Positions 1 to 64,000 of a DNA stretch of 64,000 bases are shown in pieces. Source of the stretch: a virus. Its lineage: Duplodnaviria > Caudoviricetes. Location of the stretch: the IMG/VR virus record IMGVR_UViG_3300042013_000103; one strand, given 5' to 3'. The notes beneath the pieces were generated by a model. That model was not told the DNA's origin. It did no database searches and worked only from the letters and a program-made list of their open reading frames with translations. The translations under genes were made by a program, and so were the position numbers. Within the stretch, counting starts at the first letter, position 1. The number at the start of each line of letters is the position of its first letter.

Positions 1-3000
1 GCGGTTGGTGTCAGGAGGCAGGCCATACTTCGCACCGTACTTCTTGATGTAACCGTCCCACGTCCCGTTAATGAACTGGAACCAACCTGTGGCCGAAGAC
101 GTCCCAGCTTTCGCCAGGTAGTCAAAGTTAGATTCCAACGAGACGAAGATGTTCAACAGCTCCAACGGCAACCCGATCATGTCCGCCACCGCTTTCAGCG
201 TGGGCTGAGCCGCAGCTTTGGATCTGTTCGAAGCCGGCATTGGAATCTGTTCCCAGGTGCCGCCGTTCCCTTTGGTCAACCCACCGAACGAAGTCCCCGA
301 CACAGCAATCTTATCGGTGACCCCGGTGTTGTACTTCAGGGTGTCGTAGACGTCTTTCCCCGAGTCGGCTACCTTGCCCCCGAACTCCGTGACCGATTCC
401 CACGCGTTGGAGACAGTGTCCTTCACCGCCGAGAACAACCGGGCCGAGAAGCCTTTGCCCGATTGCGCGTCAACTTTCCCGTCGACCTGTTGGCCAGCAG
501 TCATGGTGGGGGTTTCGATGATGTCCCCGGAAGCAACTTTCTTCAGGTACTCCAGTTCCGTCGCCGCCAAGGTCTGCAGCGCGTCCAGATCCCCCGTCAC
601 CTCGAAAGGCGGTTGGACTTTCCAGATGCTGCCTTCCGGCCCGTCGGATTTGGCCCCGATGATCGCGTTACCGACCGTGACTTTGTCCGCCGCCTTTAGG
701 GAAGCTTCCACCCGCGCCAAGTCGGTGTTACCCGTGATGACCTTGATCGACCCGATGTACGCTCGGAACACCGGCCCAAAGCGGTTCACGATCCAATGCA
801 CAAAGCGATCGCGTTTCGCCCCATCCGACAACGACAACCCAAACATCGGTGCCGCGTCTTCCACCAAACTCCCCAGGTCCGCCGTGTAGTCCGCGGTCCC
901 GTCTTGTTGGATTTTCAACCCCAACATGAACCGGGCTTCGAACGACAGAATCGAACTGACCGACGCCACGTCCGCCGATTCCAACCCGTACGCCCGGAAG
1001 CGCAACGATTGCAAACCGGTCAGCTTAGTGGTCGGAGCCCGCACCGTGGCCATCGCCGGAGCAATGGACGCCGTCATCTTGGCCCGCATGTCTTTGGTCA
1101 ACCCTGCAGTAACCCCAACCGCCACGGGGGACGGTTTAACCTCAGGGCCACCCATGATGTCGTCCGCGGTGAGTTCTTTAGCAGCAGACGGTTTCTTGGC
1201 CGGAAGAGCAGCAGCCGCGGCTTTGGCACCAGCGCCCGCCATGGCGGTGGTGGTCACCACGCCCGAGGCCGCCCCGGAGGGGTCTTTGGCTTTGAGTTTG
1301 TACTGCGCTTTCAACGCGGCGAGCATCTCCTTGATCTTAGGGGTCAGGTCTTCCAGGTCGTCTTCATCACCGAACGGGTTCATCCGGTACTGGTACGGGG
1401 AATTGCTACCGTCCAAGGACGACACCGAATCCAGCAGGCTGTATTTCAACGCGTCATCGATTTTCCCATCGATGTCATTCAACAACACCGACGATTGACC
1501 GATGTTCGTCAACCCTTGCAGCCAAGCGGTGAACACGGGTTTGAAGCGAAGGTCCAACCACCGCGCCATGCGCAGCACCTGATCGTCCGCATCCATGTCC
1601 ACCCCGAGGATGTCCGCAACCTTCGGCAACGACTCCTTGTTGATCTTGATCGCAAAACCATTGGCCCGGTCCACCGTGCCTTCGAGGAACGCTTCCAGCT
1701 CCAGGACTTTCTTCTGATCGCCCATAGCGTCGGCGCCGTACTGCAACAAACGCAGTTGACGCAATTCCCCACGGGTTTGCAGGTACTGTGCACCTTTATA
1801 AGCACCGTACCCTACTGCCGCCACACCGGCCGCCACCAGCACGACCGGCGACGTCAGCGCCGCCAACAACCCAGACGCCACCGAAGCCAGCGCCGTACCG
1901 GCCATGGCCATCCCAGACATCCCGACCGTACCTGCTACCGCGGCGGTGCCTTTGGCGACCGACCAAGCCGCTCCCGCACCACGGGCCATCAGGCCAGCTT
2001 TCGGAACCTTCGGCATGACCGGTTTGCGCAGCTTCCCTTTACGGCGACGACCGCCGGTGATTCCGTCCTTGATATCAGCCAAGTCCGCAGCGTCAGACAA
2101 CCCAAAACCGTCGTCGTCGTCTTCCTCGGCTTTATCCTTACCGCCGAGTTTGGCCATGAGTTTGCCCAAACCCCCTTTCATCAGGTTCCCAAACCCCCCG
2201 TCCGCTTTATCCGCTTTGGTTTGTTTGGTCCCGTCAGGGTTCTTCTCGGCCTCTGCTGCCCGGGACATCTTCTCCTGCCAGCTGCCTTTGCGAGGACCAG
2301 GTGGGTTCAAGCGGTTGACCAAGGTTTCGAGGATCCCGCCCAGCAGTTGATCGGTAGGGGTTTCCAACTTGCCGTAGTCAATGAGCTTACCGCCCAATCC
2401 GCCCAGCACACCCCCCATCTTCTTGCCTGCTGCGCCTGCTTTACCGCCCAACCAACCGTAGTACTTCTTGGTCATCTTCCAGTAAGCTTTGACCGGGGCT
2501 TTCAGCATCTTCTTCAGCATGCTGGATTTCTTGGCCAGGGCATGGGGCTTGCCGTCGGAGTTCAACAGCAACGGCATCTGCGTGGCGGTGAGTACGACGT
2601 TGCCTTTTAGATCGAACAACGGTCCTTTCAGGTTGTCGAAGTCGGTCAGAACTTCACCGTCCGAGTTGGCGTACTGGCCTCGACGGAGTTCATACGCCGA
2701 GACTGCTGGGTCCACTGTGCCGGGCAAGTAACCGTCTTGGTTACCGACCAAACGGTCCGTGATGAGTTTCACCCCACCCCACGCCAAGGCGCCGGCATTG
2801 GCCCCACCTTTCAGCAACATCTTGGTCAGCTTCTGCGACTGGGTTCCTGGACCAAAGAGGTAATCCTTGGCCGCTTTCGCTGCTCCTTTGACCGCGGTGA
2901 GTTTCCCCGTGGCACTGTCCACCAGTCCGTCTTTCAAGTCCTGGGCCGTGGCCACAATGCGCCCGGAACGGTCCACGATGGTCCCGGTGATGTCGTCCAG

Positions 3001-5985
3001 TTTCTGGATGACTACGCCCGTGGCTTGGTCCAAGTACTCGCCGGCTTTGATGTCCCGTCCTAACAACAACGGTTCCCGTCGCCCTGGAATGACCCAATCC
3101 GTCCGGGAGAATTCCCCTTCGATGGTCTGACCGAACATCTGTGCAGTAGGGTCCCAATTGTCCATGGCCTTCTGAGCCCGTTCCATGAACTCCCCTTCCA
3201 CGGCCTGTTGGGTACGCACAACCAATTGACCAGCGGAGTTGGCCAACCCACGAGTGGCTTCCATTTCCGACAACACTAAGTTGCCTTCACGGTTGATCAC
3301 TGCCCCGGTGATGTCCTTGATCGAGGTGATGATCTTTTTGGTTTTGACGTCCATCAAGTTGCCGTTGAGGATATCTGTCGCCCGGATCACCAGCTGGTTC
3401 GTGTCAGGCAAAGACAAGTCCATGACGAACTCGGACACTTTGGCTTTGGCTCCCTGCAACACGTCCGCTGCCTTGGAGAACGCTTCAGAGGCCATGGCAC
3501 CGCCAGCGGCCACCTGAGCTTTCTGGTGGGCTTCCTGAGCATAACCTTTAACCTGGTCGCCGAAATCCCCTGCCATCGCTTTAGCGTGCGCTGCAGCTTC
3601 TCCTACGGTGGCCCGCGCCTGTTCGTAGGCATCCATGGCGGGACCTTTGACCTGGGCCTTGATTTTACGGTAAGCTTCGGCAATGGCACCCCCGGCTTTA
3701 GACCCGTGAGCCCGTAACTGATCGCCCCAACCCCCAGCCTGCGCCCCAGCGCCTTGTGCGTGCGCCGCTGACGCCGCTCGGAACTCGGCTGAGCCGTCCC
3801 AAGCTTTCTGCCCGGCCACCTTGGCCTTGTTCTTCAGTTTGTCCGCCAGCTGTCCGAAGCGCCCGCCCATGCCCTGAGGCATTGGACCGACAAACCCCGC
3901 ACCGGTTGGCGTGGACTCATTGGTGGCAAACGGGTTGTCCGAAGAAATGTCCGCCCGCATGAGTTCCCACAGGCGTTCGTAGTTAATCCGGTCGTTGCCA
4001 TTCTCGGTGACGACGATGCCCAGAATCCGCAAGGACTCCGTGCCCCCCGATTCCACCAACCGCGAGATTTCGTTAAACGGATCGGCCGCCACGTCGCGAA
4101 CGTTCAAGAACGCTTTGGAGAACTCACTCAGCTTCTTGTTGTTGCCGCCGGTGTTTTCCATCTTACCGTCGGCCCCCGAAGTGAACTGGGCCTTGAAGAA
4201 CCCTGCGAGCTCTTCCTGCACGCCCCGGTCTTGGGTGTCCTTGTACCCACTGGCTTGGCTGTACTTCGCTGGGTCGAACCGCTTATTGGTGGCCGAATCC
4301 CGCAGCAACCGAGCCCCCAGTACCTTCCGCGCCTCTGCTGATAGCTTGCCTTCTTTGTCGTAGGTGTTCAGCGTGTCGTCGATGGTGCTGGACACGTTAC
4401 GGGCGGATTGACGCCCGATCACCGAAGCCGACAGGTTCTTGAGTGCAGCCCCTTCTTCCGAAAACTTCCCGTTGGTGATGTCAAACTTCACCAAGGCGGC
4501 ATCGCTGCGTCCGGTCCGGATGTTCGTCAGTTCCCGCAGTTGACGTGCCAACAGCCCAGGAATAATGTCCACCAAAGTGCGCTGGCCCAGTTGGTTCCAG
4601 GTCGCTTGTTTCTCAATGGTTTGATACTTGCTGGACTTGAGCTGATCGTCTAAGCGGAATTGGGGCAAAAAGGACGACATCGCCTTCTGCAACAACCCCT
4701 TCGCGCCGGTTTGGTTCTGTGAATTATTCATCCACTCTTGGAGCAAGGCAGGGGCGTTGTCGATGGCGTACGAAGCACGGTGTTGACCACCGCCTCGAGC
4801 ATCTAAGAACTTATCCACACCCGGACGGAGCTTGCGCCCTATCCGTGGCGCCACCGAGTTCTTGAGGAACCCCATGACGCCGTCACCGGCTAACGACCCG
4901 GCCATTTCGTAACGGTTGTCCCAGGCTTGTTTCTTCATGCCCGAGCTGCTTTGCATGGCCATGGACAATGCGCTGATAGCGCTGCCGGCTTTCTCCGAGA
5001 GGTTGCCCCGGATCTGATCGCCGTACGTCCCTAAGAACGCAGGCAGGCCTTTGGCAATCGCCCCCGAGATGCGCGACGCGGCACCCTGAGCCATTTCCAT
5101 GCTGACCAGTTCTTTCATGGACGACTTCATGTGCTCCGGCGTACCGGTGTTGCGCACCAAAGCTTTATAACCCATCTGGTGCAACTGCACCTGTGCTTCC
5201 GACACCCGCAGCAAATCCCGGGTGGCTTGGTAGGTACGGAATTGCAGCTCCAGTTGTTTGCGCTGGATGTTGTAACCGATCTGTTCGTTGTAGTTGGCCA
5301 TCCGGGTGATGCCGTCGACGGCCATCGACATGCCACGGGACATGAAGTCATAACGCTTACCCGAGACCCGATCGCGGATACCACGTTCGGCTTGGGCCAG
5401 GGTAAAGCGACGGTCCGCGTTGCGTTCCGATTCCTGGTGGGTGCGTTGGGTGACCAACGTGTTCTGGTCCATCGCCCCACGGATTTCGTCTTCGTCAGCC
5501 TGTTGCTGAGCCCGTTGACGGATCTTGAGTTGGTCGCGGCTGGATTCTTGTTGGTACTTATACTGGTCAAGTTTACTTATTGTAGCTTGATCCAGACGGT
5601 CGTACAAAGACTGGGGAATTTTGCTTTGAAGAGCTGGCATAGCCAACTGCGCTTCTTTAGCAATGGTGGACAAATCCCCCGGATGCTTCCGTTCAATCTC
5701 ATCCACCACGTCCGTCAACATCTGCTTGCTGGCGTCCATCACCCCAAAGGTCCGGTTAATCCCGTCCGGGGTCATGCTGCGCAAGAACGACGTCAGTACC
5801 GTCTTCCCTTTATTCTTATCAACCAACGACCCTTTCATGCCAACAGCAAACTGGCGCAACGGGCCTTTCTTTTTCTCAGTGGGATCAGGGCCAAAGATAT
5901 CGTCGATATTCCCCAAGTCCAACACGGCCATCTGTTGCGTGATGCCCGAGTTTTTCTGTAATAACTTAGTCTTTTTGGTCGCCAT
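1..5985 (-). CDS. Giant tail-associated protein (tape-measure-like) with C-terminal lytic transglycosylase (GH23/SLT) domain, phiKZ gp181-like; 3' end lies outside the window
   Basis: Hand translation: ATG at 5983-5985 preceded by GGAG, giving MATKKTKLLQKNSG. The frame stays open to base 1, so the ORF track omits it. At 1-160 it reads LLNIFVSLESNFDYLAKAGTSSATGWFQFINGTWDGYIKKYG, the SLT ES...S(S)AxGxFQF..TW motif, with catalytic Glu at 133-135. Gly/Ala-rich hydrophobic segments lie near 1790-1990. Confidence 0.9.
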   Translation of the reverse strand, partial: MATKKTKLLQKNSGITQQMAVLDLGNIDDIFGPDPTEKKKGPLRQFAVGMKGSLVDKNKGKTVLTSFLRSMTPDGINRTFGVMDASKQMLTDVVDEIERKHPGDLSTIAKEAQLAMPALQSKIPQSLYDRLDQATISKLDQYKYQQESSRDQLKIRQRAQQQADEDEIRGAMDQNTLVTQRTHQESERNADRRFTLAQAERGIRDRVSGKRYDFMSRGMSMAVDGITRMANYNEQIGYNIQRKQLELQFRTYQATRDLLRVSEAQVQLHQMGYKALVRNTGTPEHMKSSMKELVSMEMAQGAASRISGAIAKGLPAFLGTYGDQIRGNLSEKAGSAISALSMAMQSSSGMKKQAWDNRYEMAGSLAGDGVMGFLKNSVAPRIGRKLRPGVDKFLDARGGGQHRASYAIDNAPALLQEWMNNSQNQTGAKGLLQKAMSSFLPQFRLDDQLKSSKYQTIEKQATWNQLGQRTLVDIIPGLLARQLRELTNIRTGRSDAALVKFDITNGKFSEEGAALKNLSASVIGRQSARNVSSTIDDTLNTYDKEGKLSAEARKVLGARLLRDSATNKRFDPAKYSQASGYKDTQDRGVQEELAGFFKAQFTSGADGKMENTGGNNKKLSEFSKAFLNVRDVAADPFNEISRLVESGGTESLRILGIVVTENGNDRINYERLWELMRADISSDNPFATNESTPTGAGFVGPMPQGMGGRFGQLADKLKNKAKVAGQKAWDGSAEFRAASAAHAQGAGAQAGGWGDQLRAHGSKAGGAIAEAYRKIKAQVKGPAMDAYEQARATVGEAAAHAKAMAGDFGDQVKGYAQEAHQKAQVAAGGAMASEAFSKAADVLQGAKAKVSEFVMDLSLPDTNQLVIRATDILNGNLMDVKTKKIITSIKDITGAVINREGNLVLSEMEATRGLANSAGQLVVRTQQAVEGEFMERAQKAMDNWDPTAQMFGQTIEGEFSRTDWVIPGRREPLLLGRDIKAGEYLDQATGVVIQKLDDITGTIVDRSGRIVATAQDLKDGLVDSATGKLTAVKGAAKAAKDYLFGPGTQSQKLTKMLLKGGANAGALAWGGVKLITDRLVGNQDGYLPGTVDPAVSAYELRRGQYANSDGEVLTDFDNLKGPLFDLKGNVVLTATQMPLLLNSDGKPHALAKKSSMLKKMLKAPVKAYWKMTKKYYGWLGGKAGAAGKKMGGVLGGLGGKLIDYGKLETPTDQLLGGILETLVNRLNPPGPRKGSWQEKMSRAAEAEKNPDGTKQTKADKADGGFGNLMKGGLGKLMAKLGGKDKAEEDDDDGFGLSDAADLADIKDGITGGRRRKGKLRKPVMPKVPKAGLMARGAGAAWSVAKGTAAVAGTVGMSGMAMAGTALASVASGLLAALTSPVVLVAAGVAAVGYGAYKGAQYLQTRGELRQLRLLQYGADAMGDQKKVLELEAFLEGTVDRANGFAIKINKESLPKVADILGVDMDADDQVLRMARWLDLRFKPVFTAWLQGLTNIGQSSVLLNDIDGKIDDALKYSLLDSVSSLDGSNSPYQYRMNPFGDEDDLEDLTPKIKEMLAALKAQYKLKAKDPSGAASGVVTTTAMAGAGAKAAAAALPAKKPSAAKELTADDIMGGPEVKPSPVAVGVTAGLTKDMRAKMTASIAPAMATVRAPTTKLTGLQSLRFRAYGLESADVASVSSILSFEARFMLGLKIQQDGTADYTADLGSLVEDAAPMFGLSLSDGAKRDRFVHWIVNRFGPVFRAYIGSIKVITGNTDLARVEASLKAADKVTVGNAIIGAKSDGPEGSIWKVQPPFEVTGDLDALQTLAATELEYLKKVASGDIIETPTMTAGQQVDGKVDAQSGKGFSARLFSAVKDTVSNAWESVTEFGGKVADSGKDVYDTLKYNTGVTDKIAVSGTSFGGLTKGNGGTWEQIPMPASNRSKAAAQPTLKAVADMIGLPLELLNIFVSLESNFDYLAKAGTSSATGWFQFINGTWDGYIKKYGAKYGLPPDTNR

Positions 5986-6042
5986 GGGAAACTCCATCGA
6001 CTGTTAAATAATCATATCGTAACCCTCTAAGAGGTACCTACA

Positions 6043-7698
6043 ATGAAAAAGGTGTTAACTCCTTTTAACATTAGTTTGTTAATCCCCACCAAGGCCCAGT
6101 TGTCCTTACTCGGCCAGGTCACCAGTCACGAGATTTTTGAAGGACTCGGTGGGAATTTCCATGAACAGGGATTGTTCTCGGTGAGCATCTTTGGACGGGT
6201 AGGCAGCAACGCTCGAGAATCCAACTTCGGTTACATACACTTGGGGCTTTCAGTATTGCACCCCTTGGTCTACCGAACCCTGATCAAGCTCAAGCGTTTT
6301 TATGAACAGCTGATTCAAGGTCATGCCTACGCCAAGTGGGACGACGCGGCCAAAGACTTTGTCCCGGCGGGGGAACTCGAAGGCCAAACGGGCATGACGT
6401 TCTTTCTGCAGCACTGGCAGAAGATCAACTTCAAGACCTCTGAAAGTTCCGCCCGAAAGATTCGCCTGGATCTGATTGAAAAGTACAAGCACCGCGCTTT
6501 GCTCACCGACATGCTGGTGTCCCCTGCGGCGTTCCGGGACGTGGAGATCGGGGCAGACGGTCGAACGGCCATGGACGAAATCAACGACAAGTACCGGTAC
6601 CTGCTGAACCAATCCAAAGGCATCCCGGAACACTTCGGTCCGAACGACGACGTGTCGATCTATGACCGCAAACGCGTGGCCATGCAGTTCACCTGCAACG
6701 AGATCTACGAACACTACGAACGGTTGCTGTCGGGCAAAGGTGGGTACATCCAAGCCAAGTGGGCTTCCCGCCGGATCTTCAACGGCACCCGAAACGTGTT
6801 GACCTCGATGGACACCAACTCGGCGGACCTGGACTCGGCGCACCGCGTGCGGTTCAACGACGCGACGGTGGGACTCTACCAGTCGGCACGGGGGATCTTA
6901 CCCAAGGTTATCCACGGCATCCAACAGAACACCCCAGTGCGTGAAATCTTCGGGGGGTTGTCGAACCGGGTGGAACTGGTCAACCAGAAAACCCTGCTGC
7001 GGGAATGGGTGGAACTGAACTCGGAGGAAGTCGACCGCTGGACCACGGTCAAAGGGGTGGACAAAACCATCAACGAGATTGAGGTGGCTGAGAAGCGTAC
7101 CCGTCCGGTGATCGTGGGGGGTCATTACCTGTATTTGATTTATGCCGACGATGCTGGCAACTACCGCATCCTCCGGGACATCTCGGAACTGCCGGCTGAC
7201 AAAGAACGTCGCTTCGTGCGCCCGATCACCTACGGGGAAATGATCTACCTGTGTTGCTTGGACGTGTGGCGGGAAACGGCCGGGTTCGTGACCCGTTACC
7301 CGGTGGAGAATTACAACTCCTCGATCCCGATCATGCTTTACGTCAAGACCACGGTCAAAGGCGAAGTGCGCTACCCGCTCAATGACAACTGGGAACGGGA
7401 CGAGTCCCTGCCGGTGGCCGTGGAGTTCCCGGTGTTCGAACTGGGCAAACCCGCATCCTGGCACGACTCGGTGGCGGTCTCTCCTGCTTACTTAAGTAGC
7501 CTTGGTGCCGATTTCGACGGGGACACCGTGTCCATCCTGCTGGTGTACTCCGACGAAGCCGTGGCCGAAGCGAAAGCCTTCTTCGACTCACGCATTGCTT
7601 ATATAAAGGCCGGTGGTGGTTTGGCCTTCAGTGCGAACATCCACACGCTCAACCTCACGCTCCGTTACATGACCGGCGAACCTAAAAGTAGGGTTTAA
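6043..7698 (+). CDS. Virion RNA polymerase beta' subunit, N-terminal part with catalytic motif (phiKZ gp180-like)
   Basis: 551 aa; GLFSVSIFG motif near the N-terminus; catalytic LGADFDGD at 7507-7524; divergent from the gp181-like gene as in phiKZ relatives; GAGG RBS. Confidence 0.92.
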   Translation: MKKVLTPFNISLLIPTKAQLSLLGQVTSHEIFEGLGGNFHEQGLFSVSIFGRVGSNARESNFGYIHLGLSVLHPLVYRTLIKLKRFYEQLIQGHAYAKWDDAAKDFVPAGELEGQTGMTFFLQHWQKINFKTSESSARKIRLDLIEKYKHRALLTDMLVSPAAFRDVEIGADGRTAMDEINDKYRYLLNQSKGIPEHFGPNDDVSIYDRKRVAMQFTCNEIYEHYERLLSGKGGYIQAKWASRRIFNGTRNVLTSMDTNSADLDSAHRVRFNDATVGLYQSARGILPKVIHGIQQNTPVREIFGGLSNRVELVNQKTLLREWVELNSEEVDRWTTVKGVDKTINEIEVAEKRTRPVIVGGHYLYLIYADDAGNYRILRDISELPADKERRFVRPITYGEMIYLCCLDVWRETAGFVTRYPVENYNSSIPIMLYVKTTVKGEVRYPLNDNWERDESLPVAVEFPVFELGKPASWHDSVAVSPAYLSSLGADFDGDTVSILLVYSDEAVAEAKAFFDSRIAYIKAGGGLAFSANIHTLNLTLRYMTGEPKSRV

Positions 7699-7700
7699 CC

Positions 7701-10700
7701 ATGCGTTTAAAAATAGTACCGTTTCTGAAAGCGTTCGGCTTGCGTCAAGCGGCCAACCTGCAGAACCCGCGTTTGATTCCCATCGCTAAGCTGGAACTGC
7801 CGCTCGAGTCCATCTTCCATTTCTTCGTGGACAACAAAGCGGCCCGTGGCCCTACGCAAACCGACCCCCTGTTCAACCGCCTGCAGGGCAAGACGTACTT
7901 GGAACACGTGACGGAGCTGGTGTCGTTTGAAGGCAACCCTCGTCAGACGGCGTTGAAAGCCCCGCTGTTGATCAACGAGTTCCGTCGGACCAACCGGTTC
8001 TTCAAACCGTTGATGCGGGACCAAGCGTTGCCGTTGAACCAGCAGAACACGCTGATCGTCAACTACAACCTGCTGCCGGCCTTGTACCGTTACCAGGACA
8101 CGTTCAAAGCCCATTGGTTCCGTTGGTCGAACGAACACCGGACCTTCTGGACCCACGTAGCGGCCACCCACCGTCGGTTTGGTTGGAACCAGTTCGTGGA
8201 GGTGCACCTGCCGGAGAACATGCCGTCGCTGTCCGAGTTCCGTCGCATGGCGTCGGGGCAACCGGCCGTGGCCATGGAAGCCTTAGTGAATGACGCAGCT
8301 GGACTGGAAGCGTTCACCATGGAGCTCATGCAGGCCTTTGGTCAAGACTCGCAGCTTAACCTCCTCGACCTGTACAACTGGCTGGGTAACCGCCGGGAAA
8401 CGTCGTTGATGTCGGTGGTGCCACCAGAGGCGTACGAGAAGCTCAACCTGCTGTTCCGGGTGCAGGGCAGTTTCTTCGTGATCAACCTTGGGCAACTGGA
8501 CGAATGGCGGAAGAACCCCGAAGCCACGGCCGAGGTGTTGTTGGGGGCTGATGGTAAACCCCGTGACCTGAAGTTGAGCCCGTTGACCGAAGCCGAGAAG
8601 CTGGAGATCGCGGCGCAGACCAAAGGACTGGACGGGGAAATGCTGCAACGTCGGTTCTTGTCGCTGATCGCGGCGATGATCGAGTTCAAAGCGGGGAACT
8701 CCACGCTGTTGGAACTGGACCCGGTGGACGCTGCCCAGCACCAACAAGAACTGGTGGACCATTCGGAACTCCCGGACGCCAAGGCTCCAGGGGACGACGA
8801 AGAAGAGGAAGAGTCTGCGGAACTGCCTACCGCGGCGGCGCCGTTGTTCGAAGAACTCGAACTGATGGACCTCGACTTCAAAGAAACCACCTACACCCCA
8901 CCGGACCCTGAGCTGTTCAAAACCCAGCTGGTGGTGGAGACCGATGAACTGGCGGCCGCTAAGGGCGCTGACGGGACGATCGAACCCACGGCCCCAGTCC
9001 GGGTCCTGCGGGTGACGGAAGAACCTGAGGTGGTGCGTGATGCCCCTCCATTGCTGAAAGCGGTGGTCAAAGACGCCCACGACATGTACCGGGTCGGGTT
9101 GATCTCGGCCGGCACGTTCGAACGCGCCATTGAAGACGCCCAGTCGTACCAGCGGATTCCCAACCCGTTTGGGGAAGGCACCATCGAAGAAGCGATGCAG
9201 TACCAAGAGTCGGATTACCAGATTCCGGCAGACACTGCGTTCCGTGACAGCAAGACCGTGTTCGACAAGTCCATGCTTTCGTCCAAACTGCAACCGATGC
9301 AACGCAAGTACATCAAGACCCTGTTGCCGAAGGACATCTTGAACTGCGTGGTCGCCGCCCAGAAACAAGGTGCGGCGTTGCTGGACTACAAGGTCACGGA
9401 AGTCAAGGATTTGATGAACCACTATCAAATCCACAAGATCGTCATGAAGCCGGTGCGCGGTAAAGCCTCGCCGTTGATGTTCAAGATCCCAGTGATCGAC
9501 GACGACGGCCGCTTCCGTTACAACGGCGTGACTTACCGTCAACGCCTGCAACGCGGGGACAAGCCGATCCGTAAAGTCAGCCCGACCTCGGTGGCGTTGA
9601 CCTCATACTACAACAAGACCTTCGTGTTCCGTTCCAAGCTGGCGGCGAACAACTTTGACGAATGGCTCTGCCGGGAAATCCGCAGCCGAAACATGGACGA
9701 GAAAGATTCGTCCGTGCACGACGTGCAGTTTGCCGAGTTGATCCAGTCCGAGTACCACCTGCCACGCATCTACACCCTGTTGGGTTCCGCATTCCGCGCC
9801 CTGGGCAGTAACCAGTACAACTTGTACTTCCGTTACAAGGACCGGGTGGAGCACTTCGAGAAAACCTACGGTATTAATGTGGCGTCGTTTGAAACGCCGG
9901 ACATGGTGGTGGTCGGGGCGGTTGGCAAAGACCCTATCCTGCTCGACTTCAAATCCCAGTTCTACCTGTTGAAGGGCGGGGACCTGGAACCGTTGGGGGA
10001 CGTCTGTGACCTGATAGGGATCGACCAAACCACGGCGTCGATTGAAGCGGTAGTAATGTCGGTGTCCAACAAAGACCTGCCGGTCGGGTTTGTGATTGCG
10101 TACCAATCTGGGTTGACCAAGCTGCTGGAGACCTTGGGGGTGACTTACACCCGCCATGCGCGGGCTGAACGTTTGACCTTGAGCCCGGACAACTACGTCT
10201 TGACCTTCATGGACGAGAAGCTGGTGTTCTCCCGCAATGACTACAAAGCCACGTTGGTGCTGGCCGGGTTCCTGCAGTTCCGCAAGTCGTTGGTGAACTA
10301 CTCCATCTACGACTTTGATCGCAAGGACGTGTACTACCGGTTGATGGAAGACAAGGGCATGAACGCCCGGTACCTGCGGGAAATCGAGTCCCTGTATAAA
10401 AGCTGGATGGACCCGATCACCGAAGGCATCTTGTTGTCCATGGACGAACCGACGGACTTCGAAGCGTTGCTGTACCGCTCTGTGGAGCTGCTGATGACGG
10501 ATTGGAGTCCGTCTGAGGTCGATGGTGCTTACATGCGCTATCGTGGCTACGAACGCATGGCAGGGACGATCTACAACGAACTGACCGCCTCGATCAAACG
10601 CTTCCGGGCGCGCAACACCGACGTGCAGATTCAGATGGACCCGCACGAGATCTGGCGCCGGATTGTGGCTGACCCTACCGTGGCCACGATTGAAGACGCC

Positions 10701-12131
10701 AACCCGATTGCCCAGATCCGCGAACAGGAAGCCATGACGTACCGCGGTGCGGGTGGTCGAGGTTCCCAGTCGATGGTGGCCCGTACCCGTATCTACAACG
10801 AAGCGGACTTGGGGGTGGTGTCGGAATCCACGGTGGACTCGGGTGACGTGGGCGTGATCGCTTACTTGACCCAAGACCCTAACTTTACCGACATGCGGTA
10901 CAACAGCCGTCCGTTTGATCATGCGAGTGAAAGCCCAGGTAAGCTGCTCTCCACCTGTTCCCAACTTGCAGTAGCGTCGACGAACGACGACTCGAAGCGG
11001 ATTGCCTTTATCAGCATCCAACAACAGCAAGGCGTGTACGCGGATGGTTATTCGGTAACGCCGTTGCGGACGGGTGGGGAAGGCATCGTTGCTCAGCGGA
11101 CGGGTGACATGTTTGCTGGCACCGCCGAACAAGACGGCGTCGTGAAATCCATCACCGAACACGGGATCATCGTGCAGTACTTGGATGGTTCGGAACGCGG
11201 TTGGCAGCTCGGCACCCGCCACGGTTCCGCCGCCGGTACTAACTACCCGCACTCGCTGGTCACGGACATGGTGGTCGGGGAACGGTTCCAGAAGGGGGAC
11301 TCGGTTGCTTACAACGAGAAGTACTTCGCCAAAGACCGCCTGAGCCCTAAGCAGGTCCTGTGGAAGGCCGGGGTGATGGTCACCGTGGCGTTCAGCGATA
11401 ACCTGGACACGTTGGAAGACGGTTCCGTGGTTTCGGAAGAAGTGGCGCGTCAGCTGAATACCCAAACCACCAAGGTCAAAGACATTCACGTGCGGTTCGA
11501 CCAGAATGTTTACGACGTGGTCAAGGTGGGGGATAAAGTAGACCTGGAGTCAATTCTATGTATTATCGAAGACCCCGAAGCCGGCGGTAACACGCTGTTT
11601 GACGATTCGACCCGTGCCGCACTGATGCGGATGTCAGCCTTCTCGCCTACCTCAGGTGTGGTCGGTGAAATCTCCAAGATCGAAGTGTTCTATCACGGCG
11701 ACCTGGAAGACATGTCAGGTTCCTTGGCGAAGCTGGCAAAAGAGTCGGACAAACAACGCTTAGCCATTGCTACTGCAACCGGCGGGGACGTTTACACGGG
11801 GGAAGTGGACGAAGACTTCCGCACTGGTGGGGAAGGCCTTGAGCTGGAGAACATGGTTATTCGGGTTTACATCGACCACGACGTTCCGTTTGTTTCGGGC
11901 GACAAAGCGGTGGTGTGCAACCAGATGAAAACCGTGGCTTCCCGTGTCATGGTCGGTACCAACAAAACGGCAGACGGTCGAGACATCGGCCTGATCTTCG
12001 GCAACACTTCCGTGGAAGAACGGATGGTCTTGTCGCCTAAAATTATTGCTTGCTACAGCATCCTTCAACTCGAAGCGGGTAAACATGTAGCGGGCGTCTT
12101 CAGAGGAACTAGCAATGCAAAAGCTCAGTAA
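7701..12131 (+). CDS. Virion RNA polymerase beta subunit, large part (phiKZ gp178-like)
   Basis: 1476 aa; beta-like segments (F..NG..Y.QRLQRGDKPI, STVDSGDVG, DDSKRIAF, GDKAVVCNQMKTV); directly follows the beta' gene. Confidence 0.88.
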   Translation: MRLKIVPFLKAFGLRQAANLQNPRLIPIAKLELPLESIFHFFVDNKAARGPTQTDPLFNRLQGKTYLEHVTELVSFEGNPRQTALKAPLLINEFRRTNRFFKPLMRDQALPLNQQNTLIVNYNLLPALYRYQDTFKAHWFRWSNEHRTFWTHVAATHRRFGWNQFVEVHLPENMPSLSEFRRMASGQPAVAMEALVNDAAGLEAFTMELMQAFGQDSQLNLLDLYNWLGNRRETSLMSVVPPEAYEKLNLLFRVQGSFFVINLGQLDEWRKNPEATAEVLLGADGKPRDLKLSPLTEAEKLEIAAQTKGLDGEMLQRRFLSLIAAMIEFKAGNSTLLELDPVDAAQHQQELVDHSELPDAKAPGDDEEEEESAELPTAAAPLFEELELMDLDFKETTYTPPDPELFKTQLVVETDELAAAKGADGTIEPTAPVRVLRVTEEPEVVRDAPPLLKAVVKDAHDMYRVGLISAGTFERAIEDAQSYQRIPNPFGEGTIEEAMQYQESDYQIPADTAFRDSKTVFDKSMLSSKLQPMQRKYIKTLLPKDILNCVVAAQKQGAALLDYKVTEVKDLMNHYQIHKIVMKPVRGKASPLMFKIPVIDDDGRFRYNGVTYRQRLQRGDKPIRKVSPTSVALTSYYNKTFVFRSKLAANNFDEWLCREIRSRNMDEKDSSVHDVQFAELIQSEYHLPRIYTLLGSAFRALGSNQYNLYFRYKDRVEHFEKTYGINVASFETPDMVVVGAVGKDPILLDFKSQFYLLKGGDLEPLGDVCDLIGIDQTTASIEAVVMSVSNKDLPVGFVIAYQSGLTKLLETLGVTYTRHARAERLTLSPDNYVLTFMDEKLVFSRNDYKATLVLAGFLQFRKSLVNYSIYDFDRKDVYYRLMEDKGMNARYLREIESLYKSWMDPITEGILLSMDEPTDFEALLYRSVELLMTDWSPSEVDGAYMRYRGYERMAGTIYNELTASIKRFRARNTDVQIQMDPHEIWRRIVADPTVATIEDANPIAQIREQEAMTYRGAGGRGSQSMVARTRIYNEADLGVVSESTVDSGDVGVIAYLTQDPNFTDMRYNSRPFDHASESPGKLLSTCSQLAVASTNDDSKRIAFISIQQQQGVYADGYSVTPLRTGGEGIVAQRTGDMFAGTAEQDGVVKSITEHGIIVQYLDGSERGWQLGTRHGSAAGTNYPHSLVTDMVVGERFQKGDSVAYNEKYFAKDRLSPKQVLWKAGVMVTVAFSDNLDTLEDGSVVSEEVARQLNTQTTKVKDIHVRFDQNVYDVVKVGDKVDLESILCIIEDPEAGGNTLFDDSTRAALMRMSAFSPTSGVVGEISKIEVFYHGDLEDMSGSLAKLAKESDKQRLAIATATGGDVYTGEVDEDFRTGGEGLELENMVIRVYIDHDVPFVSGDKAVVCNQMKTVASRVMVGTNKTADGRDIGLIFGNTSVEERMVLSPKIIACYSILQLEAGKHVAGVFRGTSNAKAQ

Positions 12132-12312
12132 TAACGTGGTACATGGACAAAACCTGACCGTCATGTCCGGGGCTGTGGAATTCGGTACGGAGTTGTTTCT
12201 CCGTGCCCTCAACGCGGAGGCTTCGGCCACCACGCTGAATGGTGAGTTCCTGACCATCGAAGATATCAAACAAGCCATCGCTACCCGGTTTGCAAGCCAG
12301 AAAGGCATTTAA
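12115..12312 (+). CDS. Small conserved hypothetical/virion protein
   Basis: 65-aa ORF filling the gap between flanking genes; GAGG RBS; overlaps the end of the beta gene. Confidence 0.65.
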   Translation: MQKLSNNVVHGQNLTVMSGAVEFGTELFLRALNAEASATTLNGEFLTIEDIKQAIATRFASQKGI

Positions 12313-12322
12313 GGAGTTCCCC

Positions 12323-14026
12323 ATGTACAACGCTGAAACTATGGACGCGGTGCGCACATCCGCACAGATTCTCACCGAATCCAGTCGCGTCCTGACGGTA
12401 GGTAACCCTGAGTCTCCTCTGGCCCGGTATTTGGATTCGTACAACATCGACACGGAGTCCACCCGGACTCCCGTCAGTGACGAGATGCTGGCAGCGACCG
12501 AGGAGTACTTCGAAGAGATCAACCAAGAACCCACTCCGTTGCGCGCTGAAGAAAACGAATCGTTGCTCGACCAAGCCGCCAAAGGTTTGAGCGTGTTCCA
12601 GTTCAACGCCCGGAACGTGATCGTGCCGGCCATCGATGACATGGCCCGCAACTTCGCCGAACGGTACCGTGTGATCACGCAGCCGGACCTGGACATCACC
12701 ACCTACAACTACGACGCGATCCACTCGGCACCGGAACTCACCAACCACCTGACCCGTTACGACGCCGTCAGCCCTCGGGCGGAATACCGGACGTTCCTGC
12801 TGGCCAAGCGCTCCGCGGCCGAGATCATTCAACTGGTCGCCGAGAACAACGCGCATTTGTCCACGGAAGAAGTGACCTCCTGGGCCTTGAAAATCCCAGC
12901 GGCCACCATCGAACAAGTCTGGGCGGATCTGTTCTCCGGCAGCCGTGCCTTGGCACCGGGTCAACTGCGTTACGTGCGCGGCATGGACACTGCGGGTTCG
13001 ATCGACCCCCTGACCTTGGCGTACTTCATTGCCGGTGCGTTCCTGGACAACCCACAAGAAGTCTTGGCGGAAGACGTGGGCCTGCCGGAATGGGAAGTGG
13101 CCATTCAGATGCTGCACGAAATGTTTGGCTTCTACTTGGCCCGTGCGCACCAGCGCCGTGCTGACGACAAGCAAGACGGTGTGGTGGTGCTGGGTTCGGA
13201 AGCGACCAACGCCATCGAAGAGCGCCGTGTGCGCATCGTGCTGAACGGTGACGTGGCGGGTCCATGGCTGGACGCCGGTAACGACGTGCAGGCGATCATC
13301 GGTGCCGTGCTGGAGTCGCCGTCTAACGTGACCCTGGCCACCGTGGAAGGCAAAGGTGAGTACTTCGTGAACCGCTGGCAGTCGGTGTACCCACTGATCA
13401 AGCAAGCGGCCCAAGATTATGCGGACCGCTCTGCGCGGACCGAAGTGGTCAAGGCCTTCCTCGAAGTGGCGGCCACCAACGAAGCGCTGCAGGCCGTGGG
13501 TGTGGTGGACCTGGGTAACCTGGTGCAAGACGCCGTGCGCAGCCTGCGCCAAGACGACATCCGCAACCCGTTCAAATCCTTCGGGTATCTGATCTGCCGC
13601 ACCTTCTACACCGACAACGTGTATTGGGAATTCCTGTGCAACATGGACGACTACAGCAAACAGCACCCTGGCGCTACCGGTCGTGAACTGGCTACCCAAG
13701 CACTGTTCACGCTGATCGCCGTGTGGCTGGCAGACCAAACCGTGATCGTGCCTTACCAGGCGGACATTGCGGTCGGAGCGGTCGTGCCTTCGGCGCACCA
13801 CGATGACGAGGGGGAACCTACCGGTCCGGAAGTCGCGGACGCGGTGCAACAGGCCGTGGTCGGTGAAGTTCCGGGTTCGGAAGAACCTCACGAAATGGAA
13901 ATGACGCCAGAAGGCGCCGCGGCATTCCACGACGACCTGCAGTCCAAGCTGGACACTGACCGGGCGACCCAGTTCGCCGAAGGTGCTCAAGCCGCCGACA
14001 CTGACCCCGCTGCATTCGGAGCGTAA
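12323..14026 (+). CDS. Virion (head) structural protein, phiKZ gp177-like by synteny
   Basis: Start moved to MYNAET at 12323 behind AAGGAG; acidic C-terminus; position between vRNAP beta and the protease. Confidence 0.65.
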   Translation: MYNAETMDAVRTSAQILTESSRVLTVGNPESPLARYLDSYNIDTESTRTPVSDEMLAATEEYFEEINQEPTPLRAEENESLLDQAAKGLSVFQFNARNVIVPAIDDMARNFAERYRVITQPDLDITTYNYDAIHSAPELTNHLTRYDAVSPRAEYRTFLLAKRSAAEIIQLVAENNAHLSTEEVTSWALKIPAATIEQVWADLFSGSRALAPGQLRYVRGMDTAGSIDPLTLAYFIAGAFLDNPQEVLAEDVGLPEWEVAIQMLHEMFGFYLARAHQRRADDKQDGVVVLGSEATNAIEERRVRIVLNGDVAGPWLDAGNDVQAIIGAVLESPSNVTLATVEGKGEYFVNRWQSVYPLIKQAAQDYADRSARTEVVKAFLEVAATNEALQAVGVVDLGNLVQDAVRSLRQDDIRNPFKSFGYLICRTFYTDNVYWEFLCNMDDYSKQHPGATGRELATQALFTLIAVWLADQTVIVPYQADIAVGAVVPSAHHDDEGEPTGPEVADAVQQAVVGEVPGSEEPHEMEMTPEGAAAFHDDLQSKLDTDRATQFAEGAQAADTDPAAFGA

Positions 14027-14030
14027 CTAA

Positions 14031-14750
14031 ATGGGCACGTTGAAGCGTGATGCTAAACGTGTTCTTAGTCACCTGCACTTGCAAGAAGATGGGAGCGTCA
14101 TCACCGACGCTCCTTGCACCATTGAGATCCCTGTTCGGTTTACCGAGCGGAACTTGGCAGTGCTCGGGAGTGATGTCTTTACCATCGGCTTCTTCCCGAT
14201 CATCTTCAACGGTGAGTACTACGGGGTTAATAACACGATTGGGATGGTGCAGATTGTCCCAAGCAGTACCGAGAAAGTTATTCGTGGTGGTAAAGACGAG
14301 TACTACGCCTTCAGTTTCCAACGGGGCGACGTGCTCTTTAAGTCAGTGGACATCGTGGTCAACGACACCCTCACTTATTACCTGTATAACGAGTTTGTCT
14401 CCATGGGGAACATCCCGTGGTACATGAACTACTACGATACGGCCAACATGTTTGAAACCGCCTTTGAGCACGCGGGCGTGACGCTGGGGGCTCGTTCGAT
14501 TCTGGAACTGATCATCTCCACCATCACCCGTGACTCGACGGACCTCACGCGGCTGTATCGCCACATCCTGTCTTCCCACGAGGACATCTGGACCAAACCA
14601 CCCGTCACGGTTCCCTTTAAGTCCGTTATCTGGAACACCGCGGACACCGTGTCGAAACTCAACGGCGCTAACTTCAACGACGGCATCACTTCGGCCGTGG
14701 TGAACCCCAGCGAAAACGTTGAGTTGATCGAAGAACTTTTAAGGACGTAA
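14031..14750 (+). CDS. Virion protein, candidate fifth vRNAP subunit (phiKZ gp176/SPN3US gp244-like by synteny and size)
   Basis: 239 aa, immediately upstream of the prohead protease gene; the assignment rests on gene order. Confidence 0.5.
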   Translation: MGTLKRDAKRVLSHLHLQEDGSVITDAPCTIEIPVRFTERNLAVLGSDVFTIGFFPIIFNGEYYGVNNTIGMVQIVPSSTEKVIRGGKDEYYAFSFQRGDVLFKSVDIVVNDTLTYYLYNEFVSMGNIPWYMNYYDTANMFETAFEHAGVTLGARSILELIISTITRDSTDLTRLYRHILSSHEDIWTKPPVTVPFKSVIWNTADTVSKLNGANFNDGITSAVVNPSENVELIEELLRT

Positions 14751-14754
14751 TGCC

Positions 14755-15600
14755 ATGAACGCTCCCTATCGCAAGACGCGAGGATTTGAAAGCACTGCCC
14801 CTGGAGCCAGTACCCCGAACCAAGTCCGCGTGGGTTGCACCATGCTGGCCGGTACGGGCAAGAAAGGCATTCTGACCCCCGATGCAGATGGTTACTACAT
14901 CCTCGTGGTGGGGTCCTACGGGACCAAGAACTCAGCAGGCATGTTCTACGACGGTCCTTCGGGCTGTTCGATGTTTAACCCGGGCACTCCCCTGATGCGC
15001 CGCTTGGCCAAGGGCGTGCTCTACATGGAATTCAAACACCCTGAACCGTTCTGGAAAGACGGTCGCCGCATGAACGACACGGAGTACCTCGGACGCATTC
15101 GTCAAATCGACGATGACCGGGTCTGCGCACACATTCGGGCGTTGACGGTGGTCGACGGGGTGAACGAAGACGGCCAGCCATGCAAGCTGGTGATCGCCGA
15201 AGCCAAGCCTTACGGCCCGTACGGGAAGCACTTCCAAGACTCTTTGGACAACCCGTCACAGAACACCTACTGCTCGGTGCGCTCGATCACCCAAGACGAC
15301 ATGATGCGTGGCATCAAGTACACCCGTGAAATCTCCACCTGGGACTTCGTGGGCGAAGGCGGTATCTTCACCGCCAACAAGTACAACTCCCCCGCACTGG
15401 AATCCTTCGGTGCAGTGGAAACCGAACAAAGCTTCGAAATGGAAATCACCCCCGCCACGCTATGGAAAGCACAGAAGGAAGCCCGGAAGTTAACGCGCCT
15501 CGGTCTCGAATCGTCGGCGCACGACGTCTCGGACTTGATCACGACACTGGGTTGGGAACGTAAAGTGCAAGCGGCGCGTCCTGCCTACATGAAGTGGTAA
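14755..15600 (+). CDS. Prohead (head maturation) serine protease, phiKZ gp175-like
   Basis: 281 aa; His motif LYMEFKHP and Ser motif YCSVRS typical of the T4 gp21/phiKZ gp175 family; A/G-x-E self-cleavage-type sites (GFES, PALES, GLES). Confidence 0.8.
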   Translation: MNAPYRKTRGFESTAPGASTPNQVRVGCTMLAGTGKKGILTPDADGYYILVVGSYGTKNSAGMFYDGPSGCSMFNPGTPLMRRLAKGVLYMEFKHPEPFWKDGRRMNDTEYLGRIRQIDDDRVCAHIRALTVVDGVNEDGQPCKLVIAEAKPYGPYGKHFQDSLDNPSQNTYCSVRSITQDDMMRGIKYTREISTWDFVGEGGIFTANKYNSPALESFGAVETEQSFEMEITPATLWKAQKEARKLTRLGLESSAHDVSDLITTLGWERKVQAARPAYMKW

Positions 15601-15608
15601 AAAAGAAA

Positions 15609-15647
15609 CGGCATAAGCCCTCTCCCGAAGGAGAGGGCAATATGTTG
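15609..15647. terminator. Bidirectional hairpin with CGGCATA/TATG flanks between convergent genes
   Basis: Stem GCCCTCTCC, loop CGAA, stem GGAGAGGGC (15617-15638). Confidence 0.8.
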
Positions 15648-15658
15648 TCTCGCGCTGT

Positions 15659-16729
15659 TTACAGGATCGCAATGCCCGGGTACATTTCTTTCAACAAATC
15701 CTGGGCCCGCATGGTGGTGTAGAACGGCGCGGTGATGACGGGGCCACGATACAGGGCGGAGGTCATGAAGCACAGTTGGGCGTGTTCCGACGCTTGACCG
15801 ATGACCCCTAGGTTCCAGACTTTCTCAGCACCCCGGTAGGTTTCAAACCAGTCCGGCTTCAGCAGGTCCAAGGCGTACACCAACCGGGTCAGGCGGGTTG
15901 GGTAATCCCCTGGGGTGGTGCCTTCTACAAAGGTGTAGTTGGCCAGCATCAGGGTGGCAAAGTTCGGGGTCTCGGCCACCAGCGGTTTGGGGTTGGGGAT
16001 GTAATAGCCTGGGGCCACGGGGTCGGTGGTGGGGGGCACGTAGGTCCCAGCCAGTTCCATCAACCGAATGATGGATTCGACGTCGGAGGTGTAGCCGATT
16101 CTTGGGGCAGCGCGTTGAATGATGATCCGGGTGACTTCGGGGGATTGCCCACGGACCACTTCGTCCATCAACTCCGGAACCCCCCATTGGGAGACCTCTT
16201 CCATCACCCCCCTTAGGATCGAGGCTTCCGCCCCCAAGTCCAGCATCTTCAGCATCGGGTTACCGGAGATGTCCGACATGAACCCCACGATGGATTGCAT
16301 CTTCCCGTAGTTGTCACCTTTGAAGATCTGTTCGCCGTTCTCGGTGATCATCTTGACCGAGTTGTACGCCCCGTTGGCTTTGGACAACACGCCCGTCGGC
16401 GACTCAATGCCCATGAGGTCCTGCAAGATGGTCTTCTCGAACATCCCACCCAAGGATAGGATGTCGGCCTTAGAACCTTTCAGTGCGCCTTCCAGACGCC
16501 TCTTAGCGGACGCCAGGTCCATGCCGTTGTTCTGCAGCATGTCCTTGATGCTTTTGGTGCTGGAAATGGCTTTCTCGTACACCCCAGTCAACCCGGAGCT
16601 GAACGAGGTGATGTTGGATTTCAACGAACTGCGCACTTCCGGCGAGACTTCGTTGTAGACGTCCACCATTGCGGGGGTGTCTTCGGGCAAGCCGATAAAA
16701 GAAAACGAGGGGGCAACGGTGCTGGCCAT
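15659..16729 (-). CDS. Virion structural protein (phiKZ gp174-like by synteny)
   Basis: 356-aa ORF; GGAG RBS; phage-like codon usage. Confidence 0.6.
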   Translation of the reverse strand: MASTVAPSFSFIGLPEDTPAMVDVYNEVSPEVRSSLKSNITSFSSGLTGVYEKAISSTKSIKDMLQNNGMDLASAKRRLEGALKGSKADILSLGGMFEKTILQDLMGIESPTGVLSKANGAYNSVKMITENGEQIFKGDNYGKMQSIVGFMSDISGNPMLKMLDLGAEASILRGVMEEVSQWGVPELMDEVVRGQSPEVTRIIIQRAAPRIGYTSDVESIIRLMELAGTYVPPTTDPVAPGYYIPNPKPLVAETPNFATLMLANYTFVEGTTPGDYPTRLTRLVYALDLLKPDWFETYRGAEKVWNLGVIGQASEHAQLCFMTSALYRGPVITAPFYTTMRAQDLLKEMYPGIAIL

Positions 16730-16773
16730 GACGAACTCCCTAAGGAAACAAAAAAATAAGACTATAGGATTAG

Positions 16774-16812
16774 CGGCATAGAGCCTCCCCCGTGAGGAGG
16801 AGACCCATACGA
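16774..16812. terminator. Hairpin with CGGCATA flank
   Basis: cggcatagagCCTCCcccgtgaGGAGGagacccatacgacg. Confidence 0.55.
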
Positions 16813-16824
16813 CGACTTACTGGC

Positions 16825-17238
16825 TTAAACGGTGGTGCAACTGTCTTTGATTTTGTACATGAGCTTCATCACGGTGGATTTCCAACTGAGGTAGACCTTC
16901 TCATCCCCCTCCGTGGTCCACACGACCGTGGTTTCACCTTCCTTCAGGAAACACTTCAGGAACGGGAAGCGTTTCAGGTTGTGTTCCAACGCCTCCAGCA
17001 ACTGATCGTCCAAGTCGTCCAAGAACGACCACTCCCCCGAGCGTACCGCTTTGATTTGTTCGAGGGAGGTGGCGGCCAGGTACTCAGGGTGTTTCGACCC
17101 GGTGATCAAGTACATGCGCAACCCGTACCAGGTGTAAAACAGCTGGTTGGTCAACGTGTACTTCTCGGAGGGTGCCGTGAAGTGGAACAGTGCTTTGATG
17201 GTGGAGCCTGCATTGTTGCCCAGTTCGATCAAGTTCAT
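16825..17238 (-). CDS. Hypothetical protein
   Basis: Start moved to MNLIELG (17238), just after the upstream stop. Confidence 0.65.
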   Translation of the reverse strand: MNLIELGNNAGSTIKALFHFTAPSEKYTLTNQLFYTWYGLRMYLITGSKHPEYLAATSLEQIKAVRSGEWSFLDDLDDQLLEALEHNLKRFPFLKCFLKEGETTVVWTTEGDEKVYLSWKSTVMKLMYKIKDSCTTV

Positions 17239-17242
17239 TTCG

Positions 17243-17974
17243 TTACACCGTGAAGTAAGGGTCAGTGATGATGGCCTGGACAACCCGCGGCTCAATCTTG
17301 GGATCGTTGGTCCAATGGAGGGTTAAGGTGTACACCTCGCGTTTGGGGCCCAAGGTTTTGATCCCTCGACGGAACACGTTCCACGACATCTTATCGTCCG
17401 TGATTGACCGCCGCAGCGTGTTGACGTTGCTGGCAATCTCTTCTGGCTTCAAACCGATCACGTTGGCGGGGTTGGCCGCCCAGTGGGTGAACAAGGCAGC
17501 AAAGCGGTCTTTGTCAATGCCTTCTTCGGCCACGATGTGCCGAAACAAATGGGTCATCAACGACTTGGGTGCTTTCATGCCCTTGAACACGTCGGTGTGT
17601 TTGTAAGGAAAGTTATTGACCGTCAGGTTAGTTTCATCTTCCGTGGGGTCGACAATGACACTGTACTTCGACACCCGGTCATCACCCCAGGTCAGTTCGA
17701 TGTCCAGCACCGCGGAGTAGGGACTCAGGAAGTCGATGGCTTTCTTGAAACTGGTCCAATTGAGGTCATCGGATTTGAGGGCTTTGTTCAGGTTGCCTTT
17801 GTCAGGGTTGGCTTTGTTGTGCGGTTTCTCGAAGTACAAGTCCAAGCGGCGTTGCCACTTCTTGGTGTTCATTTTTTCCCAGAGCAGGACTTGTCGAAAC
17901 AGATAACACAACACCCCTTGGGCTCTCTGCGTTCCTTTTAGTTGGTCATTGAGAAGATCTTTTACAGAATCCAT
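17243..17974 (-). CDS. Hypothetical protein with an internal two-fold domain repeat
   Basis: ATG at 17974 behind AGGTG; the two halves share LFR...L/M-x-W..F.+.I..L.P...L.W. Confidence 0.7.
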   Translation of the reverse strand: MDSVKDLLNDQLKGTQRAQGVLCYLFRQVLLWEKMNTKKWQRRLDLYFEKPHNKANPDKGNLNKALKSDDLNWTSFKKAIDFLSPYSAVLDIELTWGDDRVSKYSVIVDPTEDETNLTVNNFPYKHTDVFKGMKAPKSLMTHLFRHIVAEEGIDKDRFAALFTHWAANPANVIGLKPEEIASNVNTLRRSITDDKMSWNVFRRGIKTLGPKREVYTLTLHWTNDPKIEPRVVQAIITDPYFTV

Positions 17975-18030
17975 ATTACTGGTCACCTACGGTGGTTTAA
18001 GTTGCATACGGTGTACTGTGGTCTAAGACC

Positions 18031-18576
18031 TTACGTGGTTACGTCATGGCGCTCTCCCATGTGTTCGACCAAGGTGCGCAACAGCACCAACAGGTCGTAA
18101 TACACCCGATTCAGTTGACGGGCGTAGTAAGTGGTTTCTTGGGCTTTCAACAGCGTGTCCTGCACCGACAACAGCACCTGAAGTTTCGCAATGGCCCGCT
18201 TCGGTTCGATCGGCAACCCATCCACCACGAAGTACTCGTCGAGGTACATGTCCTTGCGGTCATGGAACGCTTCTTTGCAGAGGCGGATGATGGTGTCGTC
18301 TGCGGCGTTAGCAATGGCGTTGTTGGCTTCTTCCAGCAACGTAGCAATTGCCCCAAACGTAGCGTGCCGGGTTTCCACCCGAATGCCCATCAGGTCCCGC
18401 GGCGTCAACGCCGTGATCGCGGTGATGTCCACGCTGCGCATGAAGTTCAGGATCAACGTAGGGAGGGCTTCTGCTTTCAGGGCTTCGTTGTCGAAGAACT
18501 CCAGTTGTTGCATGTAGGTTTCTTTCTTCGTCAAACTCGTGACTTTGCTGAACAAACCCCGCAGTTTCTTAAACAT
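18031..18576 (-). CDS. Hypothetical protein
   Basis: 181-aa ORF; GGAG upstream. Confidence 0.65.
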   Translation of the reverse strand: MFKKLRGLFSKVTSLTKKETYMQQLEFFDNEALKAEALPTLILNFMRSVDITAITALTPRDLMGIRVETRHATFGAIATLLEEANNAIANAADDTIIRLCKEAFHDRKDMYLDEYFVVDGLPIEPKRAIAKLQVLLSVQDTLLKAQETTYYARQLNRVYYDLLVLLRTLVEHMGERHDVTT

Positions 18577-18652
18577 TATATAGTCTCCATTACGTTAGAT
18601 AGCCGTAGCATATGGTTTGGCTGTCATGTACATTTCGCCTGAGGTTATTACA

Positions 18653-19141
18653 ATGAGCGCACTATTGCCACCCCCGCTCCCTTCCAGAGAACCCATGTTC
18701 ATTTCCGATGAGGACCTGGAATACGAAAACATTCTGAACTTCGGCCAGCGCATCCGGATGGAGATGGCGCATCGCCAAATCGCCGAGGGCGTCCCAACCG
18801 ACAAAGATGGGGTGGAACTGTTGCTCAAAACCTTGGGCGAGATGGACAAGACCGCCCTGCAGAAACAGAAGAACCTGATCGATTCCAACCAAGGCGGATC
18901 GAACGCCGAGATTGCATCGGCCATGGCCCTGATGATCCGCAACCAGATGAACCAGTCCCCGTTCATTCGCGACCCTGCGCTGCTGTCCGAAGACCGGGTC
19001 ATGGAAGAACCACCCGCCGACCTGTTCGTGGGCATCACCCATGCAGAAGGCGAAACCGTGATGGGGGTTATCTCAGAAACCGTGGACGAGTTCAACGCCC
19101 GGATGGACCAGATGTTCGCCACGGAAGACGATGACGAATAA
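18653..19141 (+). CDS. Acidic hypothetical protein
   Basis: Start MSALLPPP at 18653 behind GAGG; ends in EDDDE; followed by a hairpin. Confidence 0.7.
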   Translation: MSALLPPPLPSREPMFISDEDLEYENILNFGQRIRMEMAHRQIAEGVPTDKDGVELLLKTLGEMDKTALQKQKNLIDSNQGGSNAEIASAMALMIRNQMNQSPFIRDPALLSEDRVMEEPPADLFVGITHAEGETVMGVISETVDEFNARMDQMFATEDDDE

Positions 19142-19161
19142 CCCAAAAAAGAAAACACTGT

Positions 19162-19193
19162 GCCCAGCTCCTTTCGGGGCTGGGCTTATGTCG
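19162..19193. terminator. Bidirectional hairpin ending in TTATGTCG
   Basis: GCCCAGCTCC-TTTC-GGGGCTGGGC between convergent genes. Confidence 0.8.
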
Positions 19194-19197
19194 TCGA

Positions 19198-19551
19198 TCA
19201 CTTCACCTGTGCTAACCAATCCTGAACGATTGGCATAGCCCACTCCGGATCTCGGTCACCTGCCACACAGGCATTGACGAGTCTCAGGGAATTGGTGATG
19301 TGATCATTGTTCTCGAGGTTGGAGTAATCAAACTCTCCAGTGTTAATCGAGACGTCTTGCGGACGGGTGGGTTCGTGCGGCGCCCAGTCCATGTCTTCCA
19401 GGTCTGGCGCGCCGGTCGCGGTGGCCAGGTCGTACTCGTTGTTGATTACGCTGCGCACCAGCAGGACGGCCCCGACTGTGGTCAAGACCGCGACGGATGC
19501 CATGGCCAGTTCACCCACGTGTTTCTCGCACCACTTGGTAAAACGGTTCAT
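19198..19551 (-). CDS. Small membrane-anchored acidic protein (paralog 3)
   Basis: MNRFTKWCEKH behind AAGGA (alternative start 19584); hydrophobic segment AMASVAVLTTVGAVLLV; acidic tail. Confidence 0.7.
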   Translation of the reverse strand: MNRFTKWCEKHVGELAMASVAVLTTVGAVLLVRSVINNEYDLATATGAPDLEDMDWAPHEPTRPQDVSINTGEFDYSNLENNDHITNSLRLVNACVAGDRDPEWAMPIVQDWLAQVK

Positions 19552-19607
19552 GTTGAGTTCCTTAAATTTGAGTTCTACTGCCATTGGAGTGTTCCTTTTG
19601 TAAAGCA

Positions 19608-19637
19608 CGGCATAAAGCCTTCCCCGAAGGGAAGGCC
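19608..19637. terminator. Hairpin with CGGCATAAAG flank
   Basis: GCCTTCCC-CGAA-GGGAAGGC. Confidence 0.75.
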
Positions 19638-19649
19638 GTAGCGGTTCGA

Positions 19650-19880
19650 TCAGTTGACGGCTTCGTCACCCAGGGTTTCCACGTGGGCATCCACCACGAT
19701 TGGGCCGGTGCTGCTGGCATCGTCCAGTTCCGCAGCGTTGGCAATGCCTTCCGGATCGGTAGGCTCAGCCGACTGCGAGTTGTACAGGCACACCGCACCG
19801 ATGGTAGCCAGGGTCAGGCCAGTGCCGGACAGGAGGGCGATACGGTTGCGGGACAGGAAAGAACCGATTGCTTTGAACAT
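19650..19880 (-). CDS. Small membrane-anchored acidic protein (paralog 2)
   Basis: 76 aa; IALLSGTGLTLATIGAVCLY then an acidic tail; AAGG RBS. Confidence 0.7.
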   Translation of the reverse strand: MFKAIGSFLSRNRIALLSGTGLTLATIGAVCLYNSQSAEPTDPEGIANAAELDDASSTGPIVVDAHVETLGDEAVN

Positions 19881-19927
19881 TGAGTTATACCTTTTGAGGA
19901 GTTACAATTGATAGTAATTGCGCAGAA

Positions 19928-19945
19928 GTGATATAGTCTTTTAAA
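19928..19945 (-). promoter_or_regulatory. Candidate early (vRNAP) promoter
   Basis: Minus strand TTTAAAAGACTATATCAC in an AT-rich gap, resembling the phiKZ early TATTAC-type motif. Confidence 0.5.
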
Positions 19946-19959
19946 TCGTTTCAATGCAA

Positions 19960-20262
19960 TTAACTAACCGGGGGTTCATCGGACAGCATGTGGCGGATGC
20001 AATCCAGGATCAAAGAATCCGCCGTGCCATCTTCTTTCAGGTCAGTGATCAACAGGGCGATGTCGTCCTGCATTTCTTTGTCCGCTGCATTCAGCAGGGT
20101 TTGCAAATCATCTGGAAGAAAGCTCACGTCGGTGTCTCCTAGATCGTTGGCAAAGATTGCTGGAAGGGCCAACGCGACAGCCCCTCCCAGTGTGACTACG
20201 CCGAGTGCAATAGTCCCAGCGACTTTGAACTTGTTACCATGGCGTTTCCAAAACTCTTTCAT
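19960..20262 (-). CDS. Small membrane-anchored acidic protein (paralog 1)
   Basis: 100 aa; VAGTIALGVVTLGGAVALALPAIF then a D-rich tail; AAGGA RBS. Confidence 0.7.
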   Translation of the reverse strand: MKEFWKRHGNKFKVAGTIALGVVTLGGAVALALPAIFANDLGDTDVSFLPDDLQTLLNAADKEMQDDIALLITDLKEDGTADSLILDCIRHMLSDEPPVS

Positions 20263-20278
20263 TTCTCAATCCTTTCGT

Positions 20279-22771
20279 TTACCCGAGCGTTACGTTTTTG
20301 TTGTAAACGTCAGGCACCACGCAGTTGGTCGGATCCAGCACTACAAACTCTGCAGTATTGAAGGCTCCGTGGATGGATTCAAAGTGAGAGATGTAGAAGA
20401 TTTGTTTGTACGTGCCCATCTCGATGAAACTCGAAATGAACGGCACGACGTTGGTGCGGTGTTGTTCGTCGAAGTCACGCCCGAACTCGTCCAGATACAG
20501 CGGGTAGTCGTTGTAACCCAAGAACTTCAACACGGCCAACCGGAAGGCAAAGTTCACGATGGCGACTTGGGAGTCGGAACCGTCTGCAATGTCATCCGTG
20601 ATCACGGCACCGTTGTTCACGGACAGGGGGAAGTTGTAATCCAGTTCGTCTTTGGTGAGCTTGGACGGCAACACCTCCAGTTTGTGCGACCACACGTTGT
20701 CGATGATCGCGTTCACCAGCCCACAGACCCCTTGCATGAAGCCCATCATGTACGTTCCGATCAACCCCCCGGTTGGCGCTAAGGCTTTCACCAGCAGCGT
20801 CAAGTCCGCGTGGGCTTCGGATGCGTGCAGCACGGTCTCTTCCATGGCCCGGATCGTGGTTTCCCGTTTCTCCAGTTCGTGCAGCGTCCGTTGGGTGTGC
20901 GACAACCGCACCTGGGTCACGTTGATCTCTTCCTCGTAGGCTTTGTCCAACAGCCATTCCGCGTGGGCTTTCAATTTACCCTGCAAGCGTTCGTACCGGT
21001 CGAACAACCGTTCCGCCGCTTCGAGGAACGCCTCCACCTGCAACCCAGAATCGGCGTAGGCTTGGTTCTCCCTGCGTTTGTCGTTGATGAACAGCGAGCG
21101 GGTGTTGATCTCGGCTTCCAACCGTTGAGCCCGTTCCCGCATGTACCCGACGGCGTCTTGGTCAATCTCCGCGATCTGCTGCAGGCGCTGCTCCAGTACG
21201 TTAGCCCGAGCCAAGCGCAGTTTCGACTGAGCGTACTCGCGCATGGCCGCGTGCCAATCCAACATGTCTGTGACATGGAGCCTTGGGCTGCGGTACATGA
21301 TTGACTCACCCCCGCAGTAATCCCACAGGTCCTGGAACTGGGAGAAGTCCTTGGTGATCTGCACAAAGTTGTACACGTGACCCGAGTAGGTCTGGTACGC
21401 CTCCATGTATTCCTCCAAAGCTTTCAGTTCCACGTCGGTTTGGTCCAAGGCATCGGCTAAGCGAGCTTGCTTGGTTTCCAACCCCGACTGCTCTTCCGGT
21501 TCCACCCCTGGTCGGAAGGTGTGCTGGCAATTCGGGCACTTGACGTGTTCACAGCCTTTCAACGTGGCGATCCGACGAGAGACCGTGGTGTGCATCCCGT
21601 CCAAGGTTTTGCGTTTGTCCCGCAGTTCATGCAGCCGCGCCCGGTTCACTTGCGCGTCGGCGGAGTTCATCCAGCCATCGGCGTTGTCCGGGATCGACGT
21701 CGCTACGGCGTGCCAACGACTAAAGAGTGCATCCAGCTTACCAAGTGGATCACCGCTAATATCGAAAGCGATGAGAGGGAATTGCCCAGCATAACGCTGA
21801 CTGTACTCGGCGTGCTGTTCCGCGTGCCGCAGGTGTTCCGTGTGTTCATCCTTCAAAGCCTGTAATTCTGCCGGGGTAATCCGCTCGGCGGTTTGGGTGT
21901 TGGTGTTGAGTAAGCTTTCCAGCTCTTCTATCAGACGGTCTACAACGTGCTGTACGCCGGTGTACTCCGCTACCTGCTCACTGATCAGAGATCGGTGTTC
22001 ATCGCGCCCAGAAACGCGTACAGAGCCTGTCAGACGGGGATACTGGCGCAGCAGCGTGTGTGCATCGGCCACGAGGGCTTCTAATTCCGCTTTTGCCGCT
22101 TCTGGGGTGCGGAACTGTTGCTGCACGTTGTTCTGACGGTCTTGGAACAACCGGTTGAGCCGGCCTACCAAGCGATCAGTCTCACTGCGCATCTGAGACA
22201 TCTGTGCGTCGTCGAGCAAATCGTGGTTCTTGGTGCTGAGTTCCCGGGTGGTCTCTTTGATCTGCCCGAGTTTATCGCGGTGCGCGGTTTTGGTGCGGTT
22301 GTACACGTTGAACGCGTAGCCCAGGTCCACCGGCGACATCCGGGTCAACCACTCACGGCGTTTCGCGGTGGTGAAGTTGGTGAATCGATGCTGCCCGGTC
22401 ATGAGCTGTTTGATTTCGGTGTTCATGCGGAACTCTTGCCAGCAGAGCTCTTCCTGCACCGCAAATGTACCGCCTGGGTTCAACTCCACCCCATCGCGGA
22501 TAAACGAATGTTCCCCCGTCCCGCGGTTGTACACCGAATGCAGTTGGTAAACGGATTCGTTGTGCAAGCAATGGAAGGTTTTCGACCCCCCAACCTTGAA
22601 CGCAAAGTGCTTTGGTGGGAGTGGGGTCATTTGGTCAATGACCGATGACTTGCCCGATCCATTACGCCCTATTACGATCATCAGGTTCTTAGAGGGAGTC
22701 CATTCGAATGTTTGAATGTTAGACAGCATTAAACGCTTGTACTTCTTCAAACACAGCAACATGATAAACAT
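20279..22771 (-). CDS. sbcC: SbcC/Rad50-like SMC-family ATPase (phiKZ gp165-like)
   Basis: Walker A GRNGSGKSS; long coiled coil with zinc hook CPNC; signature-like GSDSQ; Walker B/D-loop LYLDEFGRDFD; H-loop YISH. Confidence 0.92.
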   Translation of the reverse strand: MFIMLLCLKKYKRLMLSNIQTFEWTPSKNLMIVIGRNGSGKSSVIDQMTPLPPKHFAFKVGGSKTFHCLHNESVYQLHSVYNRGTGEHSFIRDGVELNPGGTFAVQEELCWQEFRMNTEIKQLMTGQHRFTNFTTAKRREWLTRMSPVDLGYAFNVYNRTKTAHRDKLGQIKETTRELSTKNHDLLDDAQMSQMRSETDRLVGRLNRLFQDRQNNVQQQFRTPEAAKAELEALVADAHTLLRQYPRLTGSVRVSGRDEHRSLISEQVAEYTGVQHVVDRLIEELESLLNTNTQTAERITPAELQALKDEHTEHLRHAEQHAEYSQRYAGQFPLIAFDISGDPLGKLDALFSRWHAVATSIPDNADGWMNSADAQVNRARLHELRDKRKTLDGMHTTVSRRIATLKGCEHVKCPNCQHTFRPGVEPEEQSGLETKQARLADALDQTDVELKALEEYMEAYQTYSGHVYNFVQITKDFSQFQDLWDYCGGESIMYRSPRLHVTDMLDWHAAMREYAQSKLRLARANVLEQRLQQIAEIDQDAVGYMRERAQRLEAEINTRSLFINDKRRENQAYADSGLQVEAFLEAAERLFDRYERLQGKLKAHAEWLLDKAYEEEINVTQVRLSHTQRTLHELEKRETTIRAMEETVLHASEAHADLTLLVKALAPTGGLIGTYMMGFMQGVCGLVNAIIDNVWSHKLEVLPSKLTKDELDYNFPLSVNNGAVITDDIADGSDSQVAIVNFAFRLAVLKFLGYNDYPLYLDEFGRDFDEQHRTNVVPFISSFIEMGTYKQIFYISHFESIHGAFNTAEFVVLDPTNCVVPDVYNKNVTLG

Positions 22772-22848
22772 AATAAAGCCCTTTTAGACGTGTACCCTTT
22801 ACCCTATAGACTTAACCACTCCAGTAGATTTAGCCCGGAACGGTACCC

Positions 22849-23697
22849 ATGGAAACTTCTGAATTCAAACTCGTGTCAATTGGCTTAGTCCATGAGATGA
22901 AACCGCGCGGTGAGCGCCAATGCAACGTGATCAAAGTAGAGGACTCGTCCGCCCTAGACGGGGAGACTGCCTACAACCCTCAAACCAAGGTTCTCAAGGG
23001 CACGGACAAAGAAGGCAAAGAGTACAACGTCAAGGCCACCACCGAAGCCGGGTTGATCATGGAATGGCTGCCGTCCGAAGACAACCGAGTCACCCCACCC
23101 GACATGGTTCGGGGGGAACTGGTGGAAGTCTGGCAGATGAGCGACGGCGACAAGTACTTTTGGCGGTGCCTAGGGCTCCGTAACGGCTTACGCAGCCTCG
23201 AGTCGGTGATCTGGATGGTAGGGGCCACCCCCGACATCAAAGGGCACGGCATGGACTTCAGCAAAGCCTACATCTTCCAAATGTCCGGCCACGACAAGCA
23301 CATCACCATCGCCACGTCGAAAGACAACGGCGAACCGCACGCGTGGACCTTCCAAATCAACACCGGGCAATCGGAGTTCACTCTCAAGGACGACATCGAC
23401 AACGAGTTCGAGATCGTTTCCGCGGATAACCGGTTGCAACTGAAGAACGCCGACGGGACGTACATCAAGATCGAACGCCAGTTCATTGAAATGGACGCCG
23501 CCCAGTACATCCAACTCAAGGTGGGGGGAACGGTGATGAAACTCACCCCTGACGCGTACACGTTGAAGACCACCAACGACACGGTGACCTCCACCAACTC
23601 GAAACACACCACCAGCACCCGGCAAGTCACGGCCTCCTCGTATAAAGTCGAAGCGGCCCAAGTCAGTTTCGTCTGCGGTACGTTTGCCATCATCTAA
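22849..23697 (+). CDS. Baseplate central spike protein (phiKZ gp164-like)
   Basis: OB-fold-like N-terminal part (WLP...NRVTPPD...GE.V) and repetitive beta-strand C-terminus; followed by a PAAR gene. Confidence 0.75.
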   Translation: METSEFKLVSIGLVHEMKPRGERQCNVIKVEDSSALDGETAYNPQTKVLKGTDKEGKEYNVKATTEAGLIMEWLPSEDNRVTPPDMVRGELVEVWQMSDGDKYFWRCLGLRNGLRSLESVIWMVGATPDIKGHGMDFSKAYIFQMSGHDKHITIATSKDNGEPHAWTFQINTGQSEFTLKDDIDNEFEIVSADNRLQLKNADGTYIKIERQFIEMDAAQYIQLKVGGTVMKLTPDAYTLKTTNDTVTSTNSKHTTSTRQVTASSYKVEAAQVSFVCGTFAII

Positions 23698-23708
23698 GGA
23701 ACCCACCC

Positions 23709-23972
23709 ATGACCGGCATTGCACAAGGGAACATCAGCACCGCAGGGGGTGTGATTCTTCCCATCCAAACCAAGCTCATCGTGAAGGGTCAACCAGCGGC
23801 TACGTTGGGCTCACCCATCGCGTCCCACGGACCGGGTCCTCATGTCGGGGCTACCATGGTTCAAGGCTCAGCCAAACTCACGGTAGACGGCGTCCCAGTG
23901 GTGTTGGCGGGGCACCGAGCAAGCTGTAACCACGTCGCCACTGGCAACCCGGCGGTGAGCTGTTCTGCGTAA
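23709..23972 (+). CDS. PAAR-domain spike tip protein
   Basis: 87 aa; GQPAATLGS, GS.KLTVDGVPVVLAGH..SC.H; His/Cys metal ligands. Confidence 0.88.
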   Translation: MTGIAQGNISTAGGVILPIQTKLIVKGQPAATLGSPIASHGPGPHVGATMVQGSAKLTVDGVPVVLAGHRASCNHVATGNPAVSCSA

Positions 23973-23974
23973 CG

Positions 23975-24015
23975 CGGCATAAAGGCCCCTTCCTGACGGG
24001 AGGGGCTCTATGTCG
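23975..24015. terminator. Bidirectional hairpin with CGGCATA...TATGTCG flanks
   Basis: GCCCCTTCC-TGAC-GGGAGGGGC between convergent genes. Confidence 0.8.
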
Positions 24016-25185
24016 TTACAGGCCTTCGTTCTCGTAGTGCGTGATGCACTGGCCGATGAAAGCCAGGTAGATGTTCAACGTCACCGCCAACCAATGCATG
24101 TAGTAACCTTGCGGCTCCTGCAGTTTTTTGGAGATCTCCCCCAGCATGTGGATGAGTTGGTTGTCGTTCTTACCGGTCGCTTGGTTGCTCTCGGCAATCT
24201 GACGGATGGCGTCGTCCACCACGTGCTTCACCGACACGAAACTGGTTTCCCCGACTTTCACTTTGTCAGTGAGGGCCAGGATCGCCGCGATGGCGTCCAA
24301 CAGTTTCCCTAGTTGCATCACTGGGGGTACTGCAATCTCGCGTTCCGAGCGGTCCATGGTGGCCAGCTGCAGTTCCGAGAAAGACATGATCAAGGCTTTG
24401 CGGATGGCGTTCTGCGAGTCCTCGTTGGCTTCGCAGCGTTCCACGACTTCTTCTGGTGGGGTGTACACGAACGCGTAGTTCCCCGGCAAGATCGTTGAAC
24501 GGTCCAACCCTTCTTGGCCCATTTCACGCCCAGACATGGCCACGGCCCCTTTCGGACGCACGAAGTGCTGGCGCATGGCGGTGGCAAACTCTTGGGCCCC
24601 TTTCGCGGCGACGTCGTCCCCAGGGTTATTGGCCACCAGGTTCAACATCCGACGGCTGCTGTCCCGGGCAATCCCCACCACGGCTTTCGGATACACGTTC
24701 AGCACGTAATCCGTGATCGCGGCGATGTCGCTCAGGTTGGACAGCTCCGACCCGACAAACTCGCCATTGATGGACAAGCGTTGCAGGCCGGAGACCGTGA
24801 TGCTCCCCGAAGTGGCACGGGAGTTCAGTTTGGAAAACCGTTTGGTCAGCCCGATTTGTGTCTTGCGGACACGGGCGGTGCTGCCAGTGAACTTGACGTA
24901 GAGAGAACTGAGGGTTTCGTACACGTACCGGATCATTTCCCGGGCGATACGGGCAGCTTCTTTCAAACCTGCCTTCAAAGCCCTCAGTGTGATCATCCCA
25001 GTTTGCGCAACGTCAAACTGAGGGTCAATGCTCTCAATGGAGATGAGCATGGTTTTTGCCACGTCACCTCCAATCTCATCGCGTCCATCCAGCAACCGAA
25101 TGTACTGCTCCAGACTGGTCGAGTACTTGGCCAACCGCTCCATGTCCCGATCCACATCTCGGTTAAACTGTTTGATGGACATCAT
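24016..25185 (-). CDS. Inner head/inner-body protein (phiKZ gp162/163 paralog family)
   Basis: 389 aa; S-x-E processing-type sites (TSLE, ISIE); shares S.ILPG.YA and IPVP-like motifs with the neighbouring paralog. Confidence 0.7.
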   Translation of the reverse strand: MMSIKQFNRDVDRDMERLAKYSTSLEQYIRLLDGRDEIGGDVAKTMLISIESIDPQFDVAQTGMITLRALKAGLKEAARIAREMIRYVYETLSSLYVKFTGSTARVRKTQIGLTKRFSKLNSRATSGSITVSGLQRLSINGEFVGSELSNLSDIAAITDYVLNVYPKAVVGIARDSSRRMLNLVANNPGDDVAAKGAQEFATAMRQHFVRPKGAVAMSGREMGQEGLDRSTILPGNYAFVYTPPEEVVERCEANEDSQNAIRKALIMSFSELQLATMDRSEREIAVPPVMQLGKLLDAIAAILALTDKVKVGETSFVSVKHVVDDAIRQIAESNQATGKNDNQLIHMLGEISKKLQEPQGYYMHWLAVTLNIYLAFIGQCITHYENEGL

Positions 25186-25188
25186 GAG

Positions 25189-26898
25189 TTACGCCTCGGC
25201 AGGTGCTTCGTGGTGACCGACGAACGCTTCCAGCACGGCGATGTGTGCTTTCACGGTGTTGAACAGGTAGCCCAGGAACGGACGGTTCTGTGCAATGCCG
25301 TGTTTGGCGATCGACTGGTACAGGTTGCCCATGGCGGTGACGTCTTCGTTGCTGCGCAGGAAGCCTTCGATTTTCAGACCGGTGCCCATGGTCGACATGC
25401 CTTTGGCCAGCGCCTTGTACTTCTCGCGGCCTTGCTGGTTTTCGATCACACCGTCCACGATTTCACGCAGGGCTTTCACCATGCCTTTCATTTCAGCTGG
25501 GTTCGGCACGTCCACGACGAACTCGCCTTGTTCCTGAGCCGACGCACCGTCGATACGGCTGAAGTCGATGTTCAAGGCTTTGCCGCCTTGTTGCAACATC
25601 GCCACGGTGTCGTCACCCGCTTCGGCGTTCTCGTTGATGCCCACGAACAACGCGTAGTCACCCGGCAGGATCGCGGAACGGTAGACCAGGTCGTAGTCGC
25701 TCATGGCCGAGGAGGCTTGGGCGTCTGGAATCGGTTTGGCCGTTTTGAACGTACCCGACACGTTGGCTTTCAACGCTTGGGCCAGTTTGGTCTGGAAGCT
25801 GGTGTTGTCACCGGCCTTGGCAGAAGCCATGATGTCGGTCAGCGTTTTTTGGAAGCTGCCCGGCCAGGTCACCAACAGTTCGGTGGCCACTTCTTTCAGG
25901 TTCTTCAGGCCTTGGGTGTTCTTCGCCGAGAACTCGCCGCCAATGGTCAGACGCGCTGCACCTTTGATGGCGATCTTGTCCTTGTTGGCTTTGCCCACGG
26001 TACCGGCTTTGGCATCCAGTGCGTCCAGGCGCTCTTTCAGCTTGCCGGCGTCTTGGGTGAAGGCTGCCCAGGCGTCGAGGATCAGCTGGATCAGTTTGGC
26101 CAAGGCTTCTTTGGCCACGGCGCCCACTTGGGCAGCACCTTTCTGCAGGTTTTCCAGCAGTTCGTTGGAGACCACGATGCGGTCCACCGGCGAAGCGAAG
26201 CCTTCGTTGGACGGCACGGTCGGGGCGTGTTTCTGACCGAACAGGTCCATCGAGAACGCTTCCAGGCCGATGCGAATGGTTTCAGCGGTTTCTGCCGAGA
26301 TGAAACCTTTGTCCGCAATGGCCTTGCCCACGACCGCTTGGTAACGTTCCAGTGCAGCTGCTACGGATTCGAAACGTTCCAGGTCGTCGGCCACGCCGTC
26401 GGATTCTTCGAGGAACTCGTCGGAGCGAGCGCCAATGCCGGAGTCGGTGATGGCGTCCACCGCCGCATCGATGTCTTCCGGCGCAGTATCGGCTTCCACG
26501 GTTTGCGACGGGATGGTCGATTCGCCTTCGTTCTCGACGATGTTCTCGGTCGCCGGTTTGGCTGGGTCGATGGCGTCTTTGACCACCACGGTGTCGGCCA
26601 CGCCGGCCACGGCACCTTCCACGTCGCCTTGGTCCACGCCGTCTTGCGGCAGGACGCTCGGTTTGGCCGGTTCTTGAGGAGCCAGTTCTGCGTTGCCTTC
26701 ACCGTTGTTCTTTGGACCGAGTTCGGTGGTGGTGCCCGCTGGGCTGGCGGTTACACCGGCGTCAGCGCCGACCACGGCTTGGATTTCGTCTTCCACGGTG
26801 GTTTCGTTTTTCAGGTTGGCAGCAACGTCACCGGTCGGGGCAGCATTGGTGCCCAGGTTTTCCAACGCGGCAATCAGTTTGGTAGAGTTAAAGCGCAT
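25189..26898 (-). CDS. Inner head/inner-body protein with long acidic propeptide (phiKZ gp93/162/163 family)
   Basis: 569 aa; very acidic N-terminal ~200 aa with AALE, GLE and SNE sites; YRSAILPGDYALF motif. Confidence 0.72.
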   Translation of the reverse strand: MRFNSTKLIAALENLGTNAAPTGDVAANLKNETTVEDEIQAVVGADAGVTASPAGTTTELGPKNNGEGNAELAPQEPAKPSVLPQDGVDQGDVEGAVAGVADTVVVKDAIDPAKPATENIVENEGESTIPSQTVEADTAPEDIDAAVDAITDSGIGARSDEFLEESDGVADDLERFESVAAALERYQAVVGKAIADKGFISAETAETIRIGLEAFSMDLFGQKHAPTVPSNEGFASPVDRIVVSNELLENLQKGAAQVGAVAKEALAKLIQLILDAWAAFTQDAGKLKERLDALDAKAGTVGKANKDKIAIKGAARLTIGGEFSAKNTQGLKNLKEVATELLVTWPGSFQKTLTDIMASAKAGDNTSFQTKLAQALKANVSGTFKTAKPIPDAQASSAMSDYDLVYRSAILPGDYALFVGINENAEAGDDTVAMLQQGGKALNIDFSRIDGASAQEQGEFVVDVPNPAEMKGMVKALREIVDGVIENQQGREKYKALAKGMSTMGTGLKIEGFLRSNEDVTAMGNLYQSIAKHGIAQNRPFLGYLFNTVKAHIAVLEAFVGHHEAPAEA

Positions 26899-26939
26899 GG
26901 GGTAGCTCCATTGGGTCTAAAGGAAACACATAGGGTTAT

Positions 26940-27554
26940 TTACGGAATCAATCCGTGGTCTTTGATGATTTTGGTCAGGATGATGTTCTGCTGAACCGCA
27001 GTGTCCCGTTGCCGGGTCATCTCCAATAACCGTGCATGATCGGTGGTGCGGTTGGTAATCAACGCTTCCCGGGCCGCTTCCATCGTGGCGTATTCAGTGG
27101 GGGTTAAGGTCGTGCTCAATGGCACCACCCCAAGGTTAATCGTGGGGATAACCCCCAACACATCAGAAATGACCGTGGCCACCTGTTGCTTCATGAACGT
27201 CAAGTCGGTGAAGGTCGACAAGGGCCCACACGATGCCGAGATGATCACGTGCTGGAGCGGGTACGACGACAGGTCCGGAGGGGACAGGACGTAACTGGTG
27301 GGCACGTACAGCGGCGCCAGCGTGTCGGACATCAGCGTGAGGATGACTTGCCCGGACGCCCGGTCGGCGGAAAAGACGGACTCGGGAATCTGGAACGGTT
27401 TGTAACACAGCTCGTAAACGTCCACCCCTTGGTTTTCGAGGTCATTGAAGAACCGCGCCGCCCCACAGGTGTACAGCACACCTACCTGGGTCGTAAAGGG
27501 CGCTTTGAGCTGCCACCTCCCTTTGGTCCCAATCGGTGGAATCATGAGTGCCAT
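26940..27554 (-). CDS. Conserved virion structural protein
   Basis: 204 aa; PPIG.KG.W.LKAPF N-terminus; GAG RBS; inside the structural cluster. Confidence 0.65.
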   Translation of the reverse strand: MALMIPPIGTKGRWQLKAPFTTQVGVLYTCGAARFFNDLENQGVDVYELCYKPFQIPESVFSADRASGQVILTLMSDTLAPLYVPTSYVLSPPDLSSYPLQHVIISASCGPLSTFTDLTFMKQQVATVISDVLGVIPTINLGVVPLSTTLTPTEYATMEAAREALITNRTTDHARLLEMTRQRDTAVQQNIILTKIIKDHGLIP

Positions 27555-27612
27555 AAAGAATACTCGTTACGGGAAAGTTAGAATGTTCATGAGATTGGGC
27601 ACAATAGTCGTT

Positions 27613-28098
27613 TTAATGCAACGGCAAAAACTTACCGTACGCAAACCAAATCGACGAGTCCACGCGACGAATCCAAAAATTGGGGGTTACCGTCCCACCG
27701 GCGTACTCGATGGAGTTAATCGACAACCACACGTCCGCCGCCGTCATGTTCAAACCGCGTTTCACGTTGATCCAGTCAATCAAGTCCTTGGACGTGGTTT
27801 TGTTCTGCATCGCAATGATGTCGGCCGGTGACGGCACCCACGGGGCCAGCAACTCGGTAAGGGAAAACCGGTCATAAAAGAATTCGTAACGGAGCTCCGG
27901 GTTACGGTCCTTTTCTATTAATAGTCGGGTGCGCCACGGACGGGGGGCAGTGGCGGCCGGTTGCACCGAAAGGATCCGGGAGTTCTCCAAGGTCAGCCCC
28001 AAGGCCGGGTGTTCTCGCGTCAAGGCCAGGTACAGTCCGGTTAAAGGGTTTGCCCCCGTGGGGTTCTCAGCGAGCAACAGTGTAAATGTTCTGGACAT
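27613..28098 (-). CDS. Virion structural protein (hypothetical)
   Basis: 161 aa; GGAGG RBS. Confidence 0.65.
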   Translation of the reverse strand: MSRTFTLLLAENPTGANPLTGLYLALTREHPALGLTLENSRILSVQPAATAPRPWRTRLLIEKDRNPELRYEFFYDRFSLTELLAPWVPSPADIIAMQNKTTSKDLIDWINVKRGLNMTAADVWLSINSIEYAGGTVTPNFWIRRVDSSIWFAYGKFLPLH

Positions 28099-28141
28099 GG
28101 TACCTCCCTCAACAATGGGGGTTCGAAAACCCCCACTGGAT

Positions 28142-29458
28142 TTAAATCAACGCTTCCACGGAGTGTTTGGTGACCACCATGTAGTTGACGTTCTTGAAGA
28201 ACGCCGTGGCGTAGATCACCCCGTTGCGGACCATGCGCGCAATGCCGACCGGCACCGAGCTGTAACGGTCCATGGTTTCTGCGATCACAATCAGGCGAGA
28301 GAACAGGGCGTACCATTCACGGGTCACCGGGTCCATGCGGTTGAAGTCATCCGAATCGTTGGTGACCAACATGTAGTCCGGGAACTTCTGCGAGAACTGG
28401 GTGATCCCTTCCCGGTTCTGTGGGTTGCCCACCGACGCGAACGCCAGCGATTTGTAAATGTTGGACGCGAGCTCGTACTTGGCCTCGATCCACACCGGGG
28501 AATACCCTGGGCCGTTCACCGCGGCTTTCACCAACGGCAACAACAACCGGGGGTCCATGATCGGACTGTAGATCCCGGCGCGGAAGTCCCGCTGCGGGGC
28601 AGAGTACTGGTGCCAGAACGGGGTGAAGATAAACTCCGTGGTCAGAAACAGGTCGGGGAGGATAACTTCCCAGTCCTCCCGCACGTGGGTGCTGCCCGCG
28701 ATCAGTTCTTTGGCGATCTCGTCCTTGATGATGTCGGGGTTGTTGCCCGCTTGGCCGTAGATCAACGCGATCCAGTACGCCGGCTCAGTGAACGTGGCGT
28801 CCTGGGGGTTGTGGTAATCGAAACGGAAGGCCTGTTGGAAGGTGTACGGGTACTGGGCCCGTTTGGCTTGCACCTCTTCCAGCTTCTCCACCATGTCGTA
28901 CGCACGCAGCGACTCACGCACCGCCAGCGGGTCTTTGAAGAAGTCGTTGAACGGGATGATCGGGTGCACGATCTCGATGAAGTACTCGTCGTACTGTGCC
29001 GCGAAGCTTTCGTCCACCAGCCACAGGTTGACCCGGTTGAGTTCGGCCGCGGTGGGGTTGTTGAACACCAACTCGACCCACTCCGGCATTTTGTGGTTGC
29101 CGTCGTCGAGGATCGCACCGCTGTCGAACGAGGTCAGCACATCGGCGAACTCGGCCATCACCATCTGGCGCAACACCGCCGGATCGTTGGTGATGGTGCC
29201 CGCCACGGCCTGTGCGTAAATGTACTGGCCCACCTTTAGGCACCAGTCCGAGTACAAACCCTTCACAGAGACCGCCACTTCATCCCTAACACTATGGAAC
29301 GCGATTAGGATTGTGTCTGGGGTTGACTGACCAGAATAGTACGTTTTGTCTTTTGCATAGGTCTTGGAGTTGTCACTCAACTCCCCGAACTTGGCGACCT
29401 GGTCCGGAGCGTTGTTCACCAGCGTTGGGAAGCTATAAAAGCCTTTCAAATTGTACAT
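28142..29458 (-). CDS. Virion structural protein (tail/baseplate-associated, phiKZ gp157-159 region)
   Basis: Start moved to MYNLKGF at 29458 behind GAGG; about 438 aa. Confidence 0.7.
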   Translation of the reverse strand: MYNLKGFYSFPTLVNNAPDQVAKFGELSDNSKTYAKDKTYYSGQSTPDTILIAFHSVRDEVAVSVKGLYSDWCLKVGQYIYAQAVAGTITNDPAVLRQMVMAEFADVLTSFDSGAILDDGNHKMPEWVELVFNNPTAAELNRVNLWLVDESFAAQYDEYFIEIVHPIIPFNDFFKDPLAVRESLRAYDMVEKLEEVQAKRAQYPYTFQQAFRFDYHNPQDATFTEPAYWIALIYGQAGNNPDIIKDEIAKELIAGSTHVREDWEVILPDLFLTTEFIFTPFWHQYSAPQRDFRAGIYSPIMDPRLLLPLVKAAVNGPGYSPVWIEAKYELASNIYKSLAFASVGNPQNREGITQFSQKFPDYMLVTNDSDDFNRMDPVTREWYALFSRLIVIAETMDRYSSVPVGIARMVRNGVIYATAFFKNVNYMVVTKHSVEALI

Positions 29459-29654
29459 GTTGCGTTCCTCATAAGTAGCACGCGATGGTGTTCCATCTAT
29501 AAAATCAAGCACACTACTTGTGGTTAATATAAAGTCACAGTATAGTGATCTCTCCTATGAGGCGATCATGGGTTTGTTGTCTGCCACATTGGTACGCTCA
29601 CAAGGCTTGCTGTTTAGTGGGTAGGCATAGTTTCCTAACTGAATCGAGGTTAAC

Positions 29655-29915
29655 ATGTTCAGTTTGACTATGAAAGCCATCTTCTTAATTTGGCCTTGGC
29701 TTAAACGGGCGATCTTTGGTGATCGGACCGTGCGAGAAGTCGTATGGGAAAACAAACACTTGACGGTCATGGGTGGATTGGTTCTCGTTATGCTGTGGTT
29801 GTTCCTTGCGTTGTTTACGGAGCATTTGGCCCTCAAGGCCGAAGTAGTAGTTCTCCGCCACCAATGCGTTGCCGTCCAGCAGCTGGCGAAGCTCCCACCC
29901 GTCCACGGCGAGTGA
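29655..29915 (+). CDS. Small single-pass membrane protein with coiled-coil tail
   Basis: GAGG RBS; hydrophobic segment LTVMGGLVLVMLWLFLALF. Confidence 0.65.
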   Translation: MFSLTMKAIFLIWPWLKRAIFGDRTVREVVWENKHLTVMGGLVLVMLWLFLALFTEHLALKAEVVVLRHQCVAVQQLAKLPPVHGE

Positions 29916-30022
29916 GGTGAACCCTGCGGTACACACTTAACATAACACGCTACAGGTTTCTTTATACTCCACTAGCTAATTATCTAGTCAGTATTGGGTA
30001 AAAACTTTTGGGGATGAGAATT

Positions 30023-31492
30023 ATGGCCGACGGGATCGTACTGTACACTGACGGTAGCTTCCGTCAGAACAAGGCGGGTTGGGGCGTCCACGGTTACACC
30101 TACACGGACGTGTCCATGAAGACGCGGTTGCCACAGAAGCAGCAGCCCACCTCGAGTGGGTACAAAGACGTGCCTGCCGACGAAACGTGCACGGTGATCA
30201 ACTACATCGACGCTTACGGCGCGGTGCTGGACTCACCCACCAACAACACCGCAGAACTGTCAGCTGTGATCAACGGGTTTGAAATCGCTCAGAAGAGTGA
30301 AGCCAAGGCCTTGACATTTCTGATGGATTCTGAATATGTCCGTAAAGGACTGACGGGGTACGTTCAAAAATGGATCAAGAACGGTTGGATCAAGGCGGAC
30401 GGTAACCCTGTAGCGAACAGAGGGTATTGGGAAAAGTTACTGGGCCTGAAGAACCAATGGACCGATTCCAATCGGCCACTGGAGCTGCAATGGGTCAAAG
30501 GCCACTCCGGCGATTTAGGTAACGACAAAGCAGACGAAAACTCCGTCTTGGGTGGCGGCACGAAAACAGCGGTGCCCAAGGAAGTGCAGTTGGAGGCTGA
30601 CAGCGTCGAGAAACTCAAGAAGACACCAGTGCACCCACTGATGTTGGAGAGTCGGTTGATGTTCTCGGTCACCCAGGGGCCTACATTTGACGGTTACTAT
30701 CACATGTACAACCTCGGCCGGTCGCACAACTACGGCAGCAAGCCACGGGATACAAAAGTCGACAAGTTGATGAAGGCTGACTTGTTGCATGGGCGTCGCA
30801 TCTCGGATGCCACGTTCGGTGTGTTTAAACCTTTGGCTGCGGAACCTTATCTGGAAGACGTCATTGCGTTACACAACAGCACGTACGCTTCGGAACTCGA
30901 TCAGTTGGGGATTCTCAACTTATCCACTGTGTACAACAAGAATGTGCGACAGAAGATCGAGACCATGGGGTTGGACGCTTTGCAGCGTTTCGACGAAATC
31001 AAAGTGCTGGCAACTCCAGATTTTACGCTCGTTAGTCGGACTCTCGACCCACCACGGCTTGCCCACGAGGCGTTAAGTACCTTCGGGATACTGCGTCGAC
31101 AGTTGGATGAGTTTATGAGTGGGGAAACCGGAGAGTCGGTGGATGTTTTAGATGTTACCGACAGTTTCTTTGAAACGGTTACTGAAGGTAAGAAAACAAT
31201 CTCCCGTTTGCTCAAAACCATCACCAGCAGCACCGCGGCCATCGAAATCCCTGTCGTGCACAAAGGACACGATCTCAAACTGCGTTTGGTTCTGAGTATC
31301 GACATCCCAACACGGAATCAGTTGGCACGCATCGGAACGGCCGGCAACAAGGTGACACTGTTGGTGACTGCAACGGGTCCAATCGCATACTCGTACTCGA
31401 TTGTGTTTACGTCGGATGATGGTTCTGCCATCTACGCTTCACCGTACACACAATTCATCCTACCGAAGAAGCAGGTATCCCATGAAGATTAA
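30023..31492 (+). CDS. rnhA: Ribonuclease HI with long C-terminal extension (phiKZ gp155-like)
   Basis: YTDGS, TNNTAEL, MDSEYV, WIKNGW, WVKGHSG..GNDKAD: all RNase HI catalytic motifs present. Confidence 0.92.
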   Translation: MADGIVLYTDGSFRQNKAGWGVHGYTYTDVSMKTRLPQKQQPTSSGYKDVPADETCTVINYIDAYGAVLDSPTNNTAELSAVINGFEIAQKSEAKALTFLMDSEYVRKGLTGYVQKWIKNGWIKADGNPVANRGYWEKLLGLKNQWTDSNRPLELQWVKGHSGDLGNDKADENSVLGGGTKTAVPKEVQLEADSVEKLKKTPVHPLMLESRLMFSVTQGPTFDGYYHMYNLGRSHNYGSKPRDTKVDKLMKADLLHGRRISDATFGVFKPLAAEPYLEDVIALHNSTYASELDQLGILNLSTVYNKNVRQKIETMGLDALQRFDEIKVLATPDFTLVSRTLDPPRLAHEALSTFGILRRQLDEFMSGETGESVDVLDVTDSFFETVTEGKKTISRLLKTITSSTAAIEIPVVHKGHDLKLRLVLSIDIPTRNQLARIGTAGNKVTLLVTATGPIAYSYSIVFTSDDGSAIYASPYTQFILPKKQVSHED

Positions 31493-31880
31493 GTCCATTT
31501 TATTGGCTCCTTTCTCTCGACTCTGGACATACGTCTGGACGAAAGTGGATGCGGAGTTCAAAAGGATGTGCGTCATGGCTGTCCTTCATGCCAAATGGCG
31601 TCTGTGTTCTGAAGACGATCTGTGTGAGTTGGATCGTTTCAACTCCACGTTCAAGCTTTGCAAAGACACATCCGTCCTGCGGTTCCCCACGCTCTTTGGG
31701 GTTCATGTATGGAACTCGGTGCCCAATGAGGCCAATGTAGTTACTCCGTCGGATAAGTTCTTTCGACGGATCGAACTGCTGACGCCATGCTGGCTGAAAT
31801 ATACCGACCCGAATGCGTACATGGAAGAACTCCGTGCACTTTACACGTACTGCGCCACGGAGCGCAGCCAGGCCAGTTAA
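31482..31880 (+). CDS. Hypothetical protein
   Basis: Start moved to MKIKSIL at 31482, overlapping the RNase H stop. Confidence 0.65.
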   Translation: MKIKSILLAPFSRLWTYVWTKVDAEFKRMCVMAVLHAKWRLCSEDDLCELDRFNSTFKLCKDTSVLRFPTLFGVHVWNSVPNEANVVTPSDKFFRRIELLTPCWLKYTDPNAYMEELRALYTYCATERSQAS

Positions 31881-31886
31881 TCGATG

Positions 31887-31927
31887 CAGCATAAAGCCCA
31901 CTCCTTGCGGGGTGGGCTTTTATGGCG
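31887..31927. terminator. Bidirectional hairpin with CAGCATAAAG...TTTTATGGCG flanks
   Basis: AAAGCCCACTCC-TTGC-GGGGTGGGCTTT between convergent genes. Confidence 0.8.
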
Positions 31928-32803
31928 TTACAGGTCGCGCAGTTTCTGTTCGATGCTGGCCAGCACGTTGTTGGCTTCGATGACCTTGGTGGTGATCAGC
32001 GAATACAGTTGCAGGTACCGGGCAACACGCTCCAGTTCTTCCGCCACCATCGCCACGAACTCACGAGAGGCGCCTGAGTCGTCACGCTCCAGTCGTTGGA
32101 TCAATGCTGTGGCGGTCAGTTGCATGCGCCCCACAGCGTGTTGTACGCGGTCTGGGCTGGCGGTGCTGTAAGAGTCCACGAGTTTCACCATCAGCGTTTC
32201 ACACGCAACGAAATCATTCATCGAATCGAACAGGTTACCGAACTGCGACGCCGCTTCGTGGTTCCCCTGCACCATGACCTTGGACATGTTCGAACGGAAG
32301 ATCGCTTCGGCGTCCACAGTGGTGTCCACGCCGTACATGAAGTCGCGGGTGTCGCCACGTTCGTCCGGGACTGACAGGTAATGACCGAAACGCTTGATCG
32401 ACGGTTCGATGATGTCCGCGATCAAGTTGGTGGCAATCGGCGTGAGTTTCTCCAGCAGTTCCAGGTACTCTTTGTACCGGGCACAGAGGCCAGCCGGTTG
32501 TGGCATCATCTGGTCGTCCACCGCGGTGTACTTGATGCTTTGTACGATGGTTTTCATCTGCGACGGGTTGAGCGGTTCGAACACGGGGAAGTTGTACGTG
32601 GTCAACGAACGGAACGCTTCCTTGATCGAGATGGTCAGGCGTGCACCATGGTCCGAGAACCAACCTTCCACAGAGACGATGGAGGTGGCGTCGCTGCGCA
32701 GGTTAGCCATGTCACGGTTGAACCGGTCAACGGGCGTGAGCGAAGCCTCGTGCGCTTCCAGGGCGGCTGTGTCGGGGGTCTGGTACTTTTTGAAACCTTT
32801 CAT
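31928..32803 (-). CDS. Processed virion (inner head) protein, phiKZ gp153-like by synteny
   Basis: 291 aa; N-terminal AALE and SVE sites; GAGG RBS. Confidence 0.6.
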   Translation of the reverse strand: MKGFKKYQTPDTAALEAHEASLTPVDRFNRDMANLRSDATSIVSVEGWFSDHGARLTISIKEAFRSLTTYNFPVFEPLNPSQMKTIVQSIKYTAVDDQMMPQPAGLCARYKEYLELLEKLTPIATNLIADIIEPSIKRFGHYLSVPDERGDTRDFMYGVDTTVDAEAIFRSNMSKVMVQGNHEAASQFGNLFDSMNDFVACETLMVKLVDSYSTASPDRVQHAVGRMQLTATALIQRLERDDSGASREFVAMVAEELERVARYLQLYSLITTKVIEANNVLASIEQKLRDL

Positions 32804-32840
32804 GGGGCGGTCCTCGTAAGGGCTAAGAATTCATTAACAT

Positions 32841-32848
32841 AAAATTAC
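32841..32848 (+). promoter_or_regulatory. Candidate middle promoter element
   Basis: AAAATTAC in an AT-rich gap upstream of uvsX, resembling the phiKZ middle AAanntTAC motif. Confidence 0.45.
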
Positions 32849-32897
32849 GCTTAATCATTATCAATTGATAGTCATATACATTAAAAGGGAACTGCTC

Positions 32898-34337
32898 ATG
32901 TTCAACAAATCGTTCCAACGACCGGCGTTTCGTCCATCGATCAACGTGGGTTGCATGTTTGATATTCCGACCGGTAAGTACGAGACCGGCAAACGTGGCG
33001 AACAGGTGCTGAACGGTGGCTTGGGTCCTTTGACGGGGATCGCTTCCCGTCCGAACAACTTTAAGTCGGCTATCGGTGTGTTCTTTACGGTCATGGTGCG
33101 TCGTGCCATGCCGCGCTCTGACGGCATCACTTACGACACCGAGGGTACCCTCGACCCAACGTCGCGTTACAAACAAATCAGCGACCAGTTCAGCGAACTG
33201 ACCGACATCGACTGGGACCACGACGAACAGTTCATGTTCACAGACTTGTCCCGTTACTCCGGTGACGAGTTCTTCAGCAAGTTCCGTGAAGTACTGGGGG
33301 CCAAGGCCAAGGACGAGAAGACTTATATCCGCACCACGCCGTTCCTCGACATGGAAGGCAAGCCGCGGCAGTGCCTGTACCCGACCACCGGGTTCATCGA
33401 CAGCTTCTCCAAGTTCATCGTGTCCGACGTCGACAAGATGTACGAGAAGAACAAAATCGGTGACTCGAAGAACAACACCGATGCCATGATGAACGGCAAG
33501 GCCAAGAACCAGCTGTTCAACCAACTGCCGCAGGTCTGTGCCAAAACCGGTTCGTACGTGATCCTCACCGCGCACGTCGGCGACATCATCCAAATGGAGA
33601 TGTACCCAACCGACAAACGCAACCTGTCGCACATGAAGAAAGACACCGTGTTGAAAGGCGTGTCCGGGGGGTTCTACAGCCTGCCTAACAACGTCTTCTC
33701 CATCGAGTCGAACAAACCCATGCTCAACAAAGAGAAGATGCCTCAGTATCCTCTCGACAACGCCACGGCGATGGAAGGCGACACCGACCTGCGTGAACTG
33801 ACCATCATGAACTTGCGTGGTAAAGCGGGCATGTCCGGTCTGCCGTTTAAAGTGATCGTGTCGCAGACTGAAGGTTTGCAAGTGGGTCTGACCGATTTCG
33901 ATTACGTCAAAGAAAACGGGTTCGGCATTGGCGGCAACGCTTTGAACTACTTCATCGAACTGCGTCCAGAAGTGAACCTGTCGCGGACCAAAGTGCGCCA
34001 GATCATCAACGGCGATGCCAAGCTGCGCCGTGCGTGTGAGTTCCAATCGGAAATGCTGCAACTGGTGCAGTTCCAACGGTGGACCAGCGAATACATCTGT
34101 GATCCGAAAGTCCTGTACGAAGACCTCAAAGCAATGGGCTACGACTGGGACGTGCTGCTGGACACCCGTGGTTACTGGATGTGCGAAGAAGACGAGAAAG
34201 AGCCAGGCGTCAAGCCGTTCCTCTCCACCTTCGACCTGTTGAAAATGCGCAAGTTTGAGTACGTGCCCTTCTGGTTCACCAAAGAACAGAAAGCGGCGAT
34301 CAAACCACTCGAGCTGGCCACCAAGAAAGCAGCATAA
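32898..34337 (+). CDS. uvsX: UvsX/RecA-like recombinase (phiKZ gp152-like)
   Basis: Start MFNKSF; RP.INVG..FDIPTG.Y..G; P-loop-position SRPNNFKS; Walker B-like FIDSFS; ILTAHVG. Confidence 0.8.
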   Translation: MFNKSFQRPAFRPSINVGCMFDIPTGKYETGKRGEQVLNGGLGPLTGIASRPNNFKSAIGVFFTVMVRRAMPRSDGITYDTEGTLDPTSRYKQISDQFSELTDIDWDHDEQFMFTDLSRYSGDEFFSKFREVLGAKAKDEKTYIRTTPFLDMEGKPRQCLYPTTGFIDSFSKFIVSDVDKMYEKNKIGDSKNNTDAMMNGKAKNQLFNQLPQVCAKTGSYVILTAHVGDIIQMEMYPTDKRNLSHMKKDTVLKGVSGGFYSLPNNVFSIESNKPMLNKEKMPQYPLDNATAMEGDTDLRELTIMNLRGKAGMSGLPFKVIVSQTEGLQVGLTDFDYVKENGFGIGGNALNYFIELRPEVNLSRTKVRQIINGDAKLRRACEFQSEMLQLVQFQRWTSEYICDPKVLYEDLKAMGYDWDVLLDTRGYWMCEEDEKEPGVKPFLSTFDLLKMRKFEYVPFWFTKEQKAAIKPLELATKKAA

Positions 34338-34352
34338 TCCATTGGGGGTACT

Positions 34353-34703
34353 ATGAATCTCTACACGTTCCAACTGGCTGCCTTTAAGTCAGCGGACGCT
34401 CAGGGTATCCCTTGGATCGACACCACGGTCAAAAGTGGGTTGCCGTTGCTCGCGCCCAGCTGGGAGATCGTCATGGGCGTAAAGTCCGGACGAATCACCC
34501 ACGAACAGTACACTGCCATTTATTGGCAAGGGTTGGTCGACCGTTACCATGACAACCCTGAATTTTTTGAGTGGTTAGTTGCCCACGAAGATCTGGCCCT
34601 GGGTTGTTATTGCGCAGCAGGGCTTTTTTGTCATCGACACATCATCGTCGAATTCTTAAAACACATCACAGAGGTCTGCTACTGTGGCGAACTAACAGAG
34701 TAG
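34353..34703 (+). CDS. DUF488/YeaO-like protein
   Basis: D.TVKSG, LAPSW, Y...Y and LGCYC....CHRHII pattern. Confidence 0.6.
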   Translation: MNLYTFQLAAFKSADAQGIPWIDTTVKSGLPLLAPSWEIVMGVKSGRITHEQYTAIYWQGLVDRYHDNPEFFEWLVAHEDLALGCYCAAGLFCHRHIIVEFLKHITEVCYCGELTE

Positions 34704-34717
34704 ATGGAGTAGTTAGC

Positions 34718-35047
34718 ATGGACAATAGTCAAACGCTTCGAGCGCTGATCTTTCAGCGTGTAAGGTTCCTCGACACCGAGTTGGCCGAAGACCTGTACCG
34801 CCGTATGCCGGAAGTGGCGTCGGTGAGTGAACTGAATGGGTTCATGCACCAGTTGCTGGCCCAGTACGAAGAAAACACATTCCACTTGCGGACTAACCTC
34901 CAGGACACCGACTTCGTGACCTGGAACGCGTTCTTCCAAACAAGCGTGCTGCCGTTCTTGATCCAGCACCGTTTGCCGCCCATGACCAATGCCAACACCA
35001 CCCCTACGTACGCCGGTCTATCGTATGATCTCACCGTTAAGGGGTAA
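34718..35047 (+). CDS. Hypothetical protein
   Basis: Start moved to MDNSQTL at 34718 behind GGAG. Confidence 0.65.
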   Translation: MDNSQTLRALIFQRVRFLDTELAEDLYRRMPEVASVSELNGFMHQLLAQYEENTFHLRTNLQDTDFVTWNAFFQTSVLPFLIQHRLPPMTNANTTPTYAGLSYDLTVKG

Positions 35048-35052
35048 CGAGC

Positions 35053-35730
35053 ATGACTAACCGTGCTTTGGCTGAAAAGGAACTGTTGTATTTTGTGGAG
35101 TTGTTTCTACCGGGCTCGGAGAACCGACAGCTATACGTCGACCTGTTGAAGGACATGGACGACAAAGCGTTCGCGGCGTGGATGGACAAACTGGCGACGG
35201 GGGATGAGATCCTGGCGATCTACGCCCCCAACCTGCACCACGTGGTGCCGACCATCCCACAAGCGTACGTGGTGGCTGATGCCTTGGGCTTTGAGCTGTT
35301 CCAGCACTTGATCCTGACCGACCAGCACACGGGCCAAGTCTACCGGACGCAGAACAAACACTTGATCGGGTTGGTGCCGCTGCGCCGCCAAGTGCAGATG
35401 CTCGAGAAGAAGCGGTCGATCCCCGGGTCGATGTCCACGGCCGACGAGCGTTCCGGCCAAGCCGCGGGTGGGGCTAAGTCAGCACGGATGTCCGGACCTG
35501 AGATCCAAGTCAACGCCTCCAAAGGCCTGACCCAAATGTTGGTGGAGTTGGTGAAGTTCCGGGCCGGCGATGAACGGTCCTACAACGCCATGAACAAATC
35601 GATCTTGGAAACCGGGCGGTGTTCGTTGGATGCCATTATGTCCGATAACCCAGGCATGGTGAAAGCCAACAAAACCTTGTCCGTCTATTTGACGTCCATG
35701 CTGCTCGAGAACAACATGTTGAAGGAATGA
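35053..35730 (+). CDS. Virion RNA polymerase beta subunit, C-terminal part (phiKZ gp149-like)
   Basis: GLVPLRRQVQML...KRS and ARMSGPEIQV correspond to the RpoB C-terminal region around GQRFGEME; followed by ELVKFRAGD. Confidence 0.82.
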   Translation: MTNRALAEKELLYFVELFLPGSENRQLYVDLLKDMDDKAFAAWMDKLATGDEILAIYAPNLHHVVPTIPQAYVVADALGFELFQHLILTDQHTGQVYRTQNKHLIGLVPLRRQVQMLEKKRSIPGSMSTADERSGQAAGGAKSARMSGPEIQVNASKGLTQMLVELVKFRAGDERSYNAMNKSILETGRCSLDAIMSDNPGMVKANKTLSVYLTSMLLENNMLKE

Positions 35731-35733
35731 GTC

Positions 35734-36198
35734 ATGTCAGAACACAGTGATCAAATGAAAGAAGCCTTGGCCGAGGCTGTGCGGGAAATGCTCATCGCTG
35801 AACACCAAGACGTCTTCAAACAGTTCAGTGACCTGGTCATGGACATTCGGGCGGTCCAGCGGCAGTACTTGATGCACCCGAAGAAGATTGACACCGAATA
35901 CTGGAAGCCGATCCGCAGCAACAACAAACTGATGCACGCGGTCATGGCCACGACCCAGGTGTTCTTGGGTGAGTTGACCGACGTGGACGCCAGTGTGGTT
36001 CGGTTTGCGAATACAGTGGTGCCGTTCACTCCCGAGAGCAGCATCTTGGCGGCGGTGGATTTGGAGAAGGCCCCTACCCAGCCGGAACTGGTCCAGATCT
36101 TTCGGACCAACCTGTGGTGGTTCTTCCTGAGTTACGCGGCGCAGAACCTGCGGGTGTTGGCGTACGTGCAAGCCGAGGCGACCAAGCATGTTAAATAA
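35734..36198 (+). CDS. Conserved hypothetical protein
   Basis: 154 aa; GGA RBS; coupled to the flanking genes. Confidence 0.65.
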   Translation: MSEHSDQMKEALAEAVREMLIAEHQDVFKQFSDLVMDIRAVQRQYLMHPKKIDTEYWKPIRSNNKLMHAVMATTQVFLGELTDVDASVVRFANTVVPFTPESSILAAVDLEKAPTQPELVQIFRTNLWWFFLSYAAQNLRVLAYVQAEATKHVK

Positions 36199-36907
36199 GA
36201 TCTTGATTTGTTTGGACACGTTACTGGACACACGCATTGGTACCGTTGCCCGACTGAACCAAGACGCCGCGCGGCTGATGCTGTCCAACACCGAATACCA
36301 CAACCGGGACTTTAACGATTGGGGGTTTCTGACCCAGGGTTTGGTCACCAACGAACAGTTTGCCGAAGCCTACGCCACTCGGGGGGGCGAGAACACCAAC
36401 CTGACGTTGGCAGCCTCGTTCGAAACGGGGATGCAACCCGTGATCGATCGGCTGCTGATTGAATGTTCGGTACTGGCCCGTGACCAACTGGTGGCCTCGG
36501 AGAATGAAGTCGCGATTGCAATCAACACGTGGCCTTATGACCTGAACGCCCAACAAGAAGAAGACCTGCTGGACATCATGCACGCCAAGTTTGGTCGGGA
36601 ACTCCCCATTGAGTTGGTGGAGATTTCCCTGGACGAGCTGACCCCCCAGGTGATGTACGCGTGCTTCGCGATGTTCGTGAGTTACCACTTCGTCGATTGG
36701 TTCAAGCACCATTATCTAGCAATCCTGCAGCAGTACATGTCGTGCTTCCAAGCGATCATGCCGATTCTGTTTGAAACGGACCCCGGCAAGCTGACGGCCC
36801 AGGAACGGGAATTCGAATACACCAAGTTACGGCACCATTCCCTGGAGCATTTGGACATTCAGTTCATTTCTGCCCGGTGCATGTCGCTGTTTCAAGTGGA
36901 CGCGTGA
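36188..36907 (+). CDS. Conserved hypothetical protein, possibly HAD-like fold
   Basis: 239 aa; N-terminal ICLDTLLDTR resembles HAD motif I. Confidence 0.55.
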   Translation: MLNKILICLDTLLDTRIGTVARLNQDAARLMLSNTEYHNRDFNDWGFLTQGLVTNEQFAEAYATRGGENTNLTLAASFETGMQPVIDRLLIECSVLARDQLVASENEVAIAINTWPYDLNAQQEEDLLDIMHAKFGRELPIELVEISLDELTPQVMYACFAMFVSYHFVDWFKHHYLAILQQYMSCFQAIMPILFETDPGKLTAQEREFEYTKLRHHSLEHLDIQFISARCMSLFQVDA

Positions 36908-36910
36908 TGA

Positions 36911-36949
36911 CAACATAAAGAGAGCCCCGTTAAGGGCTCTCTTATGCCG
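36911..36949. terminator. Bidirectional hairpin with CAACATAAAG...TTATGCCG flanks
   Basis: AGAGAGCCC-CGTTAA-GGGCTCTCT at the boundary between the core and the adsorption module. Confidence 0.8.
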
Positions 36950-37034
36950 TCTACAGCCTTTTAACCATCAAGGTATAAACTGGTACCGATTAGCCTGTGG
37001 CGTCCAGCAGGAGCGCTCACAGACCTTGGCTTTA

Positions 37035-37970
37035 TCAGTACTCCAGTTCCAACACCGGCTTCCAGTTAAACTGCACCGAACCGTTACTGGTCAGGAACTT
37101 GGCAGGCAACCCGTCAATCCCTAAGGCGCCCGCAATGGTGGGCCGGTAGATGGCGTTAGCGCTGCCGCTGGCCCCATCGTAGTAGTCCGCGGTGGGGTAC
37201 CAGTTGCTTGTGCCCACGAGGCTGGTGGCGTCGTCGTAACGGCCGAGGTTAGCGTCGTTAAAATCCCGCCCTAAGTAGAAGCCGGCAAAGATGGCGTCGA
37301 CTTCCCCGCCACGCAGGTCGAGCGCTCCTACCGCGGTACTGAGCATGTTAGACCGGGAGGTCGGCAGGCGGACTGTGAAGCGATGCGTGCCGGAGCTGAT
37401 CATCACCCCTTGAGCAATGGTGCCCAGTTGAGTTTTGAACACCGTTGGCCAGTTCGCACTCGGGGTTTTGCCGTAGACCAGCCCCGCGTTGTACAGCGTG
37501 GCCCAGGAGATCCCCGTGCCGATGGAGTTGTTCGGGAAGAACAGAATCTTTCCACCGTACACCACCTTGTGCCAGTAGTTCCCCGCCGCGGTGTTGATAG
37601 TGATACTGGACGCGAGGTTGCACCCTTTGACCAACTCCGTGGCCGAGAACAAATCTTCCAAGGGCACTCGCCCGAAGTACCCGTATGACCAATCCCCTCG
37701 GATCAACGCTTGAGGACCCGGACCAGTGTAGGGGATGTACGCAATCACGTACTCTGCAGACGGGGCTTCGTCCGCTCCTTGGATGCTGGTGACCACGTAG
37801 TGATACGTAACGCCCCGAACGACGGTGTTGTCAGTGTAGGTTAAGGCGTCACCGGCCAACACGGCCAAGGGCGTGCCCAGATTACCTTGATCGATCTTGG
37901 TCAACGACCGGTAGACCTTACGGCTGTCCACGGTGACGTTGTGATCGATCCAATCCAGTTTAATTGGCAT
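37035..37970 (-). CDS. Tail-tip/virion structural protein, paralog 4 (phiKZ gp131-135/145/146-type family)
   Basis: Fn3-like N-terminus (IKLDW..KVYRS); GPGPQ.L..G...GYFG motif; C-terminal WKPVLEL. Confidence 0.75.
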   Translation of the reverse strand: MPIKLDWIDHNVTVDSRKVYRSLTKIDQGNLGTPLAVLAGDALTYTDNTVVRGVTYHYVVTSIQGADEAPSAEYVIAYIPYTGPGPQALIRGDWSYGYFGRVPLEDLFSATELVKGCNLASSITINTAAGNYWHKVVYGGKILFFPNNSIGTGISWATLYNAGLVYGKTPSANWPTVFKTQLGTIAQGVMISSGTHRFTVRLPTSRSNMLSTAVGALDLRGGEVDAIFAGFYLGRDFNDANLGRYDDATSLVGTSNWYPTADYYDGASGSANAIYRPTIAGALGIDGLPAKFLTSNGSVQFNWKPVLELEY

Positions 37971-37980
37971 GGTTCAAACC

Positions 37981-38904
37981 TCAAAATTGTAATTCTAGAA
38001 ACGGGTGGTAACCGTAAGTAGCGGACGCAGCCGCGACCAAGTTAATGGAGTCGATGGTTGCTGCCCCCCGATGGAGTGCCGACTTTGGGGTGGTCGTGGC
38101 TACCGATAGGTGTTGGGTAAAGGTACCTTGGGTAGTCGCCGGGATCGTGGTGTTGTCGTCTTGGAGGATGCTCGTGTTCCACGCCAGTGTCGCGTTCGGG
38201 TTAATACGACCCATGGTCTGGTCCCACTCGGACCCTTGCTTGTCCGCAGTGGCCGAGGTTACCAGGTCCGTGGTAGCCGACGTGGAGCCTTTCGGCAGAC
38301 GGACCAGGAAACTGAAAGCCCCCACCGTGATCAGTTTCTTTTGGTTGGTCGGGGTCACCGTCGCCCCGGCAGGGTAGGCACCATTGTCATCTGTGCCGTA
38401 CACCAATCCAAGGTTGTACAGTTGATCCCACGTCACGGTGGTCAAGATGGCCCCGGCTGGACAGAACAGGATCTTCCCGTTGCGCACGAACTTGTAGTAG
38501 TAGGTGATGTTACTGTCCGCGATGGCCGAGCCAATGGTCCCAGCTCCCACGGCGGTACGGAGGGCTGAACCGGAAATCATGTCAGCCACAGGTACGCGTC
38601 CAAAGTAACCCAACTCCCACGACCCACGGACGATCTGCTGCGGGCCTGGACCGGTGGTGGTGAAATACCCAAAGGTTTGGTTGTCCCCGAGGAACGTATC
38701 GGCACCCCGATCGAAAGCAATGCGGAAATAATAAACTGTGTTGTCCGTGGGTGGTGCTGCCCACACGTAACTGACATCGGTCCCCGGTAATGTCGCAATG
38801 GGGGCCGGCAGCGCGCTCTCGAGGATCGGGGTGGTGGCTGCGTAGATCCGAATCTCGGTGGCCACCCCTGCATTAGAGGAAGGCCAGTTTAAGGTGATTG
38901 CCAT
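37981..38904 (-). CDS. Tail-tip/virion structural protein, paralog 3
   Basis: ITLNW..IRIY; GPGPQQIVRGSWELGYFG; YYKFVRNGKILF; YHPFLEL. Confidence 0.75.
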   Translation of the reverse strand: MAITLNWPSSNAGVATEIRIYAATTPILESALPAPIATLPGTDVSYVWAAPPTDNTVYYFRIAFDRGADTFLGDNQTFGYFTTTGPGPQQIVRGSWELGYFGRVPVADMISGSALRTAVGAGTIGSAIADSNITYYYKFVRNGKILFCPAGAILTTVTWDQLYNLGLVYGTDDNGAYPAGATVTPTNQKKLITVGAFSFLVRLPKGSTSATTDLVTSATADKQGSEWDQTMGRINPNATLAWNTSILQDDNTTIPATTQGTFTQHLSVATTTPKSALHRGAATIDSINLVAAASATYGYHPFLELQF

Positions 38905-38916
38905 GATGAACCTCTC

Positions 38917-39858
38917 TTAGATGGCTGGAGCGACCAGTTCCAAGATCGGGTACCAAGAACTGAGGTAAGCGTTGGTGTTGCAAATCCTGGTGGTCAACCC
39001 GACACGAGCCTCAGTAGCGAACCCACGACGAACTACCGGGTTACCCGCAGAATCACTGAGTTCTTGAATGGCGACTCCGGTGTAACCGTTCCAAGGCCCC
39101 GGTAATGTTTCTTGCACTCCTTGGTTGGCAACGTTCACCAACCGTTGGGCACCGGGGACAAATTTACACAGCGGGTAAATGAAATCGTTGTACTCGTTGG
39201 AGTATTCCGCCGGTTCGTTGACGGTGGCCAGTGGAACAATCCGGGTCACGTCATCGCTGTAACCTTTCATGCACCGCACGATAAAGGTGTCGGGACCAAT
39301 CGTTACGGTTTTACGTTGGTCCGTGACCGCCGCACCGTTGCGGTGTGGGCCCGGTCCGGTAACGCCGAACATGATGCCGGCGAGGTAGATCTCGGTCCAC
39401 TGCACCGACTGCCCCAAACAGGTGTTGGGCACGAAGTACACGATGCCGTTGCGCACGTACTTGTGCCAGGTCGGGGAAACGTTGTTGCCCGGACCGGCTT
39501 GGAAGTTGACAGCGTTGCGCAGGTTGGCAGTGTTAATGAAATCACTGGACGGGATAGAACCGAAGTACCCGTAGTTGTAATCCCCGTACTTCAGCTCGGA
39601 CGGACCTGGGCCCAAACGTGGCACCGCTTGGATGCGGTAGTTGGACGAAGTCACGGTGTCCACAGCGCTGGTGGTTTTAAACATGTAGTAGTAATACACC
39701 CCACGCACGGCATTCGGGTCGGTCCAGGTTTCTTCACCGGCCGACAGGGTGGCCACCGGCGCAGGCAGGGCCGCTGGGTCAATCGGCGTGTCGCTGCGGT
39801 AAATGTTGATGGTGACGTCGACCGTGTTGATGTCGGTCCAAAGCAATTTCAAATTCAT
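38917..39858 (-). CDS. Tail-tip/virion structural protein, paralog 2
   Basis: LKLLW..IYRS; GPGPSELKYGDYNYGYFG; WHKYVRNG; WYPILEL. Confidence 0.75.
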   Translation of the reverse strand: MNLKLLWTDINTVDVTINIYRSDTPIDPAALPAPVATLSAGEETWTDPNAVRGVYYYYMFKTTSAVDTVTSSNYRIQAVPRLGPGPSELKYGDYNYGYFGSIPSSDFINTANLRNAVNFQAGPGNNVSPTWHKYVRNGIVYFVPNTCLGQSVQWTEIYLAGIMFGVTGPGPHRNGAAVTDQRKTVTIGPDTFIVRCMKGYSDDVTRIVPLATVNEPAEYSNEYNDFIYPLCKFVPGAQRLVNVANQGVQETLPGPWNGYTGVAIQELSDSAGNPVVRRGFATEARVGLTTRICNTNAYLSSWYPILELVAPAI

Positions 39859-39868
39859 GGAGTGCCTC

Positions 39869-40849
39869 TTAGGTGCGTGTGAAGGTCATGGAAACGGAAT
39901 TCAATGGATTGGCCACCCTTAAGTTCGAAGGGGGTTGTGCCGCATCGACAATGGCCACGGATTGAATGTTGATCTTCGGGGTATCTGTGTCGGTAACCCG
40001 GAACAGCGTTGGCGAATACACCACGTCCACGAAGGAGCCTGTCACGGACAGTGGACCCGCATTACCCGTGTATTCGGAATAGAGACGGTACGGGTTAAAT
40101 GCGTTAGCGTCACTGTCCAGCAATTCCAGCACGGGGCGCCACCCGGTGTCGGTGGAGATCACTGTGGCCTTCGCCCCCACTGCCGTGGTGCCGTTAGTGC
40201 TTCGGGTTAACGTTTGTAAGGTATTGGCCGACGACGATTCTTTGCACAGGGTATTGAGGGCAGGTGCCGCCCCGAGGGCCGTGATGGCCCATTGTTCAAA
40301 TACCCCCATGTTGGGCAGTCCCGCCGAGTTGATCAACCGGTAGAGCAGGTCGTTGTACTCGTTCCCGGTGGCCAACTTCAAGGCGTTGAGATCACCTGGT
40401 GCGAACGGGTCTGCCGTGGCGCCTTGGAGGGTACGGATGCTCATTTTCCAAGGCACATCGTACCCGGCCTCGGGTTTGATCATGACCTTCCATTGGCTGG
40501 TCGCGTTACTGGGCATGGGGTAAGTGCCGTTGCCTTTCACGCCGTACACACCGCCCGCCAAGTATAAATCGTTCCAGGTCAGGTTGTAACGCCAAACCTT
40601 TTCGGCAATGAACAAATACTTACCTTGGTAAACAAACTTCAACCAGTTGTTGTTGGTTTCGTTCAACACCGTACCCGCGGACAGACTCAAGGCAGTGCTC
40701 ACTTCCCAACCCTGGAACAGTTCGGCGCCGGTGACAATGCCAAACCACCCGATGGTGGCATCCCCCGCTTTCAGAACTTTCGTGCCCGGTCCAGAATTAG
40801 GGAAGTACATCTGTCCCTGATTCCCGGAAGATAGGAGCAATTCGTTCAT
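39869..40849 (-). CDS. Tail-tip/virion structural protein, paralog 1 (no Fn3 N-terminus, C-terminal extension instead)
   Basis: Start moved to MNELLLSSG at 40849 behind GGAG; GPGTKVLKAG...IGWFG; WLKFVYQGK; WRPVLEL. Confidence 0.75.
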   Translation of the reverse strand: MNELLLSSGNQGQMYFPNSGPGTKVLKAGDATIGWFGIVTGAELFQGWEVSTALSLSAGTVLNETNNNWLKFVYQGKYLFIAEKVWRYNLTWNDLYLAGGVYGVKGNGTYPMPSNATSQWKVMIKPEAGYDVPWKMSIRTLQGATADPFAPGDLNALKLATGNEYNDLLYRLINSAGLPNMGVFEQWAITALGAAPALNTLCKESSSANTLQTLTRSTNGTTAVGAKATVISTDTGWRPVLELLDSDANAFNPYRLYSEYTGNAGPLSVTGSFVDVVYSPTLFRVTDTDTPKINIQSVAIVDAAQPPSNLRVANPLNSVSMTFTRT

Positions 40850-40891
40850 GGTGAAACTCCTGCTGTAGAATATCAAAACATAGTATTGACG

Positions 40892-40925
40892 GGACATAAA
40901 GCCTCCCCGGGGGGAGGCGCATGGT
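40892..40925. terminator. Hairpin with GGACATAAAG flank
   Basis: GCCTCCCC-GG-GGGGAGGC. Confidence 0.6.
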
Positions 40926-41576
40926 TTACAAGGTAAACAGTTCTGCTGGCGGTACGGGGAGTTCTTCGATTGTGGTGGCTGCAGCCACGGCATCTTTAAA
41001 CACCCAGATAACCCGGTAACCGGCAGTCACGGCTTGGAACGCCGCGGTGGCCATGGTCACCATTTCCGCAGCGGTCAGGGAAACGCTGACGTTCTCATAG
41101 ACGCGGAACTCCACCGGGAACTCCACCGCCGCGTCCACGGCTTCCTTGGCCAGCATCCGCAGGGTGCTGATGTTCTGGCAATCCTTGTCCCGGATTTGAA
41201 CGTGGTAAACGTTCTCGCCGAACTGGTAAGGGAACCCTTGTTCAAAACGGTTGTCCCGCAACGTCTCTGCGTCGACCAGCAACTGGGCTTTCTTACTGAC
41301 CAGGTTGGCCGCTAATTCGGTTTCCGTAAACGGTCGGGCGAGCCACGTGCGGTAATAGCTACCGTCGCGCAGTTCGGGCACACCTTCCACCACAACGTCG
41401 CCCTGCGGCACGTCGGTGTCCAAGACTTCTTCGTAGCCCCATTCCAACAGGTCCGCCGCTTCCATGCGGGTGGGGAATTGGGCGTTGGGCAATCGTTCGC
41501 TCAACGCCGATAGGAACAACGGATACGTGCCCGTGGCCGTTTCAATAAGGCGGGTAGTGCGGGTGATGGTTGACAT
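40926..41576 (-). CDS. Tail fibre assembly chaperone (DUF4376-like C-terminal domain)
   Basis: RD.RF..GF; Q.RD.D..NI; FR..EN..V.LT..EM; K..V.AA.T.EEL; directly downstream of the long fibre. Confidence 0.75.
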   Translation of the reverse strand: MSTITRTTRLIETATGTYPLFLSALSERLPNAQFPTRMEAADLLEWGYEEVLDTDVPQGDVVVEGVPELRDGSYYRTWLARPFTETELAANLVSKKAQLLVDAETLRDNRFEQGFPYQFGENVYHVQIRDKDCQNISTLRMLAKEAVDAAVEFPVEFRVYENVSVSLTAAEMVTMATAAFQAVTAGYRVIWVFKDAVAAATTIEELPVPPAELFTL

Positions 41577-41636
41577 TAAAGAAAACCTCCTTATACAAAA
41601 TAGACAGCGCCCGGGTGGACGCTATCGCTATACGGC

Positions 41637-44600
41637 TTAGGCCTGTGTGGTTACCGCGCCTTGCGACGCAATCCAGATTTCCCCGTCCCACAGGAGGGTG
41701 ACCACAGTCTTCACACCAGTCAAGGCCGGTGGGGCACCAGCGTTCCACCGGATAGTGTTCCCGGCGGCGTTGCTGTAGCTCACCACACCCACAGTCCCTT
41801 TGATCACCAGTGTGATCACCATGGCCCGAGTGGCTCCGGGGTTGTTGATGATGGAGATGTCTTTCGCCGCGGACCCACTGTTGTCCAACGTGACCACTTG
41901 TTGCGTGGCGGCATCGATAATCACGGTAGCGGAAACCGCACGGATCGGCAGGCTATAGTTGTCGAACGACACCCACGCCAAGTTCTTCCGGACGTATTGT
42001 TTACCGTCGTTCGGAGCATCCACGATCCCAGCGGCCGGGGCCACGTACTGCACCCAGGTGTGGTCGCCTTTACGCAGGTACAGGTTGGCATCGGTAGGAA
42101 CGTCCGTGAATTCCACCCAGGTCGTATTTTGCCCACTGCGCAAGAAGGTTTTCCCAGCGGTGGTGGGGGCTTCTGGTACGCCCGCGGCAGGGATGACAAT
42201 CTCGGTCCACTTAGGTGCACCTTCGCCGGTGACCCAGTTCCGTGCATAGAGTTTGTCCTTGATCGCGATGTCCACAATACCCGGGCTGGCTTCCACCCAC
42301 GTACCAATCGCTTGCCCCACGGTCCGTACGCGAACGTACTGTTTGCCGTCATCGAGGGGTTCGTCGATCTGAGTGGGGAAGTCAATCACCACCCATTCGG
42401 TTTCGGTGGTGCTACCGTCCTTGCGACGACGCACATAGAACACGTCGGCTACCGGTGCGGTCACTTCATCAACCGGAAGGGCGACCCATTCGTTACCCAA
42501 ACGGACAACCTTGCCCAGACCCACCAACGGCGAGTTCACATCACCGGCCACCAAACGACCGACCTGCACCCAACCCGTACCTTCGACTTTGTAGAACGTA
42601 TCGAAGGTCTCGTTGACTGCCCAGTCGCCATCCACGCCGTACTGTGGCGTAGGTTCGTTCACGCCTTCCGGCAGCACCAACCACAGCGACCCACGTTCAC
42701 CTTTCTCACCGGTGTTACCTTTGAGACCGGTCAGGCCACGGATGCCTTGTTCACCTTGCGGACCCCGTACAGGACCTGCGTTGAACCACTCGGTGGCGCC
42801 GCCTACCGGGTTAACCCCGTAGAGGTACAGGTCACTGCCCACCAAATACCCCTCACCCGCGTTCCCGGTTGGGTGGGCGGCAATGAGCGCCGCTTCGGTC
42901 AGGTACGACCCCATAATGGTGATCGAAGTACCGGCAGCACCGGTTAAGCCAATCGGCCCTTCTTCACCCATCGGTCCGGTGATGTCCACACCCGGAGCGT
43001 ATACACCCGCTTCGGTCCGGACGTACATCAGTTTGGTGTCAGCGGTGAAATACGCGTCGCCGGTTTCCAAGGTCCCTGGGTTAGGCAATGCGGCCAGGTC
43101 GTCAACCGTGCCTTTGATGTTGATGCCATTGCCTTTTGGTCCGATGCCACCCACATCACCCGTTAACCCGGTGTCGCCTTTGAATTGACCGAGGTCAACC
43201 CAAGCCCCCGTGATCCACATGTACAGGTGCCCGGTGTCCAGCAGGGTGTACGCGTCCTGTTCGGCAGCCCCGACCGGGAGGGCGGCGAGGTTAGCAACCG
43301 CCCCTTTGATCTGAACGTTCGCCCCGTTGGTACCGTCCAGCGAAGCAACCCAAGCCGCCTCGGTCCCAACAAACCCGGCGTCCAACGCACTTTGATAAGC
43401 CGACTTACCGTCGGTGCCACGGAACGGACCTGCATCCACCCACGCATCGGTCACGTAAATGTAGAGATGACCGTTTTCCAATGCCACCCAAGCGTCTTGG
43501 TCCACACCCGGGAGGGCTTGGATTTCGGCGATGGTGGGTTTGGTGCCCTTGACCTGCAGGTTGGTGCCATCCGTACCGTTGGTCCCGTCGGTGCCATTGA
43601 GGGACAACAGCCATGCCGCTTCTGTGCCGACAAAACCACCCGCTACCGCGATTTGATAAGCGGAGTTCCCGTCGACGCCATCCGTACCGTTCAACGAATC
43701 CAACCACTGTTGCACAGTGCCCACGAACCCTTCGGTCACCGCGACTTGGTACGCCGATGGGCCGTTCAACGTGCCGATGTTCAAATAATCGGCCGTGTCG
43801 GTCAGCCAGACGTAAACACTCTGACCCACAATGTACGCATCGGTAGCCGTACCTGGACGGGGCAATGCGCCTTCATTGGCCACAGTGCCCACGATTTCGA
43901 AAGCCGGTACAGGATCGCCTTTATCGCCGGTATCACCCTTCGCGCCTTTCAGCGACAGGATCCACTGAGCTTCCGTGCCTACGAAACCGCCGTCGATGGC
44001 AATCTGGTAAGCGGACTTACCCGTGTCGCCGGTATCACCTCGGTCCCCCTGAATGGAGTCCAACCATTGTTGCTGGTTGCCCACGAACCCTGCATCGACC
44101 GCGATCTGGTAAGCAGACTTCCCTGGGAGCGACGCGATCCATTGCGCTTCGGTTCCGACGAACCCAGAATCGACAGCCGACTGGTACGCGGACTTACCGA
44201 CGGGACCCGGTACGCCGATGGACACCCATTCGCGCTCAGGAGCTTCTACCAAGGTCCACAGGTCATTGTTCCAGACGTAGGTATCACCCGCCACATAACC
44301 GACCCCCAGTGGCAACGGAACGCCGTTAGGCCACGTGCCCAAATAATTCAGGCCTTGGCCCGCTGGGCCAGTCAGGTCATTGGAAATCACCCAATCGGTG
44401 CCGTTGAAAATATTGAGGGTGGTGCCGACGATGTATGCATCGCCTTTAACAGCTTCGCCGTCCAAAACAATCTGGTCGTACTGTTCTTGTGAAACGGTGC
44501 CGATGACTGTGATGCCACTGCCTTGCAGGGATGCCAACCACTGAGCCTGAGTGCCGACGTAACCGCCGATGACCGCTAGGTCGTACGCAGACTTACCATC

Positions 44601-45671
44601 GTCGCCAGTCAGGCCGTCCTCGCCTTGCAGGGACGCTACCCACGCGGCTTCATCCCCTACGAAACCCAAATCCGTGGCGATCTGGTAAGCCGACTTGCCC
44701 ACCAATGTCGCCAACCACGCCGCTTCGCTCGGCAACGCTGGGTTCTCGAGTTTGGCCACGTCATACGCCGACAGACCCGGGAGACCGTCATCACCGTTGA
44801 GGCCATTATCACCCGTGAGTCCGGTGTCGCCTTTGAGGGAAGTGATCCACTGGGCTTCAGTGCCCACGAACCCCAACTCCACGGCCAGTTGATAGGCTGT
44901 TTTGCCTTCGAGCGACGTCAGCCATTGCTGCACCGTACCGCCGAAACCGGCATCGACTGCCACTTGGTAAGCCGTTTTACCTTTCAGGGTACCCAGCCAC
45001 TGGGCTTCAGTACCCACGTAGCCACCGTCCACTGCGGACTGATAAGCCGATTTGCCGTCTGGACCCACCAGGGTAAGCAACCATTCTCCAATGGTTCCAA
45101 CAAAGCCGTTTAACACAGCGTCGTCGTATGCGCTCAGACCAATCGGACCGATGTCCCCTTGATCGCCGTCTTCACCCTTATCACCCGTGGGGCCTTTTAA
45201 CGACGCCAACCATTGGGTGATGGTCCCTACATAACCCTCGGAAACTGCCAGTTCATAGGCGGTTTTGCCGATCAGCGAAGCAATCCACTGCGCTTCGGTC
45301 CCCACGTAGCCGCTCGACAGAGCAGACTCGTACGCCGATTTGCCGTTGTCGCCATCGTCACCTTTTACACCGACCAACGAAGCCAACCAGTCTGGCAGAG
45401 TACCGACAAAACCCAGTTCTTTAGCGAGGGTGTAAGCATCCTTGCCTGCCAAGCTGGTCAGCCATTGCTGAACGGTGCCGACGTAGCCGTTGTCAACAGC
45501 AACTTCGTACGCGGACTTACCCTCGTTATTGCGGATCTTAGAAACGAGCAGACGATAATTTTTAAAGGAACCGTCTTCCTCGCGTTTGATGACCTCAAGC
45601 ATCTCCTCACCGGTGATGGTGTTCAGTGGAGTCATATTAGAAATCATGCCTGGGTTTTCAGTATCTGCCAT
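41637..45671 (-). CDS. Long collagen-like tail fibre with 17 GKSAY repeats, beta-knob repeats and tandem foldon-like motifs
   Basis: 1344 aa; Gly-X-Y tracts (GPQGEQGIRGLTGLKGNTGEKGERG); repeated GKSAYQxAVxxGFVGTEAQWLxSL; C-terminal DAPNDGKQYVRKNLAW. Confidence 0.85.
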   Translation of the reverse strand: MADTENPGMISNMTPLNTITGEEMLEVIKREEDGSFKNYRLLVSKIRNNEGKSAYEVAVDNGYVGTVQQWLTSLAGKDAYTLAKELGFVGTLPDWLASLVGVKGDDGDNGKSAYESALSSGYVGTEAQWIASLIGKTAYELAVSEGYVGTITQWLASLKGPTGDKGEDGDQGDIGPIGLSAYDDAVLNGFVGTIGEWLLTLVGPDGKSAYQSAVDGGYVGTEAQWLGTLKGKTAYQVAVDAGFGGTVQQWLTSLEGKTAYQLAVELGFVGTEAQWITSLKGDTGLTGDNGLNGDDGLPGLSAYDVAKLENPALPSEAAWLATLVGKSAYQIATDLGFVGDEAAWVASLQGEDGLTGDDGKSAYDLAVIGGYVGTQAQWLASLQGSGITVIGTVSQEQYDQIVLDGEAVKGDAYIVGTTLNIFNGTDWVISNDLTGPAGQGLNYLGTWPNGVPLPLGVGYVAGDTYVWNNDLWTLVEAPEREWVSIGVPGPVGKSAYQSAVDSGFVGTEAQWIASLPGKSAYQIAVDAGFVGNQQQWLDSIQGDRGDTGDTGKSAYQIAIDGGFVGTEAQWILSLKGAKGDTGDKGDPVPAFEIVGTVANEGALPRPGTATDAYIVGQSVYVWLTDTADYLNIGTLNGPSAYQVAVTEGFVGTVQQWLDSLNGTDGVDGNSAYQIAVAGGFVGTEAAWLLSLNGTDGTNGTDGTNLQVKGTKPTIAEIQALPGVDQDAWVALENGHLYIYVTDAWVDAGPFRGTDGKSAYQSALDAGFVGTEAAWVASLDGTNGANVQIKGAVANLAALPVGAAEQDAYTLLDTGHLYMWITGAWVDLGQFKGDTGLTGDVGGIGPKGNGINIKGTVDDLAALPNPGTLETGDAYFTADTKLMYVRTEAGVYAPGVDITGPMGEEGPIGLTGAAGTSITIMGSYLTEAALIAAHPTGNAGEGYLVGSDLYLYGVNPVGGATEWFNAGPVRGPQGEQGIRGLTGLKGNTGEKGERGSLWLVLPEGVNEPTPQYGVDGDWAVNETFDTFYKVEGTGWVQVGRLVAGDVNSPLVGLGKVVRLGNEWVALPVDEVTAPVADVFYVRRRKDGSTTETEWVVIDFPTQIDEPLDDGKQYVRVRTVGQAIGTWVEASPGIVDIAIKDKLYARNWVTGEGAPKWTEIVIPAAGVPEAPTTAGKTFLRSGQNTTWVEFTDVPTDANLYLRKGDHTWVQYVAPAAGIVDAPNDGKQYVRKNLAWVSFDNYSLPIRAVSATVIIDAATQQVVTLDNSGSAAKDISIINNPGATRAMVITLVIKGTVGVVSYSNAAGNTIRWNAGAPPALTGVKTVVTLLWDGEIWIASQGAVTTQA
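43330..45521 (-). repeat. Array of 17 imperfect ~25-aa GKSAY repeats interleaved with collagen triplets
   Basis: Counted by hand in the translation; visible at DNA level as recurring gccgacttacc/gccgatttgcc. Confidence 0.85.
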
Positions 45672-45764
45672 GTCTACGTTCCTTTAATGAAGAGAGTATT
45701 CGTCTATGGGACATTACGTCTCATCGAAATAAGACTCATAAATAAGGGCAGAACCCAAGCGGGA

Positions 45765-45800
45765 CGGCATAAAAGGCCCCTCCCCGAAGGGAAGAGCCCA
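45765..45800. terminator. Hairpin with CGGCATAAAAG flank
   Basis: ggcccCTcCCC-CGAA-GGGaAGagcc, imperfect stem. Confidence 0.55.
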
Positions 45801-45806
45801 GGTGAA

Positions 45807-46661
45807 TCACGGTGCGATGGTGCTCGCGGCGATGGTCCATGTACCATTACCTGCACGCACGGCACCCAGCTTCTCGGTCAAGAAGTCATGGAGTTGTTTT
45901 GCCGTCACGTACTTGGCGTCGTCAATGCCGAGGTCGATGTCGCCATCCACCCCCTTGACCACAGTGGAATCCGCGTTGACGTGCACATACGCTCCAGCCA
46001 CTTTCAGGTAGAGGCCTTCGGTGTCCAGGGTGTAGTAGAACGTATCCGCCAATGCGTCACCCACCACGGGCAATGCCGCAAAGTTTGCCACTTCAATGGT
46101 GACCTTACGAGCAGCGATCAGAGCGTCCACCGCGGCTTCGTCCAGACCGCTGACCAGTTTACCGCCGGCAGTCACGCCGTCGTGAATGTAAACCAGTTTC
46201 AACAGTTCGTCGTAGGAGAAACTTCCGACCGGGCCGACGTAGGTGGCGCTTTCAGCAGTGTCCAGTTGAACGACCGAGCGGTCCACGACTTTCCAAGAGC
46301 CGATACCTTCCACATCCGCAGTGAAGACCTTACCTGCGTTCGCGACGTCAGCTACGTACAGCCCGCGGAACAGTTCGGTCCATTGGGCTTCGGTGCCGAT
46401 AAACAGACCGGAATCCACGGCCAATTGGAAAGCCGACTTACCGGGCAAGGTGGCCACCCATTCCGCTTCCGTGCCCACGAACCCAGTGGCTACAGCCGAG
46501 TCATACGCAGAGGCCCCGGTGCGCAGCTTGTTGGAAAGAATCCGGTAGTTCTTGAACGTGCCATCGGCGGTGCGTTTCACCACCTCGACGTATTCGTCAC
46601 CGGCCAGCGATTGCAGCAGAGAAAACCCCGACAACATGTTCGGGTTGGTTAAGCTGGGCAT
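45807..46661 (-). CDS. Short fibre/adaptor, paralog of the long fibre N-terminus
   Basis: Shares NP.M.S....L....G.E..EV.KR..DG.FKNYR.L..K.R and two GKSAY repeats with 41637..45671; contains the Mtd_N-like YIHDGVTAGG motif. Confidence 0.75.
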   Translation of the reverse strand: MPSLTNPNMLSGFSLLQSLAGDEYVEVVKRTADGTFKNYRILSNKLRTGASAYDSAVATGFVGTEAEWVATLPGKSAFQLAVDSGLFIGTEAQWTELFRGLYVADVANAGKVFTADVEGIGSWKVVDRSVVQLDTAESATYVGPVGSFSYDELLKLVYIHDGVTAGGKLVSGLDEAAVDALIAARKVTIEVANFAALPVVGDALADTFYYTLDTEGLYLKVAGAYVHVNADSTVVKGVDGDIDLGIDDAKYVTAKQLHDFLTEKLGAVRAGNGTWTIAASTIAP

Positions 46662-46706
46662 AAATCTATCCTTCTAGGTTTCAGTGAAATGTACTGCGGG
46701 TCAACG

Positions 46707-48536
46707 TCACACGGCTGGTGAAACGTGACTCTGTCTCAGGTAGGCCCAGTCGGTGCCGATCACACCTCCGGACCCGGTGGTTAACCGCTTGTGCCCGGTG
46801 AGCAGCATGGAGTTGGCGTCGAGGACCCCGTCCGTGCGTTCCACCAAGTCCCCTTGGGTAAAGGAACCGGCGTTGCCTGGCAGCGCATCCGACACCAGCT
46901 TGATCCGGCTACCGACGAAACGAATGAAACTGCCCATGCTGTTGATGGTGTTCATGGGACCGGCCGCGCGCGTTAGCCACAACACACCATTGACCGCATT
47001 GCCGTTGTCAAACATGAACGTGCTGCCCAGCGAATGGATGTCCACGTAGTGCGTGTACGTCCCGGCGACCGTGCCACGGTAGAGGCGAATGATCCCGTTG
47101 CGAGGAGACGTTGCAAACCCCACGTTGAGTACGTTCATCTTGTCCGCTTCGGCGACCAAGCTGGTTTCGGCGTTGACTGGGTTACGGCCCAAGGCACGTC
47201 CTGCGTCGTACAGCACCTGCACGTTGTAGTAGTAAGTGCCCACCGCCACTTTCCATTGGTTCACCCCAGTGCCGCGTACGCCCACTGCTTCCACTCGTGC
47301 CGAGGCAATGCCTTGGAACGTCGCATCGGCCATCCGTACACCGTGATCCAACGAGACAATGTTTGGAATGTCCACCACGCTTTTACGCGAGGTCAGGTAG
47401 GAGTAATTGTTGAAGCTCGGTACGGGGGTGATACCGTCCGCTTGGCAGATACGAATACCCGCCTGTTGATCACGCTGGAAGTCACCACGCACGGTCCACT
47501 GCTGCACTGCGTTGTCCACGATCAAGGACACCGAGTCCCCTTGCTGCACATGGAACCCCGACCAGTCCATGAGGTCTTCCACGTTCCGGAACCGGGTGTT
47601 CTGGAGCTTGACGGTAAACCGGGATTCGTTTGACGCCGAGGCAAAGGTCCCTTGGGTGATGATCGGGATGCGAGTGTCCGGCAAAAACTGACTGTCCACG
47701 GTTACGTCGGACGAATCGTAAATGTGCTGGGCGCGTTCGAAGTGCCCACCCACCAAGTTAATGTTGCCACACAGCTCGATCAAGTAATCACCGCCGATGC
47801 AACCTTCCACCGTCCCACCTTGGACGCCCCGCAACCGCATGGCTTTCATCGATTGCGCAGTGGCCACGGTGTACGGGCAGTGGATGTTCTTGGCGATGAA
47901 ACCGTCACCCAGCCCTAGGATGTCGAACTGGTAGGACAAGTTTCCCTGGGGGTTCTCGGCGATGATGTCACTCAGGTGGAAACTGTCCGTGTAGAAACCA
48001 GTCGGCCGCATGATGCTCTGGGTCAGGCCGTTGAACTTCAACTGTTCGAACTTCCCGGAACCGAAGCACTTGATTCCCTTGGCCGGGTTGACGCCATTGG
48101 GGTTGGTGAAGTTGCAGCGACTGAACCCACCGGTGTTCATGTTCGGGTAGGGGGTGGTCCAGGTGATCCCGTCCGCAGTGTTGATCATGAACATGCAACC
48201 ATCCACAAACGTACCGGTGTCCAGATGGAAGAACGACACATTGCGGGATTCACAGTCCACCCAGAAACCCGCAGGCAGGAAAACCGTGGACTCTACACCG
48301 TAGTTACCAGCGGGCACAAAGACCCCACGTTTTCCAGCGGCCACTGCCCGCGCAAAGGCCGGTTGCCAATTCTCCCCATCTGCAGGGCGCCAGAAGTCCA
48401 CCAAGCTGGGAGATTCATCCAGGCGATCCGCGATGGAACGGTTACCGTAGTTAATTTCACGTGCACCCTCCGGACCTAACAAGGCCAAGAGGTTGGGCAC
48501 ATACTTTGCCAACTTTGCTAATACGCCGAGAGCCAT
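46707..48536 (-). CDS. Tailspike-like protein, beta-helix (pectate lyase-like), class II anchor
   Basis: Start moved to MALGVLAKLAK (48536, AAGGTGG RBS); W.PAF.RA.A.G...VFVPAGNY entry motif typical of pectate_lyase_3-type tailspikes. Confidence 0.8.
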   Translation of the reverse strand: MALGVLAKLAKYVPNLLALLGPEGAREINYGNRSIADRLDESPSLVDFWRPADGENWQPAFARAVAAGKRGVFVPAGNYGVESTVFLPAGFWVDCESRNVSFFHLDTGTFVDGCMFMINTADGITWTTPYPNMNTGGFSRCNFTNPNGVNPAKGIKCFGSGKFEQLKFNGLTQSIMRPTGFYTDSFHLSDIIAENPQGNLSYQFDILGLGDGFIAKNIHCPYTVATAQSMKAMRLRGVQGGTVEGCIGGDYLIELCGNINLVGGHFERAQHIYDSSDVTVDSQFLPDTRIPIITQGTFASASNESRFTVKLQNTRFRNVEDLMDWSGFHVQQGDSVSLIVDNAVQQWTVRGDFQRDQQAGIRICQADGITPVPSFNNYSYLTSRKSVVDIPNIVSLDHGVRMADATFQGIASARVEAVGVRGTGVNQWKVAVGTYYYNVQVLYDAGRALGRNPVNAETSLVAEADKMNVLNVGFATSPRNGIIRLYRGTVAGTYTHYVDIHSLGSTFMFDNGNAVNGVLWLTRAAGPMNTINSMGSFIRFVGSRIKLVSDALPGNAGSFTQGDLVERTDGVLDANSMLLTGHKRLTTGSGGVIGTDWAYLRQSHVSPAV

Positions 48537-48549
48537 ATATCCACCTTGT

Positions 48550-50295
48550 CTATGTTTGTGTACCCACAATGGTACCGTCTGTATCGCTGGTTGGAGCGCC
48601 ACTCTTTATACGTAGTCGTCCAAGAGCATCCACCCAGAGATAGTAGCCCCCTAATTTCAGAGGCTCAGGCCCATTGTAGGACGATGTAAAAGCCACAGCA
48701 CCAGTCAGGCATCTGATACCAACCCAATCCGTCCCAGCCACGTGGGTACTGCCTGTAGTCAAGCGACGCCAGCCTAGGGTAGTATACGGCGTACCATTGT
48801 TGACCAGTGCAGGTGATTCATTCAGCACCATATCGCCTTGAGTATAACTCCCCGTATTTGGGAACGTACTACCCCAACCAACATGACGGGTGGACAACAT
48901 CACACGTAACCATTGTGCTTGTGGTGATAACCAGACCTGGTCGAACTGACCATCTGTATTGCCTAAGTTCAGTTCTTTACGGAACAGTAAGTTCTTCCCG
49001 TAATAACCTGGTTTATTAGCATAGACCGATGACCAGGCACCTTCGCCGACTTCGTGAATACCCGGATCGATAGCTGAGAAACTATCACGCGTGTATGGAT
49101 CATCAATCAGTGTAGTATAGACATTGTTATTGGCAATACGTCCAGATGACTGATTGCTTGAAATGCCCGTAACTTTAAAACCAATACTGTTATCGATGGT
49201 GTAGTAACCTGATTCAGATACATTGTTCAAACCGATATCAAAACCTTTTACTTGGTCGATTGCCCCATGAATCTGGGCATCTTTCATGTCGTTATTCTTG
49301 ATCTCAAGACCAGTGATTAATGCAACGTTAATATGTGTTGAACCTATGAAAGTGCCGTCAGGTTGCTTACCTGCGCTTTCGAAGTGGCAATTCTGTACCG
49401 CCAAGTTACGCATGTTGCTAGACACGTTAGACAATGAACCTAGGGTATTACTGCCAAAACTTACATGCTCGAACTGTACATTGTCACAGATGTTCCCATC
49501 GTGCAACAACACAGCACCTTTACCAGCCATCCGTTGAATCAAACCATTATGTACTTTCAAATTGGAGCTATTCCACTCATCGCCGGCCCCAGAATTTTTC
49601 GAACCATATACCAAGCCATACTGACCTTGTGGTAAGGTAGCGCCCCCCGAGATATTGAACTTCTCAAGGTCTACGTTAAAGTAGTTGCGGATCTCGATGA
49701 TACGAGATGCAGGGTTAGCAAATGAGTCACAGGAAATACCGTACAGCTGCACTCGGTTAACTCGGTCCAAATGAATGCCACCAATTGGAACAGCGCTGTT
49801 CTGTGCGGTTACTCGGAAATTACTTAACTCAAACTGGGTAATGGGCGTATTGTCTTCAGTGCCCAATCCCAGCACGCTGAGGAAATGGCCCGTACCTGTA
49901 TAGATGATGCGATTCCGGCGAGTATGATTACCAACGATGCTAACACCACGTTGGTCAGTGATCATTGTGTAATCGATGAATAATGGACCTGCGAAGGCTA
50001 CATTGTGGAACTCCCATGGGAGCTCGATGATAAAGCCATTTGCTGCAGCGGCGATCAATGCCTTTTGGAATTTATCTGTATTGATAATACCATTATTGGC
50101 TGAACTCACTCCAAAGCGTTTGATAGATACTCGTTCATCGAGAACTGTAGCAACATCGCCACCTTCTAGTCCTGTACCCGGATAGCTCGGAAAATACCCT
50201 AGGGTAGCTGCACCTTTCGTAGTATCAGTCTTATCCCCTAAGCCGAGTAACATTGGTACGTGCTTTGCCAACTTAGTTAAAACACCGATTGACAT
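48550..50295 (-). CDS. Tailspike-like protein, beta-helix, class II anchor; low GC
   Basis: MSIGVLTKLAK; SIKRFGV....NT..FQKAL..A entry motif; N/S-rich beta-helix rungs; C-terminal YLWVDALGRLRIKSGAPTSDTDG. Confidence 0.8.
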   Translation of the reverse strand: MSIGVLTKLAKHVPMLLGLGDKTDTTKGAATLGYFPSYPGTGLEGGDVATVLDERVSIKRFGVSSANNGIINTDKFQKALIAAAANGFIIELPWEFHNVAFAGPLFIDYTMITDQRGVSIVGNHTRRNRIIYTGTGHFLSVLGLGTEDNTPITQFELSNFRVTAQNSAVPIGGIHLDRVNRVQLYGISCDSFANPASRIIEIRNYFNVDLEKFNISGGATLPQGQYGLVYGSKNSGAGDEWNSSNLKVHNGLIQRMAGKGAVLLHDGNICDNVQFEHVSFGSNTLGSLSNVSSNMRNLAVQNCHFESAGKQPDGTFIGSTHINVALITGLEIKNNDMKDAQIHGAIDQVKGFDIGLNNVSESGYYTIDNSIGFKVTGISSNQSSGRIANNNVYTTLIDDPYTRDSFSAIDPGIHEVGEGAWSSVYANKPGYYGKNLLFRKELNLGNTDGQFDQVWLSPQAQWLRVMLSTRHVGWGSTFPNTGSYTQGDMVLNESPALVNNGTPYTTLGWRRLTTGSTHVAGTDWVGIRCLTGAVAFTSSYNGPEPLKLGGYYLWVDALGRLRIKSGAPTSDTDGTIVGTQT

Positions 50296-50301
50296 AGGTT
50301 C

Positions 50302-50359
50302 ACCTCAAAATTTATCAGGGGGTTAGGGGAGGAACCTAGCCTCCCTTCCAGTTACACAA
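50302..50359. repeat. Intergenic direct repeat, copy 1 (terminator-like plus RBS)
   Basis: acctcaaaatttatcaggg..ttaggggag..tagcctccc..gttacacaa, matching 50669-50723. Confidence 0.8.
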
Positions 50360-50391
50360 CGGGCCCGAAACCCCTTAATGTGCGCTAGCCC

Positions 50392-50664
50392 TCATGGCTT
50401 AGGGTACCTGTCCTTGACAGACTGAACCAAAAGCCGCATGTCGTCCGCTTCGGTACCGCCTTTCCACAACGCATCCAGTTGATCCCGGATCGGAGGATAC
50501 GCGGCATAGCGCAACGCTTCGTAATCCGACGCCAGCACCACCGAACCTTTAACAGTAGTGGCCACTTCCACGTCCGCCTCCACCGCGCCTTCTGGCAGTC
50601 TCTCGGTGACCTCCCAATCCCCCACGCACAGCAGTTTCCCGTCCAGCAAATATACCTTAGCCAT
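50392..50664 (-). CDS. Small tail fibre assembly/chaperone-like protein
   Basis: 90 aa; Y..LR..AYPPIRDQLDALW....VK.RYPK is a common phage fibre chaperone ending; GAGG RBS. Confidence 0.7.
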   Translation of the reverse strand: MAKVYLLDGKLLCVGDWEVTERLPEGAVEADVEVATTVKGSVVLASDYEALRYAAYPPIRDQLDALWKGGTEADDMRLLVQSVKDRYPKP

Positions 50665-50668
50665 AACT

Positions 50669-50723
50669 ACCTCAAAATTTATCAGGGTTAGGGGAGATCT
50701 AGCCTCCCCCTCAGGTTACACAA
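50669..50723. repeat. Intergenic direct repeat, copy 2
   Basis: Matches 50302-50359; includes the last codons and stop of the 50716 gene. Confidence 0.8.
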
Positions 50724-53052
50724 TGACCCGGACACTGTAACGCTCAAGCGTCATTATATCGGTGCCCACCGCCAACTGACCAGTGATGGTCACCGAAGCT
50801 GTCTGAGCCGTGTCAATGGCCGAGGTGTACGGTGCGTTAGCGTTAGTACCCCCTTGCGCTTGGTTGCTTGCCGCTTCACCCAGTTGACTATTGGCGACCC
50901 CACGGTTTTGCAGTTTCTTGACAAACGCCGCCGAGGCAGTCGCAGTAGCGGTGGTCGAGAAGAAGGCACCTCCTCCCAACCGATAACGCATTGTCTTGGT
51001 GTTTGCGCTGTTGCTGTAGCTGAACACCGCCTCCACTTCGAGGATGCCATTAAGGCCCATCAGGCCAGGCGGGATCGCCACGGTGACGAACGTGTACTCC
51101 GTGGTGATCGTACCCGGGTGTGGTCGTGCTACCGCGCTGGTTTCCAGCACGATGGTCTTGGGCTCCGCACCGTAACTGCGTGCCAACTCGACCCACACCG
51201 CACCGTCAAACTGGAGGGTCAGTGTTGCCTTCGCATTCTTTGGCGTAAAATCACGTCCATCCTGCAAATAGATGCTGCCGTTACTGGCAATGGTGGTCAG
51301 GTTGTTGGAGAACGAAAGCCGCAGGACTTGTTTGGTCTTACCCCCCAGGATGTTGGTCACCGTCAATGGAGTCTGGTTGTTGAAGTTCATGTTATCGATC
51401 GAGTCTGACGCCCACGCACCACCCATGGAAATGCTTGGCGTGGTTTGACCCGCGTTGCTGAGGTAACCCCCGGCTGCATAGCGGGAGAACTGTTCGATCG
51501 CCGCATCGTTGAACTGCACCAAGGGATTCTGGTTAAATACCGCATCAGTGCATTCGAACTTTTGAATAGCAGGGGCCGGACCGTACGAACAGAAACCCGT
51601 ACCGGAGGTAGCGCCGTAGGTGCGAACCGTACGGATCAACGGACGGATAATGTGCAGGTTGGTCACCAGTTCCGCGTTATACGCCAGACCGTTGCCCATT
51701 GTGTTGAAGGTCATCCCCTCGATGGTGATGCAGTCACCGTCCTGGATGTGAATGGCGTAGCTGTCGTAAGACCCATCTTCAACCAAACCAGATCCAGTGA
51801 TGTAGTTCTGCGAGAACTTAACATTGCGCACTATATCCGTAGATAACAGACCTGGTTCATATTCACGGCTAATTTTGATGGCGTTTCTCTGACAGCCTTC
51901 AAATTGCTGTCCGATAGAAGCGAAAGAAATAACGCCGCCATCCAACCACAAACCATGTTGGTCAGCCAGCGAGGTTTGCCCGCCAATGAAGACCAGTGGA
52001 CCAAACGTCCCTTGTACGGCTCCGCGGCGACCAATACGAATACCATAACCCATTTTGTAACAATCGACGTTGGTGTAACACTTCATGTTCGTCTGACCAA
52101 ACGTCCCGTCGGTGGTGATATCCAGGCCGACCCCTGTCCACGTGCCGTCACCCGTTGCACCGCCACGGATCAATCCGTTGATGTGTGTGGTTTCCCAGGT
52201 GGTCGACTCGACGATGCCATTACCCGCAGGGTTCTGCACTTTAACCGTGTAGTTCTGCAGGAAAATGCTGCCCTGGGACCCCTGCAGGCGCAGAACGTCC
52301 GAAGTCGATGTACCACCCACGAGGTTGAAGTTCATCAGAGAGAAGTAACCGCCCATGCCGGACGGGTTCTCAATGGAGAACAACCCCTTGAGTTCCACCA
52401 GTGGGGTGGTTGACCCATTGACGTGGACAAAAGCCGTACCGGGTTCTTCCAGTGCCCCTGTCGCGTGGCCGTTGCCGTGGCCTAAAATACTGACACGGCC
52501 GGAACGACCTGGCCAATTAGGGTTGAGCGCCGCATCGTAATACAAACGCAGGGTATCGGTTAAGTACTTACGACCAGCCATAGGGCGCAGGATCGAACCT
52601 TTGCGGTTGCAGAAACACAAGGCCGCCTGCAAGGCTGTGGTATTCACCGTCCCTTGCTTAGTGTCCCAGCTATAGTTGCCCACCGCCCCGAAATATTCCG
52701 GGCGCACTTCATCCGTCAACACCCGCTTCCAGCGACCCGCCCCCGCGTTACCCGGTGGATTGACCACCATGCATCCGTCGTGGACTTCGTTACTGTTACC
52801 CTCCCAGTACCAATCCCCTTCACCCCCGTCGCCGACGGTGTAGAAACCACCGACGTAAACGACCACGGTCCGTCCTGCTGCCACCACCGGAATCGGCAAT
52901 AACAAGAGGGACGCCATGTTCATCAAGGAAACCTTGGCCGAGGCCAGGTTGACCCCAGACGGACTCCCGATTTCCCCAGCCCCGTCGCTGGTACTCAACT
53001 TAAACAGGTTGGGGGCTATTTTTGCTAACTTAGTGAGCAGACCGACGCCCAT
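50716..53052 (-). CDS. Tailspike-like protein, beta-helix, class II anchor
   Basis: Start moved to MGVGLLTKLAK (53052, GGAGG RBS); VYVGGFYTVGDGGEGDW...GRWKR head; PEYFGAVG...NTTALQAAL entry motif. Confidence 0.82.
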   Translation of the reverse strand: MGVGLLTKLAKIAPNLFKLSTSDGAGEIGSPSGVNLASAKVSLMNMASLLLLPIPVVAAGRTVVVYVGGFYTVGDGGEGDWYWEGNSNEVHDGCMVVNPPGNAGAGRWKRVLTDEVRPEYFGAVGNYSWDTKQGTVNTTALQAALCFCNRKGSILRPMAGRKYLTDTLRLYYDAALNPNWPGRSGRVSILGHGNGHATGALEEPGTAFVHVNGSTTPLVELKGLFSIENPSGMGGYFSLMNFNLVGGTSTSDVLRLQGSQGSIFLQNYTVKVQNPAGNGIVESTTWETTHINGLIRGGATGDGTWTGVGLDITTDGTFGQTNMKCYTNVDCYKMGYGIRIGRRGAVQGTFGPLVFIGGQTSLADQHGLWLDGGVISFASIGQQFEGCQRNAIKISREYEPGLLSTDIVRNVKFSQNYITGSGLVEDGSYDSYAIHIQDGDCITIEGMTFNTMGNGLAYNAELVTNLHIIRPLIRTVRTYGATSGTGFCSYGPAPAIQKFECTDAVFNQNPLVQFNDAAIEQFSRYAAGGYLSNAGQTTPSISMGGAWASDSIDNMNFNNQTPLTVTNILGGKTKQVLRLSFSNNLTTIASNGSIYLQDGRDFTPKNAKATLTLQFDGAVWVELARSYGAEPKTIVLETSAVARPHPGTITTEYTFVTVAIPPGLMGLNGILEVEAVFSYSNSANTKTMRYRLGGGAFFSTTATATASAAFVKKLQNRGVANSQLGEAASNQAQGGTNANAPYTSAIDTAQTASVTITGQLAVGTDIMTLERYSVRVIV

Positions 53053-53135
53053 ACACACCTCCAAAGTAAAGGGCCCTTATCCAGAGCCCTAGGTAATCAT
53101 TAACTGGCAACAAACCAAGGTTCCGTCCTCTACAC

Positions 53136-55631
53136 TCACATTACGTGCAGGTCACCTAAGGTGCTCGTGAAAAAGTTCCACGTGGCGTCCGGGTTAGTCG
53201 AGCCGATGGGCGTGGCCTTCAATTGATTGCTGTTGTCGATCGACCACGTGAATGACGGGAATGTAGGGCCCCCGCCCGTCAGCAACCCTGCTGCGCTCAC
53301 CTGAACCAACTGCGGCGCTAATGTGGTTGCTCCTTTGGCCACCTGAAGGATGTAGTGCGCGGTCTCTGAAGCATTCGCATCCACTTGTTTCACGGTGATA
53401 AATAGAACACCCGAGAAATTCGTAGCTGTCCCGTCCTGTGATACACATGTACCCACCACGTTACCGGACGTCGTCAGGTTCTTGGAAATCGTCTGAGCGG
53501 CGCTGTCGATCCGCTTCGACGAGTAGTCCCGTTTCATGGTGCTATTCTCGTCATGATTCCCGACACCGATGACAAAGTCGAAAGGGATACCGTTCGGCAC
53601 GTTGACCGTGTTGTAGCGGGCCCGCGCTCCTTTCGATCCTTCCGAGTCAGCAGAAATGGATATTCCGAGTACGTTCGCTACCCCTGACTTCACATAACAG
53701 CCTTCAACCAAGGCTTTGCCTTTATGTACCCGAACACCATACCCGTTGAACTGAAGGCACGTTACATCACGGATTTCCACATCCGGGAGCAGTTCAAGCC
53801 CCCCTGTAGGGGAGATGTCCCCAGTGGCGTCGGAGACGTTATTTAAAAAAGCACTGGTTACCATGACGCCAGCATTCTTGCTGCCGATGGCCGAGCAGTC
53901 TGAAATGACTGAGTTCTGCGCACCATACACAGAGAACGAGTGCGAACCAGAGGTCAGATTTCGTTCCACCACGTCCACATTACTGACGGTGATTTGTTCG
54001 TGATACCCGCCGGATGCTGCCGCAATGATCACAACCCCAGTCGCCGATCCAGCGACCGGCACATCGCCAACATTAATGGTGGATGGAAGCACTTTGATGT
54101 TTCTGGCGATGCCGCACTTGTAAAGACGGTGCGTGCCAGAAAAAGCACCAATAACCTTGGAGATGCCAGCCAGCGCATCCTCTTGGGTCTCGGCGAGTTT
54201 GATGGTGTCAGCATCAATCACGATGGCAAAATAGTAGTTAGCCCTACCAAAGCCACTGATAGCCGTATTGTTCTGCCGGGAGTAAATCAGCGGATAACCA
54301 GTGGTCAGTCCATGAGCTGTGAGAGTGAGTGCATCAGCGGCCGAGGTGGTGAAATCCCATTTACCTAAGGTGTAAGGTTCAATGCCCAGTACTTCCCGCA
54401 TGGTGTCTCTTGAAAACACCTGCATGCTTCCGTTATCAACGTTGCCATATTGCAGTGCAAAGTTCCCGCCCTTTTCACACACCAGCTTAGAGAAGCAGTT
54501 GGTCGAAGGTCGATTGTACGGGTAGAACGCACTCACCCCTAACGCGCCGCCCAGTGCCGTACCATCCGAAATGATCTTAAGATCAATAAAAAGTCCGTCT
54601 ACGTTATCAATCAAAATGCCATGTTCCGCGTGAGTGCCAATCCTCGCGATGGTGAATCCCTTAAGAACGATGTTGCTTAGGCGCCCCCCAGTAAACGGGC
54701 TGGCTATGAACAATTTTCCTGAAGATGAGAACTTACAATGGATTTCTGGGGAGTAACTATCATCGCCCAAAATGTCCATGGAGGACCATGCGCGGATAGT
54801 TTCGGTGATTAGATATTTCTTGTTCTTACCCAGCAGTATTGGAACCCCAGCCGCTTTAGCGAGAAGGAACGCGCCAGTGCAGTCTGTACCGGTTTGAGTG
54901 ACCGGATCATAGTCGCCAACAGCACCGAACAGCTCGATTGGTCGCCGAACGCCAGCAAGAACCGAATAGACCGTGGCTGGCGTTCCACCCTCTAACGGGA
55001 ACCCTACTTCCTCCGCTCCATTTGGTGACGTCAGGGTTTGACGCAGGGTGATGTCTTCGGCTTGTATCAACTTACCTTGGTCTGTTGCCCACGTGCCGGT
55101 AGTAAAGGGCAGGGCGGCGCGCACGGGACGGTAGTTGACATCCAGATACCGCACCACTTGGGTGGACCGCACCAGTTCGATGCCGGCAGAATAGGGAACT
55201 TCAGCTTCCAGCCCCAGCGACTCCAGGTAAGACAGATAGTCTTGAGTGCGTTTCTCTTTCTCGGCATCAAACAACGTGTCCAGTTGTTCGAACAGGTGAT
55301 CGTAGCGCGCATTCGTGATGACACGCATTTGCTGCCCATCGGCGTAGATTTCCGGGGTCACCAAGGTAAACTTGTGCATGGTGTCCACGGTAAAAGCGTA
55401 TTCAATCGCACCCTCCACCCACAATACCATTCCCGCAGTGGTGACCGAGGGGTCACCCGAGATGACACCGACGTCGTACTGGGTTTGACCCTGCACGAAG
55501 GTAAATGGGTAGGCGGCATTGACCTTGAGCTTGGCGGTGGCGACGGTTAGGACGTCACTGGCCATTTGGGTGAGTTCGGCGGTGCTAGCGGCAAGCTCGG
55601 TGATTTCCTGCGCCAGTTGTTCATAGGACAT
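53136..55631 (-). CDS. Tailspike-like protein, class I anchor plus Tail_spike_N-like domain plus beta-helix
   Basis: MSYEQLA; YSAG...QVVRY...Y....LPFTTGTW..D......DITLRQ; ELFGAVGD...DCTGAF entry motif; GGAGG RBS. Confidence 0.82.
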   Translation of the reverse strand: MSYEQLAQEITELAASTAELTQMASDVLTVATAKLKVNAAYPFTFVQGQTQYDVGVISGDPSVTTAGMVLWVEGAIEYAFTVDTMHKFTLVTPEIYADGQQMRVITNARYDHLFEQLDTLFDAEKEKRTQDYLSYLESLGLEAEVPYSAGIELVRSTQVVRYLDVNYRPVRAALPFTTGTWATDQGKLIQAEDITLRQTLTSPNGAEEVGFPLEGGTPATVYSVLAGVRRPIELFGAVGDYDPVTQTGTDCTGAFLLAKAAGVPILLGKNKKYLITETIRAWSSMDILGDDSYSPEIHCKFSSSGKLFIASPFTGGRLSNIVLKGFTIARIGTHAEHGILIDNVDGLFIDLKIISDGTALGGALGVSAFYPYNRPSTNCFSKLVCEKGGNFALQYGNVDNGSMQVFSRDTMREVLGIEPYTLGKWDFTTSAADALTLTAHGLTTGYPLIYSRQNNTAISGFGRANYYFAIVIDADTIKLAETQEDALAGISKVIGAFSGTHRLYKCGIARNIKVLPSTINVGDVPVAGSATGVVIIAAASGGYHEQITVSNVDVVERNLTSGSHSFSVYGAQNSVISDCSAIGSKNAGVMVTSAFLNNVSDATGDISPTGGLELLPDVEIRDVTCLQFNGYGVRVHKGKALVEGCYVKSGVANVLGISISADSEGSKGARARYNTVNVPNGIPFDFVIGVGNHDENSTMKRDYSSKRIDSAAQTISKNLTTSGNVVGTCVSQDGTATNFSGVLFITVKQVDANASETAHYILQVAKGATTLAPQLVQVSAAGLLTGGGPTFPSFTWSIDNSNQLKATPIGSTNPDATWNFFTSTLGDLHVM

Positions 55632-55654
55632 AATGCCTCCGTGTTAGCAAGGTA

Positions 55655-55676
55655 AAGCCCCCGTCACAGGGGGCTT
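55655..55676. terminator. Hairpin between tailspike genes
   Basis: AAGCCCCC-GTCACA-GGGGGCTT. Confidence 0.7.
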
Positions 55677-55685
55677 AGGTAACGA

Positions 55686-58319
55686 TTAACAAGCAAGCCA
55701 GAGCGCGCCGTCCCACACCAGGTTCAAGGCGGTTTGTGCTGCGATCGCCCGACTGGCTGTGAGGTTAGTGGTGCCCCCCGCGGGCATGGTCAGCACCGCC
55801 GTCCCGGCATTGATGATAGTCATGCGTTGCCCGGCGTGTTTACCGCCGTCCGGCGTAGCCAGGGTGTAGGGCCCGCCCGAGAGTTTCAGGGTGATGTCAC
55901 CGTACAAGGTACCGGTCGCAACGAATTGTCCTGATGCGGTCAACACTCGTGCGATGAAGTTGCTGGTGGTGCCGAGTTGACTGTTGATGTACCGGTAGGC
56001 AATCGAGGTCTGGCCACTCTTGGTCCCTTCGGTATGCCGATCCACTTCCACTTTACGGAAGGTGACCTTAAACGCATCATCAATCAACTGCCCTTCACAG
56101 ATTGCCTGTGAGGTTACCTCAGCCGGTGCCCCGATGATGCGCATATCGGCGATGTCAATGTCGGTGAACGCACTGGTGATCGACCAGCACCGCACGTTGG
56201 TCAAGGTTGGACTGACCTGCGACAAGTCAAAGGTAACAGTCCCGGTTGCGCGGCCACGACCGAACGCCAAGCCTTTGGAGTAATCCCCAGCCTCAGGTGG
56301 CATGATAAAGGTAGGGTTTTCCAGGATCAAATGATCGATCCACAACAGGTTCGATTGAGTGATAGAACTAAACTTACCACCTTTAATGGTCACCTTGTCG
56401 ATGGTACGGCCCGCAGCCCCTGAGTTGATGACCGCTTGTGAGGTCACTCCTCGTGCTTCGCAGTTGATCAACGTTACGTTGCTCGTCTCGTTGGCGTAGG
56501 TGGAAATGAACGAGAACCCCACCCGCGTTTGAGCCGCAATACAACCGTTGAACACGCCATTACGCCCGCGCATTTGGAAACCGGCACCACTGCTTTGTGG
56601 ACCCCGAACCCCTGCATGCGCCGTGCAGTTGTGGAACTCAATGGAATCCGCCAGTTCGTGCGCATCAAACGGAGCGTTGGTGCAACCCATGCCAGTGCAG
56701 TCGCTGACTTTAGTAGCATAGGTCCGACCATAGCGGTGGGTGTCCGCACTGCCTGCGACTGGAACCCGGCTGGTGCCCGTGGTGTAGCCGTGACGACAAC
56801 CCATGAAGTGGGACGCCGTGACCGCACCAAACGCACATGACTTGTCCGAGATGCCGTAGCCGTACCGAAATGTCGCTGGATCGTTGATCAACCGACGAAC
56901 CATGATCCCTTTGGCCTTGTAGCGGAAGATGCTCTGCAGGTTCATGAAAATGCCGTAACCAAATTCCGCGGTCAGGTTTTCAAACTCACAGTTCTGTCCG
57001 TTCACCACCTGCAACAGGTCGGTGTTCCAACCCGCTGCGTTCCCTGTGGCTAAGGTATCGAAGGTAAACCCATACAACCCGATCATGTCGTCAACTTGCC
57101 GACGTGCCCGTACATTGAGGGTGTAGGGATCGCGCAACAGGTGCGTGATGTACACGTCATTGCCCACCACAGCGCCCACGAAGCCAAACTCGCCGGCCCG
57201 TTGCTCAGTGTTGGCCGAACCGAACAACACGTCGTCCGCTACCACTTTGATCACATCGCCGGTGACCCACGTAGGCGTTGTCTCAAAGGACAACTTGGTG
57301 CAGCTGGTGGCCGCATCTTCGCCACTGAAGTCGTACGACGAGGGCTCGGTGGCCACCACCGGGATGATGTCGTCCAAACGACCTTTCAACGTAATGGTTG
57401 GGGCATTCGCAATCTGCAGAAACGTAACGTCACCGCCCGCGTACATCCGCAAGGCCCCGATCCGGGTCGCCCCAGAAGAACGGTAGATCCCTGGGGTGAA
57501 CAACAGTTCCTCGCCCAACGGAACGTCGGTGAACGCTTTGGCGATGGCCGGGGTCCAGTCCCAGGTGTTAGGGTCATTCGCGTCCGGACGGTCCACCACA
57601 GCATCCGAGAATTCCCAGATGTTGTACGGTTGTGCCGACAGCATTTTGCTGACGGTGCTCATGGCCGTGGCCAAGGAACTGCGGGAGAACCCTAAGACCT
57701 CGGATCCTTGGGCCGAATAAAGGAACTGACGCAAGGTGATATCTTCGGCCTGCACCAACTTACCCTGATCACCGGCCCAGGTCGTGGTAGTGAACGGCAA
57801 GGCTGTCCGCAACGGGCGGTAGTTCACTTCTTGGTACCGCACCACTTGGGTTGTCCGCACCAGGCTGATCCCAGCGGCGTAAGGCACCTCGGCCTCCAGG
57901 CCCATTGCCTCTAAGTAGTTCAGGTAATCCTGAGTGCGTTTGGTTTTCTCGACCGTGTACAGGTTGTCGAGTTGTTCAAACATGTGGTCATAGCGGGCGT
58001 TGACTATGATGCGCATCTGTTGGCCGTCAGCATACAGCTCCGGCGTCACCAGGGTAAACTTGTGCATGGTGTCAACAGTGAACGCGTATTCAATTGCGCC
58101 TTCAACCCACAGGGATAAGCCGACCGTAGTGACTGAGGGATCGCCAGAGATCACCCCGACGTCGTACTGGTCTTGTCCAGCCACGAAAGTGAACGGGTAG
58201 GAGGCGTTCACTTTGATCATGGCCGACGCCGCAGTCATGGTCGCTTTGGCTTGTTCGGTTAATTCATCATTACTGGTGGCCAGGTCCGTTACCGCCTGAG
58301 CCAATTGTGCGTACGACAT
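55686..58319 (-). CDS. Tailspike-like protein, class I anchor plus Tail_spike_N-like domain plus beta-helix
   Basis: MSYAQLA; first ~197 aa closely similar to 53136..55631; NIWEF...WDWTPAI..AF...LFTPGIY entry motif. Confidence 0.82.
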   Translation of the reverse strand: MSYAQLAQAVTDLATSNDELTEQAKATMTAASAMIKVNASYPFTFVAGQDQYDVGVISGDPSVTTVGLSLWVEGAIEYAFTVDTMHKFTLVTPELYADGQQMRIIVNARYDHMFEQLDNLYTVEKTKRTQDYLNYLEAMGLEAEVPYAAGISLVRTTQVVRYQEVNYRPLRTALPFTTTTWAGDQGKLVQAEDITLRQFLYSAQGSEVLGFSRSSLATAMSTVSKMLSAQPYNIWEFSDAVVDRPDANDPNTWDWTPAIAKAFTDVPLGEELLFTPGIYRSSGATRIGALRMYAGGDVTFLQIANAPTITLKGRLDDIIPVVATEPSSYDFSGEDAATSCTKLSFETTPTWVTGDVIKVVADDVLFGSANTEQRAGEFGFVGAVVGNDVYITHLLRDPYTLNVRARRQVDDMIGLYGFTFDTLATGNAAGWNTDLLQVVNGQNCEFENLTAEFGYGIFMNLQSIFRYKAKGIMVRRLINDPATFRYGYGISDKSCAFGAVTASHFMGCRHGYTTGTSRVPVAGSADTHRYGRTYATKVSDCTGMGCTNAPFDAHELADSIEFHNCTAHAGVRGPQSSGAGFQMRGRNGVFNGCIAAQTRVGFSFISTYANETSNVTLINCEARGVTSQAVINSGAAGRTIDKVTIKGGKFSSITQSNLLWIDHLILENPTFIMPPEAGDYSKGLAFGRGRATGTVTFDLSQVSPTLTNVRCWSITSAFTDIDIADMRIIGAPAEVTSQAICEGQLIDDAFKVTFRKVEVDRHTEGTKSGQTSIAYRYINSQLGTTSNFIARVLTASGQFVATGTLYGDITLKLSGGPYTLATPDGGKHAGQRMTIINAGTAVLTMPAGGTTNLTASRAIAAQTALNLVWDGALWLAC

Positions 58320-58359
58320 GAAACCTCCGAGGTTTTCAGTTGGCGTCGGCAGAACTTAA

Positions 58360-60210
58360 TTAAGTCAAGTTCGCCATGGCTCTAAAGGTAGCACCGGCCC
58401 CGGCCAGACCAGGTGTTGTGCACACCCACCCCATTGGGTTGTTGAGCGTGGCGCCGGGTTGCCAAACCCGAGTACCCAGTGTGTAGTAGAACCCGTTTGC
58501 CGGGATCACGGTGGAGTAGTGTTCGGTACAGCTGACCATTACCCACTCGGCAGGGGATGCCCCGATCTGGAAAACCCGTAGCAGGGTGATCGCCCCGTAT
58601 TGCGGAACGGTGATGTTGCCCAACCCGTTCAACGAAATGTTCCCGGTGTTGCCGATTGTGATGTTCCCCGTGAGAGGGCGAATAGTCACCGTTTCCCCAG
58701 GGGCTGCGGTGGCCGCGATGTCGGTCAGCTTGATCGATTGATCCGCGGCTGGATTGACCACCACGTACCGGTGGGCTTTAAAATCCAACATGGTCCCGTC
58801 GATGAGCAGTGTCTTGTTAGACGCGGCTTTGTACTTACCAACGGTGTTCCCCGAAGGCATGCCTTTTAGGTTCATGCCTAAGATGGCGTTGAAGTCCACC
58901 GCGGGGTCGAGGTAGTTATCGACGATGCCCTGGGTTTCGTTGGTACCGTCGAACGACAGGTAAGCGTTGCCACTGAGGCTGTACAGGTAACCCTGAGTGA
59001 CGGTCGGTAGGAACCGCGTACCGTCGGCAGCGTTAGGGCAATGGTTCTTCTGCGCATGCACCCTAGCGTTAGCGGCCAAGGTAAACAATTTCCCGATGCC
59101 TTCAAACCAGCATTCTTGAGCGAAGATGGCCCGAACGTTCCGTGCGTACATCCCATACTGGGCCTTCTGCATGGAAAATTGACTGCCAAACGTCACGTTG
59201 ATCGGGGCCAACACCGCCGTGGCCTGCCCGGGGGTGTGCGTTGGGTCTTCGCCTTGACCGCTGGCCGCATCGGCCATGGTTGCTGGGTCCGGGTCCCAAT
59301 CCAACGTAATGCAGCGCCAGGCCGTCACACCATCTCGTCCTTCAGCACTGCCACCCCGGAAGTCGATCTGTCCATGTTGCCCGGTCATGCGCAAGGCTTC
59401 GCCACCCTCAGGGACTTGAAAGAACACCTTGTCGAACGTCAGGAACTGGATCGGGCGTTTGTAGTTACTGTTGGTGTAGCCGCCACGCGTCCAACCACCC
59501 TTATTAAAGTTGGAGAACCGTACATCGCGACATTCCGAGAACCACCACCCGCCATGAAAATACGCTTCGTCCCATTGGGCTTTGGCGTACAGGCCCCATT
59601 GATCAGGGTTGAGTGTCGGTTGAGCATGCCCCGGGATAACACTGCCTTGGAAGTGAATGCCCACGATGTGAGACGACGACACCGCTCCGCGTTCGATCTC
59701 CACCATGCCATACGGCACCGTGGAAGTCCGTGGCAACGCTGTGATGTACGTGCAACTCGACCCGTCACCGAGATCGCTCACCGAATGCAACTTGGTGAAC
59801 ACGGTGTGCGGATACGTGCCGGACGGGTATTTCACCCAACCACCGCCCTTGGATTTTACGTAGGCTGTGGCCGCGTTTCGAGCGGGGGTCCAATCCCACG
59901 TACTGGGTGACACCCCCGGTTTGTCGGTGATGCGGTCCGCGTATTCCCAGATGTTCACGGTGAGGCCCGACAACATGAGGCTAACGTTGGTGATGGTTTC
60001 GGCCAGGACCGTACGCTCGAAGCCCAGTTTCTCAGCCCCATCGGGATTAGTCAGTTCAGAGATGGCCGTAGATACCGCCACCTCTGCAGCCTGTTGCGCC
60101 TGGTCGCGGGCTTCAAACACCTCGTTCTTAGCCTGTATAACCGTGTTCTTTAAATCGTTATTGATGACGCCCAATGCGTCAATAGATGCCGCTAGTTGAT
60201 CGTACGACAT
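58360..60210 (-). CDS. Tailspike-like protein, class I anchor plus beta-helix
   Basis: MSYDQLA; VNIWEY...WDWTPA.NAA...GGGWVKYPSGTY entry motif; C-terminal GWVCTTPG. Confidence 0.82.
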   Translation of the reverse strand: MSYDQLAASIDALGVINNDLKNTVIQAKNEVFEARDQAQQAAEVAVSTAISELTNPDGAEKLGFERTVLAETITNVSLMLSGLTVNIWEYADRITDKPGVSPSTWDWTPARNAATAYVKSKGGGWVKYPSGTYPHTVFTKLHSVSDLGDGSSCTYITALPRTSTVPYGMVEIERGAVSSSHIVGIHFQGSVIPGHAQPTLNPDQWGLYAKAQWDEAYFHGGWWFSECRDVRFSNFNKGGWTRGGYTNSNYKRPIQFLTFDKVFFQVPEGGEALRMTGQHGQIDFRGGSAEGRDGVTAWRCITLDWDPDPATMADAASGQGEDPTHTPGQATAVLAPINVTFGSQFSMQKAQYGMYARNVRAIFAQECWFEGIGKLFTLAANARVHAQKNHCPNAADGTRFLPTVTQGYLYSLSGNAYLSFDGTNETQGIVDNYLDPAVDFNAILGMNLKGMPSGNTVGKYKAASNKTLLIDGTMLDFKAHRYVVVNPAADQSIKLTDIAATAAPGETVTIRPLTGNITIGNTGNISLNGLGNITVPQYGAITLLRVFQIGASPAEWVMVSCTEHYSTVIPANGFYYTLGTRVWQPGATLNNPMGWVCTTPGLAGAGATFRAMANLT

Positions 60211-60225
60211 AATGCCTCCACGGCT

Positions 60226-60987
60226 TCAAAAAGCGGTGATTCCGTAATTATCAGCTAACAGTTCGCTCAGGTAGGCCATGTTTTCATCAACTTGTGCCTG
60301 CGTAAGTATTACGTTTTGAAGGGCTACTAGCCCAACGTTCGACGTGCCGGTCTCAACCGATGGGGATGACCCGATCCGCAGTGTATCGCCGGTGTATACA
60401 GTCCTTGAAACCGATGCTGACGGGGCGGTCCATGTGGTTGTTCCGTTCTTGCGCCAGCCGGTCTTAGCTACACCGGTGGAATCGGTGATGGCTGCGAAAC
60501 CATTCCAAGCATCGGCTGCGCCGGCTACTGACAGCGCTGCGGCTTGGCCAGAGGTGGCCAAGGTCCTGTCGAATCGGTTGAGCAAGAGGTTTGGTTCTTC
60601 CCAGGTGAATGCATCACCCCGGTAGTTGCCACCAGTGTATCGTCTATTACTAACCAAAACCGATCGATCGGCACTCGCCGCCGCTAAGGATGGCTTGGCG
60701 ATTACCGTCCAAGTACGATCCGCGCCGGTCGTAATACCGGTATCGAAATAGTTAGCCGCGCTAAGGGTTGCTCCGAAGGCACCCATAACCGGAGCACCCG
60801 CAGCCACCAGCGGCTTGGTGCTATCTGCGAAATTTCGGAGTGATGCGCTGGCGCTTCCCCCTAGCAGATATAATCCAACGAGGCCCGCAGGATTCGGCAG
60901 GCTGATGTCAAGAAAACTCAGCAGGTTAGGGTGATTCCCTGGAAGAACCACTGCATCACCAAGCTTTAAATAATTTGAAATTGCCAT
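60226..60987 (-). CDS. LamG/concanavalin-like beta-sandwich protein, probable partner of the SGNH tailspike
   Basis: 253 aa, beta-rich; NYFDTG..T.T.I...LRIG...L....LT..Q; starts 7 nt after the SGNH gene stop. Confidence 0.6.
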   Translation of the reverse strand: MAISNYLKLGDAVVLPGNHPNLLSFLDISLPNPAGLVGLYLLGGSASASLRNFADSTKPLVAAGAPVMGAFGATLSAANYFDTGITTGADRTWTVIAKPSLAAASADRSVLVSNRRYTGGNYRGDAFTWEEPNLLLNRFDRTLATSGQAAALSVAGAADAWNGFAAITDSTGVAKTGWRKNGTTTWTAPSASVSRTVYTGDTLRIGSSPSVETGTSNVGLVALQNVILTQAQVDENMAYLSELLADNYGITAF

Positions 60988-60993
60988 GTAAGT

Positions 60994-63018
60994 TTACCTG
61001 TCGTTAAGAAACAGCGTAGCCAGGCGCCCTGCACTAAGTGCGGCCCCAGAGTTACTTGGATGGAAACCATCATTAAAGCCACCCAAGGCATTCATTTGTG
61101 CCCATGTACCGAACTCGTCATACAGGCTATAAAACTCACAGCCTAGGGAAACCGCAAGCTGTGACAGGGCATCGCGGAACTGGACGAGCGGAACTGTCGC
61201 CACGCCATCAGTCCGCGCTGGGGCGATCAGGATAATGCCCATGTCCGGAACTGCGGCTCGGTAAGCGTTTACCAAGGTCGTTATGTGAGCCTTAAAGTCC
61301 GCAATGGTCACGCCAACACGATAGTCGTTGGTTGAGAGGATGATGCCCAGTAAACTTGGATTCATCTTGGCGGCGTAGTAGCCGATCTGGCTTGCATACA
61401 CCGCGAGATTCTGGGCGATAGCACCCGAGTTGCCGCATTTGCTGAGGACCGCCCCCGAGACGGCTGAGCGGGTAAAATACAACCCGTGTACACGTACAGT
61501 GCCGGTGTTGCCGATGGTCCTGACCTCTATCGTGCGGGGTGTATTGTCGGCCATGCCGGTGAGCTTGACTGACATGGTGGTATCCGTGTTGCCGCAGACC
61601 ACTGTGTTCCATGTGGCTGAGTCAGAAGCCTTGTATTGGAAGGTCCCGTCTAAGTCCTGATAGAAAATCTCAACCTCGGTGGAGGTAACCAGATTGACAA
61701 TGTAGCGTGCATCTGTCGCCGTTGTCCACATCGATCGCCCATCAATCCCACACCCGTGATCTGGGGCTACCCCAGCTAACCCACCCGTGGATGCATCGTA
61801 AGTATTCCATAGGCCCACCAATACGGCGGTTATTCCATTCAACGTATTCGTGCCGGTGTTTATGCTGACCCAACCGTCGGAACTCTTTCCGAATAAGGCG
61901 TAGAGCCTGTCCGCAATTGCTTGAGACATGGGGGATAGCTCAGCCCAGGAATCCCCAGTGATGATCACGTTTACCTGCGATAAACTCCCCGTTCGTAGTT
62001 TCGCAGCGTTAGCGCGGTATTTGTACAACGTTCGCGAGTCTGAATGCGACTTGGCTAAGTTGATGTTGGCGGTAACGTTGGGCAGGATGGCGGAGATCAA
62101 GCTCGGCGACAGACCCGAGGCTGCGAACAGCCCATTCTCCAGCCAAACCGGTACGTTATTAGCCGAATCGACGAAAAGAGGGACCAGCGCATTAGAACTG
62201 TTATTTGTGGGGATTACCCGTTTAAGTCCTACCGCATTAATAACCATATCCAAAAACGACTGTGCGAGTCCTGTGGCCGCTAACATCCCGTTCTCAAGCC
62301 AAACCGGCACGTTCTTTACCGAGTCAACCCAAAGCGGTACACGGTTATTACTGGTAGAGTAAGTTCCTAACTTGTTAGCTACCGCGTTCTGGCTTGGATA
62401 ACGCTTGATTTCCAACGCACTGCCAGCGTCATTTTTATACAGGATCAAGTATTCTGCACTCTCCGCTGAGGGCACACTGAAATACTCCCCGCTTACGGTG
62501 GCGGCGAGGCCTTGGGCCACGGTATCCTTGATGTTATTATTCAACAGGATGGCGTCATGTGCAGCCGCTGCGAGCACGGCGGAAGCTCCTGCCTCCGTTG
62601 CTGATTGCTGTGCCGTTGTCACTAAAGGCACAATGACGTTTTTAGTTTCTTCTACTTCATCCGCCGACTGTTGTACCTCCACCGCCACAGCTTGGACTGC
62701 TGTTTTTGCAGCCAAAGTATCCGCTGCAGATACTGCTGCCGAGTCGCGAGCACTGCCTGCTTGTACTGCAGCAGCTTCTGCGGTGGTTACCCCGGTAGCC
62801 AACGCCAGTGCAGAATCCGCGGCATCGAGCGCAGCCTGTTGGGCCTGTAGGGTCAAGTCTTGCGTTTCGGTGAGCGTCGTCAACACATCCACAGCGAAGC
62901 CTTGTGCTCTGTCGCGGGCGGTTTCCGAGGCCGTGCGCACAGACTCGGCAGCAGCGGTTAATTCGTTATTGCTGGCAGTCAACAAGTCTACCGCAATAGC
63001 AAGAGATTCGTATGACAT
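60994..63018 (-). CDS. Tailspike with SGNH/GDSL esterase domain, class I anchor
   Basis: MSYESLA plus Ala-rich coiled coil; blocks GDSW (I), GNSG (II), STND (III), DGFHP (V). Confidence 0.85.
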   Translation of the reverse strand: MSYESLAIAVDLLTASNNELTAAAESVRTASETARDRAQGFAVDVLTTLTETQDLTLQAQQAALDAADSALALATGVTTAEAAAVQAGSARDSAAVSAADTLAAKTAVQAVAVEVQQSADEVEETKNVIVPLVTTAQQSATEAGASAVLAAAAHDAILLNNNIKDTVAQGLAATVSGEYFSVPSAESAEYLILYKNDAGSALEIKRYPSQNAVANKLGTYSTSNNRVPLWVDSVKNVPVWLENGMLAATGLAQSFLDMVINAVGLKRVIPTNNSSNALVPLFVDSANNVPVWLENGLFAASGLSPSLISAILPNVTANINLAKSHSDSRTLYKYRANAAKLRTGSLSQVNVIITGDSWAELSPMSQAIADRLYALFGKSSDGWVSINTGTNTLNGITAVLVGLWNTYDASTGGLAGVAPDHGCGIDGRSMWTTATDARYIVNLVTSTEVEIFYQDLDGTFQYKASDSATWNTVVCGNTDTTMSVKLTGMADNTPRTIEVRTIGNTGTVRVHGLYFTRSAVSGAVLSKCGNSGAIAQNLAVYASQIGYYAAKMNPSLLGIILSTNDYRVGVTIADFKAHITTLVNAYRAAVPDMGIILIAPARTDGVATVPLVQFRDALSQLAVSLGCEFYSLYDEFGTWAQMNALGGFNDGFHPSNSGAALSAGRLATLFLNDR

Positions 63019-63065
63019 GATTTTTCCTTGTCGGATAAAGGGCCACTGAGTGACCCTGTATTGTG

Positions 63066-64000
63066 TTAACCGCCGTTGCGCTTGGTTACTAGAACGCGCA
63101 CAGACATTGATGGTAGATCTATGGCCGAGGCAGTGTTGTTACGCAAATACACCAACACGTTACCCGTGGTTACTACAAAAGCGTTAACCGCGATCAAACC
63201 CACATCGGCCGAAAAGGATACTTGTACAAAGTCTCCAACTTCGGCACCCAGAATAGCGAAGCTGGGTGCCACTTGGCTGCCCGCTGCAATACTTGGTGCG
63301 TCGTAGGTGAAGCTACCGTAGAGCTGAGCACGCATGGACTGCCGCTTAACGGTTGCGTTGTTCACCACTAGGCCCGTGGTGCCCGTACCGGTGTTACCGC
63401 CTTCGTAACCATTTTGCACGGTAGCTTCAATATCTACCACGAATGTCTGGTTACCGGTTACGCTCTCCATGTGGTTATCGAAGATACGTGCCGTTACCGC
63501 ATTTTGTACCCGGATGCCCAGGCCCGAGCCGGACTGTGCGTTGTCCACACCGATCACGTTGTGGATGTCCACGAGGTTAACGTAGTTAACATCAATGGCC
63601 CCTAAACCATTGCCCCCGATAATCGCACCGTCGACTTTGACCAACCCAGCGTTTTGCAGATAGTTAGCGCCGCCCGAGTTGCTGATGTTCACCCCGTAGT
63701 TATACTGAGCATTCACCTGCACTTTACCGTTGTTACGCACTTCCGTACCTGGTTCAAGGTGTAGGAAACTGACCCCTCGACCAAAGATACCCGAGGCATC
63801 GTTGTCGTTGAACTTACCTTTGGCATGGACCCGGATCAGGTTACCAGTACCGTTGAAGATAGCCAAGCCGGCATGACCACAGGCAGTATGTTCACCTTCT
63901 ACGCGTGCTGTGCCGACGTTAGCAATAACTACCCCGTTACCGAACAGGCCATTGGGGTTACTGCCGATATAACGAATGTTCCACGATTTGCAGTTAGGGT
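63066..64000 (-). CDS. C-terminal part of another beta-helix tailspike; 5' end lies outside the window
   Basis: Hand translation shows the frame open to base 64000 (..SWNIRYIGSNPNGLFGNGVVIANVGTARVEGEH..). G/N/V-rich rungs; C-terminal GA.VGDFV.VS..V.V.L.N.T...IDL domain typical of tailspikes. Confidence 0.8.
   Translation of the reverse strand, partial: PNCKSWNIRYIGSNPNGLFGNGVVIANVGTARVEGEHTACGHAGLAIFNGTGNLIRVHAKGKFNDNDASGIFGRGVSFLHLEPGTEVRNNGKVQVNAQYNYGVNISNSGGANYLQNAGLVKVDGAIIGGNGLGAIDVNYVNLVDIHNVIGVDNAQSGSGLGIRVQNAVTARIFDNHMESVTGNQTFVVDIEATVQNGYEGGNTGTGTTGLVVNNATVKRQSMRAQLYGSFTYDAPSIAAGSQVAPSFAILGAEVGDFVQVSFSADVGLIAVNAFVVTTGNVLVYLRNNTASAIDLPSMSVRVLVTKRNGG

Follow-up and report, generated by a model that had tools for sequence, protein, structure and literature searches.

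Klebsiella jumbo phages are already known to attack many kinds of bacterial coat with multiple spikes. Phage phiKp24 (vB_KpM_FBKp24), which encodes a nucleus-shell protein and a phage tubulin, has a hyperbranched apparatus with 14 beta-helix tail-fibre proteins (PMC8386662, PMC9700779). Klebsiella phage Centimanus was observed to carry a phiKZ-type RNA polymerase gene together with a similar spike cluster. In Ackermannviridae (CBA120 TSP1-4) and in phage G7C (gp66 with gp63.1), several spikes with different glycan specificities stand on one virion, and the spikes with a short N-terminus are carried by those with a long one. The gp63.1 protein of G7C is an SGNH-type O-antigen deacetylase that acts as a receptor-binding protein.

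The locus described here lies in a 64,000-nucleotide stretch of a tailed phage genome (Caudoviricetes; IMG/VR record IMGVR_UViG_3300042013_000103), the whole of which is called the window below. On the minus strand between 46707 and 64000, seven genes encode beta-helix tailspikes and one an SGNH esterase; the eight enzymatic genes, standing in tandem in one genome, span about 20 kb. The eight open reading frames listed in an earlier note on this DNA were all recovered on this strand (46707-48602, 48550-50295, 50716-53064, 53136-55631, 55686-58319, 58360-60210, 60994-63018 and 63066 to the end); the likely starts of the 46707 and 50716 genes are ATG 48536 and ATG 53052; with these starts the proteins begin with the conserved sequence M-x-x-G-x-L-T-K-L-A-K, and a ribosome-binding site is present. 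Two further array genes, absent from that note, were identified at 60226-60987 (253 aa) and 50392-50664 (90 codons). The array does continue past the window, as had been expected, but in near-identical strains it does so by the remainder of one gene only (P0225, 1152 aa). All array frames are intact, and the genes share one strand within the fibre module with short spacers between them. Scans for sigma-70 promoters and terminators gave results at chance level. With a probability of roughly three in four, we regard the locus as a variable receptor-binding cassette of an uncultured phiKZ-type rhizosphere jumbo phage, in which eight enzymatic host-recognition proteins, each composed of a module and a head, are docked on the virion and have their heads exchanged. 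The multi-enzyme receptor-binding array proposed earlier is supported by gene structure, by the folds and homologies of the heads and by the module classes.

The phiKZ-like backbone is confirmed by the split virion RNA polymerase subunits, which match at E = 0, with the beta subunit 64% identical to that of phiKZ/PhiPA3; the matches to RNA polymerase and phiKZ-type structural genes include phrog_2986 (4e-209), phrog_3148 and phrog_3201 (both E = 0) and internal head proteins. Synteny was observed with Pseudomonas phages D6, Psa21 and 201phi2-1. The genes flanking the array (179-aa and 194-aa proteins) are 76–82% identical to genes of D6, Psa21 and RVTF4, and in D6, Psa21, Viktualia and RVTF4 there is no array at the site, the lytic transglycosylase gene adjoining the fibre genes. 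Since the flanking genes abut the fibre genes without an array in D6, Psa21 and RVTF4, the array lies inside the tail-fibre module, with the gene for the virion lytic transglycosylase on one side in this clade and the conserved fibre genes on the other. Downstream, the inserted array is bounded by a small class A fibre-module protein (45807..46661, minus strand), which equals two adjacent small genes of D6/Psa21, is kept in the cultured relatives and has its N-terminus in common with the long fibre. That fibre (41637..45671, minus strand) is a conserved long repetitive protein of phiKZ/201phi2-1 type with a class A N-terminus (phrog_3904 at 8e-188), 51% identical to the D6 fibre and 48% to the Psa21 fibre. 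The cultured Pseudomonas phiKZ-like phages (D6, Psa21, RVTF4, Viktualia and 201phi2-1) thus resemble this genome in their orthologous flanks, small class A proteins, long fibre (48–51%) and DUF4376 protein (54%), whereas in D6, Psa21, Viktualia and RVTF4 the site encodes neither class B or C proteins nor beta-helix heads. No match came from megablast searches of about 50,700 phage genomes with the array and with the backbone, an exact 40-mer scan of IMG/VR for the end of the window found nothing, and a search for a contig carrying P0225 located none. For several heads the nearest matches are proteins of Klebsiella phages, although Pseudomonas is indicated by the backbone and a few segments; the host is probably Pseudomonas.

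Compared with the Klebsiella phages, the array shows the same general plan. phiKp24 and Centimanus likewise fall in the phiKZ-related, nucleus-shell-encoding group as classed in our analysis and have depolymerase-like beta-helix fibres in tandem, whose N-termini are structural and whose enzymatic C-termini vary, so the suggestion that such a system may be undescribed for this lineage fails at the family level; it stands within the Pseudomonas-type branch, where all four cultured relatives examined are without an array at the site. The open-access literature searched contained no account of such an array in phiKZ-like phages of Pseudomonas. In phiKp24, as in the array here, the protein with the longest N-terminal part is the proposed primary anchor (PMC8386662, PMC9700779). 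The shell protein of phiKp24 clusters with those of Serratia PCH45 and Erwinia PhiEaH1, whereas the present backbone is nearest to Pseudomonas phages D6, Psa21, 201phi2-1 and phiKZ; one array head only is similar to phiKp24/Centimanus, and weakly so (28% identity); the habitat is the rhizosphere, in contrast to clinical or sewage Klebsiella; and the setting of the array between a lytic transglycosylase gene and the conserved fibre is unlike that in the two Klebsiella phages. CBA120 and G7C differ in carrying 2–4 spikes in much smaller genomes and in branching via T4 gp10-like domains, none of which was detected here by Pfam or PDB sequence searches. Here too, several spikes of different glycan specificity would share a virion, and those with long N-termini would carry the short ones. 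The esterase encoded at 60994 may be likened to G7C gp63.1, but it has no PDB sequence match and shows no sequence kinship with that protein; the resemblance is functional and not one of family membership. What is new here is the Pseudomonas-type rhizosphere clade, the three unannotated anchor modules and the visible turnover of the cassette.

The paralogues of the array are alike only in their N-termini, which form separate modules, unrelated to the heads and retained among relatives. Class A is an N-terminus of about 100 aa that also occurs on the conserved fibre and is followed in the array by a long coiled-coil stalk (63066); class C consists of M-S-Y-x-Q-L-A and a coiled-coil helix, either with a conserved 211-aa domain (subclass C1; 55686 and 53136) or without it (60994 and 58360); and class B is a peptide of about 20 aa, G-x-L-T-K-L-A-K-x-x-P-x-L-L (50716, 48550 and 46707). 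After their first 25 or so residues, the class C proteins split into two subtypes. These classes are kept across at least six contigs from different samples (alignments A3, A4 and A5), and their order never varies (A-long, C, B, A-small, fibre). Sequence searches of Pfam and PDB with the class A stalk, the C1 211-aa domain and the class B and C peptides gave no match, including none to a T4 gp10-like or other known branching domain, and no match to the class B and C anchors was found in cultured phages. In PDB profile searches, class C resembles generic coiled coils only, and residues 21-54 of class B resemble the HK620 neck only at E > 1. An anchor like that of Shigella phage Sf11 gp13 (PDB 9OCC) was tried as a candidate and rejected; the PDB profile searches with the class B and C N-termini missed it. 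When three copies of the C1 N-domain were modelled together with three copies of the class B peptide, the complex scored 0.35 and the best control 0.02. In the calibration of this test, the mark was reached by 51 of 78 solved complexes and by 2 of 108 mismatches; at scores of 0.60 or below, only 5 of the 78 reached it, together with all 4 of the passing mismatches. The pLDDT of the partners was 56 or higher, and 31% or more of the contacts were shared by the runs; the modelled pair weakly suggests that the C1 N-domain may dock the class B peptide.

Differential head types were observed for the eight proteins, all encoded on the minus strand. Their central regions, described earlier as not alignable by eye, also resist BLASTP, except for a neck segment shared by 55686 and 58360 and a C-terminal motif shared by 46707 and 48550. 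The evidence for the beta-helix fold comes from AlphaFold2 monomer models for 58360 and 48550, and from the Pfam/PHROG matches of homologues for 63066, 53136, 55686 and 50716. Of the checks named in the earlier note, Foldseek was run on these two monomer models, and both match tailspikes and beta-helix glycan enzymes. PDB searches with individual spike sequences gave almost nothing; no direct Pfam family match was obtained for the heads of 58360, 48550 and 46707; and hhalign comparisons of individual spikes with the family profile of 48550 revealed nothing beyond the C-terminal motif shared with 46707. The first array gene is represented in the window by its 3' end of 310 codons (63066..64000) and runs on to about 66.5 kb. 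Its full protein of about 1152 aa, with an architecture read from P0225 (1152 aa, one residue different over the shared 310), has the class A N-terminus, an Ala-rich coiled-coil stalk of about 500 aa and a GH28-like beta-helix head; the part encoded in the window is 93.5% identical to the C-end of a 1159-aa protein of contig L007, and homologues of its type carry Glyco_hydro_28 (PF00295), Beta_helix (PF13229) and Tail_spike_N (PF18668). The next gene (60994..63018) encodes a class C receptor-binding protein that begins with a coiled coil and ends in an SGNH/GDSL esterase (Lipase_GDSL_2 at 1.2e-9, Lipase_GDSL at 2.8e-5, phrog_14987 at 6e-93), in which the catalytic blocks GDS (I) at residue 355 and DxxH (V) at residue 650 and an STND block at residues 562-565 were observed. 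SGNH tail proteins of Klebsiella phages (33% identity) and of Staphylococcus phages are its nearest phage relatives, and it is probably a glycan deacetylase. The 253-aa gene always follows the SGNH gene, and the pair also occurs in contigs L001 and L009; its product matches phrog_4390 (1e-26), has no match by tblastn, Pfam or PDB, and is a candidate partner or chaperone of the SGNH protein.

The class C tailspike at 58360..60210 combines an N-terminal helix (residues 3-53) with a right-handed beta-helix head (AlphaFold2 pLDDT 87), and the best Foldseek matches of its model are the HK620, AS12 and phi29 tailspikes and AlgE4. Two class C1 tailspikes follow, their N-terminal 211 aa being 75% identical and their heads unlike: that at 55686..58319 consists of the 211-aa domain, a beta-helix and a Phage_depo_C sandwich domain (phrog_27786 'tail spike' at 1e-16; Phage_depo_C at 8e-9), and that at 53136..55631 has homologues with Tail_spike_N and Beta_helix and a C-end matching PDB 6e1r 'Tailspike protein' (E 1.3e-6). 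The class B proteins begin with a depolymerase-like spike (50716..53052), which has an orthologue with Phage_tail_beta and shows 49–51% identity over residues 107-623 to tail fibres of Klebsiella podophages SKP1, Bp5 and K17alpha62. The conserved 90-codon frame, upstream of class B genes, is 79% identical to a 90-aa frame at the equivalent position of contig L010, and neither a Pfam match nor detectable kinship to the DUF4376 protein downstream of the fibre was found for it; it is flanked by similar hairpin and ribosome-binding-site elements of about 50 nt, within which lie two exact 19-nt direct repeats (50302-50320 and 50669-50687; feature 50302..50687). The class B beta-helix spike at 48550..50295 (AlphaFold2 pLDDT 83) has its best structural matches in alginate lyase, in AlgE4 and in the tailspikes CBA120 TSP3 and Sf6, with CBA120 TSP2 also among the matches. 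The last class B spike (46707..48536) is probably a pectate-lyase-like beta-helix, as judged from language-model (atlas) features (0.94, 202 shared features, to a GH28-related/Pect-lyase cluster) and weak homology only; it is 30% identical to a protein of Acinetobacter phage Silvergun and has orthologues at 86–88% in contigs L005, L010 and L014.

Among uncultured relatives, the modules and their order are kept and the heads are gained, lost or replaced, with array orthologues at 82–93% identity. The head of 48550, which is class B here, stands on a class C1 module in L014 (84% identity over residues 27-581), and the head of 58360, which is class C here, stands on class A with a stalk in L008, L009 and L014; as read from these alignments, heads move between module classes from genome to genome. 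The 317-kb relative (L005/L007) lacks counterparts of genes 53136 and 48550 and of the SGNH pair, and other genes occupy their places there. In an independent rhizosphere metagenome (run X2), the dominant strain is without exactly 48550-50295, a contig at depth about 189 joining 48537 to 50372, and contigs with gene 48550 have a depth of about 7–9; in a minor strain of the same run, 60047-62912 is replaced by 1991 other nucleotides. The GC3 of 48550 is 0.445 versus 0.66–0.74 for neighbouring genes, and this gene represents a presence/absence polymorphism and a recent import. The DNA of the paralogues is conserved at the anchor-coding 5' ends and the ribosome-binding sites, to which the 19-nt exact repeat adds, and copies per class differ among relatives, with 1–3 of C1 and 1–3 of B.

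Each protein is thus built of an N-terminal module and a swappable enzymatic head, seven being right-handed beta-helix spikes predicted to cleave glycans and the eighth an SGNH esterase. In the proposed mechanism, the modules serve for attachment and would direct each spike to a particular site of the baseplate-fibre complex, and the spikes with large N-terminal parts (class A long and class C1) probably scaffold the short-peptide spikes, so that a virion would present more than one glycan specificity and could infect hosts, probably Pseudomonas, that differ in their O-antigen, capsule or exopolysaccharide. Homology arms would be provided by the intergenic repeats and by the conserved 5' ends of the genes, through which heads are exchanged, inserted and deleted between related phages. 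Incorporation into the virion is suggested by gene position and shared N-termini, and we infer trimerisation, the docking hierarchy, the substrates and the host. A stronger version of this mechanism is tentative and rather doubtful: the three addresses (A, B and C) may form a docking code specific to the rhizosphere Pseudomonas-type phiKZ clade, in which the stalked primary spike and the C1 domain scaffold the short-peptide spikes, and heads hop between phages and address classes, moving an enzyme to another baseplate position.

The spikes per class (four of class C, three of class B) exceed the obvious number of sites, and thus not all of them need sit on one virion. It is conceivable, if unlikely, that same-class spikes compete for few sites and that virions carry different subsets, as a form of bet-hedging and not as one hyperbranched apparatus. 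Eight or more proteins with only three anchor classes, the variable numbers per class in relatives and the failure of Pfam and PDB sequence searches to recognise a branching domain in the anchors would all suit such alternative loading; however, solved or modelled multi-spike systems show many spikes together by hierarchical docking (phiKp24, PMC9700779), the complex test weakly favours a C1-B contact, and the two class C subtypes would permit distinct sites. Free depolymerases are known for some phages, and this precedent could extend to some or all of the array proteins as soluble enzymes freed at lysis, or the genes could be decaying cargo; both notions are quite improbable, given that every frame is intact, that all the proteins have conserved N-terminal modules, one of them common to a structural fibre, that the genes lie closely spaced on one strand inside the fibre module, and that relatives have held the orthologues at such high identity. 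That an assembler strung strain variants of one or two spike genes in tandem is barely credible: although contigs of a source-like run break at 51.3–52.8 kb, where strain variation exists, the same gene neighbours occur on independent contigs from other samples and assemblers (L004, L009, L010, L014 and L005/L007), and the heads are unrelated in sequence and so are not collapsed alleles.

As a probable receptor-binding cassette with exchangeable heads, the array extends multi-depolymerase adsorption from Klebsiella jumbo phages to a soil- and plant-associated, Pseudomonas-type branch of phiKZ phages, and its heads are a set of uncharacterised, predicted glycan-active enzymes. The three short, well-delimited modules and the natural cases of the same head on different modules offer a design rule for retargeting jumbo phages in plant-disease biocontrol, and the gain, loss and replacement of cassettes in natural populations make the tempo of host-range evolution in giant phages measurable. 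If the docking-code reading is true, the array would represent a new, sequence-unrelated solution to spike branching, and phiKZ-type phages outside Klebsiella could shift from appendage-based to glycan-based adsorption via one insertion hotspot.

The minus strand between 41.6 and 64.0 kb was occupied by a single closely packed series of large genes, and ORF calling on this strand returned exactly the array coordinates of the earlier note. In the direction of transcription (high to low coordinates), and with the genes named by their lower coordinates, the series comprises the 310-codon 3' end of a long spike gene (63066 to the end of the window), an SGNH esterase protein (60994-63018), a 253-aa protein (60226-60987), spikes at 58360-60210, 55686-58319, 53136-55631 and 50716-53052, a 90-codon ORF (50392-50664), spikes at 48550-50295 and 46707-48536, a small fibre-related protein (45807-46661), a 1344-aa repetitive fibre (41637-45671) and a DUF4376 protein (40926-41576). 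The true starts of two genes were set at 48536 and 53052, downstream of those of the longest ORF versions, because of conserved N-termini and ribosome-binding sites. The fibre holds about 12 copies of a short repeat matching many tail-fibre PHROGs, and downstream of it (37035-40993, minus strand) lie three paralogues in tandem, each around 310 aa long, and one 374-aa virion-protein homologue, none with a Pfam match; in phage RVTF4, three similar 'virion structural protein' genes likewise follow the fibre. GC-rich hairpins followed by TTTAC or TTTAT were observed at several intergenic junctions of the minus strand (53070-53090, 55658-55672 and 63030-63050), some with TTACCTA ahead of them; possibly they serve as terminators or promoters specific to the phage, and a generic promoter and terminator scan stayed at chance level.

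The array paralogues resemble one another at their N-termini only, where three classes of attachment module were recognized. Class A, of about 100 aa, is common to the conserved fibre, the small fibre-module protein and the first array gene, in which an alanine-rich coiled coil of about 500 residues separates it from the enzymatic head; class C starts with M-S-Y-x-Q-L-A, folds as a long helix (residues 3-53 of the 58360 model) and, in its subclass C1 (53136 and 55686), leads into a 211-aa domain with 75% identity between these two proteins; class B consists of a peptide some 20 residues long (G-x-L-T-K-L-A-K-x-x-P-x-L-L), which the monomer model shows as disordered. None of the modules matched Pfam families or solved structures by sequence, and class C resembled generic coiled coils only. 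The 5' ends of the paralogues and their ribosome-binding sites are conserved at the DNA level and the 90-codon ORF is flanked by an exact 19-nt repeat; the conserved ends and the repeat supply homology for exchange.

The heads proved mutually unalignable in the paralogue comparison, as had been noted by eye, and the beta-helix fold proposed for them earlier was obtained confidently in the two structure models, where AlphaFold2 with family alignments gave right-handed beta-helices for 58360 (pLDDT 87) and 48550 (pLDDT 83). Among solved structures, the two models taken together were closest to the tailspikes of HK620, AS12, phi29, Sf6, CBA120 (TSP3), Det7 and LKA1 and to beta-helix glycan enzymes (AlgE4 epimerase and alginate lyases). 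The array does run past the window, as had been stated: what 63066 encodes within it is the C-terminal part of a 1152-aa spike, and over this part the near-identical protein P0225 differs by one residue. The head of this spike has relatives with Glyco_hydro_28, Beta_helix, Tail_spike_N, T7 tail-fibre or P22 head-binding domains. Tail_spike_N and Beta_helix also occur in relatives of 53136, the C-terminal end of which matches a solved tailspike; 55686 has hits to a tail-spike PHROG (1e-16) and to the Phage_depo_C domain (8e-9); and 50716 shares 49-51% identity over residues 107-623 with Klebsiella podophage tail fibres. The least supported head is that of 46707, a putative beta-helix spike whose language-model features (0.94, 202 shared) point to GH28-related/pectate-lyase clusters and which shows 30% identity to an Acinetobacter phage protein. 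In the SGNH esterase 60994 both the GDS and DxxH catalytic blocks were found, and a stretch of about 74 nt, duplicated in tandem inside the gene (62111-62340, 76% identity), yields two copies of a motif of about 25 aa (…VPLWVDS…NVPVWLENG…) between coiled coil and esterase. The last 50 or so residues of 48550 (530-581) form a very widespread motif, matched in this part only by more than 100 cluster representatives, many of them short proteins, and may act as a mobile tip at the C-terminus or as a chaperone-like module.

Elsewhere in the window lie genes for two virion RNA polymerase subunits of the phiKZ type (E 4e-209 and 0), for a giant gp181-like protein, for internal head proteins and for homologues of UvsX, RNase H and SbcC. 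The beta subunit is 64% identical to those of PhiPA3 and phiKZ-type phages, the fibre shares 51% identity with its counterpart in Pseudomonas phage D6 and 48% with the one in Psa21, and gene order downstream of the fibre is shared with both phages. These homologies, the lack of a DNA-level match in the phage genome collection searched and the presence of window DNA in rhizosphere metagenomes of two studies indicate that the source, a contig of 308,580 bp, is an uncultured phiKZ-like jumbo phage. Numerous short contigs resembling the array (44500-64000) at 85-99% were also seen in a wastewater library labelled metagenomic RNA-Seq, thus relatives exist outside the rhizosphere. Immediately before the array, relatives carry a lytic-transglycosylase-like gene encoding 194 aa, and this gene and its 179-aa neighbour have counterparts in D6, Psa21 and RVTF4 at 76-82% identity; because small class A proteins and the fibre come next in D6, Psa21, RVTF4 and Viktualia, with no array between, the array constitutes an insertion into the fibre module, missing from these four cultured Pseudomonas relatives.

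Protein searches recovered the same array type on contigs from other samples, among them two jumbo contigs from IMG/VR (317 kb and 284 kb), with a constant gene order (long class A, class C, class B, conserved fibre genes) and varying content. The 317-kb relative keeps orthologues of 63066, 58360, 55686, 50716 and 46707 at 82-93% identity and has two other class C spikes in place of 53136, 48550 and the SGNH pair. In the 284-kb relative, the 48550 head (84% identity, residues 27-581) follows an N-terminus of class C1, and in three contigs the 58360 head (77-79% identity) is carried by class A plus stalk; heads thus pass from genome to genome and from one address class to another. GC3 of orthologous spike genes (46707-60210; 82-88% protein identity) is 0.70-0.74 here versus 0.38-0.51 in the 317-kb relative, and that of the fibre gene 0.66 versus 0.34, so that close relatives seem to be at very different base-composition equilibria, perhaps owing to different hosts. 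Along the window, contigs of an independent rhizosphere run revealed a dominant strain (depth about 190) with 48537 joined to 50372, and thus precisely without gene 48550, contigs bearing 48550 at depth about 7-9, and a minor strain with 60047-62912 (the SGNH pair) swapped for 1991 other nucleotides. The GC3 of 48550 (0.445) deviates from its neighbours (0.66-0.74) and backbone genes (0.72-0.75), which fits a recent import.

Multi-spike phages that have been solved or modelled suggest, by analogy, that each spike's N-terminal module would direct it to a site on the baseplate-fibre complex, that different surface glycans would be bound and cut or deacetylated by the heads, and that head exchange would widen or shift host range. 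Complex prediction with three copies each of the C1 domain and the class B peptide scored 0.35 against 0.02 for the best control, with partner pLDDT of at least 56 and runs agreeing in at least 31% of contacts. In calibration, 51 of 78 solved complexes reached the mark, as did 2 of 108 mismatches; scores of 0.60 or less came from only 5 of those 78 and from all 4 of the mismatches that passed, and support for C1-class B docking is weak. Alternatively, same-class spikes could compete for one site, giving mixed virions.

Multi-depolymerase arrays as a kind of system are already known. Klebsiella jumbo phage phiKp24 encodes a nucleus shell protein and phage tubulin, and its hyperbranched apparatus includes 14 beta-helix fibre proteins (PMC8386662, PMC9700779); in Klebsiella phage Centimanus a phiKZ-type RNA polymerase gene adjoins a depolymerase cluster. 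The earlier observation stands, and its interpretation was supported in part: the phiKZ-like backbone held, whereas novelty was claimed too broadly for the phiKZ family and stands for Pseudomonas phiKZ-like phages, in which no spike array was found described in the open-access literature. Unlike the Klebsiella phage arrays, the present one belongs to a Pseudomonas-type sub-lineage (nearest D6, Psa21, 201phi2-1 and phiKZ), comes from the rhizosphere and has three unannotated anchor modules and a coiled-coil-stalked primary spike. It also differs in giving a direct record of heads changing anchor class and of cassette turnover at strain level.
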